Shown here in pieces: positions 1-64,000 of a stretch of DNA of 64,000 nucleotides (positions within the stretch are counted from its first letter, which is position 1; the number at the start of each line of letters is the position of its first letter). The notes under the pieces are model-generated. The model was not told the DNA's origin, searched no databases, and worked only from the letters and a program-made list of their open reading frames with translations. Position numbers and translations under genes: made by a program. The DNA comes from Eubacteriales bacterium (lineage in GTDB: Bacteria; Bacillota; Clostridia; Acetivibrionales; JANLFN01). The stretch is from positions 30,792 to 94,791 of the forward strand of contig JANLFN010000003.1 of NCBI GenBank assembly GCA_024655885.1, in the 5' to 3' direction.

Positions 1-585
<585 letters not shown>

Positions 586-646
586 CTATACATATTAAGC
601 CGCTATTTTTCAAGAAAATTTGGTGCAAAAATGGGGAAAATATTAA

Positions 647-778
647 GGTAAGGGGACACACCTTTCTGAACAAGGCGGTATTCCTTTTGCGCTAAGGAAT
701 GTCCCCTTTTGATGGGTAAGGAGACACTCCTTTCCGGGCAGGCCGTATTCCTTTTGTGTTAAGGAATGTCCCCTTTGG
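647..778. repeat. two tandem ~68-bp copies of a nested-hairpin intergenic element
   Basis: 647-714 and 715-778 align position for position with few mismatches. Each copy has outer arms GGGGAC/GTCCCC and an inner 7-bp stem ATTCCTT-N7-AAGGAAT. A degenerate third copy lies at 37263-37309. Confidence 0.8.
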
Positions 779-856
779 ATTGCGGAAGATATCGTTTTCC
801 GACCAAATAAAGGAGGAAAAAATACGGGAACAGGATATAAAAAAGGCATAGGACTG

Positions 857-1885
857 GTGTGCAGTCTGGTGACCCGGGTTTTCCCCGAGGTTGACCGTGA
901 GCTCGCCTGCTGGCGCGGTTTGTGCGGTGAGATGGAGGATGGGGAGCTGGCCCTGCAGGCGGCGTCCAGCATAGAGCATAAAAGGTTCCACGCGCAGGGC
1001 GGAAGCGTCTATGCCCTTTACCCCGGAACCCCCCTGTCGCCTTCCGTAAAGCTGATTGTTTCCCTGCAGACCATCAGCGACTACCTGGATAACCTGTGCG
1101 ACAGGATGGGAACACAGGAGGAAGCCGCCCTGCGCCAGCTTCACCTGGCCGTGCTGGAAGCCGTCGACCCCCGGGGGGGATTGAGCGATTATTACAGGCT
1201 GTACCCCCACAAGGGGGACCACTTTTACCTCAACAGGCTGGTGCAAAAATGCAGGGAGCAGGTGGAAGGGATTCCCGCCTACAGCGCAGTCATGGGATGC
1301 ATAAAAAAATATGCGGGCCTTTACAGCGACCTGCAGGTCTATAAGCATTTGCCCCAGGAAGTCAGGGAGGACCGCATGAGAAATTGGGCGGGCAGGTTTG
1401 CGCAGGAATACCCGGAAATCAGCTTATGGGAATTTTCCGCCGCTTCCGGCTCTACCCTGGGCATGTTTGCTATGGCGGCCGCGGCCTTTAATCCCTCCCT
1501 TACGCCCCAGGACGTGAAAGAGCTGGACTCTGCCTACTTTCCCTGGATATGCGGCCTGCACATCCTTTTAGACTACTACATCGACCTGCAGGAAGATCTG
1601 CAGCACGGCGATTTGAACTTTGTACAATACTATAAAAATATGGATGAGTGCGAAGAAAGGCTCTCCTTTTTTATAAACCGTTCTTTTGCAGCCTGCTGCC
1701 GGCTGAATTTCCCCGATTTCCACCGCACCGTGGTCATGGGCCTGCTTGCCATGTACCTCTCCGACGCCAAAGCCCTGAAGGAATTCAACAGGGCTGCAAC
1801 CCTCCGGCTTTTAGGGCGCGGGGGAGGAAACACAAGGTTGTATTTCAGGCTGTGCCGCATGCTGAGGTCCCTGGGGAAACTGTGA
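857..1885 (+). CDS. ytpB: tetraprenyl-beta-curcumene synthase-like protein (YtpB/DUF2600 family)
   Basis: 342 aa. The segments FHAQGGSVYA and LQTISDYLDNLCDRM match the YtpB family signature as I recall it from B. subtilis (YQTISDYLDNLCDRS). The start (GTG at 857) is uncertain; an AGGAGG at 811-816 has no canonical start codon behind it. Confidence 0.7.
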   Translation: MCSLVTRVFPEVDRELACWRGLCGEMEDGELALQAASSIEHKRFHAQGGSVYALYPGTPLSPSVKLIVSLQTISDYLDNLCDRMGTQEEAALRQLHLAVLEAVDPRGGLSDYYRLYPHKGDHFYLNRLVQKCREQVEGIPAYSAVMGCIKKYAGLYSDLQVYKHLPQEVREDRMRNWAGRFAQEYPEISLWEFSAASGSTLGMFAMAAAAFNPSLTPQDVKELDSAYFPWICGLHILLDYYIDLQEDLQHGDLNFVQYYKNMDECEERLSFFINRSFAACCRLNFPDFHRTVVMGLLAMYLSDAKALKEFNRAATLRLLGRGGGNTRLYFRLCRMLRSLGKL

Positions 1886-1897
1886 CCTGCCGTAAGC

Positions 1898-2917
1898 TCA
1901 GCTTGTCCTCAGCAGAAGCTTGTCCGCCAGATTGCGGAGAAAATCGGTGTGGCGGGACCCGGGAAGCAGGCTCAGGCACTGCTTGGCTTTTGTTATATAA
2001 GTCCTGGCCACGTCAAAGGCTTTATCCATCACTCCCGATTTGTGGACCAGGTTTACAAGATGGTCCACCAGCTGTTCAACGGAGGTGTGCCTTTTTATGA
2101 TATCCCTGGCCCTGGGCCCATGCCGGTCATGGTTCAGCAGCAGTATGACAGGCAGGGTTATGTTGCCCTGGCGCAGGTCGTTATACCTGGTTTTTCCCAT
2201 GACTTCAACCCGTCCGCTGAAGTCCAGGATGTCGTCAATGATCTGGAAGGCAAAACCCAGGTTTAATCCATATTCCCCCACCAGCTTCAAATAAAGCTCG
2301 TCCGCGCCTGACGCATGGGCTCCGGACTTGCAGCAGCAGGCAAGAAATATGGCTGTTTTCTTGGCTATGCAGTCATAATAGGCGTCCAGCCCTAAATCAA
2401 AGTTAAACCTGTTATTGGCCTGTTCAATTTCCCCCCGGCACATGTTCCCGATGGCCTCCACCATGTAATTCATGCAGCCCGTAAGCGTGTTGGAGGACAT
2501 AAGGCTGAAGGCCTTGGCAAATAAGTAGTCGCCGCATAAAACGGCATAGGTGTTGTCCCAGAGGCTGTTTACCGAAGGCTTATGCCGTCGGATGCTGGAG
2601 TTGTCGATAACATCGTCGTGGACCAGTGAAGCCATGTGTATCAGTTCTGCCGCTACCGCCGCATTCCTCAATTCACTGGTAAGGCCTGAAAATATAAGCC
2701 CGCTGTGTAATACCAGCAGAGGCCTGATGCGTTTGCCCCTTCCGTTTAATATGTGGCTGCACATTTCCCTTACAGGGCCTTCGCTGTCCGATAAAGCCTC
2801 CCATATCCCCCTTTCCAGGAATTCCAGCTCCGGCAAATCCACTGTTTTAGGCTCCTGTTCCAGAAATCCCAAACCCGTATCCTGCTGAAAATTGTTCAAA
2901 AGCATCAACTCTTCCAT
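1898..2917 (-). CDS. trans-polyprenyl diphosphate synthase (medium/long-chain type, HepT/IspB-like)
   Basis: 339 aa with both Asp-rich motifs (LVHDDVIDNSSIRRHKPS and FQIIDDILDF). Residues 4 and 5 positions before the first motif are small (A, S). Convergent with the ytpB-like gene, 12-bp gap. Confidence 0.85.
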   Translation of the reverse strand: MEELMLLNNFQQDTGLGFLEQEPKTVDLPELEFLERGIWEALSDSEGPVREMCSHILNGRGKRIRPLLVLHSGLIFSGLTSELRNAAVAAELIHMASLVHDDVIDNSSIRRHKPSVNSLWDNTYAVLCGDYLFAKAFSLMSSNTLTGCMNYMVEAIGNMCRGEIEQANNRFNFDLGLDAYYDCIAKKTAIFLACCCKSGAHASGADELYLKLVGEYGLNLGFAFQIIDDILDFSGRVEVMGKTRYNDLRQGNITLPVILLLNHDRHGPRARDIIKRHTSVEQLVDHLVNLVHKSGVMDKAFDVARTYITKAKQCLSLLPGSRHTDFLRNLADKLLLRTS

Positions 2918-3005
2918 ATTGCATATTCTGTGAATTCAGAACTGTCCTTAGTATTGCCGATAAGAGTCTGGATTATCATTGAAGTGATTACATTTTTGTG
3001 AAAAT

Positions 3006-3542
3006 TTAATTTATTCCAAAAATATACCTGCAGGCCATGGAAGACACCAGGACACTGACAGCGTCCGCCGCCAGCGCCGCTATCAATGTATACCTTATAT
3101 TCTTTATTCCGACAGCCCCGAAATATACGGTCAGGGTATAAAAAATTGTTTCGGTGGACCCCATCATGGTGGACGCCACCCGGCCGATAAAGGAATCAGG
3201 GCCATAGGCCTTGAGTATATCCGACACAAGGGCGAGGGAAGCACTTCCCGAAATAGGCCTCAAAAAAGCAAGAGGCAGGGCTTCTGCCGGAATGCCCAGG
3301 GCGGACGCCACAGGAGCGGCTGCAAAAACAATAAGGTCCAGGGCGCCGGAAGCTCTAAAGACCCCAATGGCGACCAGCAGGCCTACCAGAGAAGGAAGAA
3401 TCCTTATGACGGTTGCGAGCCCTTCCTTTGCTCCTTCCACAAAGACATCAAATACCTTTACGCCTTTGTAAATTCCTGTGCATAAAATGAGCAGGAAAAT
3501 TACGGGAATTGCATAGACGGATGCGTTTTTAATCATATCCAT
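3006..3542 (-). CDS. spmB: spore maturation protein B
   Basis: 178-aa polytopic membrane protein directly downstream of spmA; nucleoside-recognition/SpmB-like sequence. Confidence 0.8.
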   Translation of the reverse strand: MDMIKNASVYAIPVIFLLILCTGIYKGVKVFDVFVEGAKEGLATVIRILPSLVGLLVAIGVFRASGALDLIVFAAAPVASALGIPAEALPLAFLRPISGSASLALVSDILKAYGPDSFIGRVASTMMGSTETIFYTLTVYFGAVGIKNIRYTLIAALAADAVSVLVSSMACRYIFGIN

Positions 3543-3547
3543 AAAAC

Positions 3548-4150
3548 CTAACGCCTTTTAGGCCGAAAGCCGCTCTTACACAATGCGGACAGGGCTTTTG
3601 CCGCTGTAACGCCCGCCAGTGTGGCGGAGATGGAAGCAATCCATACCGTAACGGTGATTTCCGCAGGATTGAGGGAGCCTGCGGCGGAACGCAAGGCAAT
3701 GACCGTAGCCGGTACCAGCTGGACAGCCGCCGTATTCAGCACCAGAAACATGCTCATGTCATCGGTGGCCGTATCCTTCTTCGGATTCAGCTTCTGGAGC
3801 TCATTCATGGCTTTAATTCCAAGGGGTGTGGCCGCATTCCCCAGGCCCAAAAAATTAGCTACAAGGTTCATGACAATGGCTCCCAAGGCCGGATGCCTCC
3901 TGGCTAACCCGGGAAAAAGAAGCTTGAGCACAGGTCTTGCAAGACCGGCAATCCTCTGGACCAGACCGCTTTTTTCTGCAATGGCCATCATGCCCGTCCA
4001 CAGGCACATGACTCCCAACAGCCCGATGCCGACACTGACGGCACCGGAAGCGGAATCAATGGCCGCCTTTGTAACCGTCTCCGCCCTCCCGCTGAAAATA
4101 CCCACAATAAATCCTAACACAAGCAGTCCAAACCATATATAATCAAGCAT
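3548..4150 (-). CDS. spmA: spore maturation protein A
   Basis: 200 aa. LGNAATPLGIKAM and the overall sequence are collinear with B. subtilis SpmA as I recall it. Confidence 0.85.
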   Translation of the reverse strand: MLDYIWFGLLVLGFIVGIFSGRAETVTKAAIDSASGAVSVGIGLLGVMCLWTGMMAIAEKSGLVQRIAGLARPVLKLLFPGLARRHPALGAIVMNLVANFLGLGNAATPLGIKAMNELQKLNPKKDTATDDMSMFLVLNTAAVQLVPATVIALRSAAGSLNPAEITVTVWIASISATLAGVTAAKALSALCKSGFRPKRR

Positions 4151-4284
4151 AAACCCTCCTCACAGCCCATCTCGGTTTCCAGTGACCCGGGTTTTAAAAC
4201 CCGCCTTTTACATTTATATGAAAGCGGGATATAGACTATTCAGTCCTTGCTGCCTATATTTTCCGCACGGTGTGCAAAAGAATT

Positions 4285-4291
4285 TGTCGAA
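4285..4291 (+). promoter_or_regulatory. Spo0A-box-like site (TGTCGAA), distal
   Basis: Exact TGNCGAA consensus inside the 10-mer TTTGTCGAAT, which is repeated at 4537-4546. Confidence 0.4.
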
Positions 4292-4495
4292 TTTTACAGT
4301 TTGACAGGGTTTCCGGATTACCAGTTAATTTCTGTATAATCTGTAACCGATAGCAACCATTCGAGACAGCTCATCCATACCCCGTAAAGCCTTATAATTC
4401 GCTATATAAGCAGATTTTGGCAATATGTTGATATATACTGCATATAAAATTCAAAACTTTTTATAACATTTTTTTGAATTTTTTTTAATTTATTG

Positions 4496-4524
4496 TTGAC
4501 GTATATTGGAATTTATGGTACTAT
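4496..4524 (+). promoter_or_regulatory. sigma-A-type promoter of abrB
   Basis: TTGACG (4496-4501), 17-nt spacer ending in TG (extended -10), TACTAT (4519-4524). About 50 nt upstream of the abrB ATG. Confidence 0.6.
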
Positions 4525-4539
4525 AACTTTAGAGAAGTT

Positions 4540-4546
4540 TGTCGAA
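4540..4546 (+). promoter_or_regulatory. Spo0A box (TGTCGAA) just downstream of the abrB -10
   Basis: Exact 0A-box consensus 16 nt after the -10 hexamer. The position fits Spo0A-P repression of abrB as known in Bacillus. Confidence 0.6.
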
Positions 4547-4572
4547 TACTGTAAAATTAGGGAGGATTTAAT

Positions 4573-4812
4573 ATGAAATCTACTGGTATAGTAAGAAAAG
4601 TGGATGAGCTGGGAAGAGTTGTACTACCTATCGAATTAAGAAGGACTCTTGACATTGCGGAAAAGGATGCGCTGGAAATTTACGTCGATGGCAACACCAT
4701 AATACTTAAAAAGTATGAACCTGCCTGTATATTCTGCGGAAATGCAAAAGACGTCAATGTCTACAAGGGAAAGAACATATGCCCCGACTGCATGAGGGAA
4801 TTGAAGAAATAG
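4573..4812 (+). CDS. abrB: transition-state regulator AbrB (SpoVT/AbrB swapped-hairpin domain) with Cys-rich C-terminus
   Basis: MKSTGIVRKVDELGRVVLPIELRRTLDI is the canonical AbrB N-domain. GGAGG RBS at 4561-4565. The C-terminus carries CxxC...CxxC. Confidence 0.9.
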   Translation: MKSTGIVRKVDELGRVVLPIELRRTLDIAEKDALEIYVDGNTIILKKYEPACIFCGNAKDVNVYKGKNICPDCMRELKK

Positions 4813-4831
4813 GGCGGTGTATACGAATACA

Positions 4832-4863
4832 AGGGCGTTTGATGATAGTCAGGCGCCTTTTTA
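4832..4863. terminator. probable bidirectional terminator between abrB and rsmI
   Basis: Stem AGGGCG (4832-4837) pairs with CGCCTT (4853-4858), followed by a T-run. Confidence 0.45.
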
Positions 4864-4878
4864 TTATTGTATCGAATG

Positions 4879-5760
4879 TCACGGGTCCCGCAGCACACGG
4901 TTGTAAACCTCTCTTTTACTGAGTCCTCTATCCTCGGACACCTTTTTTATGGCTTCTTTTTTACTCACTCCCTGTTTTGTATAAAAATCCACATGCTCTG
5001 CCATGGTCATGCCATCCCATTTTCTTCTCTCCTCCTCAAGGAGCTCCTGTTCAGCGGCGCCTTCCAGCACCAGGACAAATTCTCCTTTTGGCGGCTCTTT
5101 GGAATATTTTTCTATAGCCTCGGTCAGGGTACACCTCACCACCTGTTCGAATTTTTTAGTGAGCTCCCTGCCTATGGCAATTCTCCTGTCGCCCAGCATA
5201 TCCGTCAAGTCCTTTAATGTATAAATCAGCTTGTGAGGGGCTTCATACATGACAATAGTGCGCACCTCATTTTTAAGCGCAAGGATCCGCTCTCTCCTCT
5301 CCCTTTTATTCATGGGAAGAAAGCCTTCGAAAACAAACCTTCCCGCAGGCAAACCGGACAATACCAGCCCCATGACGGCGGCCACAGGTCCAGGGGCCAT
5401 AGTGACGTTCACGTTGTTCTCTATGGCGAGCCTTACCAGGTCCTCCCCGGGATCGGATATGCCCGGGGAACCCGCGTCCGACACCACCGCAATGCTTTTG
5501 CCCTCCAGCAGCAGGTCCATCAGGTAATTTCCTTTTCCTATCTTATTGTGCTCGTAATAGCTCACCATAGGTTTTTTTATGTCAAAATGGTTCAGCAGCT
5601 TCACCGTCTGCCTGGTATCCTCCGCAGCGATCAAATCCACTTCATTTAATATCTTTAAAGCCCTCAGGGTAATATCGTCCAGGTTTCCTATGGGAGTTGC
5701 CACAAGATATAAAGTTCCTTTTTCACTCAATGGGGGTTCCCTCTCTGCCGTATATTTCAT
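4879..5760 (-). CDS. rsmI: 16S rRNA (cytidine1402-2'-O)-methyltransferase
   Basis: LYLVATPIGNLDDITLRALKILNEVDLIAAEDTRQT is the RsmI/tetrapyrrole-methylase signature. The ORF extends to 5793, but the ATG at 5760 has an AAGGAG RBS. Confidence 0.9.
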   Translation of the reverse strand: MKYTAEREPPLSEKGTLYLVATPIGNLDDITLRALKILNEVDLIAAEDTRQTVKLLNHFDIKKPMVSYYEHNKIGKGNYLMDLLLEGKSIAVVSDAGSPGISDPGEDLVRLAIENNVNVTMAPGPVAAVMGLVLSGLPAGRFVFEGFLPMNKRERRERILALKNEVRTIVMYEAPHKLIYTLKDLTDMLGDRRIAIGRELTKKFEQVVRCTLTEAIEKYSKEPPKGEFVLVLEGAAEQELLEEERRKWDGMTMAEHVDFYTKQGVSKKEAIKKVSEDRGLSKREVYNRVLRDP

Positions 5761-6484
5761 TGATCTCCTTCGAATAACCGCCTTTTTCATCATGGATATA
5801 CAGGGGGGCCATCATTTTAAGCTCCGGCCTTCCGCCTTTCATCCCCTTGATCAGCAAAAGGTTGGGCTTCTTATAGGGAGAGGGATGGACAAACCTTAAA
5901 TATTTGGGCTCCAGTTTAAAGCTTCTCATAAGGCAGATAATATCCGCAATCCGCTCAGGTCTGTGCACCATCACAAACTGTCCTCCGGGAACCAGCAGCC
6001 CGCTGCCCGCCGCGACCACATCCTCCAGGGTACATTTGAGCTCATGCCGGGAAACCGCCTTAGTATCTGAAGGATTTACAAGCCCCCCGCCGTTCGGGAT
6101 ATAGGGGGGGTTGGTTATGACCACATTGAATTTTGCCCTTCCAAAATATTCATGACATTTTTTAATGTCTCCGACCACTATTTTGACCCGGTCCTCCAGC
6201 CCGTTCAGCCGGACGCTTCTTTCCGCCATCCGGGCCACCTCCGGCTGTATCTCCAGGCCCACAACAGTGCCGGCCTCCGTCTTGCCCGCCAGCAGCACCG
6301 CAATAATGCCTGTGCCGGTACCAAGGTCAATCACGCGGTCGCCCTTTTTTATATCTGCAAAATTTGCCAGCAGTACGGCATCCATCCCAAAGCGGAATCC
6401 GTCCTTTCTCTGTATAAGCCGCAAACCTTTGTACTGAAGGTCGTCCACCATCTCATTCTCCAGAATGTCAATTTGCGTATCCAT
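5723..6484 (-). CDS. tRNA1(Val) (adenine37-N6)-methyltransferase-like SAM methyltransferase (YabB/TrmN6 family)
   Basis: VIDLGTGTGIIAV (SAM motif I) and ITNPPY (N6-adenine motif IV). Same position as B. subtilis yabB. The ORF runs to 6553; the start at 6484 was chosen by comparison with family length and is uncertain. Confidence 0.8.
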   Translation of the reverse strand: MDTQIDILENEMVDDLQYKGLRLIQRKDGFRFGMDAVLLANFADIKKGDRVIDLGTGTGIIAVLLAGKTEAGTVVGLEIQPEVARMAERSVRLNGLEDRVKIVVGDIKKCHEYFGRAKFNVVITNPPYIPNGGGLVNPSDTKAVSRHELKCTLEDVVAAGSGLLVPGGQFVMVHRPERIADIICLMRSFKLEPKYLRFVHPSPYKKPNLLLIKGMKGGRPELKMMAPLYIHDEKGGYSKEINEIYGREGTPIE

Positions 6485-6605
6485 TCCTTTTTTATCCGTA
6501 TTCAAATCCAACCTCCGCCGCCTTGTCTTAACCATGCAAAAATAATGGGCCAAACCGGAGTATACGCCAAAGCTACCCCCCTGTTTGGCCCATTGATCTT
6601 TATAC

Positions 6606-6776
6606 TTATTTCTGCTGTGGAGCGTTCACAGGACACACATTTGCACACGAACCACATTCTATACATGCATCCGCATCGATAACATATCTGTCCTCCCCTG
6701 CCGAGATACAGGATACCGGACATTCTGATTCGCATGAGCCACAACTTACACATGCATCAGTAATAAAGTATGCCAT
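6606..6776 (-). CDS. clostridial-type 2x[4Fe-4S] ferredoxin (56 aa)
   Basis: MAYFITDACVSCGSCESECPVSCISAGEDRYVIDADACIECGSCANVCPVNAPQQK contains two CxxCxxCxxxCP motifs. Confidence 0.9.
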   Translation of the reverse strand: MAYFITDACVSCGSCESECPVSCISAGEDRYVIDADACIECGSCANVCPVNAPQQK

Positions 6777-6935
6777 TTTGGGACACCTCCTTAGTGATAT
6801 TTGTAACATATACTTTATCTAATACCATTTTCCTAATAACTATATCATTTTATCACCAAAATTCAATAAAGAAAACTACTTTTTATAAAGAGAGCAACTT
6901 TTTACATAATATAATTATTTACTACAAACAATCAT

Positions 6936-7811
6936 TTAATCCTCCAGCTGCTTCAATGTTTCCATATCTATTTCAATTTCGTCATCACAGCAGGACGCTG
7001 CGTCTTTAATCACCTTCACCTCGTTTGCCCTGTAAACTTTAATGTCGGTTTCGTTCCCTTTATCCATTTTTACCTTGACCAATTCCTTTAAAAGGCTTAT
7101 TTCCATAACCACACCCTGACCTTCCGGGGTATCTACCACCGCCCCCTGTTTGGGAACCCTGCTCAGGATTTCCTCATAGGCCTCCTGTTCATACTTTAAG
7201 CAGCACATCAGCCTTCCGCATATCCCGGAAATCTTTGTAGGATTTAAGGACAGCCCCTGTTCCTTGGCCATCTTGATGGACACAGGCTGGAATTCCCCAA
7301 GAAAGGATTTGCAGCATAAGGTGCGGCCGCAAATCCCTATTCCGCCCATCATTTTTGACTCGTCCCTGACTCCGATCTGCCTCAGTTCTATTCTTGTTTT
7401 AAATACCGAAGCCAGGTCCTTCACAAGTTCCCTGAAATCCACCCTGCCGTCTGCGGTAAAGTAAAACAGAATCTTATTGTTATCAAAGGTATATTCAACA
7501 TCAATGAGCTTCATGTCCAGGTTGTGGTCCTTTACTTTTTGAAGGTAGATGTTGAAGGCCTCTTTCTCCCTCTTGCTATTTTCTTCCGCATGCTGCTCGT
7601 CCTCGTTGGTAGCGATCCGTATGACCTTTTTAAGGGGGGCAACGATCTCCTCGTCGGGAACCTCCCTGTTTGACACAACCACCTGCCCGAATTCAATGCC
7701 CCGGACCGTTTCGACAATTACATGGGAACCTTTGGCTATATTAAAATCTCCCGGATCAAAATAATATATTTTCCCGGCCTTCTTAAACCTTACTCCTACC
7801 ACCTTTACCAT
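6936..7811 (-). CDS. ricT: PSP1-domain protein RicT (YaaT)
   Basis: MVKVVGVRFKKAGKIYYFDPGDF...VIVETVRGIEFGQVV is near-identical in pattern to B. subtilis YaaT. Overlaps the holB stop by 7 nt. Confidence 0.9.
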   Translation of the reverse strand: MVKVVGVRFKKAGKIYYFDPGDFNIAKGSHVIVETVRGIEFGQVVVSNREVPDEEIVAPLKKVIRIATNEDEQHAEENSKREKEAFNIYLQKVKDHNLDMKLIDVEYTFDNNKILFYFTADGRVDFRELVKDLASVFKTRIELRQIGVRDESKMMGGIGICGRTLCCKSFLGEFQPVSIKMAKEQGLSLNPTKISGICGRLMCCLKYEQEAYEEILSRVPKQGAVVDTPEGQGVVMEISLLKELVKVKMDKGNETDIKVYRANEVKVIKDAASCCDDEIEIDMETLKQLED

Positions 7812-8800
7812 TCAGCGGACTCCTCCTGAAGTTTCATAAGCATTACCTCTATGGCAAGCTGAAAATTCGCATTTTGTTTAATCATTCTGCGGGTCGTATC
7901 GATTGCACCCATATGGTGAATGAGGTTCTGTACCGTAAAATTACCCACATTTCTTAATATGATATCCTTTTTATCCGAATTAATCAATATATTTTCTTTC
8001 CCAGTCTCCTTGAAGACCAGCATATCCCTGTATAGTAGAAGCAGAGTATCCAGAATCGTGTCCATATGGTCCTTATTGGCCTCAAAAAAGCGGTACATGT
8101 CAAAGATGTCGGACAGTTTTGCCTTCCTCAACTCCAGGAAGATTTCCAGGGTTTTCTCCCTCAAGGAAAAAAACTCTTCGGAATTTACCAATTCCAGGGC
8201 CGTGCCTATGACACCATCCGCGTAAGAGGCGATAAATCTCATGTCTTTGTCCCTGCTTCCCGGCCGGGAAGCGAGAGCCCTTAAAACCTCCTCGGGGGTG
8301 TTTTTCTTGAAGTTATACTTAAAGGCCCTGGATTTGACCGTCTCCAGCAGCGCATCTGCATTGGAAGTGGTCAGGATGAGGGTTGCATAAGGGGGAGGCT
8401 CTTCCAGGGTTTTTAACAGGCCGTTCTGGGCCTGCACCGTCATTTTTTCCGCATCAAGGATCAAATAAACCTTCCTGGGAGAATACAGGGGCTTTACCAT
8501 GATGTCTCCCTGGATGCTCCTTATATCGTCAACCCCAATGCTTGCACCGCCCGCCTCAATCTCACGGAAATCAGGATTGGAGTTATTGGCGAACAGGCGG
8601 CAGGGCGTGCATTCCCCGCAGGTTCCCGTTGGGTCCGCTTTGCTGCAAAGCATAAGCCCTGCGAATATTCTTGCCGCCGTTTTTTTTCCGATGCCCCGGG
8701 GTCCGTTGAATATATAGGCATGTCCGGTTTTATTGGTTTTTATGGAGTTTTTCAGGCCTTCCACAACTTCCTGCTGGCCTATTATATCGTTGAAATTCAT
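7805..8800 (-). CDS. holB: DNA polymerase III delta-prime subunit
   Basis: 331 aa. HAYIFNGPRGIGKKT (P-loop-like), a Cys cluster (CGECTPC) and a clamp-loader layout. Conserved position after yaaR. Confidence 0.9.
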   Translation of the reverse strand: MNFNDIIGQQEVVEGLKNSIKTNKTGHAYIFNGPRGIGKKTAARIFAGLMLCSKADPTGTCGECTPCRLFANNSNPDFREIEAGGASIGVDDIRSIQGDIMVKPLYSPRKVYLILDAEKMTVQAQNGLLKTLEEPPPYATLILTTSNADALLETVKSRAFKYNFKKNTPEEVLRALASRPGSRDKDMRFIASYADGVIGTALELVNSEEFFSLREKTLEIFLELRKAKLSDIFDMYRFFEANKDHMDTILDTLLLLYRDMLVFKETGKENILINSDKKDIILRNVGNFTVQNLIHHMGAIDTTRRMIKQNANFQLAIEVMLMKLQEESAEW

Positions 8801-8855
8801 GCCGTTGATTATCCCTTCTATCTACAGCCGGGTATAGCCGAACATGGCTGTGTGT

Positions 8856-9008
8856 GGCTGAGAAGCTGAGTATAGCTGAGAGCTGGGAACTAAGCGCCGG
8901 GCATGGCCGAGGGGTTTGCTTTGCAAACACCGAATTGCTGAGATATCCGCCTTTTTCTCAGGCTTTCTCAATTTTTTCAGCTCTTCGGCTTTTTCAGCCT
9001 GTCAGCGG
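8856..9008. repeat. GCTGAG/CTCAGC micro-repeat spacer inside the yaaR-holB gene pair
   Basis: GGCTGAGAAGCTGAGTATAGCTGAGAGCTG at 8856-8885, then CTGAGA...TCTCAGG, TTTCAGC and TTCAGCC repeats up to 9008. The 15-mer GGCTGAGAAGCTGAG recurs reverse-complemented at 35743-35772. Confidence 0.7.
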
Positions 9009-9026
9009 TTATCCGCGCCGCACGGC

Positions 9027-9488
9027 CTACATCATTAAATCCAGGATGAGCCCCCGGATATCGTCCAGCCTTTTCAGTATGCCTATATTATCCTTCTCTT
9101 CACTTAAGACATCCTGCGTTAAAAGGTCAAGCTGCTCGTTTATCTTTTTTATGATGGCGTATACCCTGTGTCTCCCTCTCCGGTCGAGAAAGTTCTGCTT
9201 TGAAAACTTATAGGAGTTTCCCACCGCAAGACCCAAAAACTCGGCGATAAGGCTTTTGTACAGCTTCAATTCTCTAATATCCATTTTTTTACTAAGCTTC
9301 TCTCCCTGCCGGGAAATCAAGTCCACCAGCTCACTGGCCTTCTCTTCAAAGTTCCTGCTCTCAACCTGTTTAAGCCGGCTGTGAAAAGAGGCATCCATGG
9401 CGCCCGGCACTTTTTTGTTCTCTTTTTCAGCAATTTCCGGCAAACCCGGAGGTTTGCCCATGGTTTCCCTAACCTTCATGTCCACCAC
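9027..9488 (-). CDS. yaaR: YaaR (DUF327) family protein
   Basis: 153 aa. RRGRHRVYAIIKKINEQLDLLTQDVL...IRGLILDL is collinear with B. subtilis YaaR as I recall it. Conserved position between tmk and holB. Confidence 0.8.
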   Translation of the reverse strand: MVDMKVRETMGKPPGLPEIAEKENKKVPGAMDASFHSRLKQVESRNFEEKASELVDLISRQGEKLSKKMDIRELKLYKSLIAEFLGLAVGNSYKFSKQNFLDRRGRHRVYAIIKKINEQLDLLTQDVLSEEKDNIGILKRLDDIRGLILDLMM

Positions 9489-9575
9489 TCCCTCAAATTC
9501 GGAAATCCACTCTTATTGTGAGCATAGCAGGTTTAAGCGCCAAGACCCGTTGTTTCCAGCCGGTTGTTTTAATGT

Positions 9576-18549: not shown

Positions 18550-19392
18550 TCAACCCCTCACTACGGCATCGGTCATTTTCGCAACCCTGGCCATTTCCTT
18601 TACATCATGTACACGCACGATATCAACTCCGCCCGCAATACCCAGGGCTACGGTAGCCGCCGTTCCCTCCAGCCTTTCACTCACGGGCAGGTTCAAAACA
18701 TTCCCGATGAGGGACTTCCGGGACGTACCCAGCAGCACAGGAAGATTTAAATCCTCCAAATCCTTCAGCCTGCGCATAACTTCCAGGTTGTGCTCCAGGG
18801 TTTTGCCGAAACCTATACCGGGGTCCACCGCCATGTTTTCTCTTTCGATGCCGGCTTTCCGGGCAATCTCCACACTGTCCCTCAGAAACTTCAGAATATC
18901 CCCCATCAAGTCCCTGTACATCTTGTCCTCCCGGTTATGCATGAGGATGACTCCCGCGCCGTATTTGAAAACAACCTCCGCCATAGCCGGATCCCTTTGC
19001 AGGCCCCATATATCATTCACTATATGGGCACCCGCCTGTAAGGCCTTTTCCGCCACTACCGCCTTCATGGTATCCACCGAAAGGGGCACATCCAGTTTTG
19101 CGGACAGTCTTTCTACGACAGGCACCACCCTGCTTATTTCCTCAAGGGGGTCCACCTCCTCATACCCGGGCCTTGTGGATTCCCCTCCTATATCAATGAT
19201 GTCCGCACCTTCCGCCACCATCTCTTCTGCTCTTTTTACCGCAGCTTCTATGTTATTGTACCTTCCTCCGTCGGAAAACGAATCGGGCGTGACGTTTAAT
19301 ATTCCCATAATATAGGTTTTTCCGCCGATAGGAAGCTCGTATTTACCGCACCGAAAAAATTCAGGCTTCCCCCGTCCCACCGCACCTACCAT
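18550..19392 (-). CDS. folP: dihydropteroate synthase
   Basis: IMGILNVTPDSFSDGG, DIIDIGGESTRPG and GTSRKS are pterin-binding DHPS motifs. Confidence 0.9.
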   Translation of the reverse strand: MVGAVGRGKPEFFRCGKYELPIGGKTYIMGILNVTPDSFSDGGRYNNIEAAVKRAEEMVAEGADIIDIGGESTRPGYEEVDPLEEISRVVPVVERLSAKLDVPLSVDTMKAVVAEKALQAGAHIVNDIWGLQRDPAMAEVVFKYGAGVILMHNREDKMYRDLMGDILKFLRDSVEIARKAGIERENMAVDPGIGFGKTLEHNLEVMRRLKDLEDLNLPVLLGTSRKSLIGNVLNLPVSERLEGTAATVALGIAGGVDIVRVHDVKEMARVAKMTDAVVRG

Positions 19393-19559
19393 TTTTGAAG
19401 CTACCTCCTTATTTGTGAAAACCGCCTGTAGCAGCCTATTTGAAATATATTATTTCCCCTTTTACCCCAGTTCCTTCCACTTCAGTATTCCATGGGAAAA
19501 GCGCTGACGAATATTATACTATTTTATTATAATATATAATAAAGCTTAATAAAATATAT

Positions 19560-19809
19560 TTAGCGGCAAAATTCAAGGGTGAAAACGGCGGTCCACGGCT
19601 GTTTTGTTAATTTTTCGATTAAGGAGAAAAAATCTCTGAACTCCCGAAGACAGGACAACGGCGGCACCGCAGGAAAAAGCGGCGCCAGGCCGTCATCAGG
19701 CAGGTTTGCAGGCAGCCGTCCCCGTAAAAACTTGGTTTTTCCGGAGAAACCAGGCTCAGGGCCGGATGTTGTTTTTACGGCCATGAGACAGGGCCTGTCC
19801 CATGGCGTC
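19560..19809 (-). other. GC-rich, stem-loop-dense untranslated segment between folE and the folP promoter region
   Basis: On the minus strand there are three structures. GGGACAGGCCCTGTC hairpin right after the folE stop. A 10-bp stem CCGTAAAAAC...GTTTTTACGG enclosing TCCGG...CCGGA. GGCGCCGC-TTTTTCCT-GCGGTGCC. The 74-aa ORF called here lacks an RBS. Confidence 0.35.
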
Positions 19810-20367
19810 TTATTTTATCAGGGCCATTACCTCCGCCCTGGAGCGGACATCGGTTTTAAAAATCCCCCTCAATGCGGAAGTCACGGTTTTGGAACCGGGC
19901 TTTTTTATACCCCTCATGGTCATGCAGAGATGCTCGGCTTCAATGACCACGGCAACTCCCCTTGGGTCAATGGTATCCACAATCACTTCGGCCACTTCGC
20001 TTGTAAGCCTCTCCTGGAGCTGCGGTTTTTTGGCCAGCATATCTACAATTCTTGCGATCTTGCTCAGGCCCAGAATTCTCCCCTGCCGTGGCAGATACGC
20101 CACATGGGCAATTCCCACAAAGGGAAGCAAATGGTGCTCACAAACCGAATACAGCGGTATATCCTTTACAAGCACTACCTCTTCATGGTTTTCCTCCCGG
20201 AAAACCTTAACCTCATTCCTTGGGTCGTTGTGAAGCCCGGCAAATATCTCGTCATACATCCGTGCAACCCTGTCCGGAGTTTCCTGCAAACCCTCCCTGT
20301 CCGGATTGTCCCCGATCGCTATAAGAATTTCTCTGACCGCCGCTTTAATGCGCTCCCTGTCCACCAT
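19810..20367 (-). CDS. folE: GTP cyclohydrolase I
   Basis: 185 aa. [10 protein letters not shown] and the overall sequence are typical FolE type 1. Confidence 0.9.
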
Positions 20368-20437
20368 GAAAATTCCTCCCCTTTATATTAGCAGCCACCC
20401 TCAGTATTTTTTTAGAGCATAAAAGCATATAGATATG

Positions 20438-20465
20438 ATTATACCTATTCTTTTGCAAAAGTCAA
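20438..20465 (-). promoter_or_regulatory. sigma-A promoter of folE
   Basis: Minus strand reads TTGACT - 16 nt - TATAAT, about 70 nt upstream of the folE ATG. Confidence 0.6.
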
Positions 20466-20473
20466 TTACGTGA

Positions 20474-20543
20474 CAGCGTGACAGGGGACGGTTCTTTGTC
20501 ACACTTCAAGAAGTGTGACAAAGAACCGTCCCCTGTCACGCTG
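20474..20543. terminator. 34-bp perfect palindromic hairpin abutting the cphA stop codon
   Basis: CAGCGTGACAGGGGACGGTTCTTTGTCACACTTC - AA - GAAGTGTGACAAAGAACCGTCCCCTGTCACGCTG. It shares the 18-nt core CAGGGGACGGTTCTTTGT with the hairpin at 11879-11933. Confidence 0.75.
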
Positions 20544-23198
20544 CTATCCAACGGTGTTTTCAATGGCAATCGCCGCCTGGACCGTGTTTTGCTCCAGTTC
20601 CTGCCTGAACCTGCCGATCATCTCTACGGCGGGCTCAAACTCTTCATAGAGCATAACGATGAGGTCCCCCGGCTGTGCATCCAGCATCGCTGTTTCCAGA
20701 GCCTTCAGTTCAGAATAGATGATCTCCACGTTTTCTTTTTCCATCCCTTCCTCCATCACCGACTCATAGAGGATGTGGGCGACTTCTCCGGGCTGCCTTC
20801 CCCGCAAGTCATTGTCTTCTTTTATATATATTTTGGAAAACGCCTTGCTGCATATTTTTCCCACTTCTCTGATGTTTCTGTTAATCCTGTCTCCGGGCAC
20901 TCCTATGATCCCCACCAGCCGGGTTGCGTTCATTTTCCGGACAAAATTCAGCACCGCATTATATCCGGCTGCATTGTGGCCATAGTCAAGCATTACTTTA
21001 AAACAGCCCATGTCGAATATGTTAAATCTCCCCGGGTTTAAGAGCACATCCGGTTTAAAGGTTTTAAGCCCCATTCGGATAATTTCCAAAGGCAGGTTTA
21101 AAGCGTAAAGAGCCGAGACGGCCGCCAGGGAATTCTCTACATTGCAGTCAACCATGCCGTCAAAGGTAATGGGGATTTCATGGACCTTGATCAAGTGCTT
21201 TTCCTTTTTGTTGGAGCATATATAGATGGATTGATTTTTCACATAGACAGCGGTCCCCCCATTTTTTATGTGGTTTATAACCAGCGAATTGCTTTTCTGG
21301 CTGGAGAAAAAGATGATCCTCCCTGCCGCGCGTTCCAGAAATCTGTTTGTCATAAGGTCATCCGCATTCAGGACGGAATAGCCTTCCGGCTTAACAGCCT
21401 CTACCACAAGGGATTTGACAAAAGCCAGGTCCTCCAGGGTATCGATGCCGTCCAGGCCGATATGGTCATCCGATATATTTACGATCACCCCCACATCCGC
21501 CAGGTCATAGCCCAGCCCTCTTTTTATAATCCCTCCCCGCGCCGTCTCAAGCACCGCGGCTTCCACTTCCCTGTTGGACAGTACCATCCTTGCACTGAAG
21601 GGGCCTGTGTTATCCCCCTTCAATATACACTCATTTCCGATATACACTCCGCTGGTGGAGGTCATGCCTATCTTTTTGCCCGTCAAAGCAAGGGTGTGCC
21701 TTATGAGCCTTGTGGTGGTGGTTTTTCCGTTGGTGCCGGTAACCGATACCACCGGGATGGAGCAGGGCTTCCCTGCGGGATAAAGCATGTCCACAATATC
21801 CGCCGCAACGTTGCGGGAATTCCCTTCACTGGGGCAAAGGTGCATCCTGAGGCCGGGAGCGGCATTCACTTCAATAACGGCTCCCTGGGATACGGTATTG
21901 ATAGGTTTGGAAATATCCTCTGCAACAATATCAACCCCTGCAACATCCAGACCTAAGCTTTTAGCCGCTTTTACCGCCAGCATTGAATTGTAGGGGTGAA
22001 TCTCGTCGGTGCAGTCCCGAGCGGTGCCGCCGGTGCTCAGGTTCCCGTTGTCCCTCAGCCTGACAATTTCACCGGGGGCGGGTATGCTGTTTTCATCAAG
22101 GCCCTGCCTTGACAGCACCTGCTTCGCCGGAATATCCAGCTTGATTTTGGTGAGAGGCTTTTCATGGTCGTCTCCGCGAAGGGGGTTGCTGTTTTCGCTG
22201 TCCACAAGCTCCTTTACGGTGTGCACTCCATCCCCTGTCACGGACGGAGGCCTTCTCTCGGCTACCGCCGATACTTTGCCTCCCACCACAAGTACACGGA
22301 AATCCTTTCCTTTAATATAGTTTTCCACAATAACCGCCCTGCCGTATTTTAACGCTTCGTGATAGGCTGTTTTCACCTGGCTGTCGTCCCATATGTTCAC
22401 TGTAACCCCTTTGCCCTGGTTTGCGTCAAAGGGCTTTAAAACTACCGGAAAACCTATGCTTTTGGCCAGTTGGACTGCGCCTTCCTCAGTGTATGCCACA
22501 TCTCCATATGGCACGGGGATATTATTTTCCATCAGCTTTTGCTTTGTCAGGTGTTTATTTCCCGCTATGTCCACTGAAATACAGCTGAGTGCATCGGTGA
22601 GGGAAGCTTCAACCAGTCTGGAATATTTGCCGTAACCCAGCTGTATCAAGCTCCCATTGCCTATGCGTGAAACAGGGATCCCCCGTTTTTTAGCCTCATC
22701 GTATATTGCTTTTGTGCTTGGCCCCAGTTCCGATTCAACCGTTATTTTTCTTAAATCGGCGAGAATTTTCCCGATATCCACCTCTTTATTGGAAGCCAGC
22801 CTGGACACAATATCCACGCCTGCCCTGCCGCACTCCATCCCGCATCTCTCATTGACGAATTCATAAACCATGTAATACAGCCCTGGCTCTTTCAGCATCC
22901 TGGTCTTTCCGTAAAACACCTCATAGCCCATCATACTCTGCAGTTCAAGGATGAGGTGCTCGCTGACGTGTCCCAGGTACGTCCCCTCTTTAAGCCTTTC
23001 AGCAAAGCCCCCCTCGTATCCTAAGGAACAGTAATGCTTTCTCAGTCCTGGAAACAGTTCCAGAATTTTATCATTAAAATTGCCCAGGTTATTTGTTGTG
23101 ACATCGTGAAAGTCACCCAGATCTATGACCATTTTAATGACAGGCCGGTGACTGTAAATATTTTTTCCGCTGAAACTCTGAATACTGTATATTTGCAC
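20544..23198 (-). CDS. cphA: cyanophycin synthetase
   Basis: N-terminal domain, ATP-grasp domain and Mur-ligase domain (VTGTNGKTTTTRLI). The GTG start at 23198 has an AGGAGG RBS 8 nt upstream; the ORF extends to 23255. Confidence 0.9.
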   Translation of the reverse strand: MQIYSIQSFSGKNIYSHRPVIKMVIDLGDFHDVTTNNLGNFNDKILELFPGLRKHYCSLGYEGGFAERLKEGTYLGHVSEHLILELQSMMGYEVFYGKTRMLKEPGLYYMVYEFVNERCGMECGRAGVDIVSRLASNKEVDIGKILADLRKITVESELGPSTKAIYDEAKKRGIPVSRIGNGSLIQLGYGKYSRLVEASLTDALSCISVDIAGNKHLTKQKLMENNIPVPYGDVAYTEEGAVQLAKSIGFPVVLKPFDANQGKGVTVNIWDDSQVKTAYHEALKYGRAVIVENYIKGKDFRVLVVGGKVSAVAERRPPSVTGDGVHTVKELVDSENSNPLRGDDHEKPLTKIKLDIPAKQVLSRQGLDENSIPAPGEIVRLRDNGNLSTGGTARDCTDEIHPYNSMLAVKAAKSLGLDVAGVDIVAEDISKPINTVSQGAVIEVNAAPGLRMHLCPSEGNSRNVAADIVDMLYPAGKPCSIPVVSVTGTNGKTTTTRLIRHTLALTGKKIGMTSTSGVYIGNECILKGDNTGPFSARMVLSNREVEAAVLETARGGIIKRGLGYDLADVGVIVNISDDHIGLDGIDTLEDLAFVKSLVVEAVKPEGYSVLNADDLMTNRFLERAAGRIIFFSSQKSNSLVINHIKNGGTAVYVKNQSIYICSNKKEKHLIKVHEIPITFDGMVDCNVENSLAAVSALYALNLPLEIIRMGLKTFKPDVLLNPGRFNIFDMGCFKVMLDYGHNAAGYNAVLNFVRKMNATRLVGIIGVPGDRINRNIREVGKICSKAFSKIYIKEDNDLRGRQPGEVAHILYESVMEEGMEKENVEIIYSELKALETAMLDAQPGDLIVMLYEEFEPAVEMIGRFRQELEQNTVQAAIAIENTVG

Positions 23199-23332
23199 TT
23201 TCCTATCCTCCTGTTTTAAACCCTTCTTGCCGCTGTTTCCGCATTTTTTGCGCAACAGCCTTCGGTGCTCTTATGTGTTCATGTATTTTCCAGGCAGCGG
23301 CTCTCCGCCGCTTTTCCCTGCTCCGCGCACCT

Positions 23333-24142
23333 TCAATGCAGACGCATAACCTCCCGGTTGATCATGTCGAATCCATACCCCGAGGGCAAGACATGCAGGG
23401 TGACATTGGAAATGGCCAGTATTTCATCAGGTTTCAGCTCTGACACATTCGAGCTTTTAATGGATTTTCCGTCAATGACTGTAACCGCGTTTGTCCCTAT
23501 CACCTCAAAGTGGGCGTCCGGATATACCCTTATAGCCGTATCTTCATCAATGCCTATCCCGAGCATGTACGGATTTTCGGCTACACTGCACAAAAGCCTG
23601 CCTATCCTGCCTCTCTGGTCAAAATGCTGGTCGATAATGACTTCCTCCAGCAGCCCCAGTCCGGGTGCCATTTTTAACGTGCACTTTCTCGCAGGGTCAT
23701 TACTGTTTCCGTCCACGATCATGGTGCCGCTCATTACCGAAGCGCCCGCACTTGTGCCGATAATCATCACACCTTGTGAATATGCCTTCTGCAAAGCTCT
23801 GTTGAGCTTTGTCCCTCCAATGATGCTTGTAATCCTCAACTGGTCTCCCCCGGTAAAAAAAATTCCGGTAGAATTTTCTACCCGGCTTGCATTTGCTTCC
23901 ATATTGGCATCATCCCTGGTATTTATATCCATAACCTCTATGTTATGAATTCCCAGCCTTTCAAAAACATTTCTATACTCTCTGCCGGCTTCTTCCGGGT
24001 TTTGGGTTGCAGTAGTCAAAATCATCAGGCTTGCGCTGCTGCCTCCGATGATGTCCACAGCCTTCTTTAAAATCTCGCTGTCACCGTACTTGTCTTCGGC
24101 TCCCCCGATAATAAGCAAATTACCCTTTACTTTCTCACCCAT
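23333..24142 (-). CDS. cphB: cyanophycinase (peptidase S51)
   Basis: 269 aa. LLIIGGAEDK, FFTGGDQ and GTSAGA (nucleophile Ser) are typical CphB features. Confidence 0.9.
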   Translation of the reverse strand: MGEKVKGNLLIIGGAEDKYGDSEILKKAVDIIGGSSASLMILTTATQNPEEAGREYRNVFERLGIHNIEVMDINTRDDANMEANASRVENSTGIFFTGGDQLRITSIIGGTKLNRALQKAYSQGVMIIGTSAGASVMSGTMIVDGNSNDPARKCTLKMAPGLGLLEEVIIDQHFDQRGRIGRLLCSVAENPYMLGIGIDEDTAIRVYPDAHFEVIGTNAVTVIDGKSIKSSNVSELKPDEILAISNVTLHVLPSGYGFDMINREVMRLH

Positions 24143-24339
24143 TTTCAGCCTCCTGTTTTAAATTTCACATTAAAATAAAAATAACTTAAACAGGCATAAA
24201 AAAATAATATTATAAAAAGTATAACAAATGATATTTTTTCCGCGGCTTATCATATTATTCAAAAACTTATGGAATTATATAGAAATTGTGGAAAAAAATA
24301 AAGGCAAGGACTTCTCTGCCCTTGCTCCTTACCGCGGGG

Positions 24340-24612
24340 TTATAGTCCCATAAAATGCCTCAAATAGTTTAAAAGAACCCCGCTGTAGATTAACCCGATA
24401 CCCATCAAGACGATACTCGCAACAATTACGGCAAGGCCTGCCCGGCTGCCTCCCTTCGTGGAAAGAATGCCCATGATGACGCCCAGCACGCCAAAGATAG
24501 GGGGGTATATAAATAAAGATAAGATTGCCGAAATCCATCCTATGGCCAAAAACAGGCCCTTACCCCTGGTTGCCGTCATTTGGCCGTCCTTTGCACCGTT
24601 TATTTCTACCAT
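24340..24612 (-). CDS. small integral membrane protein (2-3 TM helices)
   Basis: 90 aa and hydrophobic (LFLAIGWISAILSLFIYPPIFGVLGVIMGIL...). Sits between iadA and cphB on the same strand. Confidence 0.5.
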   Translation of the reverse strand: MVEINGAKDGQMTATRGKGLFLAIGWISAILSLFIYPPIFGVLGVIMGILSTKGGSRAGLAVIVASIVLMGIGLIYSGVLLNYLRHFMGL

Positions 24613-24711
24613 AAAATCACCCTTTTTAGTATTGTCCCATTCCTCCGCTTGTATTCAGGTTTTTAAAAATTGTGCAGGCATCAGGGCAGGGGAGAATTCC
24701 CTGTGCTGACG

Positions 24712-25881
24712 TCAGCTTTCAAATCTCCCCTTTTTTACTGTACGGCCGTTTTCAATAAAAACCTCCCCCCCCGCCAACAGGGTGTGAATGCTGAAATCGT
24801 ATTTGTCCAGCACCAGGATGTCCGCGTCGCTGCCCGAAGACAGCACGCCTTTTTGAGGGTAGATTTTAAGTGTCCTGGCCACATTGGAAGTAACCGTTTT
24901 TAGAACGGTCCCGGCATCCATCCCTCTGCCCAGAATGCACCCCCGGATATCCTCGTAGAGCTGTTTTGCCTTACCCACACCCGGGGGATTCCCGTTTCTC
25001 GATGGAACACTCCCGTTTCCGTCCGACGATACAGTAATATTTTCAACAGGGACGCCGTTTTTTAAAAGCAGTTCCAGTGCGCTGGGCACACTATAGCCGG
25101 TATCATCCGTTTCACCTGCCGTAAGATCGATTTTCCCACCCTTCCCGGCGTACTCTACAGCCTGGTTTAAAAGCCTCTTGTTCCTGTTTAAATGGGTGGG
25201 CACAAACATATCCATGGGAAAATCGGACTCCTCCGTCAGGCTGAACAAAGGGACAAGCCCTTCCTTGCCGTCCCCCACATGAATGTGGACCACACCGGCC
25301 TTTGCCCCGATAAGAGCGCCGGTCCTCGCTTCGCAGGCAAGCTCCCTCAACTGCTGAACCGTGGGGTGGGACGACCTGGAGTCGGCAATGGCAATTTCTC
25401 CTACTCCTATGATTTGATCAATAAGGCCTATATCGGTGGAAACCTTTCCCGTCAATGTGATTGCAGGCAGTCCATAGCTTCCGGTATAAATATAGGCGGT
25501 TATTCCCTCTTCCGTTAAAGCGCGGGCTTTAGCCAGAAGCCCCGGGATGCTCCTGGTGATTCCGTCAAGCCCCAGCACCCCAACCACTGTTGTTATACCC
25601 GAAGATATGATGTCTCCCAGCATAAGCTCCGGAATCCTGCTTGCAGGACCTTCCTCACCCCCTCCCCCGGTGATGTGGAGGTGCTGGTCTATAAATCCCG
25701 GGCATATAAGTTTACCGGTGCAATCGATGACTTCCATATCCGGTATGAAGTCCAAAGGGATATTTTCCTCTACCCTGTATATTTTGTCCAGCACCAAAAG
25801 CAGGTCTTTTCTGCCCATGTCCTCCGGCGCCAGGCAGTGTCCGCCTTTCAACAATTTGAAAGCTCTATTGCCATGGGTCAT
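24712..25881 (-). CDS. iadA: isoaspartyl (beta-aspartyl) dipeptidase
   Basis: CPGFIDQHLHITGGGGEEGPASR and the rest are collinear with E. coli IadA as I recall it. Confidence 0.9.
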   Translation of the reverse strand: MTHGNRAFKLLKGGHCLAPEDMGRKDLLLVLDKIYRVEENIPLDFIPDMEVIDCTGKLICPGFIDQHLHITGGGGEEGPASRIPELMLGDIISSGITTVVGVLGLDGITRSIPGLLAKARALTEEGITAYIYTGSYGLPAITLTGKVSTDIGLIDQIIGVGEIAIADSRSSHPTVQQLRELACEARTGALIGAKAGVVHIHVGDGKEGLVPLFSLTEESDFPMDMFVPTHLNRNKRLLNQAVEYAGKGGKIDLTAGETDDTGYSVPSALELLLKNGVPVENITVSSDGNGSVPSRNGNPPGVGKAKQLYEDIRGCILGRGMDAGTVLKTVTSNVARTLKIYPQKGVLSSGSDADILVLDKYDFSIHTLLAGGEVFIENGRTVKKGRFES

Positions 25882-26235
25882 GATCCTTCCCTCCCGCTGC
25901 CAGGTTAATGAAACAGTACAAATATATACCTTTGCTTTTTATGAATATTTTTTTCATAATTATATAGACAGGTAAAGCCATAAAGCTTTTTTCACTTGCC
26001 GGTGCCTTGTCTGTCAGGCTTCAGAGGATTAGGATGCCCTAAAATGCGGAAATGATTCCTGAATTTATTATTCCGTATATTTTTCCTGTGTTTCCGGCAT
26101 GGATGTGCGGCCATTTGTATTCTTTTTACATTATTAGCATTATATAATTTGAAAATGGGAACTAAGTCTGTTAAACTATAACCGCCGGCTATTATGTAAA
26201 TTTGTATAAACGAATTAATATTAATTATAAAAAGG

Positions 26236-26880
26236 ATGATCACGGTGCCTGCAGATTTTATTTCATTAACTGCCAAACAAAAGAAGGTTTATACAGCCAT
26301 CGAAGCTTTCATCAAGGCCAAGGGCATACCCCCTACCGTAAGGGAAATAGGTGAAATGGTCGGGGAAAAAACTCCGGGTGCGGTGCAGGGTATTTTAAAC
26401 CGGCTTGAGCAAAAAGGTGTGATTAAAAGGGAAATCGGCATGGCGAGGTCAATTCAGCTCATACAAGAAAATACAAATTACCCGGCTCCTGTTTATATAC
26501 CAGAAATCAAAAAGGTAAGCAGGCGTAGTGCCAACGACCTGCTCAGCATATACAACATCAACAAGTACCAGCCTCTTTCGTCCGATTGGGTCCCGTCCCA
26601 TGAATCCTGCTTTCTGGTCAAGTGTCCCGACGGCAGTCTTAAAGAAAGCGGCATAAATTACAACGACATTCTCGTGATTGACAGGAACTACGTTCTTAAT
26701 GAAGGAGATATTCTTCTGGTGCTGTATGAGAACCACACCCTTCTCAGGCGCTATTATCAGGGCAGCCAAAAAGATTACATAAAGCTGAAGGCGGATAGTG
26801 ATCTTTTGAACAAAGAGGATTTTGCCCTGGAAGAAGTGCTAATCATAGGCAAACTGGCAGGTAAATTTACAAGATATTGA
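26236..26880 (+). CDS. LexA-like repressor with degenerate self-cleavage machinery
   Basis: N-terminal LexA wHTH (LTAKQKKVYTAIEAFIKAKGIPPTVREIGEMVG...LEQKGVIKR) and a C-terminal S24-like fold. The start is either ATG 26236 or GTG 26245. Confidence 0.75.
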   Translation: MITVPADFISLTAKQKKVYTAIEAFIKAKGIPPTVREIGEMVGEKTPGAVQGILNRLEQKGVIKREIGMARSIQLIQENTNYPAPVYIPEIKKVSRRSANDLLSIYNINKYQPLSSDWVPSHESCFLVKCPDGSLKESGINYNDILVIDRNYVLNEGDILLVLYENHTLLRRYYQGSQKDYIKLKADSDLLNKEDFALEEVLIIGKLAGKFTRY

Positions 26881-27712
26881 TAGAATCGGATATGGCTTTC
26901 TCCAGTTTTTCCAGCAGTTTTTCCTTGATTCTGCCGTCATCGGGAAAAGTCACACTGGCTATGACCGGTTTATAGCCCTTATCCTTTGCTTTTATGACAC
27001 TGTGAGTGTAGTAGAGTTCCTCTATCTTTTTTTCCACCTGTTCCGCTCCACTTTTTGCAGTAAAGGGGAGCAGCAGGACCAACTGGTTGCTCCTGTACCG
27101 GAACACCGAATCCGTTTCCCTGAGCTTTATTTTCAGGACCTTGCTGAAGTAATAGGCGATATCGCTGATGCTTCTATAAGCCATGGGGTCCTGTGCCGGG
27201 TCCTGGATTGAAACAAGAGCGAGCGTCAGCGAATATCCTCCTCTGCTGGCTCCCTTCATCTCCCTGCTGAACATTTCCGGAAAGTTAAAGGTTATGAAGT
27301 CTTCCTCTGCCATTTTATCCTTGTCGCTTTCAACAGGGATGTCTAAAATTTTGAAGATCTTTTTCCGCACCACCGCCTGGTCATAGGGTTTTGCAATAAA
27401 TTCAGCCGCACCGGATTCCACCGCCTTGATGATATGCTTTTTATCCGTAAACTTTGAGATTACAACAATGGGAAGGCTTTTACACACCTCTTTGCTTTTT
27501 AATTTTCTTATTGAGTTAAAGTCCTCTGCGTCTTCAGATGAATTGACAACCCACATCACCGCGCTCACGTCCATTTTTTTTGCCTGCAAGCACTTGATTA
27601 CCTCTTCTTCATCTTTCATATCAATGATGTTCAGCTCCAGGTCTTTTAACATGCTGGCGAATTCCAGCCTGGCCAAACCCAATTCATCTACGCATAGGAT
27701 ATTATAGCGCAT
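26867..27712 (-). CDS. pseudo-receiver (REC) plus degenerate GGDEF-domain protein
   Basis: CheY-like N-domain with Asn at the acceptor position (AVMWVVNSS). In the C-domain the GGDEF position reads RSNQL (DSVFRYRSNQLVLLLP). The start at 27712 has a GGAG RBS. The 3' end overlaps the lexA-like 3' end by 14 nt (convergent). Confidence 0.7.
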   Translation of the reverse strand: MRYNILCVDELGLARLEFASMLKDLELNIIDMKDEEEVIKCLQAKKMDVSAVMWVVNSSEDAEDFNSIRKLKSKEVCKSLPIVVISKFTDKKHIIKAVESGAAEFIAKPYDQAVVRKKIFKILDIPVESDKDKMAEEDFITFNFPEMFSREMKGASRGGYSLTLALVSIQDPAQDPMAYRSISDIAYYFSKVLKIKLRETDSVFRYRSNQLVLLLPFTAKSGAEQVEKKIEELYYTHSVIKAKDKGYKPVIASVTFPDDGRIKEKLLEKLEKAISDSINIL

Positions 27713-27816
27713 GAAACATCTCCGCTCCCGGCATTTCAAATAGCATTAGCCTATTTCAATTATTAATAATTATATAACAAACTTTAATTTTATCAACCTC
27801 TTTATGGAAAATTCCA

Positions 27817-27855
27817 GGAAAAACAAACCCCGGCAAGTGCGGCTACACCCCGGGG
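27817..27855 (-). terminator. rho-independent terminator after oppA
   Basis: Minus strand reads CCCCGG - 16 nt loop - CCGGGG followed by TTTGTTTTTCC. Confidence 0.7.
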
Positions 27856-27887
27856 CTGTGAAGCATCTCCCTTTTTCAGGGCAATTT

Positions 27888-29540
27888 TTACTTCTCTATG
27901 GTTGCATAATGCATGTAGATAAATCCGAGCATATCTGTTATCTGACCTTTCAGCTTCGGGCTTTCAAGGTTTTGATTTACGTAATAGTAGATGGGGCATG
28001 CGGGCACTTCATCCATAAATATCTTTTCCGCATCGTCCAAAGCCTTCCACCTTGCTTTCGGGTCGGCCGTCTTTTTGGCGGTCTCAATCAGCTGGTCGTA
28101 ATTTTTATTGCTCCAGTTGGTCTTGTTCTGGCCGGAGGTGGTGGTCCACATGTCAAGGAAGGTCATGGGATCGTTATAGTCCCCGATCCAGCCCATTCTT
28201 GCTATGGTGAAGTTCTTCTGGTCCAGCATTCCCTGGAGCACCTTCCACTCCATGTTGGGGGGTTTTACGGTAATTCCCAGGTTAGTCTTCCACTGCTCCT
28301 GTATGGCCTCCATAATAGCCTTGTGGCTGCTCATGGTGTTGTAGTATATCTCAAGCTCCGGGAAACCCTTTCCATCCGGATATCCAGCTTCTGCGAGAAG
28401 TTTTTTGGCTTCCTCTACATTGGGGGTTGTGGGAAGGTATGTCCCTGTTTCGCTCCTGAAATCCTTTCCGGCCTCCGACCCGGGAACATTGTAAGGCACA
28501 ACCCCAACGGCAGGCTTTTCACCGCGCTGGGTCACCTTTTCACAGATATACTGCCTGTCGATGGCCAGGGCCAGGGCTTTCCTCACCCTTACGTCGTTCA
28601 GCGGTTTTCTTGCCGTATTGAAGTAAAGGTAATAGGTGCCTACCATGGGGTATATTTTCTCTTTTCCCTCTTTTATGAGATTGGGCTGCTCCGCCTGAGG
28701 TATGAACTGGTTGACGAAATCGATCTCACCGGATTCAAAAGCGTTTAATGCGGCGGAGTCATCGCTGGTAAGCTTCCAGTGTATTTCCTTCAGCTGTATT
28801 TTGTCCTTATCCCAGTAATTTTCGTTCTTTTCAAGCACCAGCTCTTCCTTGTGCTTCCAATCCTTCATCTTAAAGGCACCGTTACCTATATAGGTTTCCG
28901 GCTTTTGAGTCCATTGGTCCTTGTACTGCTCAATGATGTCCTTCCTGACAGGCATATAGGTGGGGAAATGCATAAGGTCAAGGAAATAGGGCGTAGGATT
29001 TTGCAGGGTGACTTCCAGCGTCTTGTCGTCCACAGCCTTTACTCCCACATCCTCTGCCTTTGCTTTGTCCGAGTTGTACGCTTCGCCGTTTTTCAGATAG
29101 TACAGCTGGAAAGCATACAATGAAGCGGTCTTAGGGTCAAGCGCCCTTTTCCAGGCATACTCGAAATCCCCTGCGGTAACGGGTTTGCCGTCCGACCACT
29201 TGGCATTCCTCAAATGGAAGGTATACTTCAAGCCATCGGCGGATACGTCCCATTTTTCGGCAATGCCGGGAACAGTCTTGCCGTCCTTGTCAACCTTGGT
29301 CAGTCCTTCGAAGACGTGCAGGATATAAGTTCCCCCGTCTACAGACTGGTTCATTGCAGGGTCCAGCGTCTGCGGCTCTTCACCCATAATTGCATTCACT
29401 GTCCCTCCGGCGCCTGCGGCAGTGCTGCTGGGTGCGCCGGTTCCCGGTTCGGCAGGCTTGTTCCCGCCTTGTCCGCATCCGGCAAGCACTGAAGCCAGCA
29501 TAACCGCTGCCAGTAAAAAAGCCATAATCTTTTTTACCAT
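27888..29540 (-). CDS. oppA: oligopeptide ABC transporter substrate-binding lipoprotein (family 5)
   Basis: Lipobox LAGCGQ and 550 aa of SBP_bac_5-type sequence. Confidence 0.85.
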   Translation of the reverse strand: MVKKIMAFLLAAVMLASVLAGCGQGGNKPAEPGTGAPSSTAAGAGGTVNAIMGEEPQTLDPAMNQSVDGGTYILHVFEGLTKVDKDGKTVPGIAEKWDVSADGLKYTFHLRNAKWSDGKPVTAGDFEYAWKRALDPKTASLYAFQLYYLKNGEAYNSDKAKAEDVGVKAVDDKTLEVTLQNPTPYFLDLMHFPTYMPVRKDIIEQYKDQWTQKPETYIGNGAFKMKDWKHKEELVLEKNENYWDKDKIQLKEIHWKLTSDDSAALNAFESGEIDFVNQFIPQAEQPNLIKEGKEKIYPMVGTYYLYFNTARKPLNDVRVRKALALAIDRQYICEKVTQRGEKPAVGVVPYNVPGSEAGKDFRSETGTYLPTTPNVEEAKKLLAEAGYPDGKGFPELEIYYNTMSSHKAIMEAIQEQWKTNLGITVKPPNMEWKVLQGMLDQKNFTIARMGWIGDYNDPMTFLDMWTTTSGQNKTNWSNKNYDQLIETAKKTADPKARWKALDDAEKIFMDEVPACPIYYYVNQNLESPKLKGQITDMLGFIYMHYATIEK

Positions 29541-29646
29541 AATTTTCCTCCTATCTCATATATAATTTATTTCCGGAACAAACCCGGCATTTTGCAATAA
29601 TGCCCTTACCGGATTTACTCCCGGGCATATAAGCAGGGTTCCCCGC

Positions 29647-30627
29647 TTATTGGCAGTTCAAATGGCATGCACACATATGTCCCGGTGCGATTTCTTCAAA
29701 AGAGGGCTCCTCTTCGGCACACCTCCCTGTGGCGTACAGGCATCTTGTGCGGAACCTGCAGCCTGAAGGCGGATTTACCGGACTGGGAATATCTCCCTCC
29801 AGGATAATTCTCTCCTTTTTCCTGCTCAGGGCGGGATCAGCCACAGGTATAGCCGACAGCAGCGCCTGGGTATAGGGATGGGCAGGCCTTTTGTAAAGCT
29901 CCTCGCTATCCGCCAGCTCCACCAGCTTGCCCAGGTACATAACACCCACCCTGTTGCTGATGTGCTTGACCATGGAGAGGTCGTGGGCTATAAACAGGTA
30001 GGTCAGTCCCAGGGATTTCTGCAAATCCTCCAGCATATTCACGATCTGCGCCTGTATGGATACATCCAGGGCGGATATGGGTTCATCGCATACGATGAAC
30101 TGGGGCTGCACCGCAAGGGCTCTCGCTATTCCGATTCTCTGCCTCTGTCCCCCGCTGAACTCATGGGGATAGCGGTTGGCATGCTCTTTGTTTAAACCCA
30201 CCATCTCCAGCAGGGAAAATATCCTGTCCATCCTCTCCTTTCCCTTTGCAATCCTGTGTATGTCAAGGGGCTCTCCCACGATGTCCGCTACCGTCATGCG
30301 GGGATTGAGAGAAGCGTAAGGGTCCTGGAATATCATCTGCATTTCTTTTCTAAAGGGTTTCATTTCAACCCCGGTTATGTCCTGTCCGTTAAATATAATG
30401 CTGCCCTTTGTGGGCTCGTAAAGCCTTAAGGTGGTCCTCCCCGCCGTTGTTTTTCCACATCCGCTTTCACCCACCAGTCCCAGGGTTTCACCCTTTTTAA
30501 TGGAGAAGCTCACGTCGTCCACGGCTTTAAGCATCTGGGTCCCTTTGCCGCCCAGGCCCGCCTTAACGGGGAAAAACTTGGTAAGATTCCTGACCTCTAA
30601 TAAATACCGTGTATCACCGTCCATCAC
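29647..30627 (-). CDS. oppF: oligopeptide ABC transporter ATP-binding protein
   Basis: Walker [10 protein letters not shown], signature FSGGQRQR, and a C-terminal oligopeptide/dipeptide domain with Cys residues. Confidence 0.85.
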
Positions 30628-31607
30628 ATTTCCCCCCTATGACCCTTTAAAAGAAGCCAGCAAGCGGCTCCATGGCCTTCACTTGGCTCAACGTATTCCG
30701 GTTTTGCCATATCACAGATTTTCATGGCCCTGGGGCACCTGGCCACGAAAGGACATCCCTGGGGCGCATGAATCATATCGGGAGGCTGCCCTTCGATGGG
30801 CTCTAACCGGTTTTTCCCCAGGTTAAGCCGCGGAATGCTGTTCAGCAGCCCCACCGTATAAGGATGGAGGGGCTGGTAAAAAATTTCATCCAGCTTTCCC
30901 TGCTCAACAATGATTCCCCCGTACATTACGATCACCCTCTCGCAGATATCCGCAACAACCCCCAGGTCATGGGTGATAAGAATGATGGCCATGTTTATCT
31001 TATTTTTAAGCTCCTTCATCAATTCAATGATTTGTGCCTGGATTGTCACGTCCAGCGCCGTTGTAGGTTCATCCGCTATCAGAAGCTTTGGCTCGCAGGA
31101 CAGCGCCATTGCAATCATAACCCTCTGCCTCATGCCGCCGCTGAATTCATGAGGGTACTGCTTCATACGGCCTTCCGCATTAGGTATTCCCACCAGCTTC
31201 AACATGTCCACGGCCTTTTGCCAGGCTTGCTGCCGCGGAATCCTGTTATGCTTGAGTATAGCCTCCACCATCTGGTTTCCCACTGTAAACACGGGGTTCA
31301 AACTGGTCATGGGATCCTGGAAGATCATGCCGATGGACTTTCCCCGGATATTTTGCATGGCCCTGTCATCATAATCATTCAACCGGACTCCGTCAAAAAG
31401 AATATCTCCGTCCACCATCCGGCCGTTGTCGGCCAGCAGCTTCATAACCGACAGCATGGTAACGCTTTTTCCGCTTCCCGATTCACCTACAATACCCACG
31501 GCTTCGCCGTGGGAAACACAGAATGAAATGCCGTTGACGGCGCAGACCTCGCCGGCATAAGTTTTGAAAGCGGTTCTCAGATTTTTTATTTCAAGCAGCT
31601 TTCCCAT
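30624..31607 (-). CDS. oppD: oligopeptide ABC transporter ATP-binding protein
   Basis: Walker A GESGSGKS and signature FSGGMRQR. The ATG at 31607 has a GGAGG RBS; the ORF runs to 31649. Confidence 0.85.
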
Positions 31608-31620
31608 TTCAGTCCTCCAT

Positions 31621-32613
31621 CTATTTTCTAATCCTTGGGTCAAGCGCATTCCTCAATCCATCGCCGAATAAGTTGAACACAAGCATGGTGATGCTAATGG
31701 CAAGCGATGGAAACAGCAGCAGGTAAAAGTAAGACCTTATTCCGCCCACGGCATCCGAAGCAAGTCCTCCCCAGCTGGGCACCGGCGCGTCCACTCCAAG
31801 GCCCACAAAGCTTAAGAAGGATTCGGTAAAAATGGCATCCGGGATTTGAAGCATGGTTGTCACAATAATGGGACCGATGCAGTTGGGTATCAAATGCCTT
31901 AAAAGGATACGGGGGCCGCCTGCCCCAAGGGCTTTGGCCGCAGTGATGTACTCCTGCTCCTTAAGGCTCAGGATCTGTCCCCTCACGATTCTTGCCGTGA
32001 CGATCCAGTAGGATATGCCTATGGCAATATATATGCTGATCAAGCCCGCCCCTGCGGATTTGAAGGCAGAGAACAGCGGCAGCTCGAACAGGCTTGTAAG
32101 GCTTGGCTTCAATACGACGGTGAGAAGGATGACATAAAGCATCAGCGGAATGCTGTAGATTATGTCACAGATCCTCATCATGATGGAATCGACCTTGCCT
32201 CCCACATAACCGGAAATCCCTCCGTAGAGTACTCCTATCACAATGTTTATAAGGCTGGCCACTATGCCGATGCTTAAGGAGATCCTCCCCCCGTAAAGCA
32301 CCCTTACCAGCATATCCCTGCCCAGGCTGTCGGTGCCCATGGGATGCTGCCAGCTGGGCCACTGCTTTTCCTGGCCTCTGAGCTGGTCCGAATAGGAGTA
32401 GGGCGACAGGAGGGGACCTATGATGGAAAGCGCAAAAATGAGGATGATAATCCCCAGGCTTACCATGGCCACCTTGTTCTTTTTAAGCCGGCGCCATACG
32501 TCTCTCCAGTATGTGAGACCAGGCTCCGAGGTCTTTTTTATATCCATCTGCTCTTTTTCCAGAGGCATAAAAAGTTCATCCGATAATTGCATACCTGCCA
32601 ATTGCATATGCAC
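31621..32613 (-). CDS. oppC: oligopeptide ABC transporter permease
   Basis: BPD_transp_1-type permease with an EAA-like loop (AAKALGAGGPRILLRHLIPN). The start is ambiguous among several Met codons. Confidence 0.8.
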   Translation of the reverse strand: MHMQLAGMQLSDELFMPLEKEQMDIKKTSEPGLTYWRDVWRRLKKNKVAMVSLGIIILIFALSIIGPLLSPYSYSDQLRGQEKQWPSWQHPMGTDSLGRDMLVRVLYGGRISLSIGIVASLINIVIGVLYGGISGYVGGKVDSIMMRICDIIYSIPLMLYVILLTVVLKPSLTSLFELPLFSAFKSAGAGLISIYIAIGISYWIVTARIVRGQILSLKEQEYITAAKALGAGGPRILLRHLIPNCIGPIIVTTMLQIPDAIFTESFLSFVGLGVDAPVPSWGGLASDAVGGIRSYFYLLLFPSLAISITMLVFNLFGDGLRNALDPRIRK

Positions 32614-32619
32614 ACCTCT

Positions 32620-33540
32620 CTACTGTTTTAGTTTTATCCTGGGATCGATCAATACATATACCACATCCACAACAAAATTCATTAATATCAAAAAAGCCGC
32701 ATAAAAAACGGTAATGCCCATGATTGTCGTATAGTCCCTGTTGGATATACTTTCCACATAAAACCTGCCCAGTCCCGGAATGTTGAATATTTTCTCTATG
32801 ACGAAACTGCCTGTAAGTATGGTGGCGATCAGCATACCCAGGTAGGTTATTACGGGCATTATGGAGTTCTTCAGCGCGTGCTTGAATACCACAACCCCTC
32901 GGGACAGCCCTTTGGCCCTTGCCGTCCGGATATAGTCCTGTTCAAGGACTTCAACCATATTGGAGCGGACAAGCCTGGCAATAAACGCCAGTGGAAAAAA
33001 CGAGAGTGCAACGGCCGGAAGCACCATGTGCTTGAAGGAAGTGAAGCCCATAACCGGAAGCCACTTGAGCCTAACCGATATAAAATACTGGGTCAGCGTA
33101 GCCACCACAAAGCTGGGCACGGTAACGCCGATGGTGGCGATAATCATGGACACGTTGTCCTGCCACCTGTCCCTTTTCAAAGCGGACAGGATTCCCAGGG
33201 GTATGCCTAAAATCAGGCACAGCAGTATGGAAAAGGAGCCTAAAAGGGCTGACTTGGGAAAATGCTGGGCGATGATATCGTTGACCCTTCTCCCCTCATT
33301 GACCATGGACATGCCGAAGTCCAGGTGGACTATGTTGTTCAACTGGATTAAATACTGCTGGAACAGGGGTTTGTCCAGGCCGTACTTCGCTTTGATGTTG
33401 TTGACGATGGATTGGGGCAGGGGCTTCTCGGTGGTGTAAACACCCCCCGGTATCGCATGGGATAAAAAGAAAGTAATGGTGATAATGATAAAAAGAGTCA
33501 GAACAGAATAAGCAAACCTTTTAACCAAATATTGCGCCAA
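32620..33540 (-). CDS. oppB: oligopeptide ABC transporter permease
   Basis: 306 aa. MAQYLVKRF...YIRTARAKGLSRGVVVFKHALKN is typical OppB/DppB. TTG start. Confidence 0.85.
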   Translation of the reverse strand: MAQYLVKRFAYSVLTLFIIITITFFLSHAIPGGVYTTEKPLPQSIVNNIKAKYGLDKPLFQQYLIQLNNIVHLDFGMSMVNEGRRVNDIIAQHFPKSALLGSFSILLCLILGIPLGILSALKRDRWQDNVSMIIATIGVTVPSFVVATLTQYFISVRLKWLPVMGFTSFKHMVLPAVALSFFPLAFIARLVRSNMVEVLEQDYIRTARAKGLSRGVVVFKHALKNSIMPVITYLGMLIATILTGSFVIEKIFNIPGLGRFYVESISNRDYTTIMGITVFYAAFLILMNFVVDVVYVLIDPRIKLKQ

Positions 33541-33888
33541 ATTAAAGCACCCCTTTTAAAAAATGCATATATATGAAATCCATGTCATAAAAATGCATAA
33601 TTATACTCTTGTCCCAAACCGCAAAGAAACTAAACACCCAAACCTGGTTGATCCGCTGCGCTTCCGGATGAGTGTTTAGTTTACGTCGATATGCTAACAC
33701 AATATTTATTTTTTATAAGCCTTTTTTACCCCATTGAGCGGTAAAACCATTTATTTCCCGAAAACCGTTTCACTGTCGGTTAAATTGCCTTGAGTCCTTT
33801 TAGATTTAAGGACATTTTCGCACATTAAATATAGTTTAACAGTAATTTAACATCTTTTCAACAGGAATTCCATGGTATGCCAAGAATT

Positions 33889-33911
33889 ATAAAAAAGGAG
33901 CGCTTACGTCC
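33889..33911 (-). terminator. probable terminator after leuB
   Basis: Minus strand reads GGACGTAAGCGCTCC (bulged stem) followed by TTTTTTAT. Confidence 0.45.
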
Positions 33912-33920
33912 AAACAAGAA

Positions 33921-35006
33921 TTATCCTATTTTTTCTATCTCTTCTCCGATGAGCCTTCCCATTTCCCTGGTGCCTGTTAATCGGGCACCTTCCGACATAA
34001 TGTCCCCTGTCCTGTACCCTCTGTCCAGCACATTTTTGACCGCTCTTTCAATAAGGTCCGCGGCTTGGTCCAGTTCAAGGGAATACTTCATCATCATTCC
34101 CAGGGATAATATGGCGGCAATGGGGTTTGCCTTATCCTGTCCCGCTATATCGGGGGCAGACCCGTGTATGGGTTCATACAGTCCAAGCTTGCCGCTTCCC
34201 AGGCTGGCGGAAGGCAACATGCCTATGGAACCCGTAATCATTGAAGCTTCATCGGACAGTATGTCTCCAAACATGTTGGACGTGAGGATCACGTCGAATT
34301 GGGCCGGGTTTCTCACAAGCTGCATGGCCGCGTTATCCACATACATGTGGTTCAGCTCCACCCGGGGATAGTCCCGGGCAATCCTGACCACCACTTCCCT
34401 CCACAGCCTAGAGCTCTCAAGCACATTGGCCTTGTCCACCGAGGTGACCCTCCTGCTTCTCTTCATGGCGGCCTCAAAAGCCACCCTGGCTATTCTTTCC
34501 ACTTCCTCCGCACTATAGGTTTCGGTGTCAAAGGCAGCCTCCGGCATGCCTTCCTGCCGCAGCCGCCCCTTGTGGCCGAAGTACATGCCGCCCGTCAGCT
34601 CCCGGACCACCAGAATATCAATGCCGTCTTTAATAATATCCCCCCGCAGCGGAGACGCGCTTTTAAGAGCGTTATAGATCACGGCAGGCCGCAGGTTTGC
34701 AAACAGCTCCAAGCCTGCGCGGATTCCCAGCAGCCCCGCTTCAGGCCTCATATTCCCCGGCAGGCTGTCCCATTTAGGCCCGCCCACGGCCCCCAGCAGC
34801 ACCGCGTCACATTTTTTGCACAGCTCCAATGTGGCGGCGGGCAGCGGTTCACCACAGGCATCAATGGCACACCCGCCGATTTTTCCCTGATGCAGCACAA
34901 ATTCATGGCCAAATTTCCTCCCGACGGCCTTGAGGATTTCTACCGCCTGGGCCGTAACCTCCGGACCGATTCCATCCCCCGGCAGTACCGCTATATCGTA
35001 TTTCAT
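33921..35006 (-). CDS. leuB: 3-isopropylmalate dehydrogenase
   Basis: [43 protein letters not shown]. Confidence 0.9.
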
Positions 35007-35062
35007 CTGTTTACCTCCACTCTCTCTATTAAACGTTAAACGCTAAACCGCTTTTTGAACTC

Positions 35063-35563
35063 TCAACTCTCCACTCTCAACTGCTTTTTAATGTATCCTA
35101 TCAGGCCGTCAGAAGCCATAATCTCCTGCATGAATTCAGGAAACGGCACTCCAGCATATTCCTTTCCTTTTGTAAGGTTGGTTATTTTTCCCGTTTCAAA
35201 CTCTACGGCCACATCGTCGCCGTCGTCAATGCCCCTGGCGGCTTCGGCGCATTCAATGATGGGAAGTCCTATGTTGATGGCATTCCTGTAAAATATCCTG
35301 GCAAAGGTTTCAGCAATAACGCAGGCTATTCCCGAGGCCTTGATGGCGATGGGCGCATGCTCCCTTGAAGAGCCGCAGCCAAAGTTTTTACCCGCCACAA
35401 GGATATCCCCCCGGCGGATCTTTTTCAAAAAATCCCTGTCCAGGTCTTCCATGCAGTGTTTTGCCAGTTCTGCGGGATCCGATGTATTTAAGTACCTGGC
35501 AGGGATGATTACGTCGGTGTCCACATTATTGCCGTATTTAACCGCCTTGCCTTTCGCTTTCAT
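35063..35563 (-). CDS. leuD: 3-isopropylmalate dehydratase small subunit (short, type 2)
   Basis: 166 aa. [14 protein letters not shown] aconitase swivel-domain motif. Confidence 0.85.
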
Positions 35564-35742
35564 GTTTCACACTCTCCTTTCAAATGCTGCTTTAGATACT
35601 GTTTAACGTTGAACGTCTAGGGTTTAAAAGTCTAAGGCTGAACGCGCAGCTGTAAATATGCTCTCACTCGTATGGCCCCTACGCTTTCAAACGCCACCCC
35701 TTCGACAAAAATATAAACTTTAAACCTTGAATGATTCTGTGT

Positions 35743-35772
35743 CTCAGCCCTCAGCTTCTCAGCCTTCTCAGC
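35743..35772. repeat. CTCAGC micro-repeat immediately after the leuC stop codon
   Basis: CTCAGCCCTCAGCTTCTCAGCCTTCTCAGC. Its reverse complement contains GGCTGAGAAGCTGAG, identical to 8856-8870. It is part of an unusual 210-bp leuC-leuD spacer. Confidence 0.75.
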
Positions 35773-35773
35773 T

Positions 35774-37039
35774 TCAATATTCCAGTTCTTCCGGTGAAGC
35801 CAGTTTCCCCGCTACTGCGGAAGCAGCCGCCACCGCCGGACTGGCGAGGTATACCTCGCTTTCCGGGTCTCCCATCCTGCCCACAAAGTTCCTGTTGGTG
35901 GTGGCTACCGCCCTTTCTCCTTTGGCCAGGATGCCCATATGCCCGCCAAGGCACGGCCCGCAGGTGGGCGTGCTCACAGCAGCTCCCGCATCGATGAAAA
36001 TATGGAACAGGCCCTCGCTCATGGCCTGTTTCCATATTTTCTGGGTGGCCGGGATGATAATGCACCGTACCCCCGGATGGACTTTCCTGCCCTTTAAAAT
36101 TTCTCCCGCGATCCTTAAATCCTCAATTCTTCCGTTGGTGCACGACCCGATCACCACCTGGTCTATCTTCACATCCCCTACATTATCAATGGTTCTTGTG
36201 TTTTCAGGCAAATGGGGGAATGCGACCGTAGGCTTTACGGCACAGAGGTCTATTTCGTAAACGGCGGCATACGCCGCATCCCCATCCGCGGTGTAAACCT
36301 TATAGGGCTTGGAAGAGTGCTCCTTCACATACTCGATGGTCCTGTCGTCCACCTCGAAAATGCCGTTCTTGCCGCCCGCTTCTATGGCCATATTGGCCAT
36401 GGCAAACCTGTCATCCATGGACAGGTGCCTGAGCCCGTCTCCGGCAAACTCCATGGACTGGTACAAGGCCCCGTCCACCCCGATCATGCCTATAATATGA
36501 AGGATGACGTCCTTTCCGCTCACCCATTTTCCCGGCTTGCCCTTCAGCACAAACTTTATTGCCTCCGGCACTTTGAACCAGGCTTCGCCTGTGGCCATTC
36601 CCGCAGCCATATCGGTGCTCCCCACCCCTGTGGAGAAAGCTCCCAGAGCGCCATAGGTGCAGGTGTGGGAATCCGCTCCGATGACCGCATCTCCCGGGAC
36701 AACCAGTCCCTTTTCCGGAAGAAGCGCATGTTCCACTCCCATCTGCCCTATTTCAAAGAAATTCACAATCCCCATTTCCCTGGCAAATTCCCTTATAAAC
36801 TTAACCTGCTCTGCCGATTTAATATCCTTATTGGGGGTAAAGTGATCAGGTACGATGGCAATCTTGTTTACATCAAAAACCCTGTCCAATCCGATTTTCC
36901 TGAACTCTTTCACAGCCACCGGCGTGGTGATATCGTTCCCTAAAACCATATCCACCTTGACCTTTACCAGCTGCCCCGCCTCCACCTTCTCCATCCCTGC
37001 ATGGTCCGCCAGAATCTTCTGGGTCATTGTCATTCCCAT
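35774..37039 (-). CDS. leuC: 3-isopropylmalate dehydratase large subunit
   Basis: Aconitase family ([36 protein letters not shown]). The ATG at 37039 lies 8 nt after a GGGAGG RBS; the ORF runs to 37096. Confidence 0.9.
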
Positions 37040-37219
37040 ATCCATAACCTCCCGGTAAATCCAGCCGACAATTTGCAGCTGGAAATCACTTTTCATATAT
37101 GCTAAACTATAATTCTAATTATATAACAGTTTATAATACAAAGATTATAAAACTTTAATACCTGCAGTTCTTCCTGTTAGTTGCCTAATATGCTTTGGCA
37201 TTATTAACGATTATTGACC

Positions 37220-37309
37220 TATAGCTACGGAACTGTAGAAATAAAAATTGGTATTGATCCATGGGGACACACCTCGGCAAGCAGGTACTCCTTTTTGAGG
37301 AATGTCCCT
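37220..37309. repeat. composite intergenic repeat (shared with 46885-46938 and 647-778)
   Basis: 37220-37275 TATAGCTACGGAACTGTAGAAATAAAAATTGGTATTGATCCATGGGGACACACC matches 46885-46938 with about 10 mismatches/indels. 37263-37309 GGGGACACACC...GAGGAATGTCCCT matches the units at 647-778. Confidence 0.75.
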
Positions 37310-37448
37310 GATGTCTCAATTTTGTAGCTTTGAAGTTCGTTCTCTATAAACGGGCTTTGCGTCGAATCATATTATTCCGCAAGCCGGCAAATGATATAAA
37401 CCGGGTTCCTTATTGAGAGGATTTACCCGAAAAAGGAGTGAAGCACCC

Positions 37449-38294
37449 ATGCATATCCCTGCAGTAATATGTAAAGCCATAAATTCAATGGTTCCCAAGC
37501 CCACACACCCTTTTAACCTGGCCGCCGGCGGCTGTTCTTCCTATTCGGAATGGCAGTTCGGCAGAGGGTACCTGGCGCTTGAGCATTACAAGAGGATGGC
37601 CGACGAGAGGCAGATGCTTGAGGGGAAAACCGTCCTGGATATCGGCTGCGGGGCGGGAGGGAAAACCGTATACTATGCAACCTTTAACCCCCGGCACATC
37701 TACGGGATCGACCTTTCTGAGGGCCTAATCGCCGAGGCGTCGGAATTCGCCGAGAAAAAAGGCCTTCAAAATAAAGTGACCTTCAAAATAGAAGATGCAT
37801 CAAGGCTTTCCTTCGAGGACAACTTCTTCGACTCCATTATAATGAATGACGCCGTGGAGCATCTGGATGACCCCGTCGCAGTGCTGAACGAGTGCTACAG
37901 GGTTTTAAAACAGGGAGGACGGCTTTATACCAACTTCCCTCCCTATTATCATCCCTATGGAGCCCATCTTTCGGATGTCATAGGAATCCCCTGGGTCCAT
38001 ATGTTTTTTTCTGAAAAGACCCTGATCAGGGTATATAAGGACCTGGTATCCGGCCTGCCTGACGCTCAAATGCGGATAGACTACAGAATAGGTACCGCAG
38101 CCGACGGGAAGGAGTACTTTACCCACATCAACAAAATGACCATTAGGCGCTTTGAATCCATCAAAAGAACCCTTCCCTTTAAAACGTCCTACTATTATCA
38201 CGTGCCTTTAAGGGGCTTTTTGAGCCTGCCGTCGAAAATTCCCCTTCTTCGGGAGGTATTTGTGAAGATGGTGGTATGCATTTTTGAGAAATAG
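37449..38294 (+). CDS. class I SAM-dependent methyltransferase
   Basis: VLDIGCGAGGKTVYYA (motif I) and FDSIIMNDAVEHL. ATG at 37449 sits behind a GGAG RBS; the ORF track starts at a TTG at 37413. Confidence 0.75.
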   Translation: MHIPAVICKAINSMVPKPTHPFNLAAGGCSSYSEWQFGRGYLALEHYKRMADERQMLEGKTVLDIGCGAGGKTVYYATFNPRHIYGIDLSEGLIAEASEFAEKKGLQNKVTFKIEDASRLSFEDNFFDSIIMNDAVEHLDDPVAVLNECYRVLKQGGRLYTNFPPYYHPYGAHLSDVIGIPWVHMFFSEKTLIRVYKDLVSGLPDAQMRIDYRIGTAADGKEYFTHINKMTIRRFESIKRTLPFKTSYYYHVPLRGFLSLPSKIPLLREVFVKMVVCIFEK

Positions 38295-38326
38295 CCCGTC
38301 AGGGCAAGGAAAGGCCCCCTGCCGTG

Positions 38327-39223
38327 CTATTTTCCGTTTGAGGCCTGCTTCCTGTACTGCAGGGGGGTAAGGCCGGCATACTTTTTAAAGATCTCGTTAA
38401 ACCTCTGTTGATTGGAAAACCCCACACTCAAGGCAATATCGCCGATCCGGCTGTCGGTCTCCGCCAGCAGCTCCTTAGCCCTTTCAACCCTGACCTTAAG
38501 AAGGTAGTTAATGGGGCTCATGCCCACCTCGTCCTTAAAAGCCCGGATGAAATAGCTGGAGCTTAAAAAGACATACTTCGAGATATCCTTGAGGGAAATA
38601 TCCCTCTCAAAATTGTTGTGGATGTAGCGGATGGATATCTGTATCAATTCCTTGAGTTTCGGGCTTTTTTCCTTAATACTGCTTTCCCACTCCATTTTGA
38701 GCGCCCTTGAAATAAGTACGAACAGCTCAAGCACCAATAGGTAGTTTAAAAACTCGCTCCCTATTTCACTGCTCTCCCTTTCCTTTAAAATTCTGTTCAG
38801 CAGTGTGATGATTTCATTTTTCTGGCTTACCTTAAGGCTTATAAAGGGGCCGGACCTCTTTCCGCGGACAAAATTGAGGAAATCGCCGAGGGACACCTCC
38901 GAATACCCGTCGTCCATTTTATTGACAAATTTGAAACTCAATACGATAAAGTCACAGCCCGGCTCCGACTTGACAATAAATTTATGGGGCTGGCCGGGCT
39001 TGATTATAACTATGTCGTTGGGTCCTAAAGGAGCCGGGGTGCCGGATATCTCAAACACCACATTCCCTCTTTTCATATATACCAGTTCATAGCACTCATG
39101 CCTGCTGGGCTCCATAGTCCAGCTGGTATCGTGAAACCGCTCTATGGTTTTAACAATCACAGGAAGAAAACTGGACGAACTCATCAAGCTTTCCCAGGTC
39201 TTGGGCAAAACATCGTTATCCAA
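38327..39223 (-). CDS. AraC-family transcriptional regulator (cupin sensor plus HTH)
   Basis: C-terminal double HTH (LKDISKYVFLSSSYFIRAFKDEVGMSPINYLLKVRVERAKELL...GFSNQQRFNEIFKKYAGLTPLQYR). Confidence 0.85.
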   Translation of the reverse strand: MDNDVLPKTWESLMSSSSFLPVIVKTIERFHDTSWTMEPSRHECYELVYMKRGNVVFEISGTPAPLGPNDIVIIKPGQPHKFIVKSEPGCDFIVLSFKFVNKMDDGYSEVSLGDFLNFVRGKRSGPFISLKVSQKNEIITLLNRILKERESSEIGSEFLNYLLVLELFVLISRALKMEWESSIKEKSPKLKELIQISIRYIHNNFERDISLKDISKYVFLSSSYFIRAFKDEVGMSPINYLLKVRVERAKELLAETDSRIGDIALSVGFSNQQRFNEIFKKYAGLTPLQYRKQASNGK

Positions 39224-39340
39224 AGACCATCACCCCTTTTCAATTCTTTTTACCCTGCAGGAAGCCGTATTTTTCACATTCTCCTGTGATAAAATTATAC
39301 CTTTTCCGAAGGGTCTATTCAACTGTGGTTTTTTTCTGCC

Positions 39341-42300
39341 TCAATGTACCGGCTGGATATAGGTCAAATCATATACATTTCCGGTAATATCAATATCATT
39401 AACGGTATATGTAGCGCTCCTGTCCCCTTTAAACGCCGTAACGGTCATTGAGTACGGTTCCCGCAGCCTCACGTCGTCCCATGATTTGGAGCTCTGCGCC
39501 AATGGCAGGGTATATTCCCACACCGCATGGTTGTCCTTTATAGCGCTGTCCAGGCTGCAGGTTGAATCTTCGGGAAACAGTACATAGTACCCGAAGTAGT
39601 CTTTCCCATAGTCATAAGTGACTCCCTTGGCATCGGTATACTGCATGGCCTCCAGTTCCGGGCTGAACCTGATGACCACCCTGTCCGCCCCGCCGGTGGT
39701 CTGAACGTCCACTTTTACGGTTTCCAGGCTTAAGAACCTGTGAGGCTCATTGGCCAGCTGCTTCCCGAACATGTCCACCTGTCCCCTCCAGTGGTTCCAG
39801 TACCCCGTCAGTGTGACTCCCGTAATGGCCAAGGTGGTTATCTTATACGGCCCCCGGTACACATAACAGCTGTTGCCGGCGTTGTCAAAGGCCTCCATGT
39901 GCAGATACCAGGTGCCGTCGGTAGATAATGTGGTGGTAAACACCTTGCTGCTTGAGCTGCTCCAGGACGCAGGCCTTGCCGTGGATTGGCTCCAGGCGTA
40001 ATTGGTATGGTTAAAGTCATTTTCCCCCTGGTCGTCGGCGGTTACCACCACGCTGACAGGCCCGCTGCCGTCATAGGTTTTAGGGTCGCAGTCCACCACG
40101 GGCGGCAGGTTTGTTGTGTCTACATTTTTTACAGCCGGGGTGCTCCAGGCCCCTTCCAGGTCCTGTACCTCAAGGCTCAGCTGATAGACCCGGCTCCTTG
40201 CAAGGTACGTGGGCAAACCCGCCGTCCAGGCCGTATCCGTGGACAGCTTGTATTTCCACTTGCTGTTGGCAATCCCCCGGTCGGTCCGGGAAAGGTGGTC
40301 CCAGTCATAGGAGGTATTCACCGTTTCCAGGATGCAGTTAGACCCGCTTACCCGCAGTGAATAAGAAAAATCCGCAATGGGCCTCCGGTGGAAATAAATC
40401 GTAACCGGCGGCGATTCCGGGCTCCACAGCCTGTAATTATCGAACCGGTTATCGTCCTTCGGGTTGTCCCGCATCCTGCACTTGACCACATACTTCCCCA
40501 CCTTGGTAAAGACGTTGACCGGGCTTGCGATCCACTGCCCCGCAAAACCGGCCACCCCGGTATTGTTTTCAAACACCGTGGGATCATGGTCGAAATACCA
40601 CTGCTGCGCATAGACCGGGTCGGCCTCGAAGTCGTCATACACCGAATTATAGTCAATTTCGTCCTCCCCAAGGATGGCGTACAGCACGTTGGAGGCACCC
40701 CCGTTGAAAGGATTTTTGTATTTGCCGGCGATCCGGCTCAACACGGCGGCCAGATTTGTATACAGGCCACCCTGGGGAGTCTTGGCCGCAAAGCTCTCCA
40801 CCGTGATGTCCTGCACCCGGGCGTTGATGTACGGGGCGTCGAACATGAGCAGATAGTCAGAGGGGTCCAGGGCCATGCACAGGGCCAGGCCGCTGTTCTT
40901 CAAGGTGTCCCCGAAGGCGCCCGTCAGGTTCCCCAGGCCGAAGTAATTGCCGTAGCCTGTATTTGCCCTTAAGCCTGTTCCATCCGACACATAGATGAAG
41001 TACCTGTCCGAGCCGGGCCGCAGGCCGGTCAGCTTGCTTGCTACGGCTGCCTGGTCCAGCCCGTAGACGGTTACCGTATCCTTTGCAGCATCAAACATGG
41101 TTAATGCCGCAGGGGTCGCCGTGTTGGTGTTGTTTATGCGGCCTGTGGCATAGATGCTGCCGTCGGGCCGCAAGGTATAAAATGCATTATTATAAATAAC
41201 ATAAGAGGTATAGTCGGATATGGGATATAACACCGGGAGCAGATTACAGGCGGAAGTATTTCCGGACATATAATAGAAGTTGCCACCCCAGAAATAAATC
41301 CTGTTATTGGCGTCAAAGGCCCATCCGCCATAGCTGTTGAGGACCACCTTTTTTATTCCGTACAGCCCCCTTGCCTTGTAAAAGGAACTATAATCATAGA
41401 TGTCCTCGTTGTTCCCCTGGCACAGCTGCCCGTAGCTGTTGTCGGTGTTGTTCAGGTAAACGGAGCCATCGGCAGTTAGAACGGACATAAAACTACCGCT
41501 GTTGGATACGCTTGCCGCATTTTGTATCCCTAAAGACGTCCATGTACCTGTAATATTGGGCTTGTTGGCGTTGTCAAGGCCTTTTCCCGCTCCAATATAG
41601 TAAGCTGTCCCGTTGACGATGGCCATTGCGGTATATACCGATACGGATATGTCGCTGACGCCGCTCAAAACAAGCCTGGGGGACGTATAAGGAGTATCGT
41701 ACATGGTGTCGTAGTCGCTGCCAAGCGGAAACAGCCCTGATATGGACTGGCGGCCATAGTAGCTCCCAAGGTAGGGCGGGCTGCCCCAATAATAGACGGC
41801 ACCACTGTTGGTCAATACGAGGAACTCCCCGCTTCCCACGCCGATTTCCTTGATGCCTGTGATGGGCACCTGCCCTATATTGCCGTTGGCATCCCGAATC
41901 CAGAGCGTTCCATCCTTTTTGAGGAATAGGAATTGGCTGGTTCCTGCTGCTAGAACTTTCCCCACATTTGTGATAGGCAGTTGCGTCATGGTGCAGCTTT
42001 CATCCGTAATCCAGGCGGTCCCGTCGCTCTTGACAAACACGGTTTGATCTAATGTACCGGCCACACTGGCCAAATGGCTGATAAGGGTGGATTTGCGGGG
42101 CTCGGAAAGGGCAGGCCAGGTTCTTTGTTGCCAATAATAATAGGGTACCATAACACTGGTGTCCCCGAGGGCTAAACTATTCTTTATATTTGTTCCATAC
42201 CCCCACACCTCCCCGTTTGATTTTGCGATGAGGATGCCGCCTTGAGTGGTAAATAATTGGGCGTCCATGCATTGGCTTGTTCCGATGGCGGTTTTGCTGC

Positions 42301-43531
42301 CGCCGTCCACTAAAGCGTACTGCAGGTCATAGCCGTTGACCGCCAGGGAGGATTTCAGGCCGTCCAGCTGGGCCTTGTCGCTGTCCAGCTTTGCCCCCGT
42401 ATGGTCTGTGGCCACGATGAGGTCAACCTTGTTATTTGCCGGCCTGGTATTGTCGCCGATAATCTCGTTGAGGGCTTTTACCGTATCGCCCTGGCTGTAA
42501 AACTTGCCGTCCTGCACGCTGCCGATGAGCTGGGCCAGGGAAAGGTCCTGCTTGTATGAAGCGCTGTTGTAGGAAAGCCGGTAGCCGCTGTCTGAAAAAT
42601 TCATGCTCCTTATGGCGCCGGGAACCACGGCGTACACATGGGCGCTGTTGGCATTGGCAAAATTCAATACATTATCCCTTCTCAAATTTCCGAAGGCATA
42701 ATAATTCCCCCAGGAGCTGGTCAGGGTTTCGGTGTCGGTTCCATCGGAGATGAGCAAAACGTATTTCTCGCTGCCGGCTCTCAGGCTGACATTGTTCAGT
42801 TTGCTGAAATCAATGGAGTTCACCGCCGGGTACTTGACCACATCCTGGTAGTTCTCTGTTTTTGTCCAGGAGGTTTCAATGCCGTAGGAGACATCGTAAA
42901 TATTGTAACGGGTCAGGTAGCCTGTGAAATTTTCCGAATAGGTGGTCACGGATATGGTTACCTGTGTGGCCGCCCGGTTATTGGGATCGAAGAAATAGTA
43001 GTTGGTCCATTCATCCCTGCCGTAATTGGTCTGCCTGACGTGATTATCGGCTTCGCACTTCCAGGTAAGGCTTTTTGAAAATCCGGGCAGGGGATTAGGG
43101 ATGTCCTGCCACACCGATTCATAATCGCCATACTCCGTAACCCACCCGGTGACATCCACTTCCTCTCCGCCTGATTTAAAGATGCTGCCTTCCCTGTAGT
43201 ATTTCACCCAGGCCCTTCTCGCATACCGGTAATTGGTGACGGTTGTGGGCTGGGTCGCCGCCGCCGTACTGCTGTTGATGATCGTGTAGTTCAGGCTGAC
43301 CCGGTTCCCCGCCGCCTCGGTTTTGGCCGCAATCAGCTTGTTCTGCAGGTCGGTCAGCTTGGTCCCGGTATAGTCGGTGAGGATCACAAGGTCCACCTTT
43401 TTCCGCAGGATGGCGTCAAAATCTGCCGTAGGGGCGATGTTTTTTACCCGGCTGTCCGCATACACATTGGTATTTGCGATGAATAATACGGCAAGTATCA
43501 CTGCCATTTGCCGTTTTATCTTTTTTATCAT
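39341..43531 (-). CDS. 1396-aa secreted multidomain protein: two vWA-like modules, RCC1-like beta-propeller repeats, C-terminal Ig/PKD-like domains
   Basis: Signal peptide MIKKIKRQMAVILAVLFIANTNVYA. Duplicated motifs VDLVILTDYTGTKL / VDLIVATDHTGAKL and GSEKYVLLISDGT...WGNYYAFGNL / GSDRYFIYVSDGT...YGNYFGLGNL. RCC1-like strings (NGEVWGYGTN, SGAVYYWGS, DNSYGQLCQGN, NRIYFWGGN). No LPXTG motif. Confidence 0.7.
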   Translation of the reverse strand: MIKKIKRQMAVILAVLFIANTNVYADSRVKNIAPTADFDAILRKKVDLVILTDYTGTKLTDLQNKLIAAKTEAAGNRVSLNYTIINSSTAAATQPTTVTNYRYARRAWVKYYREGSIFKSGGEEVDVTGWVTEYGDYESVWQDIPNPLPGFSKSLTWKCEADNHVRQTNYGRDEWTNYYFFDPNNRAATQVTISVTTYSENFTGYLTRYNIYDVSYGIETSWTKTENYQDVVKYPAVNSIDFSKLNNVSLRAGSEKYVLLISDGTDTETLTSSWGNYYAFGNLRRDNVLNFANANSAHVYAVVPGAIRSMNFSDSGYRLSYNSASYKQDLSLAQLIGSVQDGKFYSQGDTVKALNEIIGDNTRPANNKVDLIVATDHTGAKLDSDKAQLDGLKSSLAVNGYDLQYALVDGGSKTAIGTSQCMDAQLFTTQGGILIAKSNGEVWGYGTNIKNSLALGDTSVMVPYYYWQQRTWPALSEPRKSTLISHLASVAGTLDQTVFVKSDGTAWITDESCTMTQLPITNVGKVLAAGTSQFLFLKKDGTLWIRDANGNIGQVPITGIKEIGVGSGEFLVLTNSGAVYYWGSPPYLGSYYGRQSISGLFPLGSDYDTMYDTPYTSPRLVLSGVSDISVSVYTAMAIVNGTAYYIGAGKGLDNANKPNITGTWTSLGIQNAASVSNSGSFMSVLTADGSVYLNNTDNSYGQLCQGNNEDIYDYSSFYKARGLYGIKKVVLNSYGGWAFDANNRIYFWGGNFYYMSGNTSACNLLPVLYPISDYTSYVIYNNAFYTLRPDGSIYATGRINNTNTATPAALTMFDAAKDTVTVYGLDQAAVASKLTGLRPGSDRYFIYVSDGTGLRANTGYGNYFGLGNLTGAFGDTLKNSGLALCMALDPSDYLLMFDAPYINARVQDITVESFAAKTPQGGLYTNLAAVLSRIAGKYKNPFNGGASNVLYAILGEDEIDYNSVYDDFEADPVYAQQWYFDHDPTVFENNTGVAGFAGQWIASPVNVFTKVGKYVVKCRMRDNPKDDNRFDNYRLWSPESPPVTIYFHRRPIADFSYSLRVSGSNCILETVNTSYDWDHLSRTDRGIANSKWKYKLSTDTAWTAGLPTYLARSRVYQLSLEVQDLEGAWSTPAVKNVDTTNLPPVVDCDPKTYDGSGPVSVVVTADDQGENDFNHTNYAWSQSTARPASWSSSSSKVFTTTLSTDGTWYLHMEAFDNAGNSCYVYRGPYKITTLAITGVTLTGYWNHWRGQVDMFGKQLANEPHRFLSLETVKVDVQTTGGADRVVIRFSPELEAMQYTDAKGVTYDYGKDYFGYYVLFPEDSTCSLDSAIKDNHAVWEYTLPLAQSSKSWDDVRLREPYSMTVTAFKGDRSATYTVNDIDITGNVYDLTYIQPVH

Positions 43532-43563
43532 GCCATATGATTCCTCCTTGCTGCTAAAGCAGC

Positions 43564-45936
43564 TTATTTCCAGAAGCTGCTCTTTTTATAGTCCTCTGCT
43601 GTCAAAAAATCCTTGATGGTATCGCTGTCCGGAATGGTTTCTTGTACTTCTATGCCTATTCTGTAAGTGCCTACACTATAAGTTTTTATGACATCTTCCA
43701 GGTTGTTGGCACTGCTCAAGGGCACGATGGCTTCATCGGAAAAATCGCCGTCGTTGTCGCTGTCGTACATGAAGAAGTATTTCCTGCTGCCGATGGCATC
43801 CCCGTCCGGGCTGTAGGACATGTCATAGATGGGGATGTTTGCGTAATGCCCACCGGCGTCCACCTGGTCCCGGATATTCTCCGTCGGGTAAGTAAAATCC
43901 ACCACAGGGGCTAAATCGGGCCGGATATCCAGCTCGACGGCTGCACTTCCCGTATAATTGGCCGTGTTGGTCATGTAGGCTGTTATTCTGATTTTTCCCG
44001 CCTTCTTGACGATAAATTCCTTTGTGGCGGTTCCGGTTAACCCCCCAAGGTATTTGATATCCCCGGTATTGCACCCGGACACGGCGGTAAATTCCCACCG
44101 GGTCTTTGAGGGGTCGATGGGATAATGGGCCGGGCTTGTCCCCGTGCAGGTGACGGTAATCTTCCGGTTTTCCTTCAAATGGCCTATATAGGCAATTCCC
44201 ACCGTCGGTATGGGAGGCAGGACAGTGATGGCCTTGGTGGTGCTGTCACTGGCTCCCTGGTCGTCCCAGACCTCCAACTGCTGGGTATAATCGCCCTCAT
44301 TGGGGAACCACACGGAGGTGCGGTAGCCTGACCTGGAGCTGGAACCGCTCACTCCGGACAGGGACCACTCGTAGCGTTCTATGGTCCCGTCCCCGTCAAA
44401 GGATTGGGAGCCGTCCAGCCACATGTCATCCCCCGCCATAACCGTGTCGTTGGCTCTTATGATGGCGGTCGGCGGCTTGTTGGACGGGGCCGGAGGCTCG
44501 GTGCTTCCCCCGCTGTTCTCGTCCTTAACCGCCACGCTTACACTGGCGGAGCCGGTAATATAGTTCCCTTTGTCATCCTCCGCCCTGGTTACGTAGTAGG
44601 TATAGGTGCCCTTCTCTGTTCTGGTATACGTTTTAAAAAATTGGGAGGCTGTTGTAATCACCGTATCCGGAAGAAGGGTCTGGGTTTCTCCGGAATCTGC
44701 CTGGAATTCTTCCCGCACTGTCCACTTGGTTATCTTTGTGGCCGCCTGGGACGGCTTGCAGAGGTCTTTAATGGTGTAGCTCTCCCCCGGGGGCACGGTA
44801 TATTTGTCCGCATCAATCCCCAGGGTGGGAGTGCCCGGAGGGGGTGTCTGGTCAAAGAAAAAATACACATAGATGGTGGGATGGGCCTCGGACAGGGTTA
44901 CCGTCCGGTTCTTCCCCGCAGCCCCCGTCACGGTGCCGGTGTAATCAGAGCCGTTTCCCGTATAGGAAAGCTTGCTTTCCTTGAAGTCATACCCGGTGAA
45001 GGTTTTACTTAAATTAACCGGCACGCTTTTGATATTCCCGGCGGTGATGGTGCCGGAATAGACCGTGGTGTTGGAGGCAAGATTGACCTTTGTGCCGTCG
45101 GTGTTGATCCCCCAATAGCAGGCGATGGCCTGTACCTGGGTGGTGCTGGCCTTGAGGGTTGCTTGCCACTTGGCTCGTGTTGCAAAATCGCTCAGTGCGC
45201 TCCCGGACCAGTTGATATCTGTATAAAGGTTATTGAGCAAACACGGGTATGTATTGGGGTAATTGTTGGGGCTGGTATGGGGTCCTCCATCCATGCACTG
45301 GTATGTCCCTACGCACTGGCCGCTGGAATTGAACACATTGACGTTGACCCAGCCACCAAAGGTGTGCCAGCTCCCGTCCGCCTTCCCGTATTGCATAAGC
45401 AGGTTGTCCACGTCCGCCTGGTTTGGGGTATCCCCCACATCCCCGATGTCAATTAAGGGAGAAATATCCACTCCATCAATGCTTTTTACGGTAATGGACA
45501 GGGAGGCATAGGTGTAGGAGGCGTTCGGGTCCGCCGCCGTATCGTGGTGCAGGTTGAGGGTGAACCAGTCGGACTGTACCCCGTCGGCCACGGTGTAGAA
45601 GGTATAGCCTCCCGACGGCATACTCATGATGTAGCTGGCAGAAAAGGTGGCGGTATTGGACTGCGTGGTCTGGGAAAGGGCGGTGGCGCCCCCGCTGCCC
45701 GCCTTCACCCACAGGGTCACACTGGAGGCCACTGTCCCCAGGTCCTGGGTAAAATAGAGCGTAACGCTGGAGCCGGTGTAGTTTACCGTCTGGTTGGTGG
45801 ATACCGCTTGAGGCCCGCTGCCGATGTCGCAGGTTACCGAAAGGGTTGTTGCCGCATAAGCCTTCATGGGAGGCAGGAGCAGCCCCCACACCATTGCTGC
45901 AACCATAAGGAAGGCGATGATTTTGTTTTTCCGCAT
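43564..45936 (-). CDS. ~790-aa secreted protein with PKD/Ig-like repeats
   Basis: Signal peptide MRKNKIIAFLMVAAMVWGLLLPPMKAYA. PKD-like PTAIIRANDTVMAGDDMWLDGSQSFDGDGTIERYEWSL. Start at 45936 chosen for the signal peptide and G-rich RBS; the ORF runs to 45963. Confidence 0.7.
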   Translation of the reverse strand: MRKNKIIAFLMVAAMVWGLLLPPMKAYAATTLSVTCDIGSGPQAVSTNQTVNYTGSSVTLYFTQDLGTVASSVTLWVKAGSGGATALSQTTQSNTATFSASYIMSMPSGGYTFYTVADGVQSDWFTLNLHHDTAADPNASYTYASLSITVKSIDGVDISPLIDIGDVGDTPNQADVDNLLMQYGKADGSWHTFGGWVNVNVFNSSGQCVGTYQCMDGGPHTSPNNYPNTYPCLLNNLYTDINWSGSALSDFATRAKWQATLKASTTQVQAIACYWGINTDGTKVNLASNTTVYSGTITAGNIKSVPVNLSKTFTGYDFKESKLSYTGNGSDYTGTVTGAAGKNRTVTLSEAHPTIYVYFFFDQTPPPGTPTLGIDADKYTVPPGESYTIKDLCKPSQAATKITKWTVREEFQADSGETQTLLPDTVITTASQFFKTYTRTEKGTYTYYVTRAEDDKGNYITGSASVSVAVKDENSGGSTEPPAPSNKPPTAIIRANDTVMAGDDMWLDGSQSFDGDGTIERYEWSLSGVSGSSSRSGYRTSVWFPNEGDYTQQLEVWDDQGASDSTTKAITVLPPIPTVGIAYIGHLKENRKITVTCTGTSPAHYPIDPSKTRWEFTAVSGCNTGDIKYLGGLTGTATKEFIVKKAGKIRITAYMTNTANYTGSAAVELDIRPDLAPVVDFTYPTENIRDQVDAGGHYANIPIYDMSYSPDGDAIGSRKYFFMYDSDNDGDFSDEAIVPLSSANNLEDVIKTYSVGTYRIGIEVQETIPDSDTIKDFLTAEDYKKSSFWK

Positions 45937-45955
45937 GAACCGATGCCCCCCATCC

Positions 45956-46849
45956 TTAACCAATGATTACCGTTACGCCGCCCGTGCCATCCCCAAAGCC
46001 TGCCGTGGGCTGCTCATAAAAAATCAATACCTTATACTCCCCGAACATTTTTCCATACACATCTTTGCTGCTGTCATCCACGGTCACGGCCAGCTTGTAG
46101 ATTTCTTCCCCGTATTCGGGATTCAGGAGCGTAAGGCAGGTTTTCAGGTACTGGTGGAAGGTTTCGGAGGTTTCATAAGTCGTGATTGTGCCTGTATTAG
46201 GTTTTTTCAAGCTGACTGATACTCTCATCGCTTCGGTGGGCGCAGGCTTTACGTTTTTGTCCGGTAATGTCAGATAGCAAGCATAGGGAGAAGTATTCCC
46301 CGCATACGTCAGGTTGGGGATGGCATCCCAGATGGCTTTGGCTATCGGATTGTCCGGGACCAGTTTCCCCTCCTCCTGCGGCACCTGCTCCACGGTGCCG
46401 TCGCTGCGGATGATGACGGTTTTGTTCCTGCTGTCCCAGGCCACCCCGGCCCCCAGGGTTTCGCTCACAAACCTCAAAGGCACGAAGGTCCTGTCGTCTT
46501 TGATGACCGCCCTGGTGTCAAAGGTCCTTTTGGTGTCGCCGGTGCCGGTATGAACAATGGCTTCACTCCGTCCGACCACCAAGGCGATCCGCAGCTCACC
46601 CCGGGTGATGGTGACCAGCTGGGTGCCGCCGTTCCAGTCCACTTCCGCGCCCAGGGCGGTGGACACAAACCGCAGGGGGACCATGGTCCTGCCGTCCTCA
46701 TTGATGAACGGCTGCGCGTCCGGGAAGTCGATGACGGCGTTGTCCACCCTGACGGTGATTTTTGACGGCTGATCCGCTGCCGTTGCAAGGCTGCCGCCAC
46801 ACAACAGCAGGGATATGGAAAGGACAATAGAGATTAATTTTTTTAACAT
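45956..46849 (-). CDS. secreted copper-amine-oxidase-N-domain protein
   Basis: Signal peptide MLKKLISIVLSISLLLCGGSLATA. Two GRTMVPLRFVSTALGAEVDW / DRTFVPLRFVSETLGAGVAW repeats. ATG at 46849 lies 8 nt after GGAGGG. Confidence 0.7.
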   Translation of the reverse strand: MLKKLISIVLSISLLLCGGSLATAADQPSKITVRVDNAVIDFPDAQPFINEDGRTMVPLRFVSTALGAEVDWNGGTQLVTITRGELRIALVVGRSEAIVHTGTGDTKRTFDTRAVIKDDRTFVPLRFVSETLGAGVAWDSRNKTVIIRSDGTVEQVPQEEGKLVPDNPIAKAIWDAIPNLTYAGNTSPYACYLTLPDKNVKPAPTEAMRVSVSLKKPNTGTITTYETSETFHQYLKTCLTLLNPEYGEEIYKLAVTVDDSSKDVYGKMFGEYKVLIFYEQPTAGFGDGTGGVTVIIG

Positions 46850-46884
46850 TTTGACCACCCTCCACTTTTAATTTTTCTATTTTT

Positions 46885-46938
46885 TATAGCTATGGACCTG
46901 CAGAAATAAAAATTCCTATTGAGCCATGGGGGCACGCC
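46885..46938. repeat. intergenic repeat copy inside the Tad-like locus
   Basis: TATAGCTATGGACCTGCAGAAATAAAAATTCCTATTGAGCCATGGGGGCACGCC, homologous to 37220-37275. It fills most of the 108-bp gap (46850-46957) between the cpaB-like gene and the next gene. Confidence 0.75.
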
Positions 46939-46957
46939 ATAGCCGAGAACAGAACAC

Positions 46958-47704
46958 CTATTTCCACGGCAATGCCGAAACTTCCAGTCTTCCGTTGCTT
47001 TTGGCATAGGCCAGGAACTCATCCTGCTTGTCCGTCACTTCAAAGGATATGTACTTGGGCAGGGTTTCCCTGCCTGTATTCTTCAGCAGGCTGCCTTTTT
47101 CGTCGATCAGGGCGGCGATCCTTATATTGTTGAGCCGTTGAAGGCCGCCCTCCCTCAACGGGGCTACATCGCAAAAAGGGGGCTGGGCGTATGCCGCCGC
47201 CCCAATCCCCTCCTGCCCGCTCTCCTGAGCAGGGCCTTTGGAGGCCGCCTGCACCGGAGACAGCGGTTTTACCTTCTCATCCGGGACGAACAGGATGTCC
47301 ACCCTCTGTCCTGTGGCAAGCCACCATCCGTTCACCTGGTCTCCCTTGAACTCCACAGTAAAGAGCCTGTTATTTTTATCCTCCAGCTTGATTTCCTCCA
47401 TTTCGTCCGCCCCGCCGATCCTGCTGTTCAGAACCATTTCCCCTTCTTCTATGTCGGTTTTGGCTTTTTTCCCTTCCAGGTCCTTTATACTTTTCACCGA
47501 CAGCCTGTGGGCCAGGCTTACGTTAATTTTCTTTTCATAGAGCATATCCGCACTGATTTCCGTTTGTGCGGCAATCCTCTTCTTTGCGAACACAACGCTG
47601 ATTTCCGGTTCATACTTAGCCGCGCTTTTCACCACGGCTATCTCCACCCCCAGAAATGCTGCCGCCAATGCCAGGGTCACAAGGATAAGATTGATTCTTT
47701 TCAT
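46958..47704 (-). CDS. cpaB: Flp pilus assembly protein CpaB/RcpC-like (N-terminal TM plus SAF domain)
   Basis: MKRINLILVTLALAAAFLGV anchor, then a SAF-like segment (IAAQTEISADMLYEKKI...DIEEGEMVLNSRI). Tad-locus context. Confidence 0.6.
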   Translation of the reverse strand: MKRINLILVTLALAAAFLGVEIAVVKSAAKYEPEISVVFAKKRIAAQTEISADMLYEKKINVSLAHRLSVKSIKDLEGKKAKTDIEEGEMVLNSRIGGADEMEEIKLEDKNNRLFTVEFKGDQVNGWWLATGQRVDILFVPDEKVKPLSPVQAASKGPAQESGQEGIGAAAYAQPPFCDVAPLREGGLQRLNNIRIAALIDEKGSLLKNTGRETLPKYISFEVTDKQDEFLAYAKSNGRLEVSALPWK

Positions 47705-47733
47705 TTTGAGAAGCTCTCCTTCGTTTTAATCCC

Positions 47734-48285
47734 TCAATTGTTCACCGGAATATCCGAATCCACATGCACCTTCAATTCAATATATTGTTTTCCCATCAGC
47801 TCCAGTATCATCTGCCTGAGCAGGACCGGCCTTACGGGCACGGTCACGCAGCTGTGGACCGCAGGCCTCGCAAGTTTTTTTCCCTCGGGGCAGGCCAGGG
47901 GAAAACCCGCGGTATAGCAGACCAGTGAATCTATGGTAACCGTATTCTCCGCCACCGAATTTTCCCTGGGCGTAAGGTCCCGGTTCAGATTAAGGTTCCT
48001 GGCCAAAAGGTCCCTGTAAATGGCCGCAACCTCCGGGCTGTCAAAGGAAATGCTGTTTTTGCCCAGGTTCCGGGAATTGATGGCCATGTAGGTAGAGACG
48101 TTGGTCATGTCTACGGCGTCTTTAATTATCTGGCCTTTGCACAGGAGGGCATACTTTTCGAAAACCACCGAAAATACGGGTAAAAGCACAAAAACGATTA
48201 CGGCCGCAAACATGACGATGTCATGGGCCGCACTGCCCTTCTCACTCCCCAGTTTTCCCCTTTCAGTCTCCCTCATTTCCCTCAC
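47734..48285 (-). CDS. TadE-like pseudopilin candidate
   Basis: The N-terminus EKGSAAHDIVMFAAVIVFVLLPVF resembles the TadE motif (G-S-A-x-V-E-F then a hydrophobic helix). Context supports the call. Confidence 0.5.
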   Translation of the reverse strand: MREMRETERGKLGSEKGSAAHDIVMFAAVIVFVLLPVFSVVFEKYALLCKGQIIKDAVDMTNVSTYMAINSRNLGKNSISFDSPEVAAIYRDLLARNLNLNRDLTPRENSVAENTVTIDSLVCYTAGFPLACPEGKKLARPAVHSCVTVPVRPVLLRQMILELMGKQYIELKVHVDSDIPVNN

Positions 48286-48356
48286 CCCTTACAATTCCGT
48301 TTTCACACCCATCATACTCTATCCCCAAATTTGGCATGGCCTGTGCCACAGCTGCA

Positions 48357-48734
48357 CTAATTTACCACCCTTCTTGAGATTGACGTTTTATCGTATACCA
48401 TGTGCTGCACCGCATTTTCCATGGAAAACAGGCCTGTAAACCTGCTGTACACATAGTCGGCCTCCACTTTCAGGTTGAGGGCCTCTCCCTGCTTGGCGCC
48501 GGAAGAACCCGCCACCGTAATATTGGTCATGCCCCTTGCGCCCAGCCTGGTCAAAAGATCGGCCTTTCCGGCATCCGAGAGCCCGCCCTCGGTTTCCATT
48601 TCCAGCAGGGTTTTCCGGCAGTCCATATCCATTTCAATCTTTGCGGAAATGGGCAAGAACATCTCCACCATGGCGACCAGCATGGCAATGGTAAACACGA
48701 ATAAAATCCCGAAAACGATGCCCCTGTCCGGCAT
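48357..48734 (-). CDS. small N-terminally anchored protein, second pseudopilin-like candidate
   Basis: 125 aa from the ATG at 48734 (AGGAGG RBS 8 nt upstream). MPDRGIVFGILFVFTIAMLVAMVEMF hydrophobic N-terminus. The ORF track start at 48791 would overlap the pilin gene. Confidence 0.45.
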   Translation of the reverse strand: MPDRGIVFGILFVFTIAMLVAMVEMFLPISAKIEMDMDCRKTLLEMETEGGLSDAGKADLLTRLGARGMTNITVAGSSGAKQGEALNLKVEADYVYSRFTGLFSMENAVQHMVYDKTSISRRVVN

Positions 48735-48748
48735 TCCAGATCCCTCCT

Positions 48749-48979
48749 TCAGGAAGGGGGGAATATCCTGGTGGATATAGTGTTTGCCCACCAGCTGTTC
48801 AAGGCTGCAATGAGGGTGGTTACAAAGCTTCTAAGCTGGGGGATGGTGATAAAGGCAGCGATGATCAAAACCGCAGCCGTCCCTAGAATTTCATCCCGTC
48901 CGAAGCCGTCCTGCCTTTTAAGCGCGGCTTTTGCCGCTGAACCGCATTTTTTAACAAAGCCTGTCATTTTTTTTACCAT
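48749..48979 (-). CDS. flp: Flp-type prepilin candidate (76 aa)
   Basis: Basic leader MVKKMTGFVKKCGSAAKAALKRQDGFG, then RDEILGTAAVLIIAAFITIP hydrophobic helix. The size and the position after the two platform genes fit a Flp pilin. The classical G/xxxxEY motif is not conserved. Confidence 0.5.
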   Translation of the reverse strand: MVKKMTGFVKKCGSAAKAALKRQDGFGRDEILGTAAVLIIAAFITIPQLRSFVTTLIAALNSWWANTISTRIFPPS

Positions 48980-49063
48980 AGGATTCCTGCACTCCCCTTT
49001 CATTCTTTACTCTTTCAGAACCTTATCCAGGCCCATGTTTGCCTGTGCTTGCCCATGCTTGCC

Positions 49064-49996
49064 TCAATTCACAAATATCTTCCCCACGGCATCGGCCACA
49101 TCCTTGATCAGCGGTACGGTTATCATAATCACGGTGATGGATGCAAATATGAAAACCGAAAGGGTCCCCCTCCATTTGCAGCTTTCAGTCTCCGCCTGGA
49201 TGTAGTTGAAATACTTATTGAACATGTACTGCTCCTGCCTGGCCAGCAGTTCCCGGTTATCCCCGGTTTCAACGCCCTGTTTCAACGCAACGCAGAGGGT
49301 TTCCGCCTCCTGCAGGTCAAAGTTGGACCGGAACTCCTCCAGCGCCCGGTCAATGTCCAGGGTGAGCTCATACCTTGCCGCCAGCTGGATCAGGATTTCC
49401 TTGAGTTTTTTGTCCTCAATGACCATGTAAACGGTTTTTATCGCATCCGTAGGTTTAATGCCGGAGCTTATCTGGTTATGCAGGTATTTATAGATCTTAT
49501 ACACATGCCTGCCGAATTTCATGGACATCTCCCTTTTTCCTCTGTAAACCACGTATTCCACCGTAAAAAAGATCATCAGGGAAACCGCCACCGAATAGCG
49601 GACATGGGGATAGTTAAGGACGTAGACCAGGATGAATGCGAGCATGGGAAAAACGTACTTGAAAAAAAGATAGATTGTGGCCGAGTGTTCCCCGCTGTAG
49701 CCCGACTTCACCAATTTTTCCCTGGTTTCCGCATAGAATCCCCAGCGGCCGGTTTTTCTCGCATATTCACCGATGAGCTCCATTACGGAATGGACGGCTC
49801 TCCTGTAAAGCGAGTAATTTTTGTTCCTTCCCGCCATAGCCTCACCCAGCCGTGGGTTGGTATAGACACTCAGCTTCACAAGAAGGGCATGGGCAAGGAT
49901 GAGGTTTAAAGCAGCCATAGCCAGGCAGAACAGTTTATGGCCGGATGCAAAAACAGCGATATCTCTCATTTGTAGTTTTATCCCTCCTCCCATCAA
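49064..49996 (-). CDS. tadC: type II secretion system F-family platform protein (TadC-like)
   Basis: 310-aa polytopic protein with a cytoplasmic helical domain between TM segments. Start overlaps the stop of the preceding gene (ATGA). Confidence 0.6.
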   Translation of the reverse strand: MMGGGIKLQMRDIAVFASGHKLFCLAMAALNLILAHALLVKLSVYTNPRLGEAMAGRNKNYSLYRRAVHSVMELIGEYARKTGRWGFYAETREKLVKSGYSGEHSATIYLFFKYVFPMLAFILVYVLNYPHVRYSVAVSLMIFFTVEYVVYRGKREMSMKFGRHVYKIYKYLHNQISSGIKPTDAIKTVYMVIEDKKLKEILIQLAARYELTLDIDRALEEFRSNFDLQEAETLCVALKQGVETGDNRELLARQEQYMFNKYFNYIQAETESCKWRGTLSVFIFASITVIMITVPLIKDVADAVGKIFVN

Positions 49997-50958
49997 TGTT
50001 TGAACCTTGTAATGCCAAAGGAAAAGTATACCCCTCCCGCAAAGAGGAGGGTAAAAAACGCAAGCAGCAATTTTCCTTCCGTCGTTGCCAGATAATACTG
50101 CTCAACCCTGGGGTTGAATTTAAGAAAAAAATAGCCTATGATCAAAACCAAGAACATCAACACAAATATCAGCAGCCTGTCCTTGTAGGTGGATATCTTG
50201 CGCCTGTCATACTCCTCCTCCAGTTTGTAAAACTGGGCCTCCATGTTTGTAAGCAGCTTTGTAATATCCCCGCGGAACTTAATATTCTGTTTGATATTGA
50301 TAACGAAATCCTTGAACTGGGCGTTATCCACTTTCATCTGCAAAAGGTCCAGGGCCTCCAGAGGGTTTATTCCGCATCTGACCTGGATGCACATGTCCCG
50401 GATGAAGGTGCGGAGAGGCTCGCCGATGCCGGATTCGGTGGATCTTTCAAAGGCATAGAATATATCCTCCTTGACGGTGCACCACCGGTTTAGGACCGAA
50501 ATAAACTCCGCCAGCTTTCTTCTTATTTTTTCCGAGTTATACCTGCCCAGGAGGTCAAGCAGGAAGGCGGGGACGAGGGAAAACATCCCGCAGATTACGG
50601 CGGTGGACGGCACAAAGTACAAAATCCTGTAAACAGGCGGAAAAGTGAGTATAAAAACCAAAACCGAAACCAGCAGCAGGACGTAAAAATTCATGAAAGG
50701 GATATACTGCCTGATGTTCGATTTGTCAATCAGCGTTAATTCCAGTCTTTCAACCAGGCTCAGTTTTACCGAAATCGTCCTCGTGTACTTTCGTGCTTCC
50801 CGTTGAAGCCTCCGGTTCCTGTAGTCCCCGTTCAGCCTGTCCAGGCCCAGGGATAAAGCCTTTTTAATGCTAATGCGGGATGCAAGGGTGTAGGCCAGGA
50901 GGATTGTAAAAGCCGCAAGCAGCACCGAATTCACAATCAGGAGCAGTGAATACTTCAA
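49993..50958 (-). CDS. tadB: type II secretion system F-family platform protein (TadB-like)
   Basis: 321 aa, N-terminal TM, central soluble domain (...GINPLEALDLL...), C-terminal TM pair. Overlaps the ATPase gene stop. Confidence 0.6.
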   Translation of the reverse strand: MKYSLLLIVNSVLLAAFTILLAYTLASRISIKKALSLGLDRLNGDYRNRRLQREARKYTRTISVKLSLVERLELTLIDKSNIRQYIPFMNFYVLLLVSVLVFILTFPPVYRILYFVPSTAVICGMFSLVPAFLLDLLGRYNSEKIRRKLAEFISVLNRWCTVKEDIFYAFERSTESGIGEPLRTFIRDMCIQVRCGINPLEALDLLQMKVDNAQFKDFVINIKQNIKFRGDITKLLTNMEAQFYKLEEEYDRRKISTYKDRLLIFVLMFLVLIIGYFFLKFNPRVEQYYLATTEGKLLLAFFTLLFAGGVYFSFGITRFKH

Positions 50959-52247
50959 AGCTGTCCCCTCCTTTGAAGCTGCTGTTTCAGCCGGCTGCCC
51001 ACATCCCCGTATTTTTTGAAGGTGCCTGTGATGAACCCTCCGCTGTCTTCCTTTTGAATTTCAAAGCCGAACAGCCTGTTGTATTTGTAGCTGTCACTGC
51101 CGCCGTCATACCCCAGCACCTCGATTACATCCACCACCTTGAAGCTTTTGAGATAAAAAATGACGTCGATGCTCTTGGCCATCATTTCCTTGATGGTCTT
51201 TTCACTTTCTCCGGTGTTGGAGCCTTTGCTCAGGGTGAGAAGCCTTGCAAAGGCATCTTCCGCGCTTTCCGCATGAGTGGTGGCGATGCTCCTGTGTCCT
51301 GTAAAGGACGCCTTAATGTATTCCCATGCCTCATCGCCCACAATTTCACCAATACAATAGGTGTCAAGGGACATGGTAAGCCCGTCCCTGACAAGGTCCC
51401 TCAGGGTAATATGCCTTCCGCCCTCGTACTGCTTTTTGATTCTCTGCTCTATGCAGTAGGGCTTGTCAGGGTATATTTCGGCATCCGACTCCACAATTAA
51501 AACCCTTTCCATTTCGGGAAGCTGGTTTACAAAAGCCCTCATAAGGGTAGTCTTTCCCGCCGCACCCTTTCCGCAGAACAACACCGTTGCATCGGTGCAG
51601 GCCAGCTTTCTTATGAAGCCTTCCATTTCTTCATTCATCATCCCCAGCATGGTAAGGTCGGATAGGGTATAGCTGGCCTTCCTGTGTTTCCTTATGCTGA
51701 TGGAGGGCCCCGATATATTCCTCGGCCTTATTGCCACATTGATCCTCAGCCGGTTCTTCTCATCGGTCACCCTGCAGTGGCTGTCGTTTTCATTCAGTAT
51801 TCCTCCGTTGCGGATGGCCACCAGCTTGCAGTAAACATCGAATATCTGTTCATTTCCGAAATTCACGGGGATAATTTCTCTGATTCCATTCCTTTTTATG
51901 ACAAACTCGTTGTACCGGGTCCCGTCGATATCGCTGATGCTTTCATCGTCTATGTACGGCTGCAGGGCGCCATAGCCGAACATGTAATCGAATACCTTAT
52001 TGATCAGGTCCTCCCGGGAAAGGCCGTAGTGGTACTTGTGCCTGTCCATGTCCTTTATGACCGCCGTCTCCAGCACCGCCCTTTCTACGGCGTTATTGGC
52101 CACATCGGCCACAAGCCCGGGGGATTCCTTTAGAATGTCGTAGGTGATGCTGGAGATGAGAATATTAATGTCGCTGTTGTGTTTGTCTGTCTCCTGGAAA
52201 TTTGCACCTGTGATCAGGGGACTATGAAGCGTACTTACCACGGGCAT
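50955..52247 (-). CDS. tadA: CpaF/TadA-type secretion ATPase (T2SSE/VirB11 superfamily)
   Basis: Walker A GKGAAGKTT, Walker B-like DTYCIGEIVGDEA, His box GHRSIATTHA. 430 aa. Confidence 0.8.
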   Translation of the reverse strand: MPVVSTLHSPLITGANFQETDKHNSDINILISSITYDILKESPGLVADVANNAVERAVLETAVIKDMDRHKYHYGLSREDLINKVFDYMFGYGALQPYIDDESISDIDGTRYNEFVIKRNGIREIIPVNFGNEQIFDVYCKLVAIRNGGILNENDSHCRVTDEKNRLRINVAIRPRNISGPSISIRKHRKASYTLSDLTMLGMMNEEMEGFIRKLACTDATVLFCGKGAAGKTTLMRAFVNQLPEMERVLIVESDAEIYPDKPYCIEQRIKKQYEGGRHITLRDLVRDGLTMSLDTYCIGEIVGDEAWEYIKASFTGHRSIATTHAESAEDAFARLLTLSKGSNTGESEKTIKEMMAKSIDVIFYLKSFKVVDVIEVLGYDGGSDSYKYNRLFGFEIQKEDSGGFITGTFKKYGDVGSRLKQQLQRRGQL

Positions 52248-53970
52248 TCCTTTTTAACCTCCTTCCGGCTTTGATCCGTGCCAGCCGTAGAAATGACCTG
52301 CACAAGGCCTTCAAGCCGGCGGACCACCTCTTTAATTTTTGTATGGGGGATTGGGGGGCCAGTATGTCAAACCTGGACAGGATGCCCATATAATCATTCA
52401 AGGTTTTGCCGTCCATGCGCTTCACAAAGGAAGCTTTAAGGTTCCTGCACCTTGCGCGCTTGTCGGAGTACCTGACAGAACCCAGAAAATTCTGCTCGGT
52501 TATTTCCATAATCACCTTGCGTCCCAGGTTGAAGGCGCCATTGTACTCATAGGCCACATATTTCGTTTTGTTTAAAGGCATATTCTGTTTTTCTTTTAAA
52601 AACATGAGATACCGGTTGAATTCCCTGAACTTGCCCATATCGGCCCTCAGGGCAATAATGTTGTAATCGGATTTGACCAGGGAAACCAGGGTATAGGAAT
52701 CATAGATGGACCTGTTCACCAGCAGTATGGTCACGTCAAAGCTCTGGTATGCCTTCTCTATAAGCTTTATCAGGCTGCTGTCGCTAAAATACTCGTAGTT
52801 TTCCAGGCTGTAGCTGCCCGTCAATACGTGCAGATTCTTCACATCCTTGCGCACAACAGACGCCTCTGCCAGTATTTCAGCGGTCAGCAGGTTTTTGTCT
52901 ATAGAATCCATTACAATGTTTAAACCGCTTTTAGGGATGATATGGTCGCTTATAATGTTTTGGGGATGCCTGGGAAGATTTAAGTGGATGTCGCAGGACG
53001 GCGCCAGAAGGTCCAGGTCAATCAGGAATATCTCCAGGTTGGTCAGCCTGGCGGCCAAATAGGCAAATTCGCACCCGAATTCAGCACTGTCCCACATGGT
53101 CAGGACCAGCTTTTTAAAGGAAACCCTCCTGCCGGAGCCCTCTTTTCTCAAGCCGGTTGGGCTCTCTTCACCCACAACGGCATTTCCGCCCTGCCCTCCT
53201 ATGCTCTCTATATCCTGCAAGACCTCCGCCGCCGTCTGGTACCTCTCCTCCGGATTGAATCTGGTGCACTTTTCTATGATGGCCTCTATTTCCGCAGACA
53301 GGCTCTTGTCGAAATACCGCACCGGCTTTATCTCATAAGGCGGCTCATTGGGGCTCTTTCCCGTCAAGAGGTGGTGCAGGGTAATTCCAAGGCTGTAAAT
53401 GTCGGTTACGGGATTTGTCTGGCCTATTCCGTACTGCTCGGGCGCCGCATACCCCCGGGTGCCTATGTAGATGGTATCGCTGTCCGAGCCGGCTTTATAC
53501 TCCCTGGCAATGCCGAAGTCAATGAGCTTTATGGAGCCGTCGCCGGTGAGAATGATGTTGGAGGGCTTCAGGTCGCGGTAAATGATGGGGTTGGGCTTGA
53601 AATTGTGGAGGTAGGTCAAGACCCCGCATATCTGCTTCGCCCAGCTTACCACCTGATCCTCCGGGAATTTCCCCGCCGAGGCCAGCTCCTTGTCAAGGGA
53701 GCTGCCCTCGATATAGTCTTCGATGATATAAATGCTGCGGCTGTCCTCCACAACGTCAAAAACTCTTGGAAGGGCCGGATGGCTGAGCTTCTTCAGAATA
53801 TTGGGCTCTACCAAAAGGTCCATCCCCGGGCCCGGTTTTTTGCCTATCTCCTTAATGGACCACAGGGTGCCCAGCTTCACATTTTCAGCCAGGTAAACCC
53901 TGCTCATCCCTCCCTGCCCGAGAACTTTCAGTATCCTGTACTTTCCTTCAAACAGCTGTCCCTGCCGCAT
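52222..53970 (-). CDS. Hanks-type Ser/Thr protein kinase fused to a TadZ/CpaE-like (MinD/ParA-fold) domain lacking the P-loop
   Basis: Kinase motifs GQGGMSRVY, WSIKEI, YRDLKPSN, DFGIA, GTRGYAAPE. The C-terminal half LVLTMWDSAEFGCEFAYLAARLTNLEIFLIDLDLL follows the TadZ pattern hhhhh-KGGxGKT-helix-hhhhDhD, but the Walker A is replaced by DSAEFGC. Confidence 0.7.
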   Translation of the reverse strand: MRQGQLFEGKYRILKVLGQGGMSRVYLAENVKLGTLWSIKEIGKKPGPGMDLLVEPNILKKLSHPALPRVFDVVEDSRSIYIIEDYIEGSSLDKELASAGKFPEDQVVSWAKQICGVLTYLHNFKPNPIIYRDLKPSNIILTGDGSIKLIDFGIAREYKAGSDSDTIYIGTRGYAAPEQYGIGQTNPVTDIYSLGITLHHLLTGKSPNEPPYEIKPVRYFDKSLSAEIEAIIEKCTRFNPEERYQTAAEVLQDIESIGGQGGNAVVGEESPTGLRKEGSGRRVSFKKLVLTMWDSAEFGCEFAYLAARLTNLEIFLIDLDLLAPSCDIHLNLPRHPQNIISDHIIPKSGLNIVMDSIDKNLLTAEILAEASVVRKDVKNLHVLTGSYSLENYEYFSDSSLIKLIEKAYQSFDVTILLVNRSIYDSYTLVSLVKSDYNIIALRADMGKFREFNRYLMFLKEKQNMPLNKTKYVAYEYNGAFNLGRKVIMEITEQNFLGSVRYSDKRARCRNLKASFVKRMDGKTLNDYMGILSRFDILAPQSPIQKLKRWSAGLKALCRSFLRLARIKAGRRLKRNARGKYAS

Positions 53971-54045
53971 TTTTACCCCCGTGCCTTAAAGCATGTTTTT
54001 TCATAATATATTAATAAATTACATAAATTATATTATTTGTAATTT

Positions 54046-54074
54046 ATTATAGCACAGGATTTTGCAGATTTCTA
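54046..54074 (-). promoter_or_regulatory. candidate sigma-A promoter of the Tad-like locus
   Basis: Minus strand reads TAGAAA - 17 nt - TGcTATAAT (extended -10). An AT-rich leader with an 8-bp inverted repeat AAATTACA...TGTAATTT follows. Confidence 0.4.
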
Positions 54075-54167
54075 TATATTTTTGTAAAATTATTGAAAAT
54101 TTTTTAATTTTTTATATTTTAGCGCCGGTTATAGAATTGCTTGAATGGTCTTCAGCGAAAGGAAATG

Positions 54168-54872
54168 CTACAATAAAATCCCCATCAGTTCATAAAAATC
54201 TCCCACCCTGGGATCAGCGCCGCCGTGCTTGCCGTACCTGTCCAGCAAAACGGTTTTCATCCCCAGGCTCCCAGGGGTGACATAGTCATTGACATAGTCG
54301 TCCCCTATAAATACTACCTCCTCCGGGAGTACGCCGGCCTTGGACAGGGCGGAATGGTATATGGCCGGGTGAGGCTTGCGCCATCCTTCACGGATTGAGG
54401 TCACCACAAAATCAAAAAAACGGATAATTCCGTTTTGGCTCAAAAGCTCTTCGATCCCGTCTTCCACCATAAAATTGGATACCACGCCCAGAGGGAATCT
54501 CTCTTTAAGCTTTGGAAGTACAGATTTTACATCTTCCTTCACATAGCATTTGGACCGGTAGGTTTTCCAAAAGTTATGGTACAACCTCTTTGAAACTTCA
54601 AAGATTTCTTTTTCCTCCCGGTGGACCAGTTTTTGCCGTACAGCCAGTTCCAGCCTCCGGTACATTTCGCATTCCTCATATTGGGCCAAAGACGCATGAA
54701 GGCTCTCCTTGGCCCATGCATACCCCTCAAGGAATTCCTCGAATCCCCTCCACAGGCCTTCAACGCCCGACCCCTGGTATGCCCACAGGGCGTAGTCCCT
54801 CATTGCAGGCAACTCTGTAAGGTCCACCAGCGTCTCCATGCAGTCGAAAAAAACATATTTTATACCCTTCAT
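54168..54872 (-). CDS. HAD-superfamily hydrolase (subfamily IA-like)
   Basis: Motif I FFDCMETLVD (nucleophile Asp present, second Asp replaced by Met). Motif IV FIGDDYVNDY. The ATG at 54872 has a GAGGGA RBS. Confidence 0.7.
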   Translation of the reverse strand: MKGIKYVFFDCMETLVDLTELPAMRDYALWAYQGSGVEGLWRGFEEFLEGYAWAKESLHASLAQYEECEMYRRLELAVRQKLVHREEKEIFEVSKRLYHNFWKTYRSKCYVKEDVKSVLPKLKERFPLGVVSNFMVEDGIEELLSQNGIIRFFDFVVTSIREGWRKPHPAIYHSALSKAGVLPEEVVFIGDDYVNDYVTPGSLGMKTVLLDRYGKHGGADPRVGDFYELMGILL

Positions 54873-54916
54873 AAAACTCCCTCTATATATGTTGCGAAAA
54901 AGAATTTGCATACTGT

Positions 54917-54971
54917 GCTGAAAGCGCCTCAGCCTCTCAGCTCTTCATCCCGCGCTGAAAGCGCCTCAGCC
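54917..54971. repeat. 18-nt direct repeat GCTGAAAGCGCCTCAGCC (two copies) with CTCAGC motifs
   Basis: Copies at 54917-54934 and 54954-54971. The second copy overlaps the last codons and stop of the radical-SAM gene. CCTCAGCCTCTCAGCTC lies between them. Confidence 0.8.
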
Positions 54972-55868
54972 GTCAACGCCTTCCAGGTTGAAATCAGGGA
55001 TATAGCCTTCCTCTGCCGAATCCCTCTCCTGGATATAGCCGTTTTCAAAACCCAGCTTTAAAAAGTGGTTTACCACCCTGTCATATTCCCTCCTGGTAAT
55101 CCTCCTGTTGATCTTCGGGTGGCAATCCGCCTTATAATAGGGGGTGTACTGGCTCATAAGGCTTACAAGAACATGTCCGGGCAGGTTTGCCTTGATCCAG
55201 TCCAAAATTTTAATGGACTCTTCCGCCAGCCCGGGCAGAATAAGATGTCGGACAATCAAGCCCTTTTGCATCAGCCCTTCCCCGTCGAAAACCGGCGTTC
55301 CGGTCTGTCTGCACATTTCAAGCACGGCTTGGGCGGCCACCTGGAAATAGTCCGGCGCTCCCGAATACTCCCGGGAGGTACCGGGGCTGAAATATTTCAG
55401 GTCGGGCAGGTAAACCTGGACCCGGCCTTCCATTTGCTTTAAGGACTCCAAGCTGTCATACCCGTTTGAATTGTATACCACCGGAATGCTCAACTCCTTT
55501 GCGGCGTCAAGGCTTTCCCTTATTTGCACCGTAAAATGGGAGGGGTTCACCAGATTGATGTTGTGTGCCCCTTTTTGCTGGAGGGACAAATAAATGCGGC
55601 TTAAAGCCTCAATGGAAATTTTCCTTCCGAAATTCTCCTGGCTTATCGTATAGTTCTGGCAGTAAACGCACTTTAAATTGCAGCCCGAAAAAAACACCGC
55701 GCCCGATCCCCTGCTTCCGCTGATGCAGGGCTCCTCCCACATGTGCAGGAAAGCCTTGGCCACCACCGGGAGGCTGCCCATGCCGCAAAAGCCTTTCCCG
55801 GCAGCTCTGTCTATATTGCATGCTCTCGGGCACATGCCGCATTTTGATGCCTTATTTTCCATACCCAT
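54966..55868 (-). CDS. radical SAM protein, PflX-like (homologue of pyruvate formate-lyase activating enzymes)
   Basis: CNLKCVYCQN (CxxxCxxC) plus an N-terminal CGMCPRAC. 300 aa. Confidence 0.75.
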   Translation of the reverse strand: MGMENKASKCGMCPRACNIDRAAGKGFCGMGSLPVVAKAFLHMWEEPCISGSRGSGAVFFSGCNLKCVYCQNYTISQENFGRKISIEALSRIYLSLQQKGAHNINLVNPSHFTVQIRESLDAAKELSIPVVYNSNGYDSLESLKQMEGRVQVYLPDLKYFSPGTSREYSGAPDYFQVAAQAVLEMCRQTGTPVFDGEGLMQKGLIVRHLILPGLAEESIKILDWIKANLPGHVLVSLMSQYTPYYKADCHPKINRRITRREYDRVVNHFLKLGFENGYIQERDSAEEGYIPDFNLEGVDG

Positions 55869-55912
55869 TCACCTTTCACATTCCCTGAAGTTCTTTTAAG
55901 CTTAAAGCCCGG

Positions 55913-55940
55913 CATAAAATAAGGCGCAGGATTGGCCTGC
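55913..55940 (-). terminator. probable terminator after the fliT-like gene
   Basis: Minus strand reads GCAGG-CCAAT-CCTGC followed by GCCTTATTTTATG. Confidence 0.4.
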
Positions 55941-55960
55941 ACCTGAGACTTACCGTGTTT

Positions 55961-56440
55961 TCACTTTTTCTTGTCAATAAAATAGGACGGCATCTGCACC
56001 GGGGCCGGCCTATAAGCCGAAAGAACCTTTTTTCCCTGGCTGATTTTCCCGATCTCCTCTCCAAAGTGCTTTAAAAGCTTTTTGGCTTTATTGCTGTTTT
56101 CAGTTTCAATCCTGCTTATTTCCCTGATTAATTCGACAATCTGTTGTACCTGGTCCTGCAGCTCCTTAACTCCTTTGATCCCACGGTTTTCCACCTGGTC
56201 CAGCCGTTCAACCCCCAGCCCCTGCTTGAACCTCTGAAAATATTCGTTGAATTCATGGTCAAGCCGGTTTATCTCATCAATTTTTTCCTGTTTCCGGGAT
56301 ATCAGCCCTTCCAGGTTATTGATGCTGTCTTCGGTAATGTTTTCGGATTGCTCCTGCGTCAACAGCAACATTTCCTGAAGGAGTTTATACTTTTTCATTG
56401 AAGCTTCCTGCAGCCTTTGGATATACTCATCCGGTACCAT
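55961..56440 (-). CDS. FliT/FlgN-like flagellar export chaperone candidate
   Basis: 159 aa, all-helical and Gln/Glu-rich (YKLLQEMLLLTQEQSENI...). Occupies the position after fliS, as fliT does in Bacillus. Confidence 0.45.
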   Translation of the reverse strand: MVPDEYIQRLQEASMKKYKLLQEMLLLTQEQSENITEDSINNLEGLISRKQEKIDEINRLDHEFNEYFQRFKQGLGVERLDQVENRGIKGVKELQDQVQQIVELIREISRIETENSNKAKKLLKHFGEEIGKISQGKKVLSAYRPAPVQMPSYFIDKKK

Positions 56441-56500
56441 CCCTTAATCCTCCGTTGACCCGTCCCGCAGCGGGTATCTCCTTTTCACGGGCTTTGCTCT

Positions 56501-56530
56501 ATTATACCGCCGGTCCGTTATCCTTGTCAA
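56501..56530 (-). promoter_or_regulatory. consensus sigma-A promoter between fliS and the fliT-like gene
   Basis: Minus strand reads TTGACA - 18 nt - TATAAT, about 60 nt upstream of the ATG at 56440 (GGAGG RBS). Confidence 0.55.
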
Positions 56531-56533
56531 AGC

Positions 56534-56944
56534 CTATTTGGCAATAAGTTTGGACTTCGCTGCATCTCTTTTGGCCGTTTTCATAGCCTGTGTCCAGGCA
56601 TCACGGAGTTCCCTGGAAAAATCCAGCACCTCATCCAGTATCGCCCTGTCTTTTTTTACATTCGCCTCCATCAGCCTCCTGTACATATAGTCATACAGAA
56701 GCATGAGATTGTTGGATACCTCATATTTCATATCCAGTGTGGATTGAAACTCTCTCAGGATGTCCTCCGCTCTGATTATACTCTCATTGGCATTTTCCAT
56801 ATTTCCTTCATCAACCGCCTGCTGGGCCTGCATAATAAACTTAACCAAGCCGTTGTACAGCATAAGGGTAAGTTCTTCCGGGCTTGCAGTAAAAATGGAA
56901 TTCTCTTTATATTGGTTATAGGCTTTATTTATGGCCATAAGCAT
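56534..56944 (-). CDS. fliS: flagellar export chaperone FliS
   Basis: YNQYKENSIFTASPEELTLMLYNGLVKFI and 136 aa. Confidence 0.9.
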   Translation of the reverse strand: MLMAINKAYNQYKENSIFTASPEELTLMLYNGLVKFIMQAQQAVDEGNMENANESIIRAEDILREFQSTLDMKYEVSNNLMLLYDYMYRRLMEANVKKDRAILDEVLDFSRELRDAWTQAMKTAKRDAAKSKLIAK

Positions 56945-56998
56945 TCCTCCGCAGTAATATTGGTATTCGCAAAAATAAGTTCAATATTGCATTCCCTG

Positions 56999-64000: not shown

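Follow-up and report, generated by a model that had tools for sequence, protein, structure and literature searches.

A Clostridia lineage of Tad/Flp pilus loci with a kinase-headed TadZ-like hub and an optional large-protein module, as read from sequence

Positions 39341-54074 of the window (the whole 64,000-nucleotide stretch of DNA from an uncultured Clostridia bacterium that was analysed) raise the question of what machine is encoded by a row of genes that begins with a protein kinase, continues like a Tad/Flp pilus locus and ends with three large secreted proteins. The initial annotation counted eleven consecutive, close-packed minus-strand genes, and all 11 ORFs were confirmed at these coordinates, in agreement with public gene calls on identical sequence (MAG GCA_029907485.1, contig JARYLS010000004.1; JGI 3300038743). 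With the starts of those calls, the first junctions are overlaps of 26, 4 and 4 nt and the subsequent ones gaps of ~14 to 108 nt. The promoter-like site noted upstream of the kinase gene (54046..54074, minus strand; sigma-70-like, TAGAAA-17-TATAAT, extended TG) is indeed the best-scoring one in 38-56 kb, but such sites occur in the region as often as chance predicts (18 observed, 17.6 expected) and it therefore stays a candidate. For comparison we assembled ~55 related loci, 23 from genomes and about 31 from metagenomes, 37 of them readable; the Tad core was present in all ~55, at 35-72% identity. The explanation that we consider best, and rather probable, combines a Tad core, a kinase-headed hub and an optional surface module held on the wall. 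On the evidence of MAG-derived sequence, the locus would belong to a branch of the Tad/Flp (type IVc) pilus machinery that is specific to Clostridia.

The first eight genes encode the kinase-TadZ protein, a CpaF-type ATPase, TadB, TadC, an Flp-like prepilin, a DUF4320-like protein, a minor pilin and a CpaB/SAF protein; judged from domain and sequence matches and from the conservation of the core, they are a divergent monoderm Tad/Flp core, in support of the monoderm Tad-type system proposed at first. The 430-aa ATPase (50955..52247, minus strand) matches T2SSE at 4.8e-26, has both motifs, GKGAAGKTT and GHRSIATTHA, and among PDB sequences matches CpaF (9e-37) better than VirB11 (4e-15), so that its CpaF/TadA identity stands. 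Two platform proteins follow on the same strand, one TadB-like (321 aa, 49993..50958; 49-66% identity among relatives) and one TadC-like (49064..49996; 301-310 aa depending on the start, 301 or 309 aa in public gene calls). As had been stated, both are T2SSF proteins, with one domain each and marginal scores (6e-06, 26.6 bits, and 2e-06, 28.2 bits) that narrowly exceed the Pfam cut-off of 25.2 bits; paired single-T2SSF platform genes are a hallmark of Tad/Epd systems (PMC6668835). The last core protein (46958..47704, minus strand; 248 aa) consists of a membrane anchor and a SAF domain (SAF 8e-09; RcpC 0.01), and its reading as CpaB/SAF is shared by the JGI annotation, with a marginal score against the CpaB model TIGR03177 (2e-13, under its cut-off). 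By homology, a hexameric CpaF-type ATPase would power the TadB/TadC membrane platform, the platform would polymerise an Flp-like pilin of ~50 residues, and the DUF4320-like and CpaB/SAF proteins would form the extracytoplasmic part.

The pilin itself is recognised by its motifs. The Flp-like prepilin (48749..49003, minus strand; 76 or 84 aa) has a basic leader, the sequence G/FGRDE (the slash separates -1 from +1) and a hydrophobic helix, and its tail, WW..IFP(T/P), is conserved. Its leader motif, with an acid at +5 and no Tyr at +6, is conserved in 14 orthologues, although neither Pfam nor NCBIfam, Flp_Fap included, gave a match; by sequence it falls into the group termed 'Flp-like' in Imam 2011 (PMC3244431). 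Of the two small proteins that had been described as pseudopilin-like, the 180-aa one (183 aa with an alternative start; 47734..48276, minus strand) is pilin-shaped: KG/SAAHD follows its leader, with an acid at +5, this motif is conserved among orthologues, and the AF2 model (pLDDT 87.9) consists of a 50-residue helix (16-66) and a small beta-sheet head of 4 strands. It had no Pfam or NCBIfam match, TadE included, and its model no significant PDB fold match; as a minor pilin it would probably prime or cap polymerisation. The 125-aa protein (144 aa alternative; 48357..48734, minus strand) is N-terminally anchored, but we rejected it as a pilin since it is a weak, distant relative of DUF4320 (a match in 9 of the 16 members of its family, best E 5e-4) and lacks a conserved cleavage site for a prepilin peptidase, its N-terminal Gly varying among orthologues.

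The class-III-type leaders of pilin and minor pilin (Gly -1, acid +5) imply that an A24 prepilin peptidase is needed. None is encoded within the locus, as had been noticed, nor within about 10 kb in the ~55 related loci, with the single exception of L060, whose cassette includes a Peptidase_A24 gene, placed between those for the minor pilin and CpaB. Absence of a linked peptidase is thus the rule for this cassette family, and actinobacterial tad loci, too, typically have an unlinked tadV (PMC4322843). The required enzyme would be encoded elsewhere in the genome, and the pilin is likely to be matured by such an unlinked peptidase, so that pilin maturation, previously regarded as an open puzzle, is hardly one.

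The canonical systems, tad of Aggregatibacter actinomycetemcomitans and cpa of Caulobacter crescentus, share with this locus the CpaF/TadA ATPase, single-domain TadB and TadC, a short pilin with a Gly -1/Glu +5 leader, a minor pilin, a CpaB/RcpC-like SAF protein and a MinD/ParA-fold hub gene ahead of the ATPase gene. In contrast to them, the locus lacks a secretin, TadD and RcpB, as expected for a monoderm, and a linked TadV; its pilin has neither Tyr +6 nor a Flp_Fap match, a single pilin-like minor subunit is accompanied by a DUF4320-like protein, and the hub has lost the Walker A motif and is headed by a Hanks kinase. Clostridia tad loci are known to be divergent and to carry lineage-specific genes in addition to tadA, tadC, tadZ and rcpC (Imam et al. 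2011, PMC3244431). Monoderm loci of Clostridia and of Micrococcus luteus (PMC3244431, PMC4322843) have the same secretin-less cores and 'Flp-like' pilins without Tyr +6, and in Actinobacteria often the same unlinked peptidase. However, no described tad locus that we found in the literature has a kinase-TadZ fusion, a conserved AraC partner or the module of anchor, PKD and giant proteins described below.

The kinase gene (52222..53970, minus strand) encodes a 582-aa protein in which a variable linker joins a Pkinase domain to a MinD/ParA-fold domain (aa ~283-555); its C-terminal helix is basic. The initial annotation read it as a Ser/Thr kinase fused to a TadZ-like domain. The kinase half is clear: it is a Hanks Ser/Thr kinase (Pfam Pkinase, aa 11-252, E=1.3e-46) whose catalytic motifs are invariant across 17 orthologues, which supports the statement that the protein in the TadZ position includes a kinase, the enzyme looking catalytically intact by its motifs. 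The other half is supported at the level of fold. Its AF2 model (pLDDT 77) matched MinD at 1e-7 in Foldseek, ParA and FleN as well, and Eubacterium rectale TadZ (PDB 3fkq) at 1e-4, a better score for MinD than for TadZ; with none of these was there a match at the sequence level, and neither Pfam nor the PDB sequences gave one for this half, while hub family members match AAA_31 (best E 1e-7). The name TadZ would accordingly stand for a generic MinD/ParA fold in the gene position of E. rectale TadZ, immediately upstream of the ATPase gene, with a kinase as an N-terminal domain that those proteins do not have. TadZ retains ATP binding (PMC6668835), whereas the hub has the conserved motif WDNAEFGCE in place of the P-loop and Asn in place of the Walker B Asp; the window protein reads WDSAEFGCE and LLVNRS. 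Given this loss of P-loop and Walker B Asp, we infer that the hub domain is a scaffold and not an ATPase. The kinase would be located at the assembly platform, where it may gate the assembly or the retraction of the pilus through autophosphorylation or phosphorylation of machine components. TadZ was also said by Xu et al. in 2012 to have an atypical receiver domain; none was detected in the kinase-TadZ hub.

The kinase fusion is not peculiar to one locus. It is kept in 41 loci that fall into two divergent clades, and 47 of 87 representatives of the hub family carry Pkinase, so that kinase-TadZ is, by sequence, a widespread protein family; we found no description of it in the published literature. 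In a non-kinase sister clade, the hub position has an unassigned N-terminal region of 145-220 aa in place of the kinase. The kinase-headed cassettes also share a conserved downstream neighbour, an AraC-family regulator with a cupin and an HTH domain (38327..39223, minus strand; HTH_18 4e-24, AraC_binding 6e-10). It follows cpaB in 29 of the 37 readable loci, with 70-77% identity in the clade of the window; the distant kinase clade, which shares this neighbour (33-37% identity), differs in its other flanking genes. The regulator may add a second control layer.

The sister clade brings up another function, because it is located inside Gram-positive conjugation operons: in L003/L015 the tadZ-like gene overlaps by 4 nt the last gene of a Tcp-type operon (integrase, FtsK, TcpC, TcpE, AAA_10, M23), and in L070 the genes ahead of it encode a TraG-like ATPase and an M23 peptidase. 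Instead of an adhesion pilus, the cassette could then be primarily a DNA-transfer organelle in one of two forms: a conjugative pilus or device for mating or aggregation that derives from a Gram-positive conjugative element, or a competence pilus of Tad type. Tad pili of Micrococcus luteus do mediate transformation (PMC4322843). The top NCBIfam match of the ATPase, 'TadA family conjugal transfer-associated ATPase' (TIGR03819, 1e-37), points the same way but lies far under the model cut-off (130 versus 373 bits). Moreover, no conjugation, integrase or competence genes were found near the window or any kinase-headed locus, and these loci occupy a conserved chromosomal site adjoining late flagellar genes. 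We thus regard DNA transfer as improbable for the cassette and retain the reading as a pilus with a surface module.

The last three genes encode that module, and the Sec-type N-terminal signals and absence of LPXTG reported for the large proteins are both evident in the translations. Module protein 1 (45956..46849, minus strand; 297 aa, 300 aa alternative) and module protein 2 (43564..45936, minus strand; 790 aa, 799 aa alternative) are the copper-amine-oxidase-N-domain and PKD/Ig-like proteins they had been taken for, with Cu_amine_oxidN1 (PF07833) at aa 38-150 (1e-32) and PKD_4 (7e-10), respectively. Protein 2 and its L015 counterpart share 32% identity along about 500 aa, and in L005 and L024 the PKD protein is fused to the giant. 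Module protein 3, the 1396-aa giant (39341..43531, minus strand), had been called vWA/RCC1-like: VWA was not found even at E<=5, whereas an RCC1-like propeller at aa 435-760 matches WD40_RLD at 1.8e-22, although with 80.6 bits under a curated cut-off of 150. Besides Ig-like repeats, the giant appears from its sequence and BLAST segments to contain an unassigned ~300-aa domain twice, with the propeller inserted in the second copy. Its conserved C-terminal domain of ~165 aa (56-65% identity across module-bearing loci; 23 homologues) has no Pfam match.

How the large proteins are attached had been left open, and module protein 1, a putative wall anchor, offers a plausible answer. Its C-terminal half is of unassigned type and, like the rest of these halves, has no detectable homology to the relatives' counterparts, but in relatives the equivalent position is occupied by SLH-domain proteins, and the exchange of SLH for Cu_amine_oxidN1 at one position suggests non-covalent wall anchoring. 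We know of no demonstration of wall binding by PF07833. The domain is found in the cell-surface protein OlpC (PMC3413522), and the Acetivibrionales SLH anchoring scaffoldins and OlpC/ScaG resemble module protein 1 in Sec export, absence of a sortase signal and an SLH or copper-amine-oxidase-like domain as sole recognisable module, with the difference that cohesin and dockerin are absent here. The large proteins would be exported by Sec, protein 1 would probably hold the complex on the wall, and the PKD protein and the giant could act next to the pilus, or docked to it, as an adhesin or surface array.

PilY1 of type IVa pili combines a Sec signal with a beta-propeller, as the giant does. PilY1 and the TadG/KilN minor-pilin tips (PMC12075869) are likewise large modular proteins encoded with pilus genes that customise filament binding; in contrast to them, none of the large proteins of this module is a pilin: they have Sec leaders without a class III motif, show no detectable homology to TadG or PilY1, are accompanied by a putative wall-binding protein, and most relatives do without them. 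One might also take the core, with genes for large secreted proteins devoid of covalent anchoring signals directly downstream, for a pseudopilus-type, T2SS-like export device that pushes these proteins through or onto the thick wall; T2SS and Tad are of shared ancestry (PMC6668835). Yet the pilin is Flp-sized, the ATPase is of CpaF and not GspE type, and 30 of the 37 readable loci have a complete core without such substrates, which makes an export device very unlikely.

The same count bears on whether the large genes belong to the pilus. Conservation of the block from kinase to giant as a unit had been proposed as a check on the initial reading, and it fails: most relatives, including the closest one, L033, lack the large genes, so that the system does not depend on having them. 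They could be mere neighbours of the pilus genes, functionally unconnected with the pilus, as a cargo insertion between cpaB and araC in a slot of variable content: unrelated genes fill it elsewhere (an LPXTG InlB-repeat protein in L027, an HD/PRTase-CE gene in L019, 452-464-aa genes of no known type in L056 and L061), and GC over the large genes is raised (0.54-0.57 versus about 0.48-0.50), compatible with separate acquisition. We consider this unlikely, though less so than either DNA transfer or export, because a homologous module recurs in 7 of the 37 loci and in at least three unrelated contexts, kinase and non-kinase clades included. It lies directly 3' of cpaB in the window, L005, L024, L015, L026 and L068, and in L060 an SLH gene is found two genes downstream of cpaB. 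In the trees, module-bearing loci fall in the sister clade and in an early-branching subclade, the one with the window among its members. As far as their sequences tell, the three large genes are thus a homologous, dispensable accessory module whose linkage to the pilus genes is real but facultative, and on readable contigs the giant's C-terminal domain is confined to these cassettes, to contig ends or to IS-flanked fragments.

The locus is a Tad machine, yet a distinct and sizeable variant of it: its hub is nucleotide-blind and headed by a kinase, an AraC regulator is its partner, an adhesin module is optional, and sister elements are linked to conjugation. The window comes from a Clostridiales/Eubacteriales MAG (GCA_029907485.1), where it lies on a 290-kb contig, and the identical sequence is also present in JGI metagenome 3300038743. 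Eleven minus-strand ORFs fill positions 53970-39341; the first three junctions overlap by 26, 4 and 4 nt and the later ones leave gaps of ~14-108 nt, with no convincing internal terminator seen along the run. Promoter-like sites occur in the region at chance-level frequency, and the one at 54074-54046 scores best among them. Rfam and tandem-repeat scans found nothing, and in public annotation the locus proteins appear as 'serine/threonine protein kinase' or 'hypothetical protein'.

The Tad assignment rests first on the secretion ATPase and its platform. The 430-aa ATPase matched T2SSE in Pfam (4.8e-26), and the Walker A and His-box strings quoted in the initial annotation were confirmed. Its best PDB sequence matches were three CpaF entries at ~1e-36 (best 9e-37, aa 58-416), as against 4e-15 for VirB11, 1e-10 for FlaI and at least 1e-4 for GspE/PilB; judged by sequence, it is a CpaF/TadA-clade secretion ATPase. 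The adjacent TadB and TadC genes each encode one T2SSF domain (PF00482; 26.6 and 28.2 bits, just over the 25.2 cut-off), and two adjacent single-T2SSF platform genes are a signature common to Tad and archaeal Epd pili (PMC6668835). The CpaB-like protein matched SAF at 36 bits (cut-off 21), RcpC at E=0.01 and TIGR03177 at 50 bits, below the cut-off of 71. A diderm reading was rejected because inspection of the locus maps revealed no secretin-like gene in any of them.

For the major pilin, we applied the criterion of a 50-80-aa protein with a G/XXXXEY processing site and the Flp motif. The Flp-like ORF (76-84 aa) consists of a basic leader, the site G↓FGRDE(I/L)LG, a hydrophobic helix and a WW..IFPT tail, all kept in 14 orthologues, and it matched neither Flp_Fap nor any NCBIfam model. 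Since it has Glu at +5 without Tyr at +6, we count it among the 'Flp-like' pilins described from Gram-positive tad loci (PMC3244431). The next two small proteins had both been described as pseudopilin-like, a label that may suit one of them at most. The 180-aa protein has a conserved class III-type leader, (K/R)G↓Sxxx(D/E), and the AlphaFold model predicted here (pLDDT 88) has the shape of a pilin, with a 50-residue N-terminal helix and a small four-stranded head. Neither TadE nor any other consistent Pfam family matched 20 orthologues of this minor pilin, its model gave no significant Foldseek match in the PDB, and tblastn against plasmids gave no match. The 125-aa protein, distantly related to DUF4320 (matched by 9 of 16 orthologues, best 5e-4), has an N-terminal anchor and lacks a conserved cleavage site, and was therefore rejected as a pseudopilin. 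In a rival reading the locus would be a pseudopilus exporter, against which the Flp size of the major pilin speaks.

The first gene of the run encodes a 582-aa protein with a Pkinase domain at aa 11-252 (1.3e-46). We computed the conservation of its kinase motifs, which are those of a Hanks-type Ser/Thr kinase: LGQGGMS, WSIKE (WAIKE), YRDLKPSN (YRDxKPSN), DFG and GTRGYAAPE are invariant in 17 orthologues, with Tyr replacing the usual His in the catalytic loop (YRD). This invariance speaks for a kinase that is active and under selection. Neither a transmembrane nor a sensor domain was found in the protein. Its C-terminal 300 aa gave no Pfam match and, by profile search, no PDB sequence match; AlphaFold, run on an 18-sequence alignment, predicted a Rossmann-like alpha/beta domain (pLDDT 77). 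Foldseek matched this model to MinD (1e-7), ParA and FleN/FlhG, and to TadZ of Eubacterium rectale (3fkq) at 1e-4 (rank 19), and nineteen representatives of the family touch AAA_31 (best 1e-7). Because of these matches, we assign the hub domain, as modelled, to the MinD/ParA superfamily, and its gene, directly upstream of the ATPase gene and overlapping it by 26 nt, occupies the TadZ position. The Tad-type locus proposed in the initial annotation is thus borne out by a CpaF-type ATPase, two single-T2SSF platform genes and a hub of predicted MinD/ParA fold encoded before the ATPase.

The hub nevertheless differs from TadZ in two respects. TadZ has an atypical but functional Walker A that binds ATP, whereas in all 17 orthologues here strand 1 is followed by WD(N/S)AEFGCE and GK[ST] is absent, so that the P-loop is replaced; at the Walker B position, which reads LLVNRS, Asp is replaced by Asn. 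TadZ also has an N-terminal atypical receiver domain, whereas the N-terminus of the window hub is the Pkinase domain; in relatives without a kinase it is instead a 145-220-aa region without an assigned domain. By analogy with MinD, the basic C-terminal helix (aa ~540-582) may serve as a membrane tether. The kinase-scaffold protein would dock at the platform and gate assembly through phosphorylation. We found no description of a kinase-TadZ fusion in full-text literature combining TadZ or tad with kinases. Outside Caulobacter and Aggregatibacter, little is understood of what positions Tad machines and switches them on, and in monoderms next to nothing; a nucleotide-blind hub with a conserved kinase would directly and testably link Ser/Thr signalling to type IV filament assembly.

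The fusion is not peculiar to the window, as we had considered, but family-wide. Among 1.84 billion representatives searched, the TadZ-like domain was found in 253 clusters; 47 of the 87 near-full-length members carry Pkinase, and no fewer than 47 clusters at 50% identity, from two divergent clades, have the fusion. A genome scan with the minor pilin returned 23 loci, all from Bacillota/Clostridia MAGs, to which L003, L004 and L033 were added by exact-protein look-up. An alignment of all 87 representatives was too diverse for a locus scan, so a coherent, distant kinase-fused subgroup was used for the metagenomes, yielding 36 further loci; two distant kinase-fused representatives lie on contigs too short to show gene context. 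Gene content and order, computed here as gene maps, show the eight-gene core from tadZ to cpaB throughout the related loci and the kinase fusion in 41 of them. All carriers identified are uncultured MAGs or metagenome contigs, which makes experimental access the main limitation. In one Ruminiclostridium MAG, the kinase-TadZ gene is split into ORFs of 481 and 84 aa (L004:8752-10506, identical to L019:4493-6247), by either a frameshift or an assembly error.

The CpaF tree resolves three groups: the window's kinase clade, the distant kinase clade and a non-kinase clade. The window's clade occupies a conserved chromosomal site, with late flagellar genes and a radical-SAM gene on one side and araC-leuC on the other, while the distant kinase clade adjoins clpP-clpX. 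An AraC-family gene (cupin + HTH) follows cpaB in 29 of the 37 loci with a readable downstream region, as in the window (38327-39223, -) and in the distant-clade loci L036 (14445-15428) and L043 (14483-15481). Within the window's clade, the AraC proteins are 70-77% identical, exceeding the conservation of the pilus proteins themselves; those of the distant clade are 33-37% identical to the window protein over the full length, and the other flanks differ (folP versus leuC). The AraC regulator, absent from the initial account of the locus, is therefore a conserved partner of the kinase-headed cassettes, and would provide transcriptional control.

Other features of the setting were noted. Immediately upstream in the window, 55961-63900 (-) holds the late flagellar genes flgN, fliS, fliD and flaG together with a sugar-nucleotide or NeuB-type flagellin-glycosylation cluster, and the synteny of flagellar genes and pilus cassette is kept across the kinase clade. 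A HAD-family hydrolase gene (54168-54911, -) lies between the radical-SAM and kinase genes; in the locus maps it is annotated there only in the window and in its closest relative, L033, which adds a PNPOx gene.

The initial annotation had also remarked on a missing prepilin peptidase. We likewise saw no A24 peptidase in the 64-kb window, either by ORF inspection or by tblastn with the TadV of L060, a non-kinase member of the family. The window is not unique in this, as was first entertained, because the absence is family-wide: among ~55 loci, no A24 gene was found within 9-10 kb, with L060 as the sole exception. There, a 139-aa Peptidase_A24 of TadV type (L060:14321-14740, +; PF01478 1e-12, above cut-off) is encoded between the minor-pilin gene and cpaB. 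A TadV-type enzyme whose gene is normally unlinked therefore probably serves the cassette family, an arrangement also typical of actinobacterial tad loci (PMC4322843), and the supposed maturation puzzle probably has this ordinary answer. CpaF and TadB/TadC would then assemble Flp-like filaments after cleavage by the unlinked A24 peptidase. In the distant kinase clade, genes with A24_N_bact (the PilD N-terminal domain) lie ~4-6 kb upstream on the opposite strand, assigned by Pfam in L036 (2198-3004, -) and L043 (3806-4357, -) and by sequence similarity only in L039 (3438-4241, -) and L044 (3788-4276, -). The Peptidase_A24 catalytic domain was not detected in the L036 and L043 genes, and these genes may be truncated or degenerate prepilin peptidases.

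The last three genes of the run encode large proteins with N-terminal Sec-type signal sequences: a Cu_amine_oxidN1 protein (1e-32), a PKD protein (7e-10) and a 1396-aa protein, hereafter the giant, whose RCC1-like propeller (1.8e-22) scored under the curated cut-off. None of them has a C-terminal LPXTG followed by a hydrophobic stretch and a basic tail. The Sec signals and the lack of LPXTG thus agree with the earlier description, whereas the proteins are not integral to the system: the module is facultative, being absent from 30 of the 37 readable loci, including L033, which has 70% minor-pilin identity, shares the upstream HAD gene with the window and then carries a PAS sensor kinase. The vWA domain previously ascribed to the giant was not recovered, since neither the whole protein nor its segments matched a VWA-family Pfam model at E<=5; a lenient Pfam scan, run on segments of the giant and on the Cu-amine-oxidase protein's C-terminal half, returned no VWA and nothing else useful. 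Read from sequence and BLAST segments rather than from a model, the giant (39341-43531, -) appears to contain two copies of a ~300-aa domain without an assigned family (aa 40-340, and aa 365-435 plus 760-900), with recurring strings VDL(V/I)..TD(Y/H)TG.KL and Y.(L/I)..SDGT, the propeller being inserted into the second copy.

In the window, L005, L024, L003/L015, L026 and L068, cpaB is followed by a homologous module, and L060 has an SLH gene two genes beyond cpaB. The PKD proteins of the module show ~32% identity; in L005 and L024 they form one protein with the giant. Between giants, identity is 29-34% in the N-terminal and middle regions and 56-65% in a C-terminal domain of ~165 aa, for which only 23 homologues were found in the database, and no family in Pfam. 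In Fusibacter ferrireducens and Lutispora, the only cultured organisms encountered, this domain alone of the giant was found, and its contexts there and in Logan contigs are contig ends or IS-flanked fragments, which are uninformative. The first gene of the module encodes an SLH protein in all module loci but the window, which has the Cu_amine_oxidN1 protein; when we aligned the latter with the SLH-family HMM, the signal peptides alone aligned, the C-terminal halves not being detectably related. OlpC, a cell-surface protein of A. thermocellum, has PF07833 (Cu_amine_oxidN1) where other anchoring proteins have SLH modules (PMC3413522), and from this analogy we infer non-covalent wall anchoring through the first module protein. 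Attachment of the large proteins is thus likely to have an ordinary answer as well, and anchor, PKD protein and giant would form a wall-held adhesin, working with the pilus or docked to it.

In a rival reading the three genes would be an unrelated cargo insertion; their absence from most loci speaks for it, and the recurrence of the module after cpaB against it. In the trees, module-bearing loci fall into the non-kinase sister clade and an early-branching subclade holding the window, and the simplest history is an ancestral accessory module that was lost repeatedly. Re-acquisition is kept as a possible alternative, given the raised GC of the large genes (0.54-0.57 at 40000-46000, with skew near zero or positive, against ~0.48-0.50 and negative skew in the flanks). 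The optional anchor/PKD/giant module illustrates the gain and loss of surface adhesins by a pilus cassette. Between cpaB and araC lies a slot that resembles an insertion hot spot, its cargo varying by genome: an LPXTG protein (LPQTG) with InlB B-repeats (L027:11731-12885, -), an HD/PRTase-CE gene (L019:11716-14151) and 452-464-aa proteins without an assigned family (L056:15439-16833; L061:15342-16700).

In the non-kinase loci L003/L015, a Tcp-type conjugation operon (L003:68-11323: integrase, FtsK/TcpA, TcpC, TcpE, VirB4-like AAA_10 and M23) ends in a gene that overlaps the tadZ-like gene, by 4 nt in L003; in L070 (3623-9828), the tadZ-like gene is preceded by a TraG-like ATPase and an M23 peptidase. 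With a sister clade placed in conjugation operons, pilus-assisted mating in Gram-positive bacteria becomes a possibility, and this placement also speaks for a rival, less likely reading of the machine as a DNA-transfer organelle. Our broadest reading is speculative, and we would sooner bet against it than for it: an undescribed Gram-positive Tad family may have begun, or may still live, in conjugative elements as a mating or aggregation pilus, from which a chromosomal derivative gained a Hanks kinase and AraC. The element cassettes would be those co-operonic with Tcp/TraG-type genes, with the SLH-anchored giant adhesin module and sometimes their own TadV. In the derivative, the kinase would sit on a nucleotide-blind MinD/ParA scaffold, and phosphorylation rather than ATP-dependent cycling would set the place and time of the pilus; the window would then be a rare intermediate keeping both kinase head and adhesin module. 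A further variant was seen in L067 (9863-16467), where kinase-TadZ and CpaF are followed by genes for an SAF protein, a 294-aa protein and a protein of 685 aa that has another T2SSE-like P-loop, tadB/tadC and the pilins being replaced.

Follow-up and report, generated by a model that had tools for sequence, protein, structure and literature searches.

A predicted Hanks kinase joined to a P-loop-less ParA/MinD-like domain at the tadZ position of a Clostridia Tad pilus locus

This study analyzed a 64,000-nucleotide stretch of DNA (the window) carrying a gene that we provisionally named kinZ. We propose that its product takes the part of TadZ as first component of a monoderm Tad-type (type IVc) pilus machine of Clostridia, in which a nucleotide-free scaffold tethers a predicted active kinase to the Tad motor; we assign this reading a probability of approximately 0.6. 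The original prediction of a pseudo-ATPase scaffold coupled to a kinase at the tadZ position gained support from the fold, the loss of nucleotide-binding motifs, the conservation of the kinase, and the overlap with tadA. This combination of a Hanks kinase and a P-loop-less ParA/MinD-like domain in a Tad locus had been unfamiliar to the original prediction, and no description of it was found in the literature searched.

Results

The gene and its parts were placed as follows.

52222..53970, minus strand: kinZ, a 582-aa open reading frame (ORF) comprising a Hanks kinase, a linker, a P-loop-less ParA/MinD-like domain, and a basic tail
53215..53940, minus strand: Hanks-type Ser/Thr kinase domain, aa 11-252 (Pfam PF00069, E=1.3e-46)
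53110..53214, minus strand: inter-domain linker, aa 253-287, with zero conserved columns in a 42-species alignment
52372..53109, minus strand: predicted ParA/MinD-fold pseudo-ATPase core, aa 288-533 (AF2 model and Foldseek)
52225..52359, minus strand: basic C-terminal tail, a predicted helix, aa 538-582, net charge +14 (model helix H263-302)

The ORF list and the translation bore out the coordinates originally assigned to kinZ, and the strand was corrected to minus. The gene starts with ATG, a GGGGG Shine-Dalgarno sequence lies 5' of this codon, and the stop-to-stop frame is only 5 codons longer upstream. The length of the linker differs among kinZ orthologues (motif offset 291-454 aa).

A concern raised with the original prediction was that the long ORF might be an assembly or frameshift artefact in which a kinase gene and an independent tadZ-like gene had been run together. 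Errors in metagenome-assembled genomes (MAGs) do happen in kinZ, as indicated by a relative in a Ruminiclostridium MAG (P0014 / L023) that is broken after aa 481. However, the identical 582-aa protein was present in two independent assemblies, an NCBI MAG and a JGI metagenome. The search for this domain architecture further revealed that the fusion recurs: homologous single-ORF kinase fusions were intact in about 44 GTDB species representatives, of 55 related species-level loci, about 44 had the kinase and scaffold fused, and uninterrupted kinase fusions were found in 53 clusters at 50% identity. On the basis of the two-assembly identity and the species-wide recurrence, the ORF was considered genuine, well outside what chance would produce, and the artefact effectively refuted.

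The genes downstream of kinZ were consistent with a Tad locus.

52222..52247, minus strand: 26-nt overlap of the kinZ stop and the tadA start, read directly from the sequence
50955..52247, minus strand: tadA/cpaF-type secretion ATPase, 430 aa (Pfam T2SSE, E=5e-26)
49993..50958, minus strand: tadB-like platform gene (Pfam T2SSF)
49064..49996, minus strand: tadC-like platform gene (Pfam T2SSF)
48749..49003, minus strand: candidate Flp-type prepilin, 84 aa, reading ...QDG/FGRDEILGTAAVLIIAAFI..., in which Glu occupies +5 behind a Gly and a hydrophobic helix follows
47734..48791, minus strand: two small conserved genes (144-aa and 183-aa ORFs) with only a weak DUF4320 match
46958..47704, minus strand: cpaB/rcpC-like SAF-domain protein (Pfam SAF, E=8e-9)

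A base-by-base check confirmed the predicted 26-nt overlap: the tadA ATG is at 52247, the kinZ TAG ends at 52222, and GGAAGGAGG lies upstream of the ATG, with the ribosome-binding site of tadA internal to kinZ. The same kinZ and tadA gene calls were obtained in two loci (L001 and L002), and the N-terminus of tadA (Met-Pro) was conserved across loci. The overlap and the gene order place kinZ directly upstream of tadA, in the tadZ-type position, as had been claimed. The best NCBIfam models for tadA were TadA-family and VirB11, both under their cut-offs; the T2SSF scores of the two platform genes (26.6 and 28.2 bits) were barely over the 25.2-bit cut-off; and the SAF-domain protein matched TIGR03177 pilus_cpaB with E=2e-13, under its cut-off. 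The candidate prepilin (G/FGRDE followed by a hydrophobic helix) had no profile match, and its position was conserved in most loci. The products of the 144-aa and 183-aa ORFs are possibly minor pilins or TadE-like, and the order of these genes was kept in both kinase-type and receiver-type loci. The order kinZ-tadA-tadB-tadC-pilin-x-x-cpaB held in practically all loci whose sequence extended far enough, and the Tad order also occurred in a divergent clade flanked by tig-clpP-clpX.

Canonical TadZ carrying [KR]GGxGx[ST] was absent from the window and from the 55 related loci, and the idea that such a protein, named in the original prediction as evidence against it, is encoded nearby was rejected. 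A motif search of the 64-kb window yielded no prepilin peptidase motif (GxGD[..]K); an A24 peptidase was located near sister-clade loci. The locus encodes no FHA-domain protein or PP2C phosphatase, and TadA, in which a candidate phospho-acceptor was sought, has no distinctive conserved Ser/Thr separating kinase-type from receiver-type loci. The neighboring radical SAM and HAD genes had only generic activase and phosphatase matches, which gave no link to the system.

The C-terminal segment of KinZ begins LVLTMWDSAEFGCEFAYLAARLTNLEIFLIDLDLLAP, exactly as first quoted. The AF2 model of the C-terminal part had a pLDDT of 80.9 and a pTM of 0.72, and the top 50 Foldseek matches in the PDB were all of the ParA/MinD/Soj/McdA/FleN/BcsQ class (E 4.4e-10 to 2e-6, probability 1.0), with TM scores on target length up to 0.73 for the KinZ core and up to 0.79 for the family. 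Sequence comparisons were far less informative. No Pfam family matched aa 288-533 above threshold, and the AAA_31/CbiA matches to the KinZ family were sub-threshold at 12-27 bits, where canonical CpaE itself scored 19-27 bits. A PDB profile search with a family alignment including the N-terminal columns found nothing; with the trimmed alignment, the best matches were the pSM19035 delta protein 2oze (E=0.011) and MinD (E=0.21), neither significant. The hhalign comparison with a single E. coli MinD sequence was weak (201 columns, E=0.013, probability 3%). Because the PDB sequence-profile searches gave nothing significant, the fold assignment rests on the AF2 model and Foldseek. The proposed profile comparison gave no significant sequence match (best PDB E=0.011), and on the model the C-terminal domain has the predicted ParA/MinD fold.

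Three positions of the former nucleotide site were examined.

53059..53094, minus strand: former Walker A position, W293-DSAEFGCEFA-Y304, standing in place of [KR]GGxGx[ST]
52999..53025, minus strand: retained switch-I-like motif LIDLDLLAP (D318, D320; fragment D39 and D41 invariant)
52714..52728, minus strand: Walker B equivalent ILLVN (N419, Asp in ParA/MinD; fragment N140 invariant in the close family)

The former Walker A of KinZ is WDSAEFGCE, without the Lys or Ser/Thr of a P-loop, whereas canonical plasmid CpaE has ARGGVGATT there. The DSAEFGC reading and the missing P-loop were therefore confirmed; the Walker B Asp is likewise replaced, by Asn, which the original prediction had not remarked on. 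In the model, the former Walker A is a 2-residue turn joining strand 1 to helix 1 (pLDDT >90), and the spacing from this loop to DxD, by counting, is 4 residues shorter than in E. coli MinD. The hhalign alignment paired LIDLDLLAP with VIDFDIGLRNLD of MinD, and N419 with the D of MinD FIVCDSP. The scaffold family comprised 364 clusters at 50% identity, and the motif columns were inspected in the best 150 representatives. None of these 150 has a P-loop; the deviant Walker A KGGxGK[ST] and the Walker B Asp were both absent from them and from KinZ, and the loss included non-kinase members with a receiver-like N-terminus. The motif W[DG]NxEF[GA]CE[LF]AY was kept across the family, and the Walker B column in distant members was mostly N, otherwise S or G. 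Judged from these columns, P-loop loss is a property of the whole family, beyond the kinase fusion alone. The shortened P-loop lacking Lys and Ser/Thr, together with Asn at Walker B, would leave the domain only a static scaffold or adaptor role with no ATP switch; on motifs and model, the domain is predicted to have lost nucleotide binding. Each of the 47 family proteins examined has a tail of net positive charge, +6 on average.

The domain could instead be a non-canonical nucleotide or small-ligand switch, formed by WDNxEFGCE, DxD, and YEY, that controls the kinase or pilus assembly. The invariant residues include D318, D320, and many polar positions surrounding the former nucleotide site, and canonical TadZ, whose Walker A is already atypical, binds ATP with low hydrolysis (PMC6668835). 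However, the P-loop of KinZ is reduced to the 2-residue turn in a high-confidence region of the model, with neither Lys nor Ser/Thr, and its Walker B position holds Asn instead of Asp. Moreover, we know of no ParA/MinD member that binds nucleotide without a P-loop. We consider such a switch improbable and favor the nucleotide-free scaffold.

We further analyzed the kinase domain. KinZ aa 11-252 scored 159.5 bits against PF00069 (Pkinase; cut-off, 31.7 bits) and matched the NCBIfam PknB/Stk1-type kinase region with E=9e-52. All kinase motifs quoted in the original prediction were found in the translation, which contains G18xG20G21, K40 in WSIKEI, Y131-R132-D133-L-K135-P-S-N138, D151FG, and GT171RGYAAPE. 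Tyr occupies the HRD His position, as described; this is the normal form of AGC kinases (PKA: YRDLKPEN) and no defect. Although overall identity among the fusions of the window's clade was 56-66%, G18, G20, G21, K40, E55, Y131-R132-D133, K135, N138, D151-F-G, T166, T171, and A176PE were invariant in 42 species. The invariance of the catalytic residues and both activation-loop threonines at this identity is the pattern expected under selection on catalysis. By its residues, then, the kinase that had been called active-looking is a soluble, predicted catalytically competent RD-type Hanks kinase with two invariant activation-loop threonines.

The sister clade differed. Its fusions lack the Gly-rich loop and the alphaC Glu, HLD replaces [HY]RD, and several members have DFD, DFT, or DFA instead of DFG, so that their kinase domain is probably degenerate and inactive. 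The fusion is nevertheless directly upstream of tadA, but the flanks are tig-clpP-clpX. Retention of the fusion despite the lost Gly-rich loop and alphaC Glu suggests that the kinase fold can serve the system without normal catalysis. This finding raises the alternative that the KinZ kinase domain is mainly a structural protein-interaction module replacing a receiver-like domain, with phosphotransfer irrelevant or vestigial; a pseudokinase component of this sort is known in EssB of the T7SSb (PMC11217815). In the window's clade, however, the catalytic residues and both threonines remain invariant across 42 species at 56-66% identity, and we regard a purely structural role as rather unlikely there.

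Other relatives (P0001 type) combine a (beta-alpha)5 N-terminal domain with the same P-loop-less domain, and in Foldseek the alignment with E. rectale TadZ 3fkq spans both domains (430 columns, E=4.5e-8). Receiver-type members are located in conjugative elements and are followed directly by tadA-tadB-tadC. In a rough neighbor-joining tree of the scaffold domain, kinase and receiver-like forms appeared interspersed, with at least 9 changes by parsimony; the method was too crude, and a claim of repeated domain swaps was dropped. Neither Pfam nor NCBIfam has a model of the family, whose members carry no annotation beyond "serine/threonine protein kinase" or "hypothetical protein."

Two features were located upstream of kinZ.

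55961..60038, minus strand: late flagellar genes flgN, fliS, fliD, and flaG (identified by Pfam in the L001 gene calls)
54046..54074, minus strand: promoter-like site TAGAAA-17-TGcTATAAT (consensus scan 10/12, extended -10 TG; a pattern match only)

The promoter-like site sits in an AT-rich spacer. Of 44 kinase-type loci, 35 carry flaG-fliD-fliS-flgN upstream in the same orientation; among the 27 loci whose upstream sequence exceeds 6 kb, 24 do. The window's clade thus lies nearly always directly downstream of these genes. This synteny would suit the explanation that KinZ is a general signaling kinase, for example in flagellar or motility control, that merely lies beside the tad genes, with its C-terminal domain dimerizing or localizing it independently of the pilus machine; the MinD-like FlhG/FleN proteins, whose structures are among the fold matches, do regulate flagella. 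However, the flagellar flank occurs in one clade only, whereas tadA-tadB-tadC is always directly next, and the end of kinZ runs past the start of tadA. In addition, a terminator-like hairpin downstream of flgN and the separate promoter-like site ahead of kinZ argue against one flagellar operon. Because the sister clade and the receiver-type loci show other flanks, flagellar synteny, at first taken for a strong functional link, was downgraded, and a general kinase independent of the pilus appears highly improbable.

Discussion

KinZ resembles TadZ/CpaE in lying immediately upstream of tadA/cpaF, in its ParA/MinD-fold domain, and in having non-kinase relatives with a (beta-alpha)5 receiver-like N-terminus whose two domains both align to 3fkq. 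It differs in lacking the [KR]GGxGx[ST] Walker A-like motif, in having Asn for the Walker B Asp, and in carrying a Hanks kinase where TadZ has an atypical receiver domain. The hhalign comparison of the family profile with one alphaproteobacterial CpaE gave E=0.23; since no sequence kinship to canonical CpaE was detectable in this single comparison, KinZ is TadZ-like by position, fold, and architecture. TadZ is a hub that recruits Tad components and binds ATP with low ATPase activity (PMC6668835); its atypical Walker A-like consensus is [KR]GGxGx[ST], and its N-terminal module is exchangeable (bioRxiv 10.64898/2026.07.08.737194). In Bdellovibrio, TadZA is a TadZ-TadA fusion without a receiver-like domain or a kinase that keeps the Walker A-like motif (bioRxiv 10.64898/2026.07.08.737194). 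KinZ shares with TadZA the recombined TadZ module, the dispensed receiver-like domain, and the close TadZ-TadA coupling, but its partner is a kinase and its tie to TadA is a translational overlap only.

The best structural matches of KinZ were MinD, ParA, Soj, and FleN (FlhG), with which it shares DxD, NLxhLxG, and the strand order; its basic C-terminal helix may resemble the membrane-targeting helix of MinD/FlhG. In contrast to these proteins, KinZ lacks the ATP-binding loop and the catalytic Asp, so that an ATP-dependent dimerization and ATPase cycle could not operate. Its kinase best matches the Stk1/PknB PASTA-kinase region and shares the RD motif and activation-loop threonines of PknB/PrkC/Stk1, but KinZ has no transmembrane segment, PASTA, or other sensor domain, and the whole protein scored 177 against the 450-bit cut-off of that model.

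Thr phosphorylation controls envelope machines in the T6SS (PpkA-Fha1) and the archaellum (regulators ArnC/ArnD). The kinases TscD/TsdD belong to T7SSc/d machines, and EssB of the T7SSb is a cytoplasmic pseudokinase (PMC11217815). As in PpkA-Fha1, TscD/TsdD, and ArnC/ArnD, where a Hanks kinase encoded with the machine gates its assembly or expression, kinZ lies within a machine locus. Those kinases, however, are separate, mostly membrane-bound proteins acting through FHA-domain partners, whereas the kinase of KinZ forms one polypeptide with a machine-associated scaffold, and the kinZ locus contains neither an FHA protein nor a phosphatase gene.

We propose that the scaffold domain and the basic helical tail would dock KinZ on the TadA-TadB/C platform from the cytoplasmic side, where local concentration could activate the kinase through trans-autophosphorylation; the kinase might then phosphorylate Tad components or itself and thereby gate pilus assembly. 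The recurrent fusion suggests that phosphorylation may control pilus assembly in this system. A fuller scenario, which we offer tentatively and consider less likely than not, is a Tad machine with a built-in phospho-signaling unit. Here the ParA-like scaffold, free of nucleotide, would keep an active Hanks kinase at the TadA motor, and phosphorylation of the motor, platform, or pilin would turn assembly on or off. In the window's clade, this unit would be coordinated with the upstream flagellum as a motile-to-adherent switch, and the N-terminal module (receiver-like, kinase, or pseudokinase) would be an exchangeable input fitting the pilus to chromosomal, flagellum-linked, or conjugative-element contexts.

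How TadZ/CpaE positions and initiates the assembly of Tad pili is a standing question, and the weak ATPase of TadZ has no clear role. The KinZ family indicates that the ATP site of a TadZ-like protein can be lost altogether and that its N-terminal input is swapped among a receiver-like domain, a predicted active kinase, and a degenerate kinase; its pseudo-ATPase would offer a clean natural way to tell which TadZ functions depend on nucleotide. Should the kinase act on the machine, KinZ would represent, to our knowledge, the first case of Ser/Thr phosphorylation built directly into a type IV filament assembly hub, and it would open a way to study how anaerobic Clostridia control adhesion.

The kinZ fusion is a genuine gene

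The open reading frame predicted to fuse a Hanks kinase to a TadZ/CpaE-like domain, here called kinZ, was confirmed at its proposed coordinates and assigned to the minus strand. It starts with ATG behind a Shine-Dalgarno sequence (GGGGG) and encodes 582 aa, and the frame measured from stop to stop is only 5 codons longer.

52222-53970, minus strand: kinZ, encoding a Hanks kinase, a linker, a ParA/MinD-like scaffold domain without a P-loop, and a basic tail
52225-52359, minus strand: basic tail of kinZ, predicted to form one long helix; the same sequence contains the ribosome-binding site and start of tadA

The kinZ stop overlaps the tadA start by 26 nt, in agreement with the original prediction, and the tadA ribosome-binding site, GGAAGGAGG, is located within the coding sequence of the kinZ tail.

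A frameshift or an assembly error that joined two genes had been named as a possible source of the fusion. An identical 582-aa protein with the same neighbours was found in a JGI metagenome contig and in GCA_029907485.1, an NCBI MAG. When each GTDB species, represented by a single genome, was scanned with a sequence pattern, the C-terminal domain was detected at 55 loci, and in approximately 44 of these an uninterrupted frame included an N-terminal kinase domain 56-66% identical to that of the window. The carriers of these fusions were all Clostridia MAGs, labelled Acetivibrionales, Hungateiclostridiaceae, Oscillospiraceae, Clostridiaceae, or simply 'Bacillota'; the 55 loci include no kinase-type carrier from a culture. 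The identical protein and the single-frame fusions rule out an artefactual joining of two genes. One orthologue in a Ruminiclostridium MAG (P0014, locus L023; L004:8752-10469) was called as 481 aa and ends inside the scaffold domain; tblastn similarity runs on to the end of that domain, and the break after aa 481 is probably a MAG frameshift or assembly error.

The C-terminal domain: a ParA/MinD fold lacking its ATP site

The sole Pfam match of the C-terminal domain was AAA_31 (E=0.069), and the best matches in a profile search of PDB sequences were 2oze, a ParA-like delta protein (E=0.011), and MinD (E=0.21). Several relatives exhibited sub-threshold matches to AAA_31 or CbiA, one relative reached the threshold (27.1 bits), and a canonical CpaE scored no better on these models. 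We modelled the domain by using AlphaFold2 with 15 homologues as input (mean pLDDT 80.9, pTM 0.72). The proposed ParA/MinD relationship was upheld by Foldseek, in which the top 50 PDB matches all belonged to the ParA/MinD class (E 4e-10 to 2e-6, probability 1.0), including Borrelia ParA-like proteins, ParA2, MinD, the Chlorobium ParA-family protein 3ea0, Soj, McdA, FleN, BcsQ, and HypB. The modelled domain clearly has a ParA/MinD fold.

The absence of a P-loop, which had also been claimed, was borne out by the model and by residue spacing. Strand 1 (KLVLTMW) passes into helix 1 (AEFGCEFAYLAARL) at the P-loop site through a turn of just two joining residues (pLDDT >90). The stretch between strand 1 and the start of DxD, counted from the strand's end to the first Asp, is 25 residues in kinZ compared with 29 in E. 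coli MinD; the loop has therefore been shortened and not just substituted. An hhalign comparison of the kinZ family with MinD covered 201 columns and paired LIDLDLL with VIDFDIG (switch I), NLHVLTG with NLYILPA, and SDYNIIA with ADEAIIT; the invariant N419 was placed opposite the Walker B Asp of MinD. The model shows a domain that lacks an ATP site and would be nucleotide-free. A less likely rival reading of this domain is that it would act as a non-canonical ligand switch.

P-loop loss extends across the family

The scaffold-domain profile was run exhaustively with HMMER against 1.84 billion cluster representatives; 364 clusters matched at E<=1e-3, and 274 clusters reached E<=1e-10. The motif [KR]GGxGx[ST] occurred in 0 of the best 150 of the 364 clusters. 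The former Walker A has the consensus W[DG]NxEF[GA]CE[LF]AY, which decays to xGNxEhAxELA in distant members. None of the vastly more numerous canonical ParA, MinD, and CpaE proteins was drawn in by this search, which sets the family sharply apart from them in sequence. These alignments indicate that P-loop loss is a property of the whole family. Neither Pfam nor NCBIfam holds a model for the family, and its members carry source names such as 'serine/threonine protein kinase', 'cellulose biosynthesis protein BcsQ', and 'hypothetical protein'.

N-terminal classes of the scaffold family
Kinase: 53/159 proteins
Receiver-like: at least 20/159 proteins
Other extensions, 60-273 aa: 30/159 proteins
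Short or fragmentary: 56/159 proteins

The Walker A of TadZ, a FleN-like P-loop protein, is atypical; the protein binds ATP, hydrolyses it poorly, and recruits Tad components in the role of a hub (PMC6668835). Its Walker A-like consensus is K/RGGxGxS/T, and localisation is attributed to the atypical receiver domain at its N-terminus (bioRxiv 10.64898/2026.07.08.737194). We modelled P0001, a family member with a receiver-like N-terminus (pLDDT 85.6); residues 1-116 fold into a (beta-alpha)5 domain, and behind it lies a P-loop-less ParA-like domain that matched MinD with a TM of 0.74-0.79 in Foldseek. Both domains together matched 3fkq over 430 columns (E=4.5e-8, Foldseek), a two-domain protein of E. 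rectale published as TadZ (cited in PMC11217815). The family resembles TadZ in genomic position, fold, and two-domain plan but lacks its Walker A, and the window protein also lacks its receiver domain. Direct sequence comparison showed nothing: the family profile gave E=0.23 in hhalign against the single CpaE compared, an alphaproteobacterial protein with ARGGVGATT at Walker A. We call the window protein a putative TadZ-equivalent and not a proven TadZ orthologue. A search for a canonical tadZ in the same locus, a finding that would have counted against this placement, revealed no open reading frame with [KR]GGxGx[ST] except TadA in the 64-kb window and in the 55 loci with 10-kb flanks.

The kinase domain retains its catalytic residues

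Every kinase motif quoted in the original prediction was present in the kinZ translation. Pfam Pkinase matched aa 11-252 (E=1.3e-46), and among NCBIfam models PknB/Stk1 matched best, through its kinase part (E=9e-52). In an alignment of 42 species, the Gly-rich loop (G18, G20, G21) and V25, beta3 K40, alphaC E55, the catalytic loop (Y131-R132-D133, K135, N138), D151-F-G, the activation-loop T166 and T171, and A175-A-P-E were invariant, whereas the remainder of the domain had diverged. AGC kinases normally carry Tyr at the position of the HRD His (YRDLKPEN in PKA), and its presence here is no argument against activity. The kinZ kinase is of the RD type with conserved activation-loop threonines, and such kinases are usually switched on by autophosphorylation. 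No transmembrane segment or sensor domain was found in kinZ, the sole other module of which is the C-terminal domain.

A divergent sister clade of kinase fusions (loci L061-L063; proteins P0075, P0081, P0092, P0112, P0127, P0055, P0065, and P0143) sits after an A24 prepilin peptidase, tig, clpP, and clpX, not flagellar genes. In its kinase domain the Gly-rich loop and alphaC Glu are missing, the catalytic loop is the non-RD HLDxKPxN in place of [HY]RD, and DFG is often DFD, DFT, or DFA. These fusions are probably pseudokinase-scaffold counterparts of the kinZ protein. The kinase fold can evidently persist in this position without canonical catalysis, and this is the main argument for a purely structural role of the kinase. 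The strict conservation of the catalytic set in the window's clade argues for activity, and judged by these residues the kinZ kinase looks active.

The Tad block is the constant neighbour of the family

Downstream of kinZ are tadA (T2SSE), two T2SSF platform genes, a candidate Flp-like prepilin (84 aa, with G/FGRDE followed by a hydrophobic helix), two small conserved genes, and a CpaB/SAF protein. The order kinZ-tadA-tadB-tadC-pilin-x-x-cpaB recurred in nearly all related loci, and this block is the only constant partner of the scaffold family. A six-frame motif search across the 64-kb window gave no match to GxGD[..]K, the signature of A24 prepilin peptidases. The enzyme that processes the Flp-like pilin must have its gene elsewhere, or it has diverged too far for so crude a search.

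Other regions around the block were as follows.

39341-46858, minus strand, 3' of cpaB: three large secreted or surface proteins, namely a copper-amine-oxidase-N-domain protein (300 aa), a PKD-domain protein (799 aa), and a 1396-aa protein with a WD40_RLD (RCC1-like) match
54966-55868, minus strand: PflA/NrdG-like radical SAM gene beside the flagellar block
55961-60038, minus strand, 5' of kinZ: flaG-fliD-fliS-flgN
60097-64000, minus strand, 5' of flaG: nonulosonic-acid-type sugar synthesis cluster (epimerase/dehydratase, DegT-type aminotransferase, acetyltransferase, NeuB)

In the window's clade, the flagellar genes lie directly 5' of kinZ on the same strand, and a radical SAM gene often follows them. 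This synteny was observed in 35 of 44 kinase-type loci, and in 24/27 of those with >6 kb of upstream sequence; the linkage is clade-specific. It bears on the rival proposal that the kinZ protein has a general or flagellar signalling role. A terminator-like hairpin lies 3' of flgN and a promoter-like site (TAGAAA-17-TGcTATAAT) 5' of kinZ, suggesting synteny and not obviously a single operon. The arrangement could reflect either co-regulation of flagellum and pilus or merely inherited synteny. The nonulosonic-acid cluster, NeuB of which was seen in locus L001, looks like a flagellin glycosylation island. The large surface proteins may be pilus-associated adhesins or cargo, and the receiver-type loci L003 and L064 are likewise followed by giant proteins with PKD, SLH, or Y_Y_Y domains.

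Receiver-type members were located at the 3' end of Tcp-like Gram-positive conjugation modules (FtsK/TcpA-like, TcpC, TcpE, VirB4-like AAA_10/TraG P-loop, PrgI-family, and M23 peptidase genes). The receiver-type or stand-alone loci L003:1-16423, L005:1-16407, L017, and L064:1-14661 keep the tadA-tadB-tadC-pilin-x-x-cpaB block. One such locus, on plasmid pVpro of the cultured Vallitalea pronyensis FatNI3, encodes a stand-alone 292-aa scaffold, annotated as 'hypothetical protein', adjoining a separate protein with a weak receiver match. The position of the block suggests that a Tad-like pilus may be part of some Firmicutes conjugative elements. The 1.7-Mb source contig of P0001 (L007 / L003), labelled 'Calditrichales bacterium MX18-03', carries SLH-domain proteins and a Tcp-type Gram-positive conjugation module, and this label may consequently be wrong.

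A possible kinase-coupled hub for Tad pili

These results show an intact kinase covalently joined to a nucleotide-free ParA/MinD-fold domain, in the TadZ slot and with translational coupling to TadA. The basic tail has a net charge of +14 in the window protein and is net positive in 47/47 family proteins examined, reminiscent of the membrane-targeting helices of MinD/FlhG or the DNA-binding surfaces of ParA. We propose that the scaffold, possibly with this helical tail, would dock at the TadA/TadBC platform or the membrane, that clustering there would activate the kinase, and that phosphorylation of machine components or of the kinZ protein itself would gate assembly. No FHA protein or phosphatase was encoded near kinZ, and no candidate phospho-acceptor site stood out in TadA.

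No description of the kinase-scaffold architecture was found in the non-subscription full-text literature searched. We rate the kinZ protein as a variant of the TadZ-type hub in Tad pilus systems, one that is widespread among Clostridia and conserved there. The regulatory implication of a kinase in a Tad hub is testable and fairly surprising.
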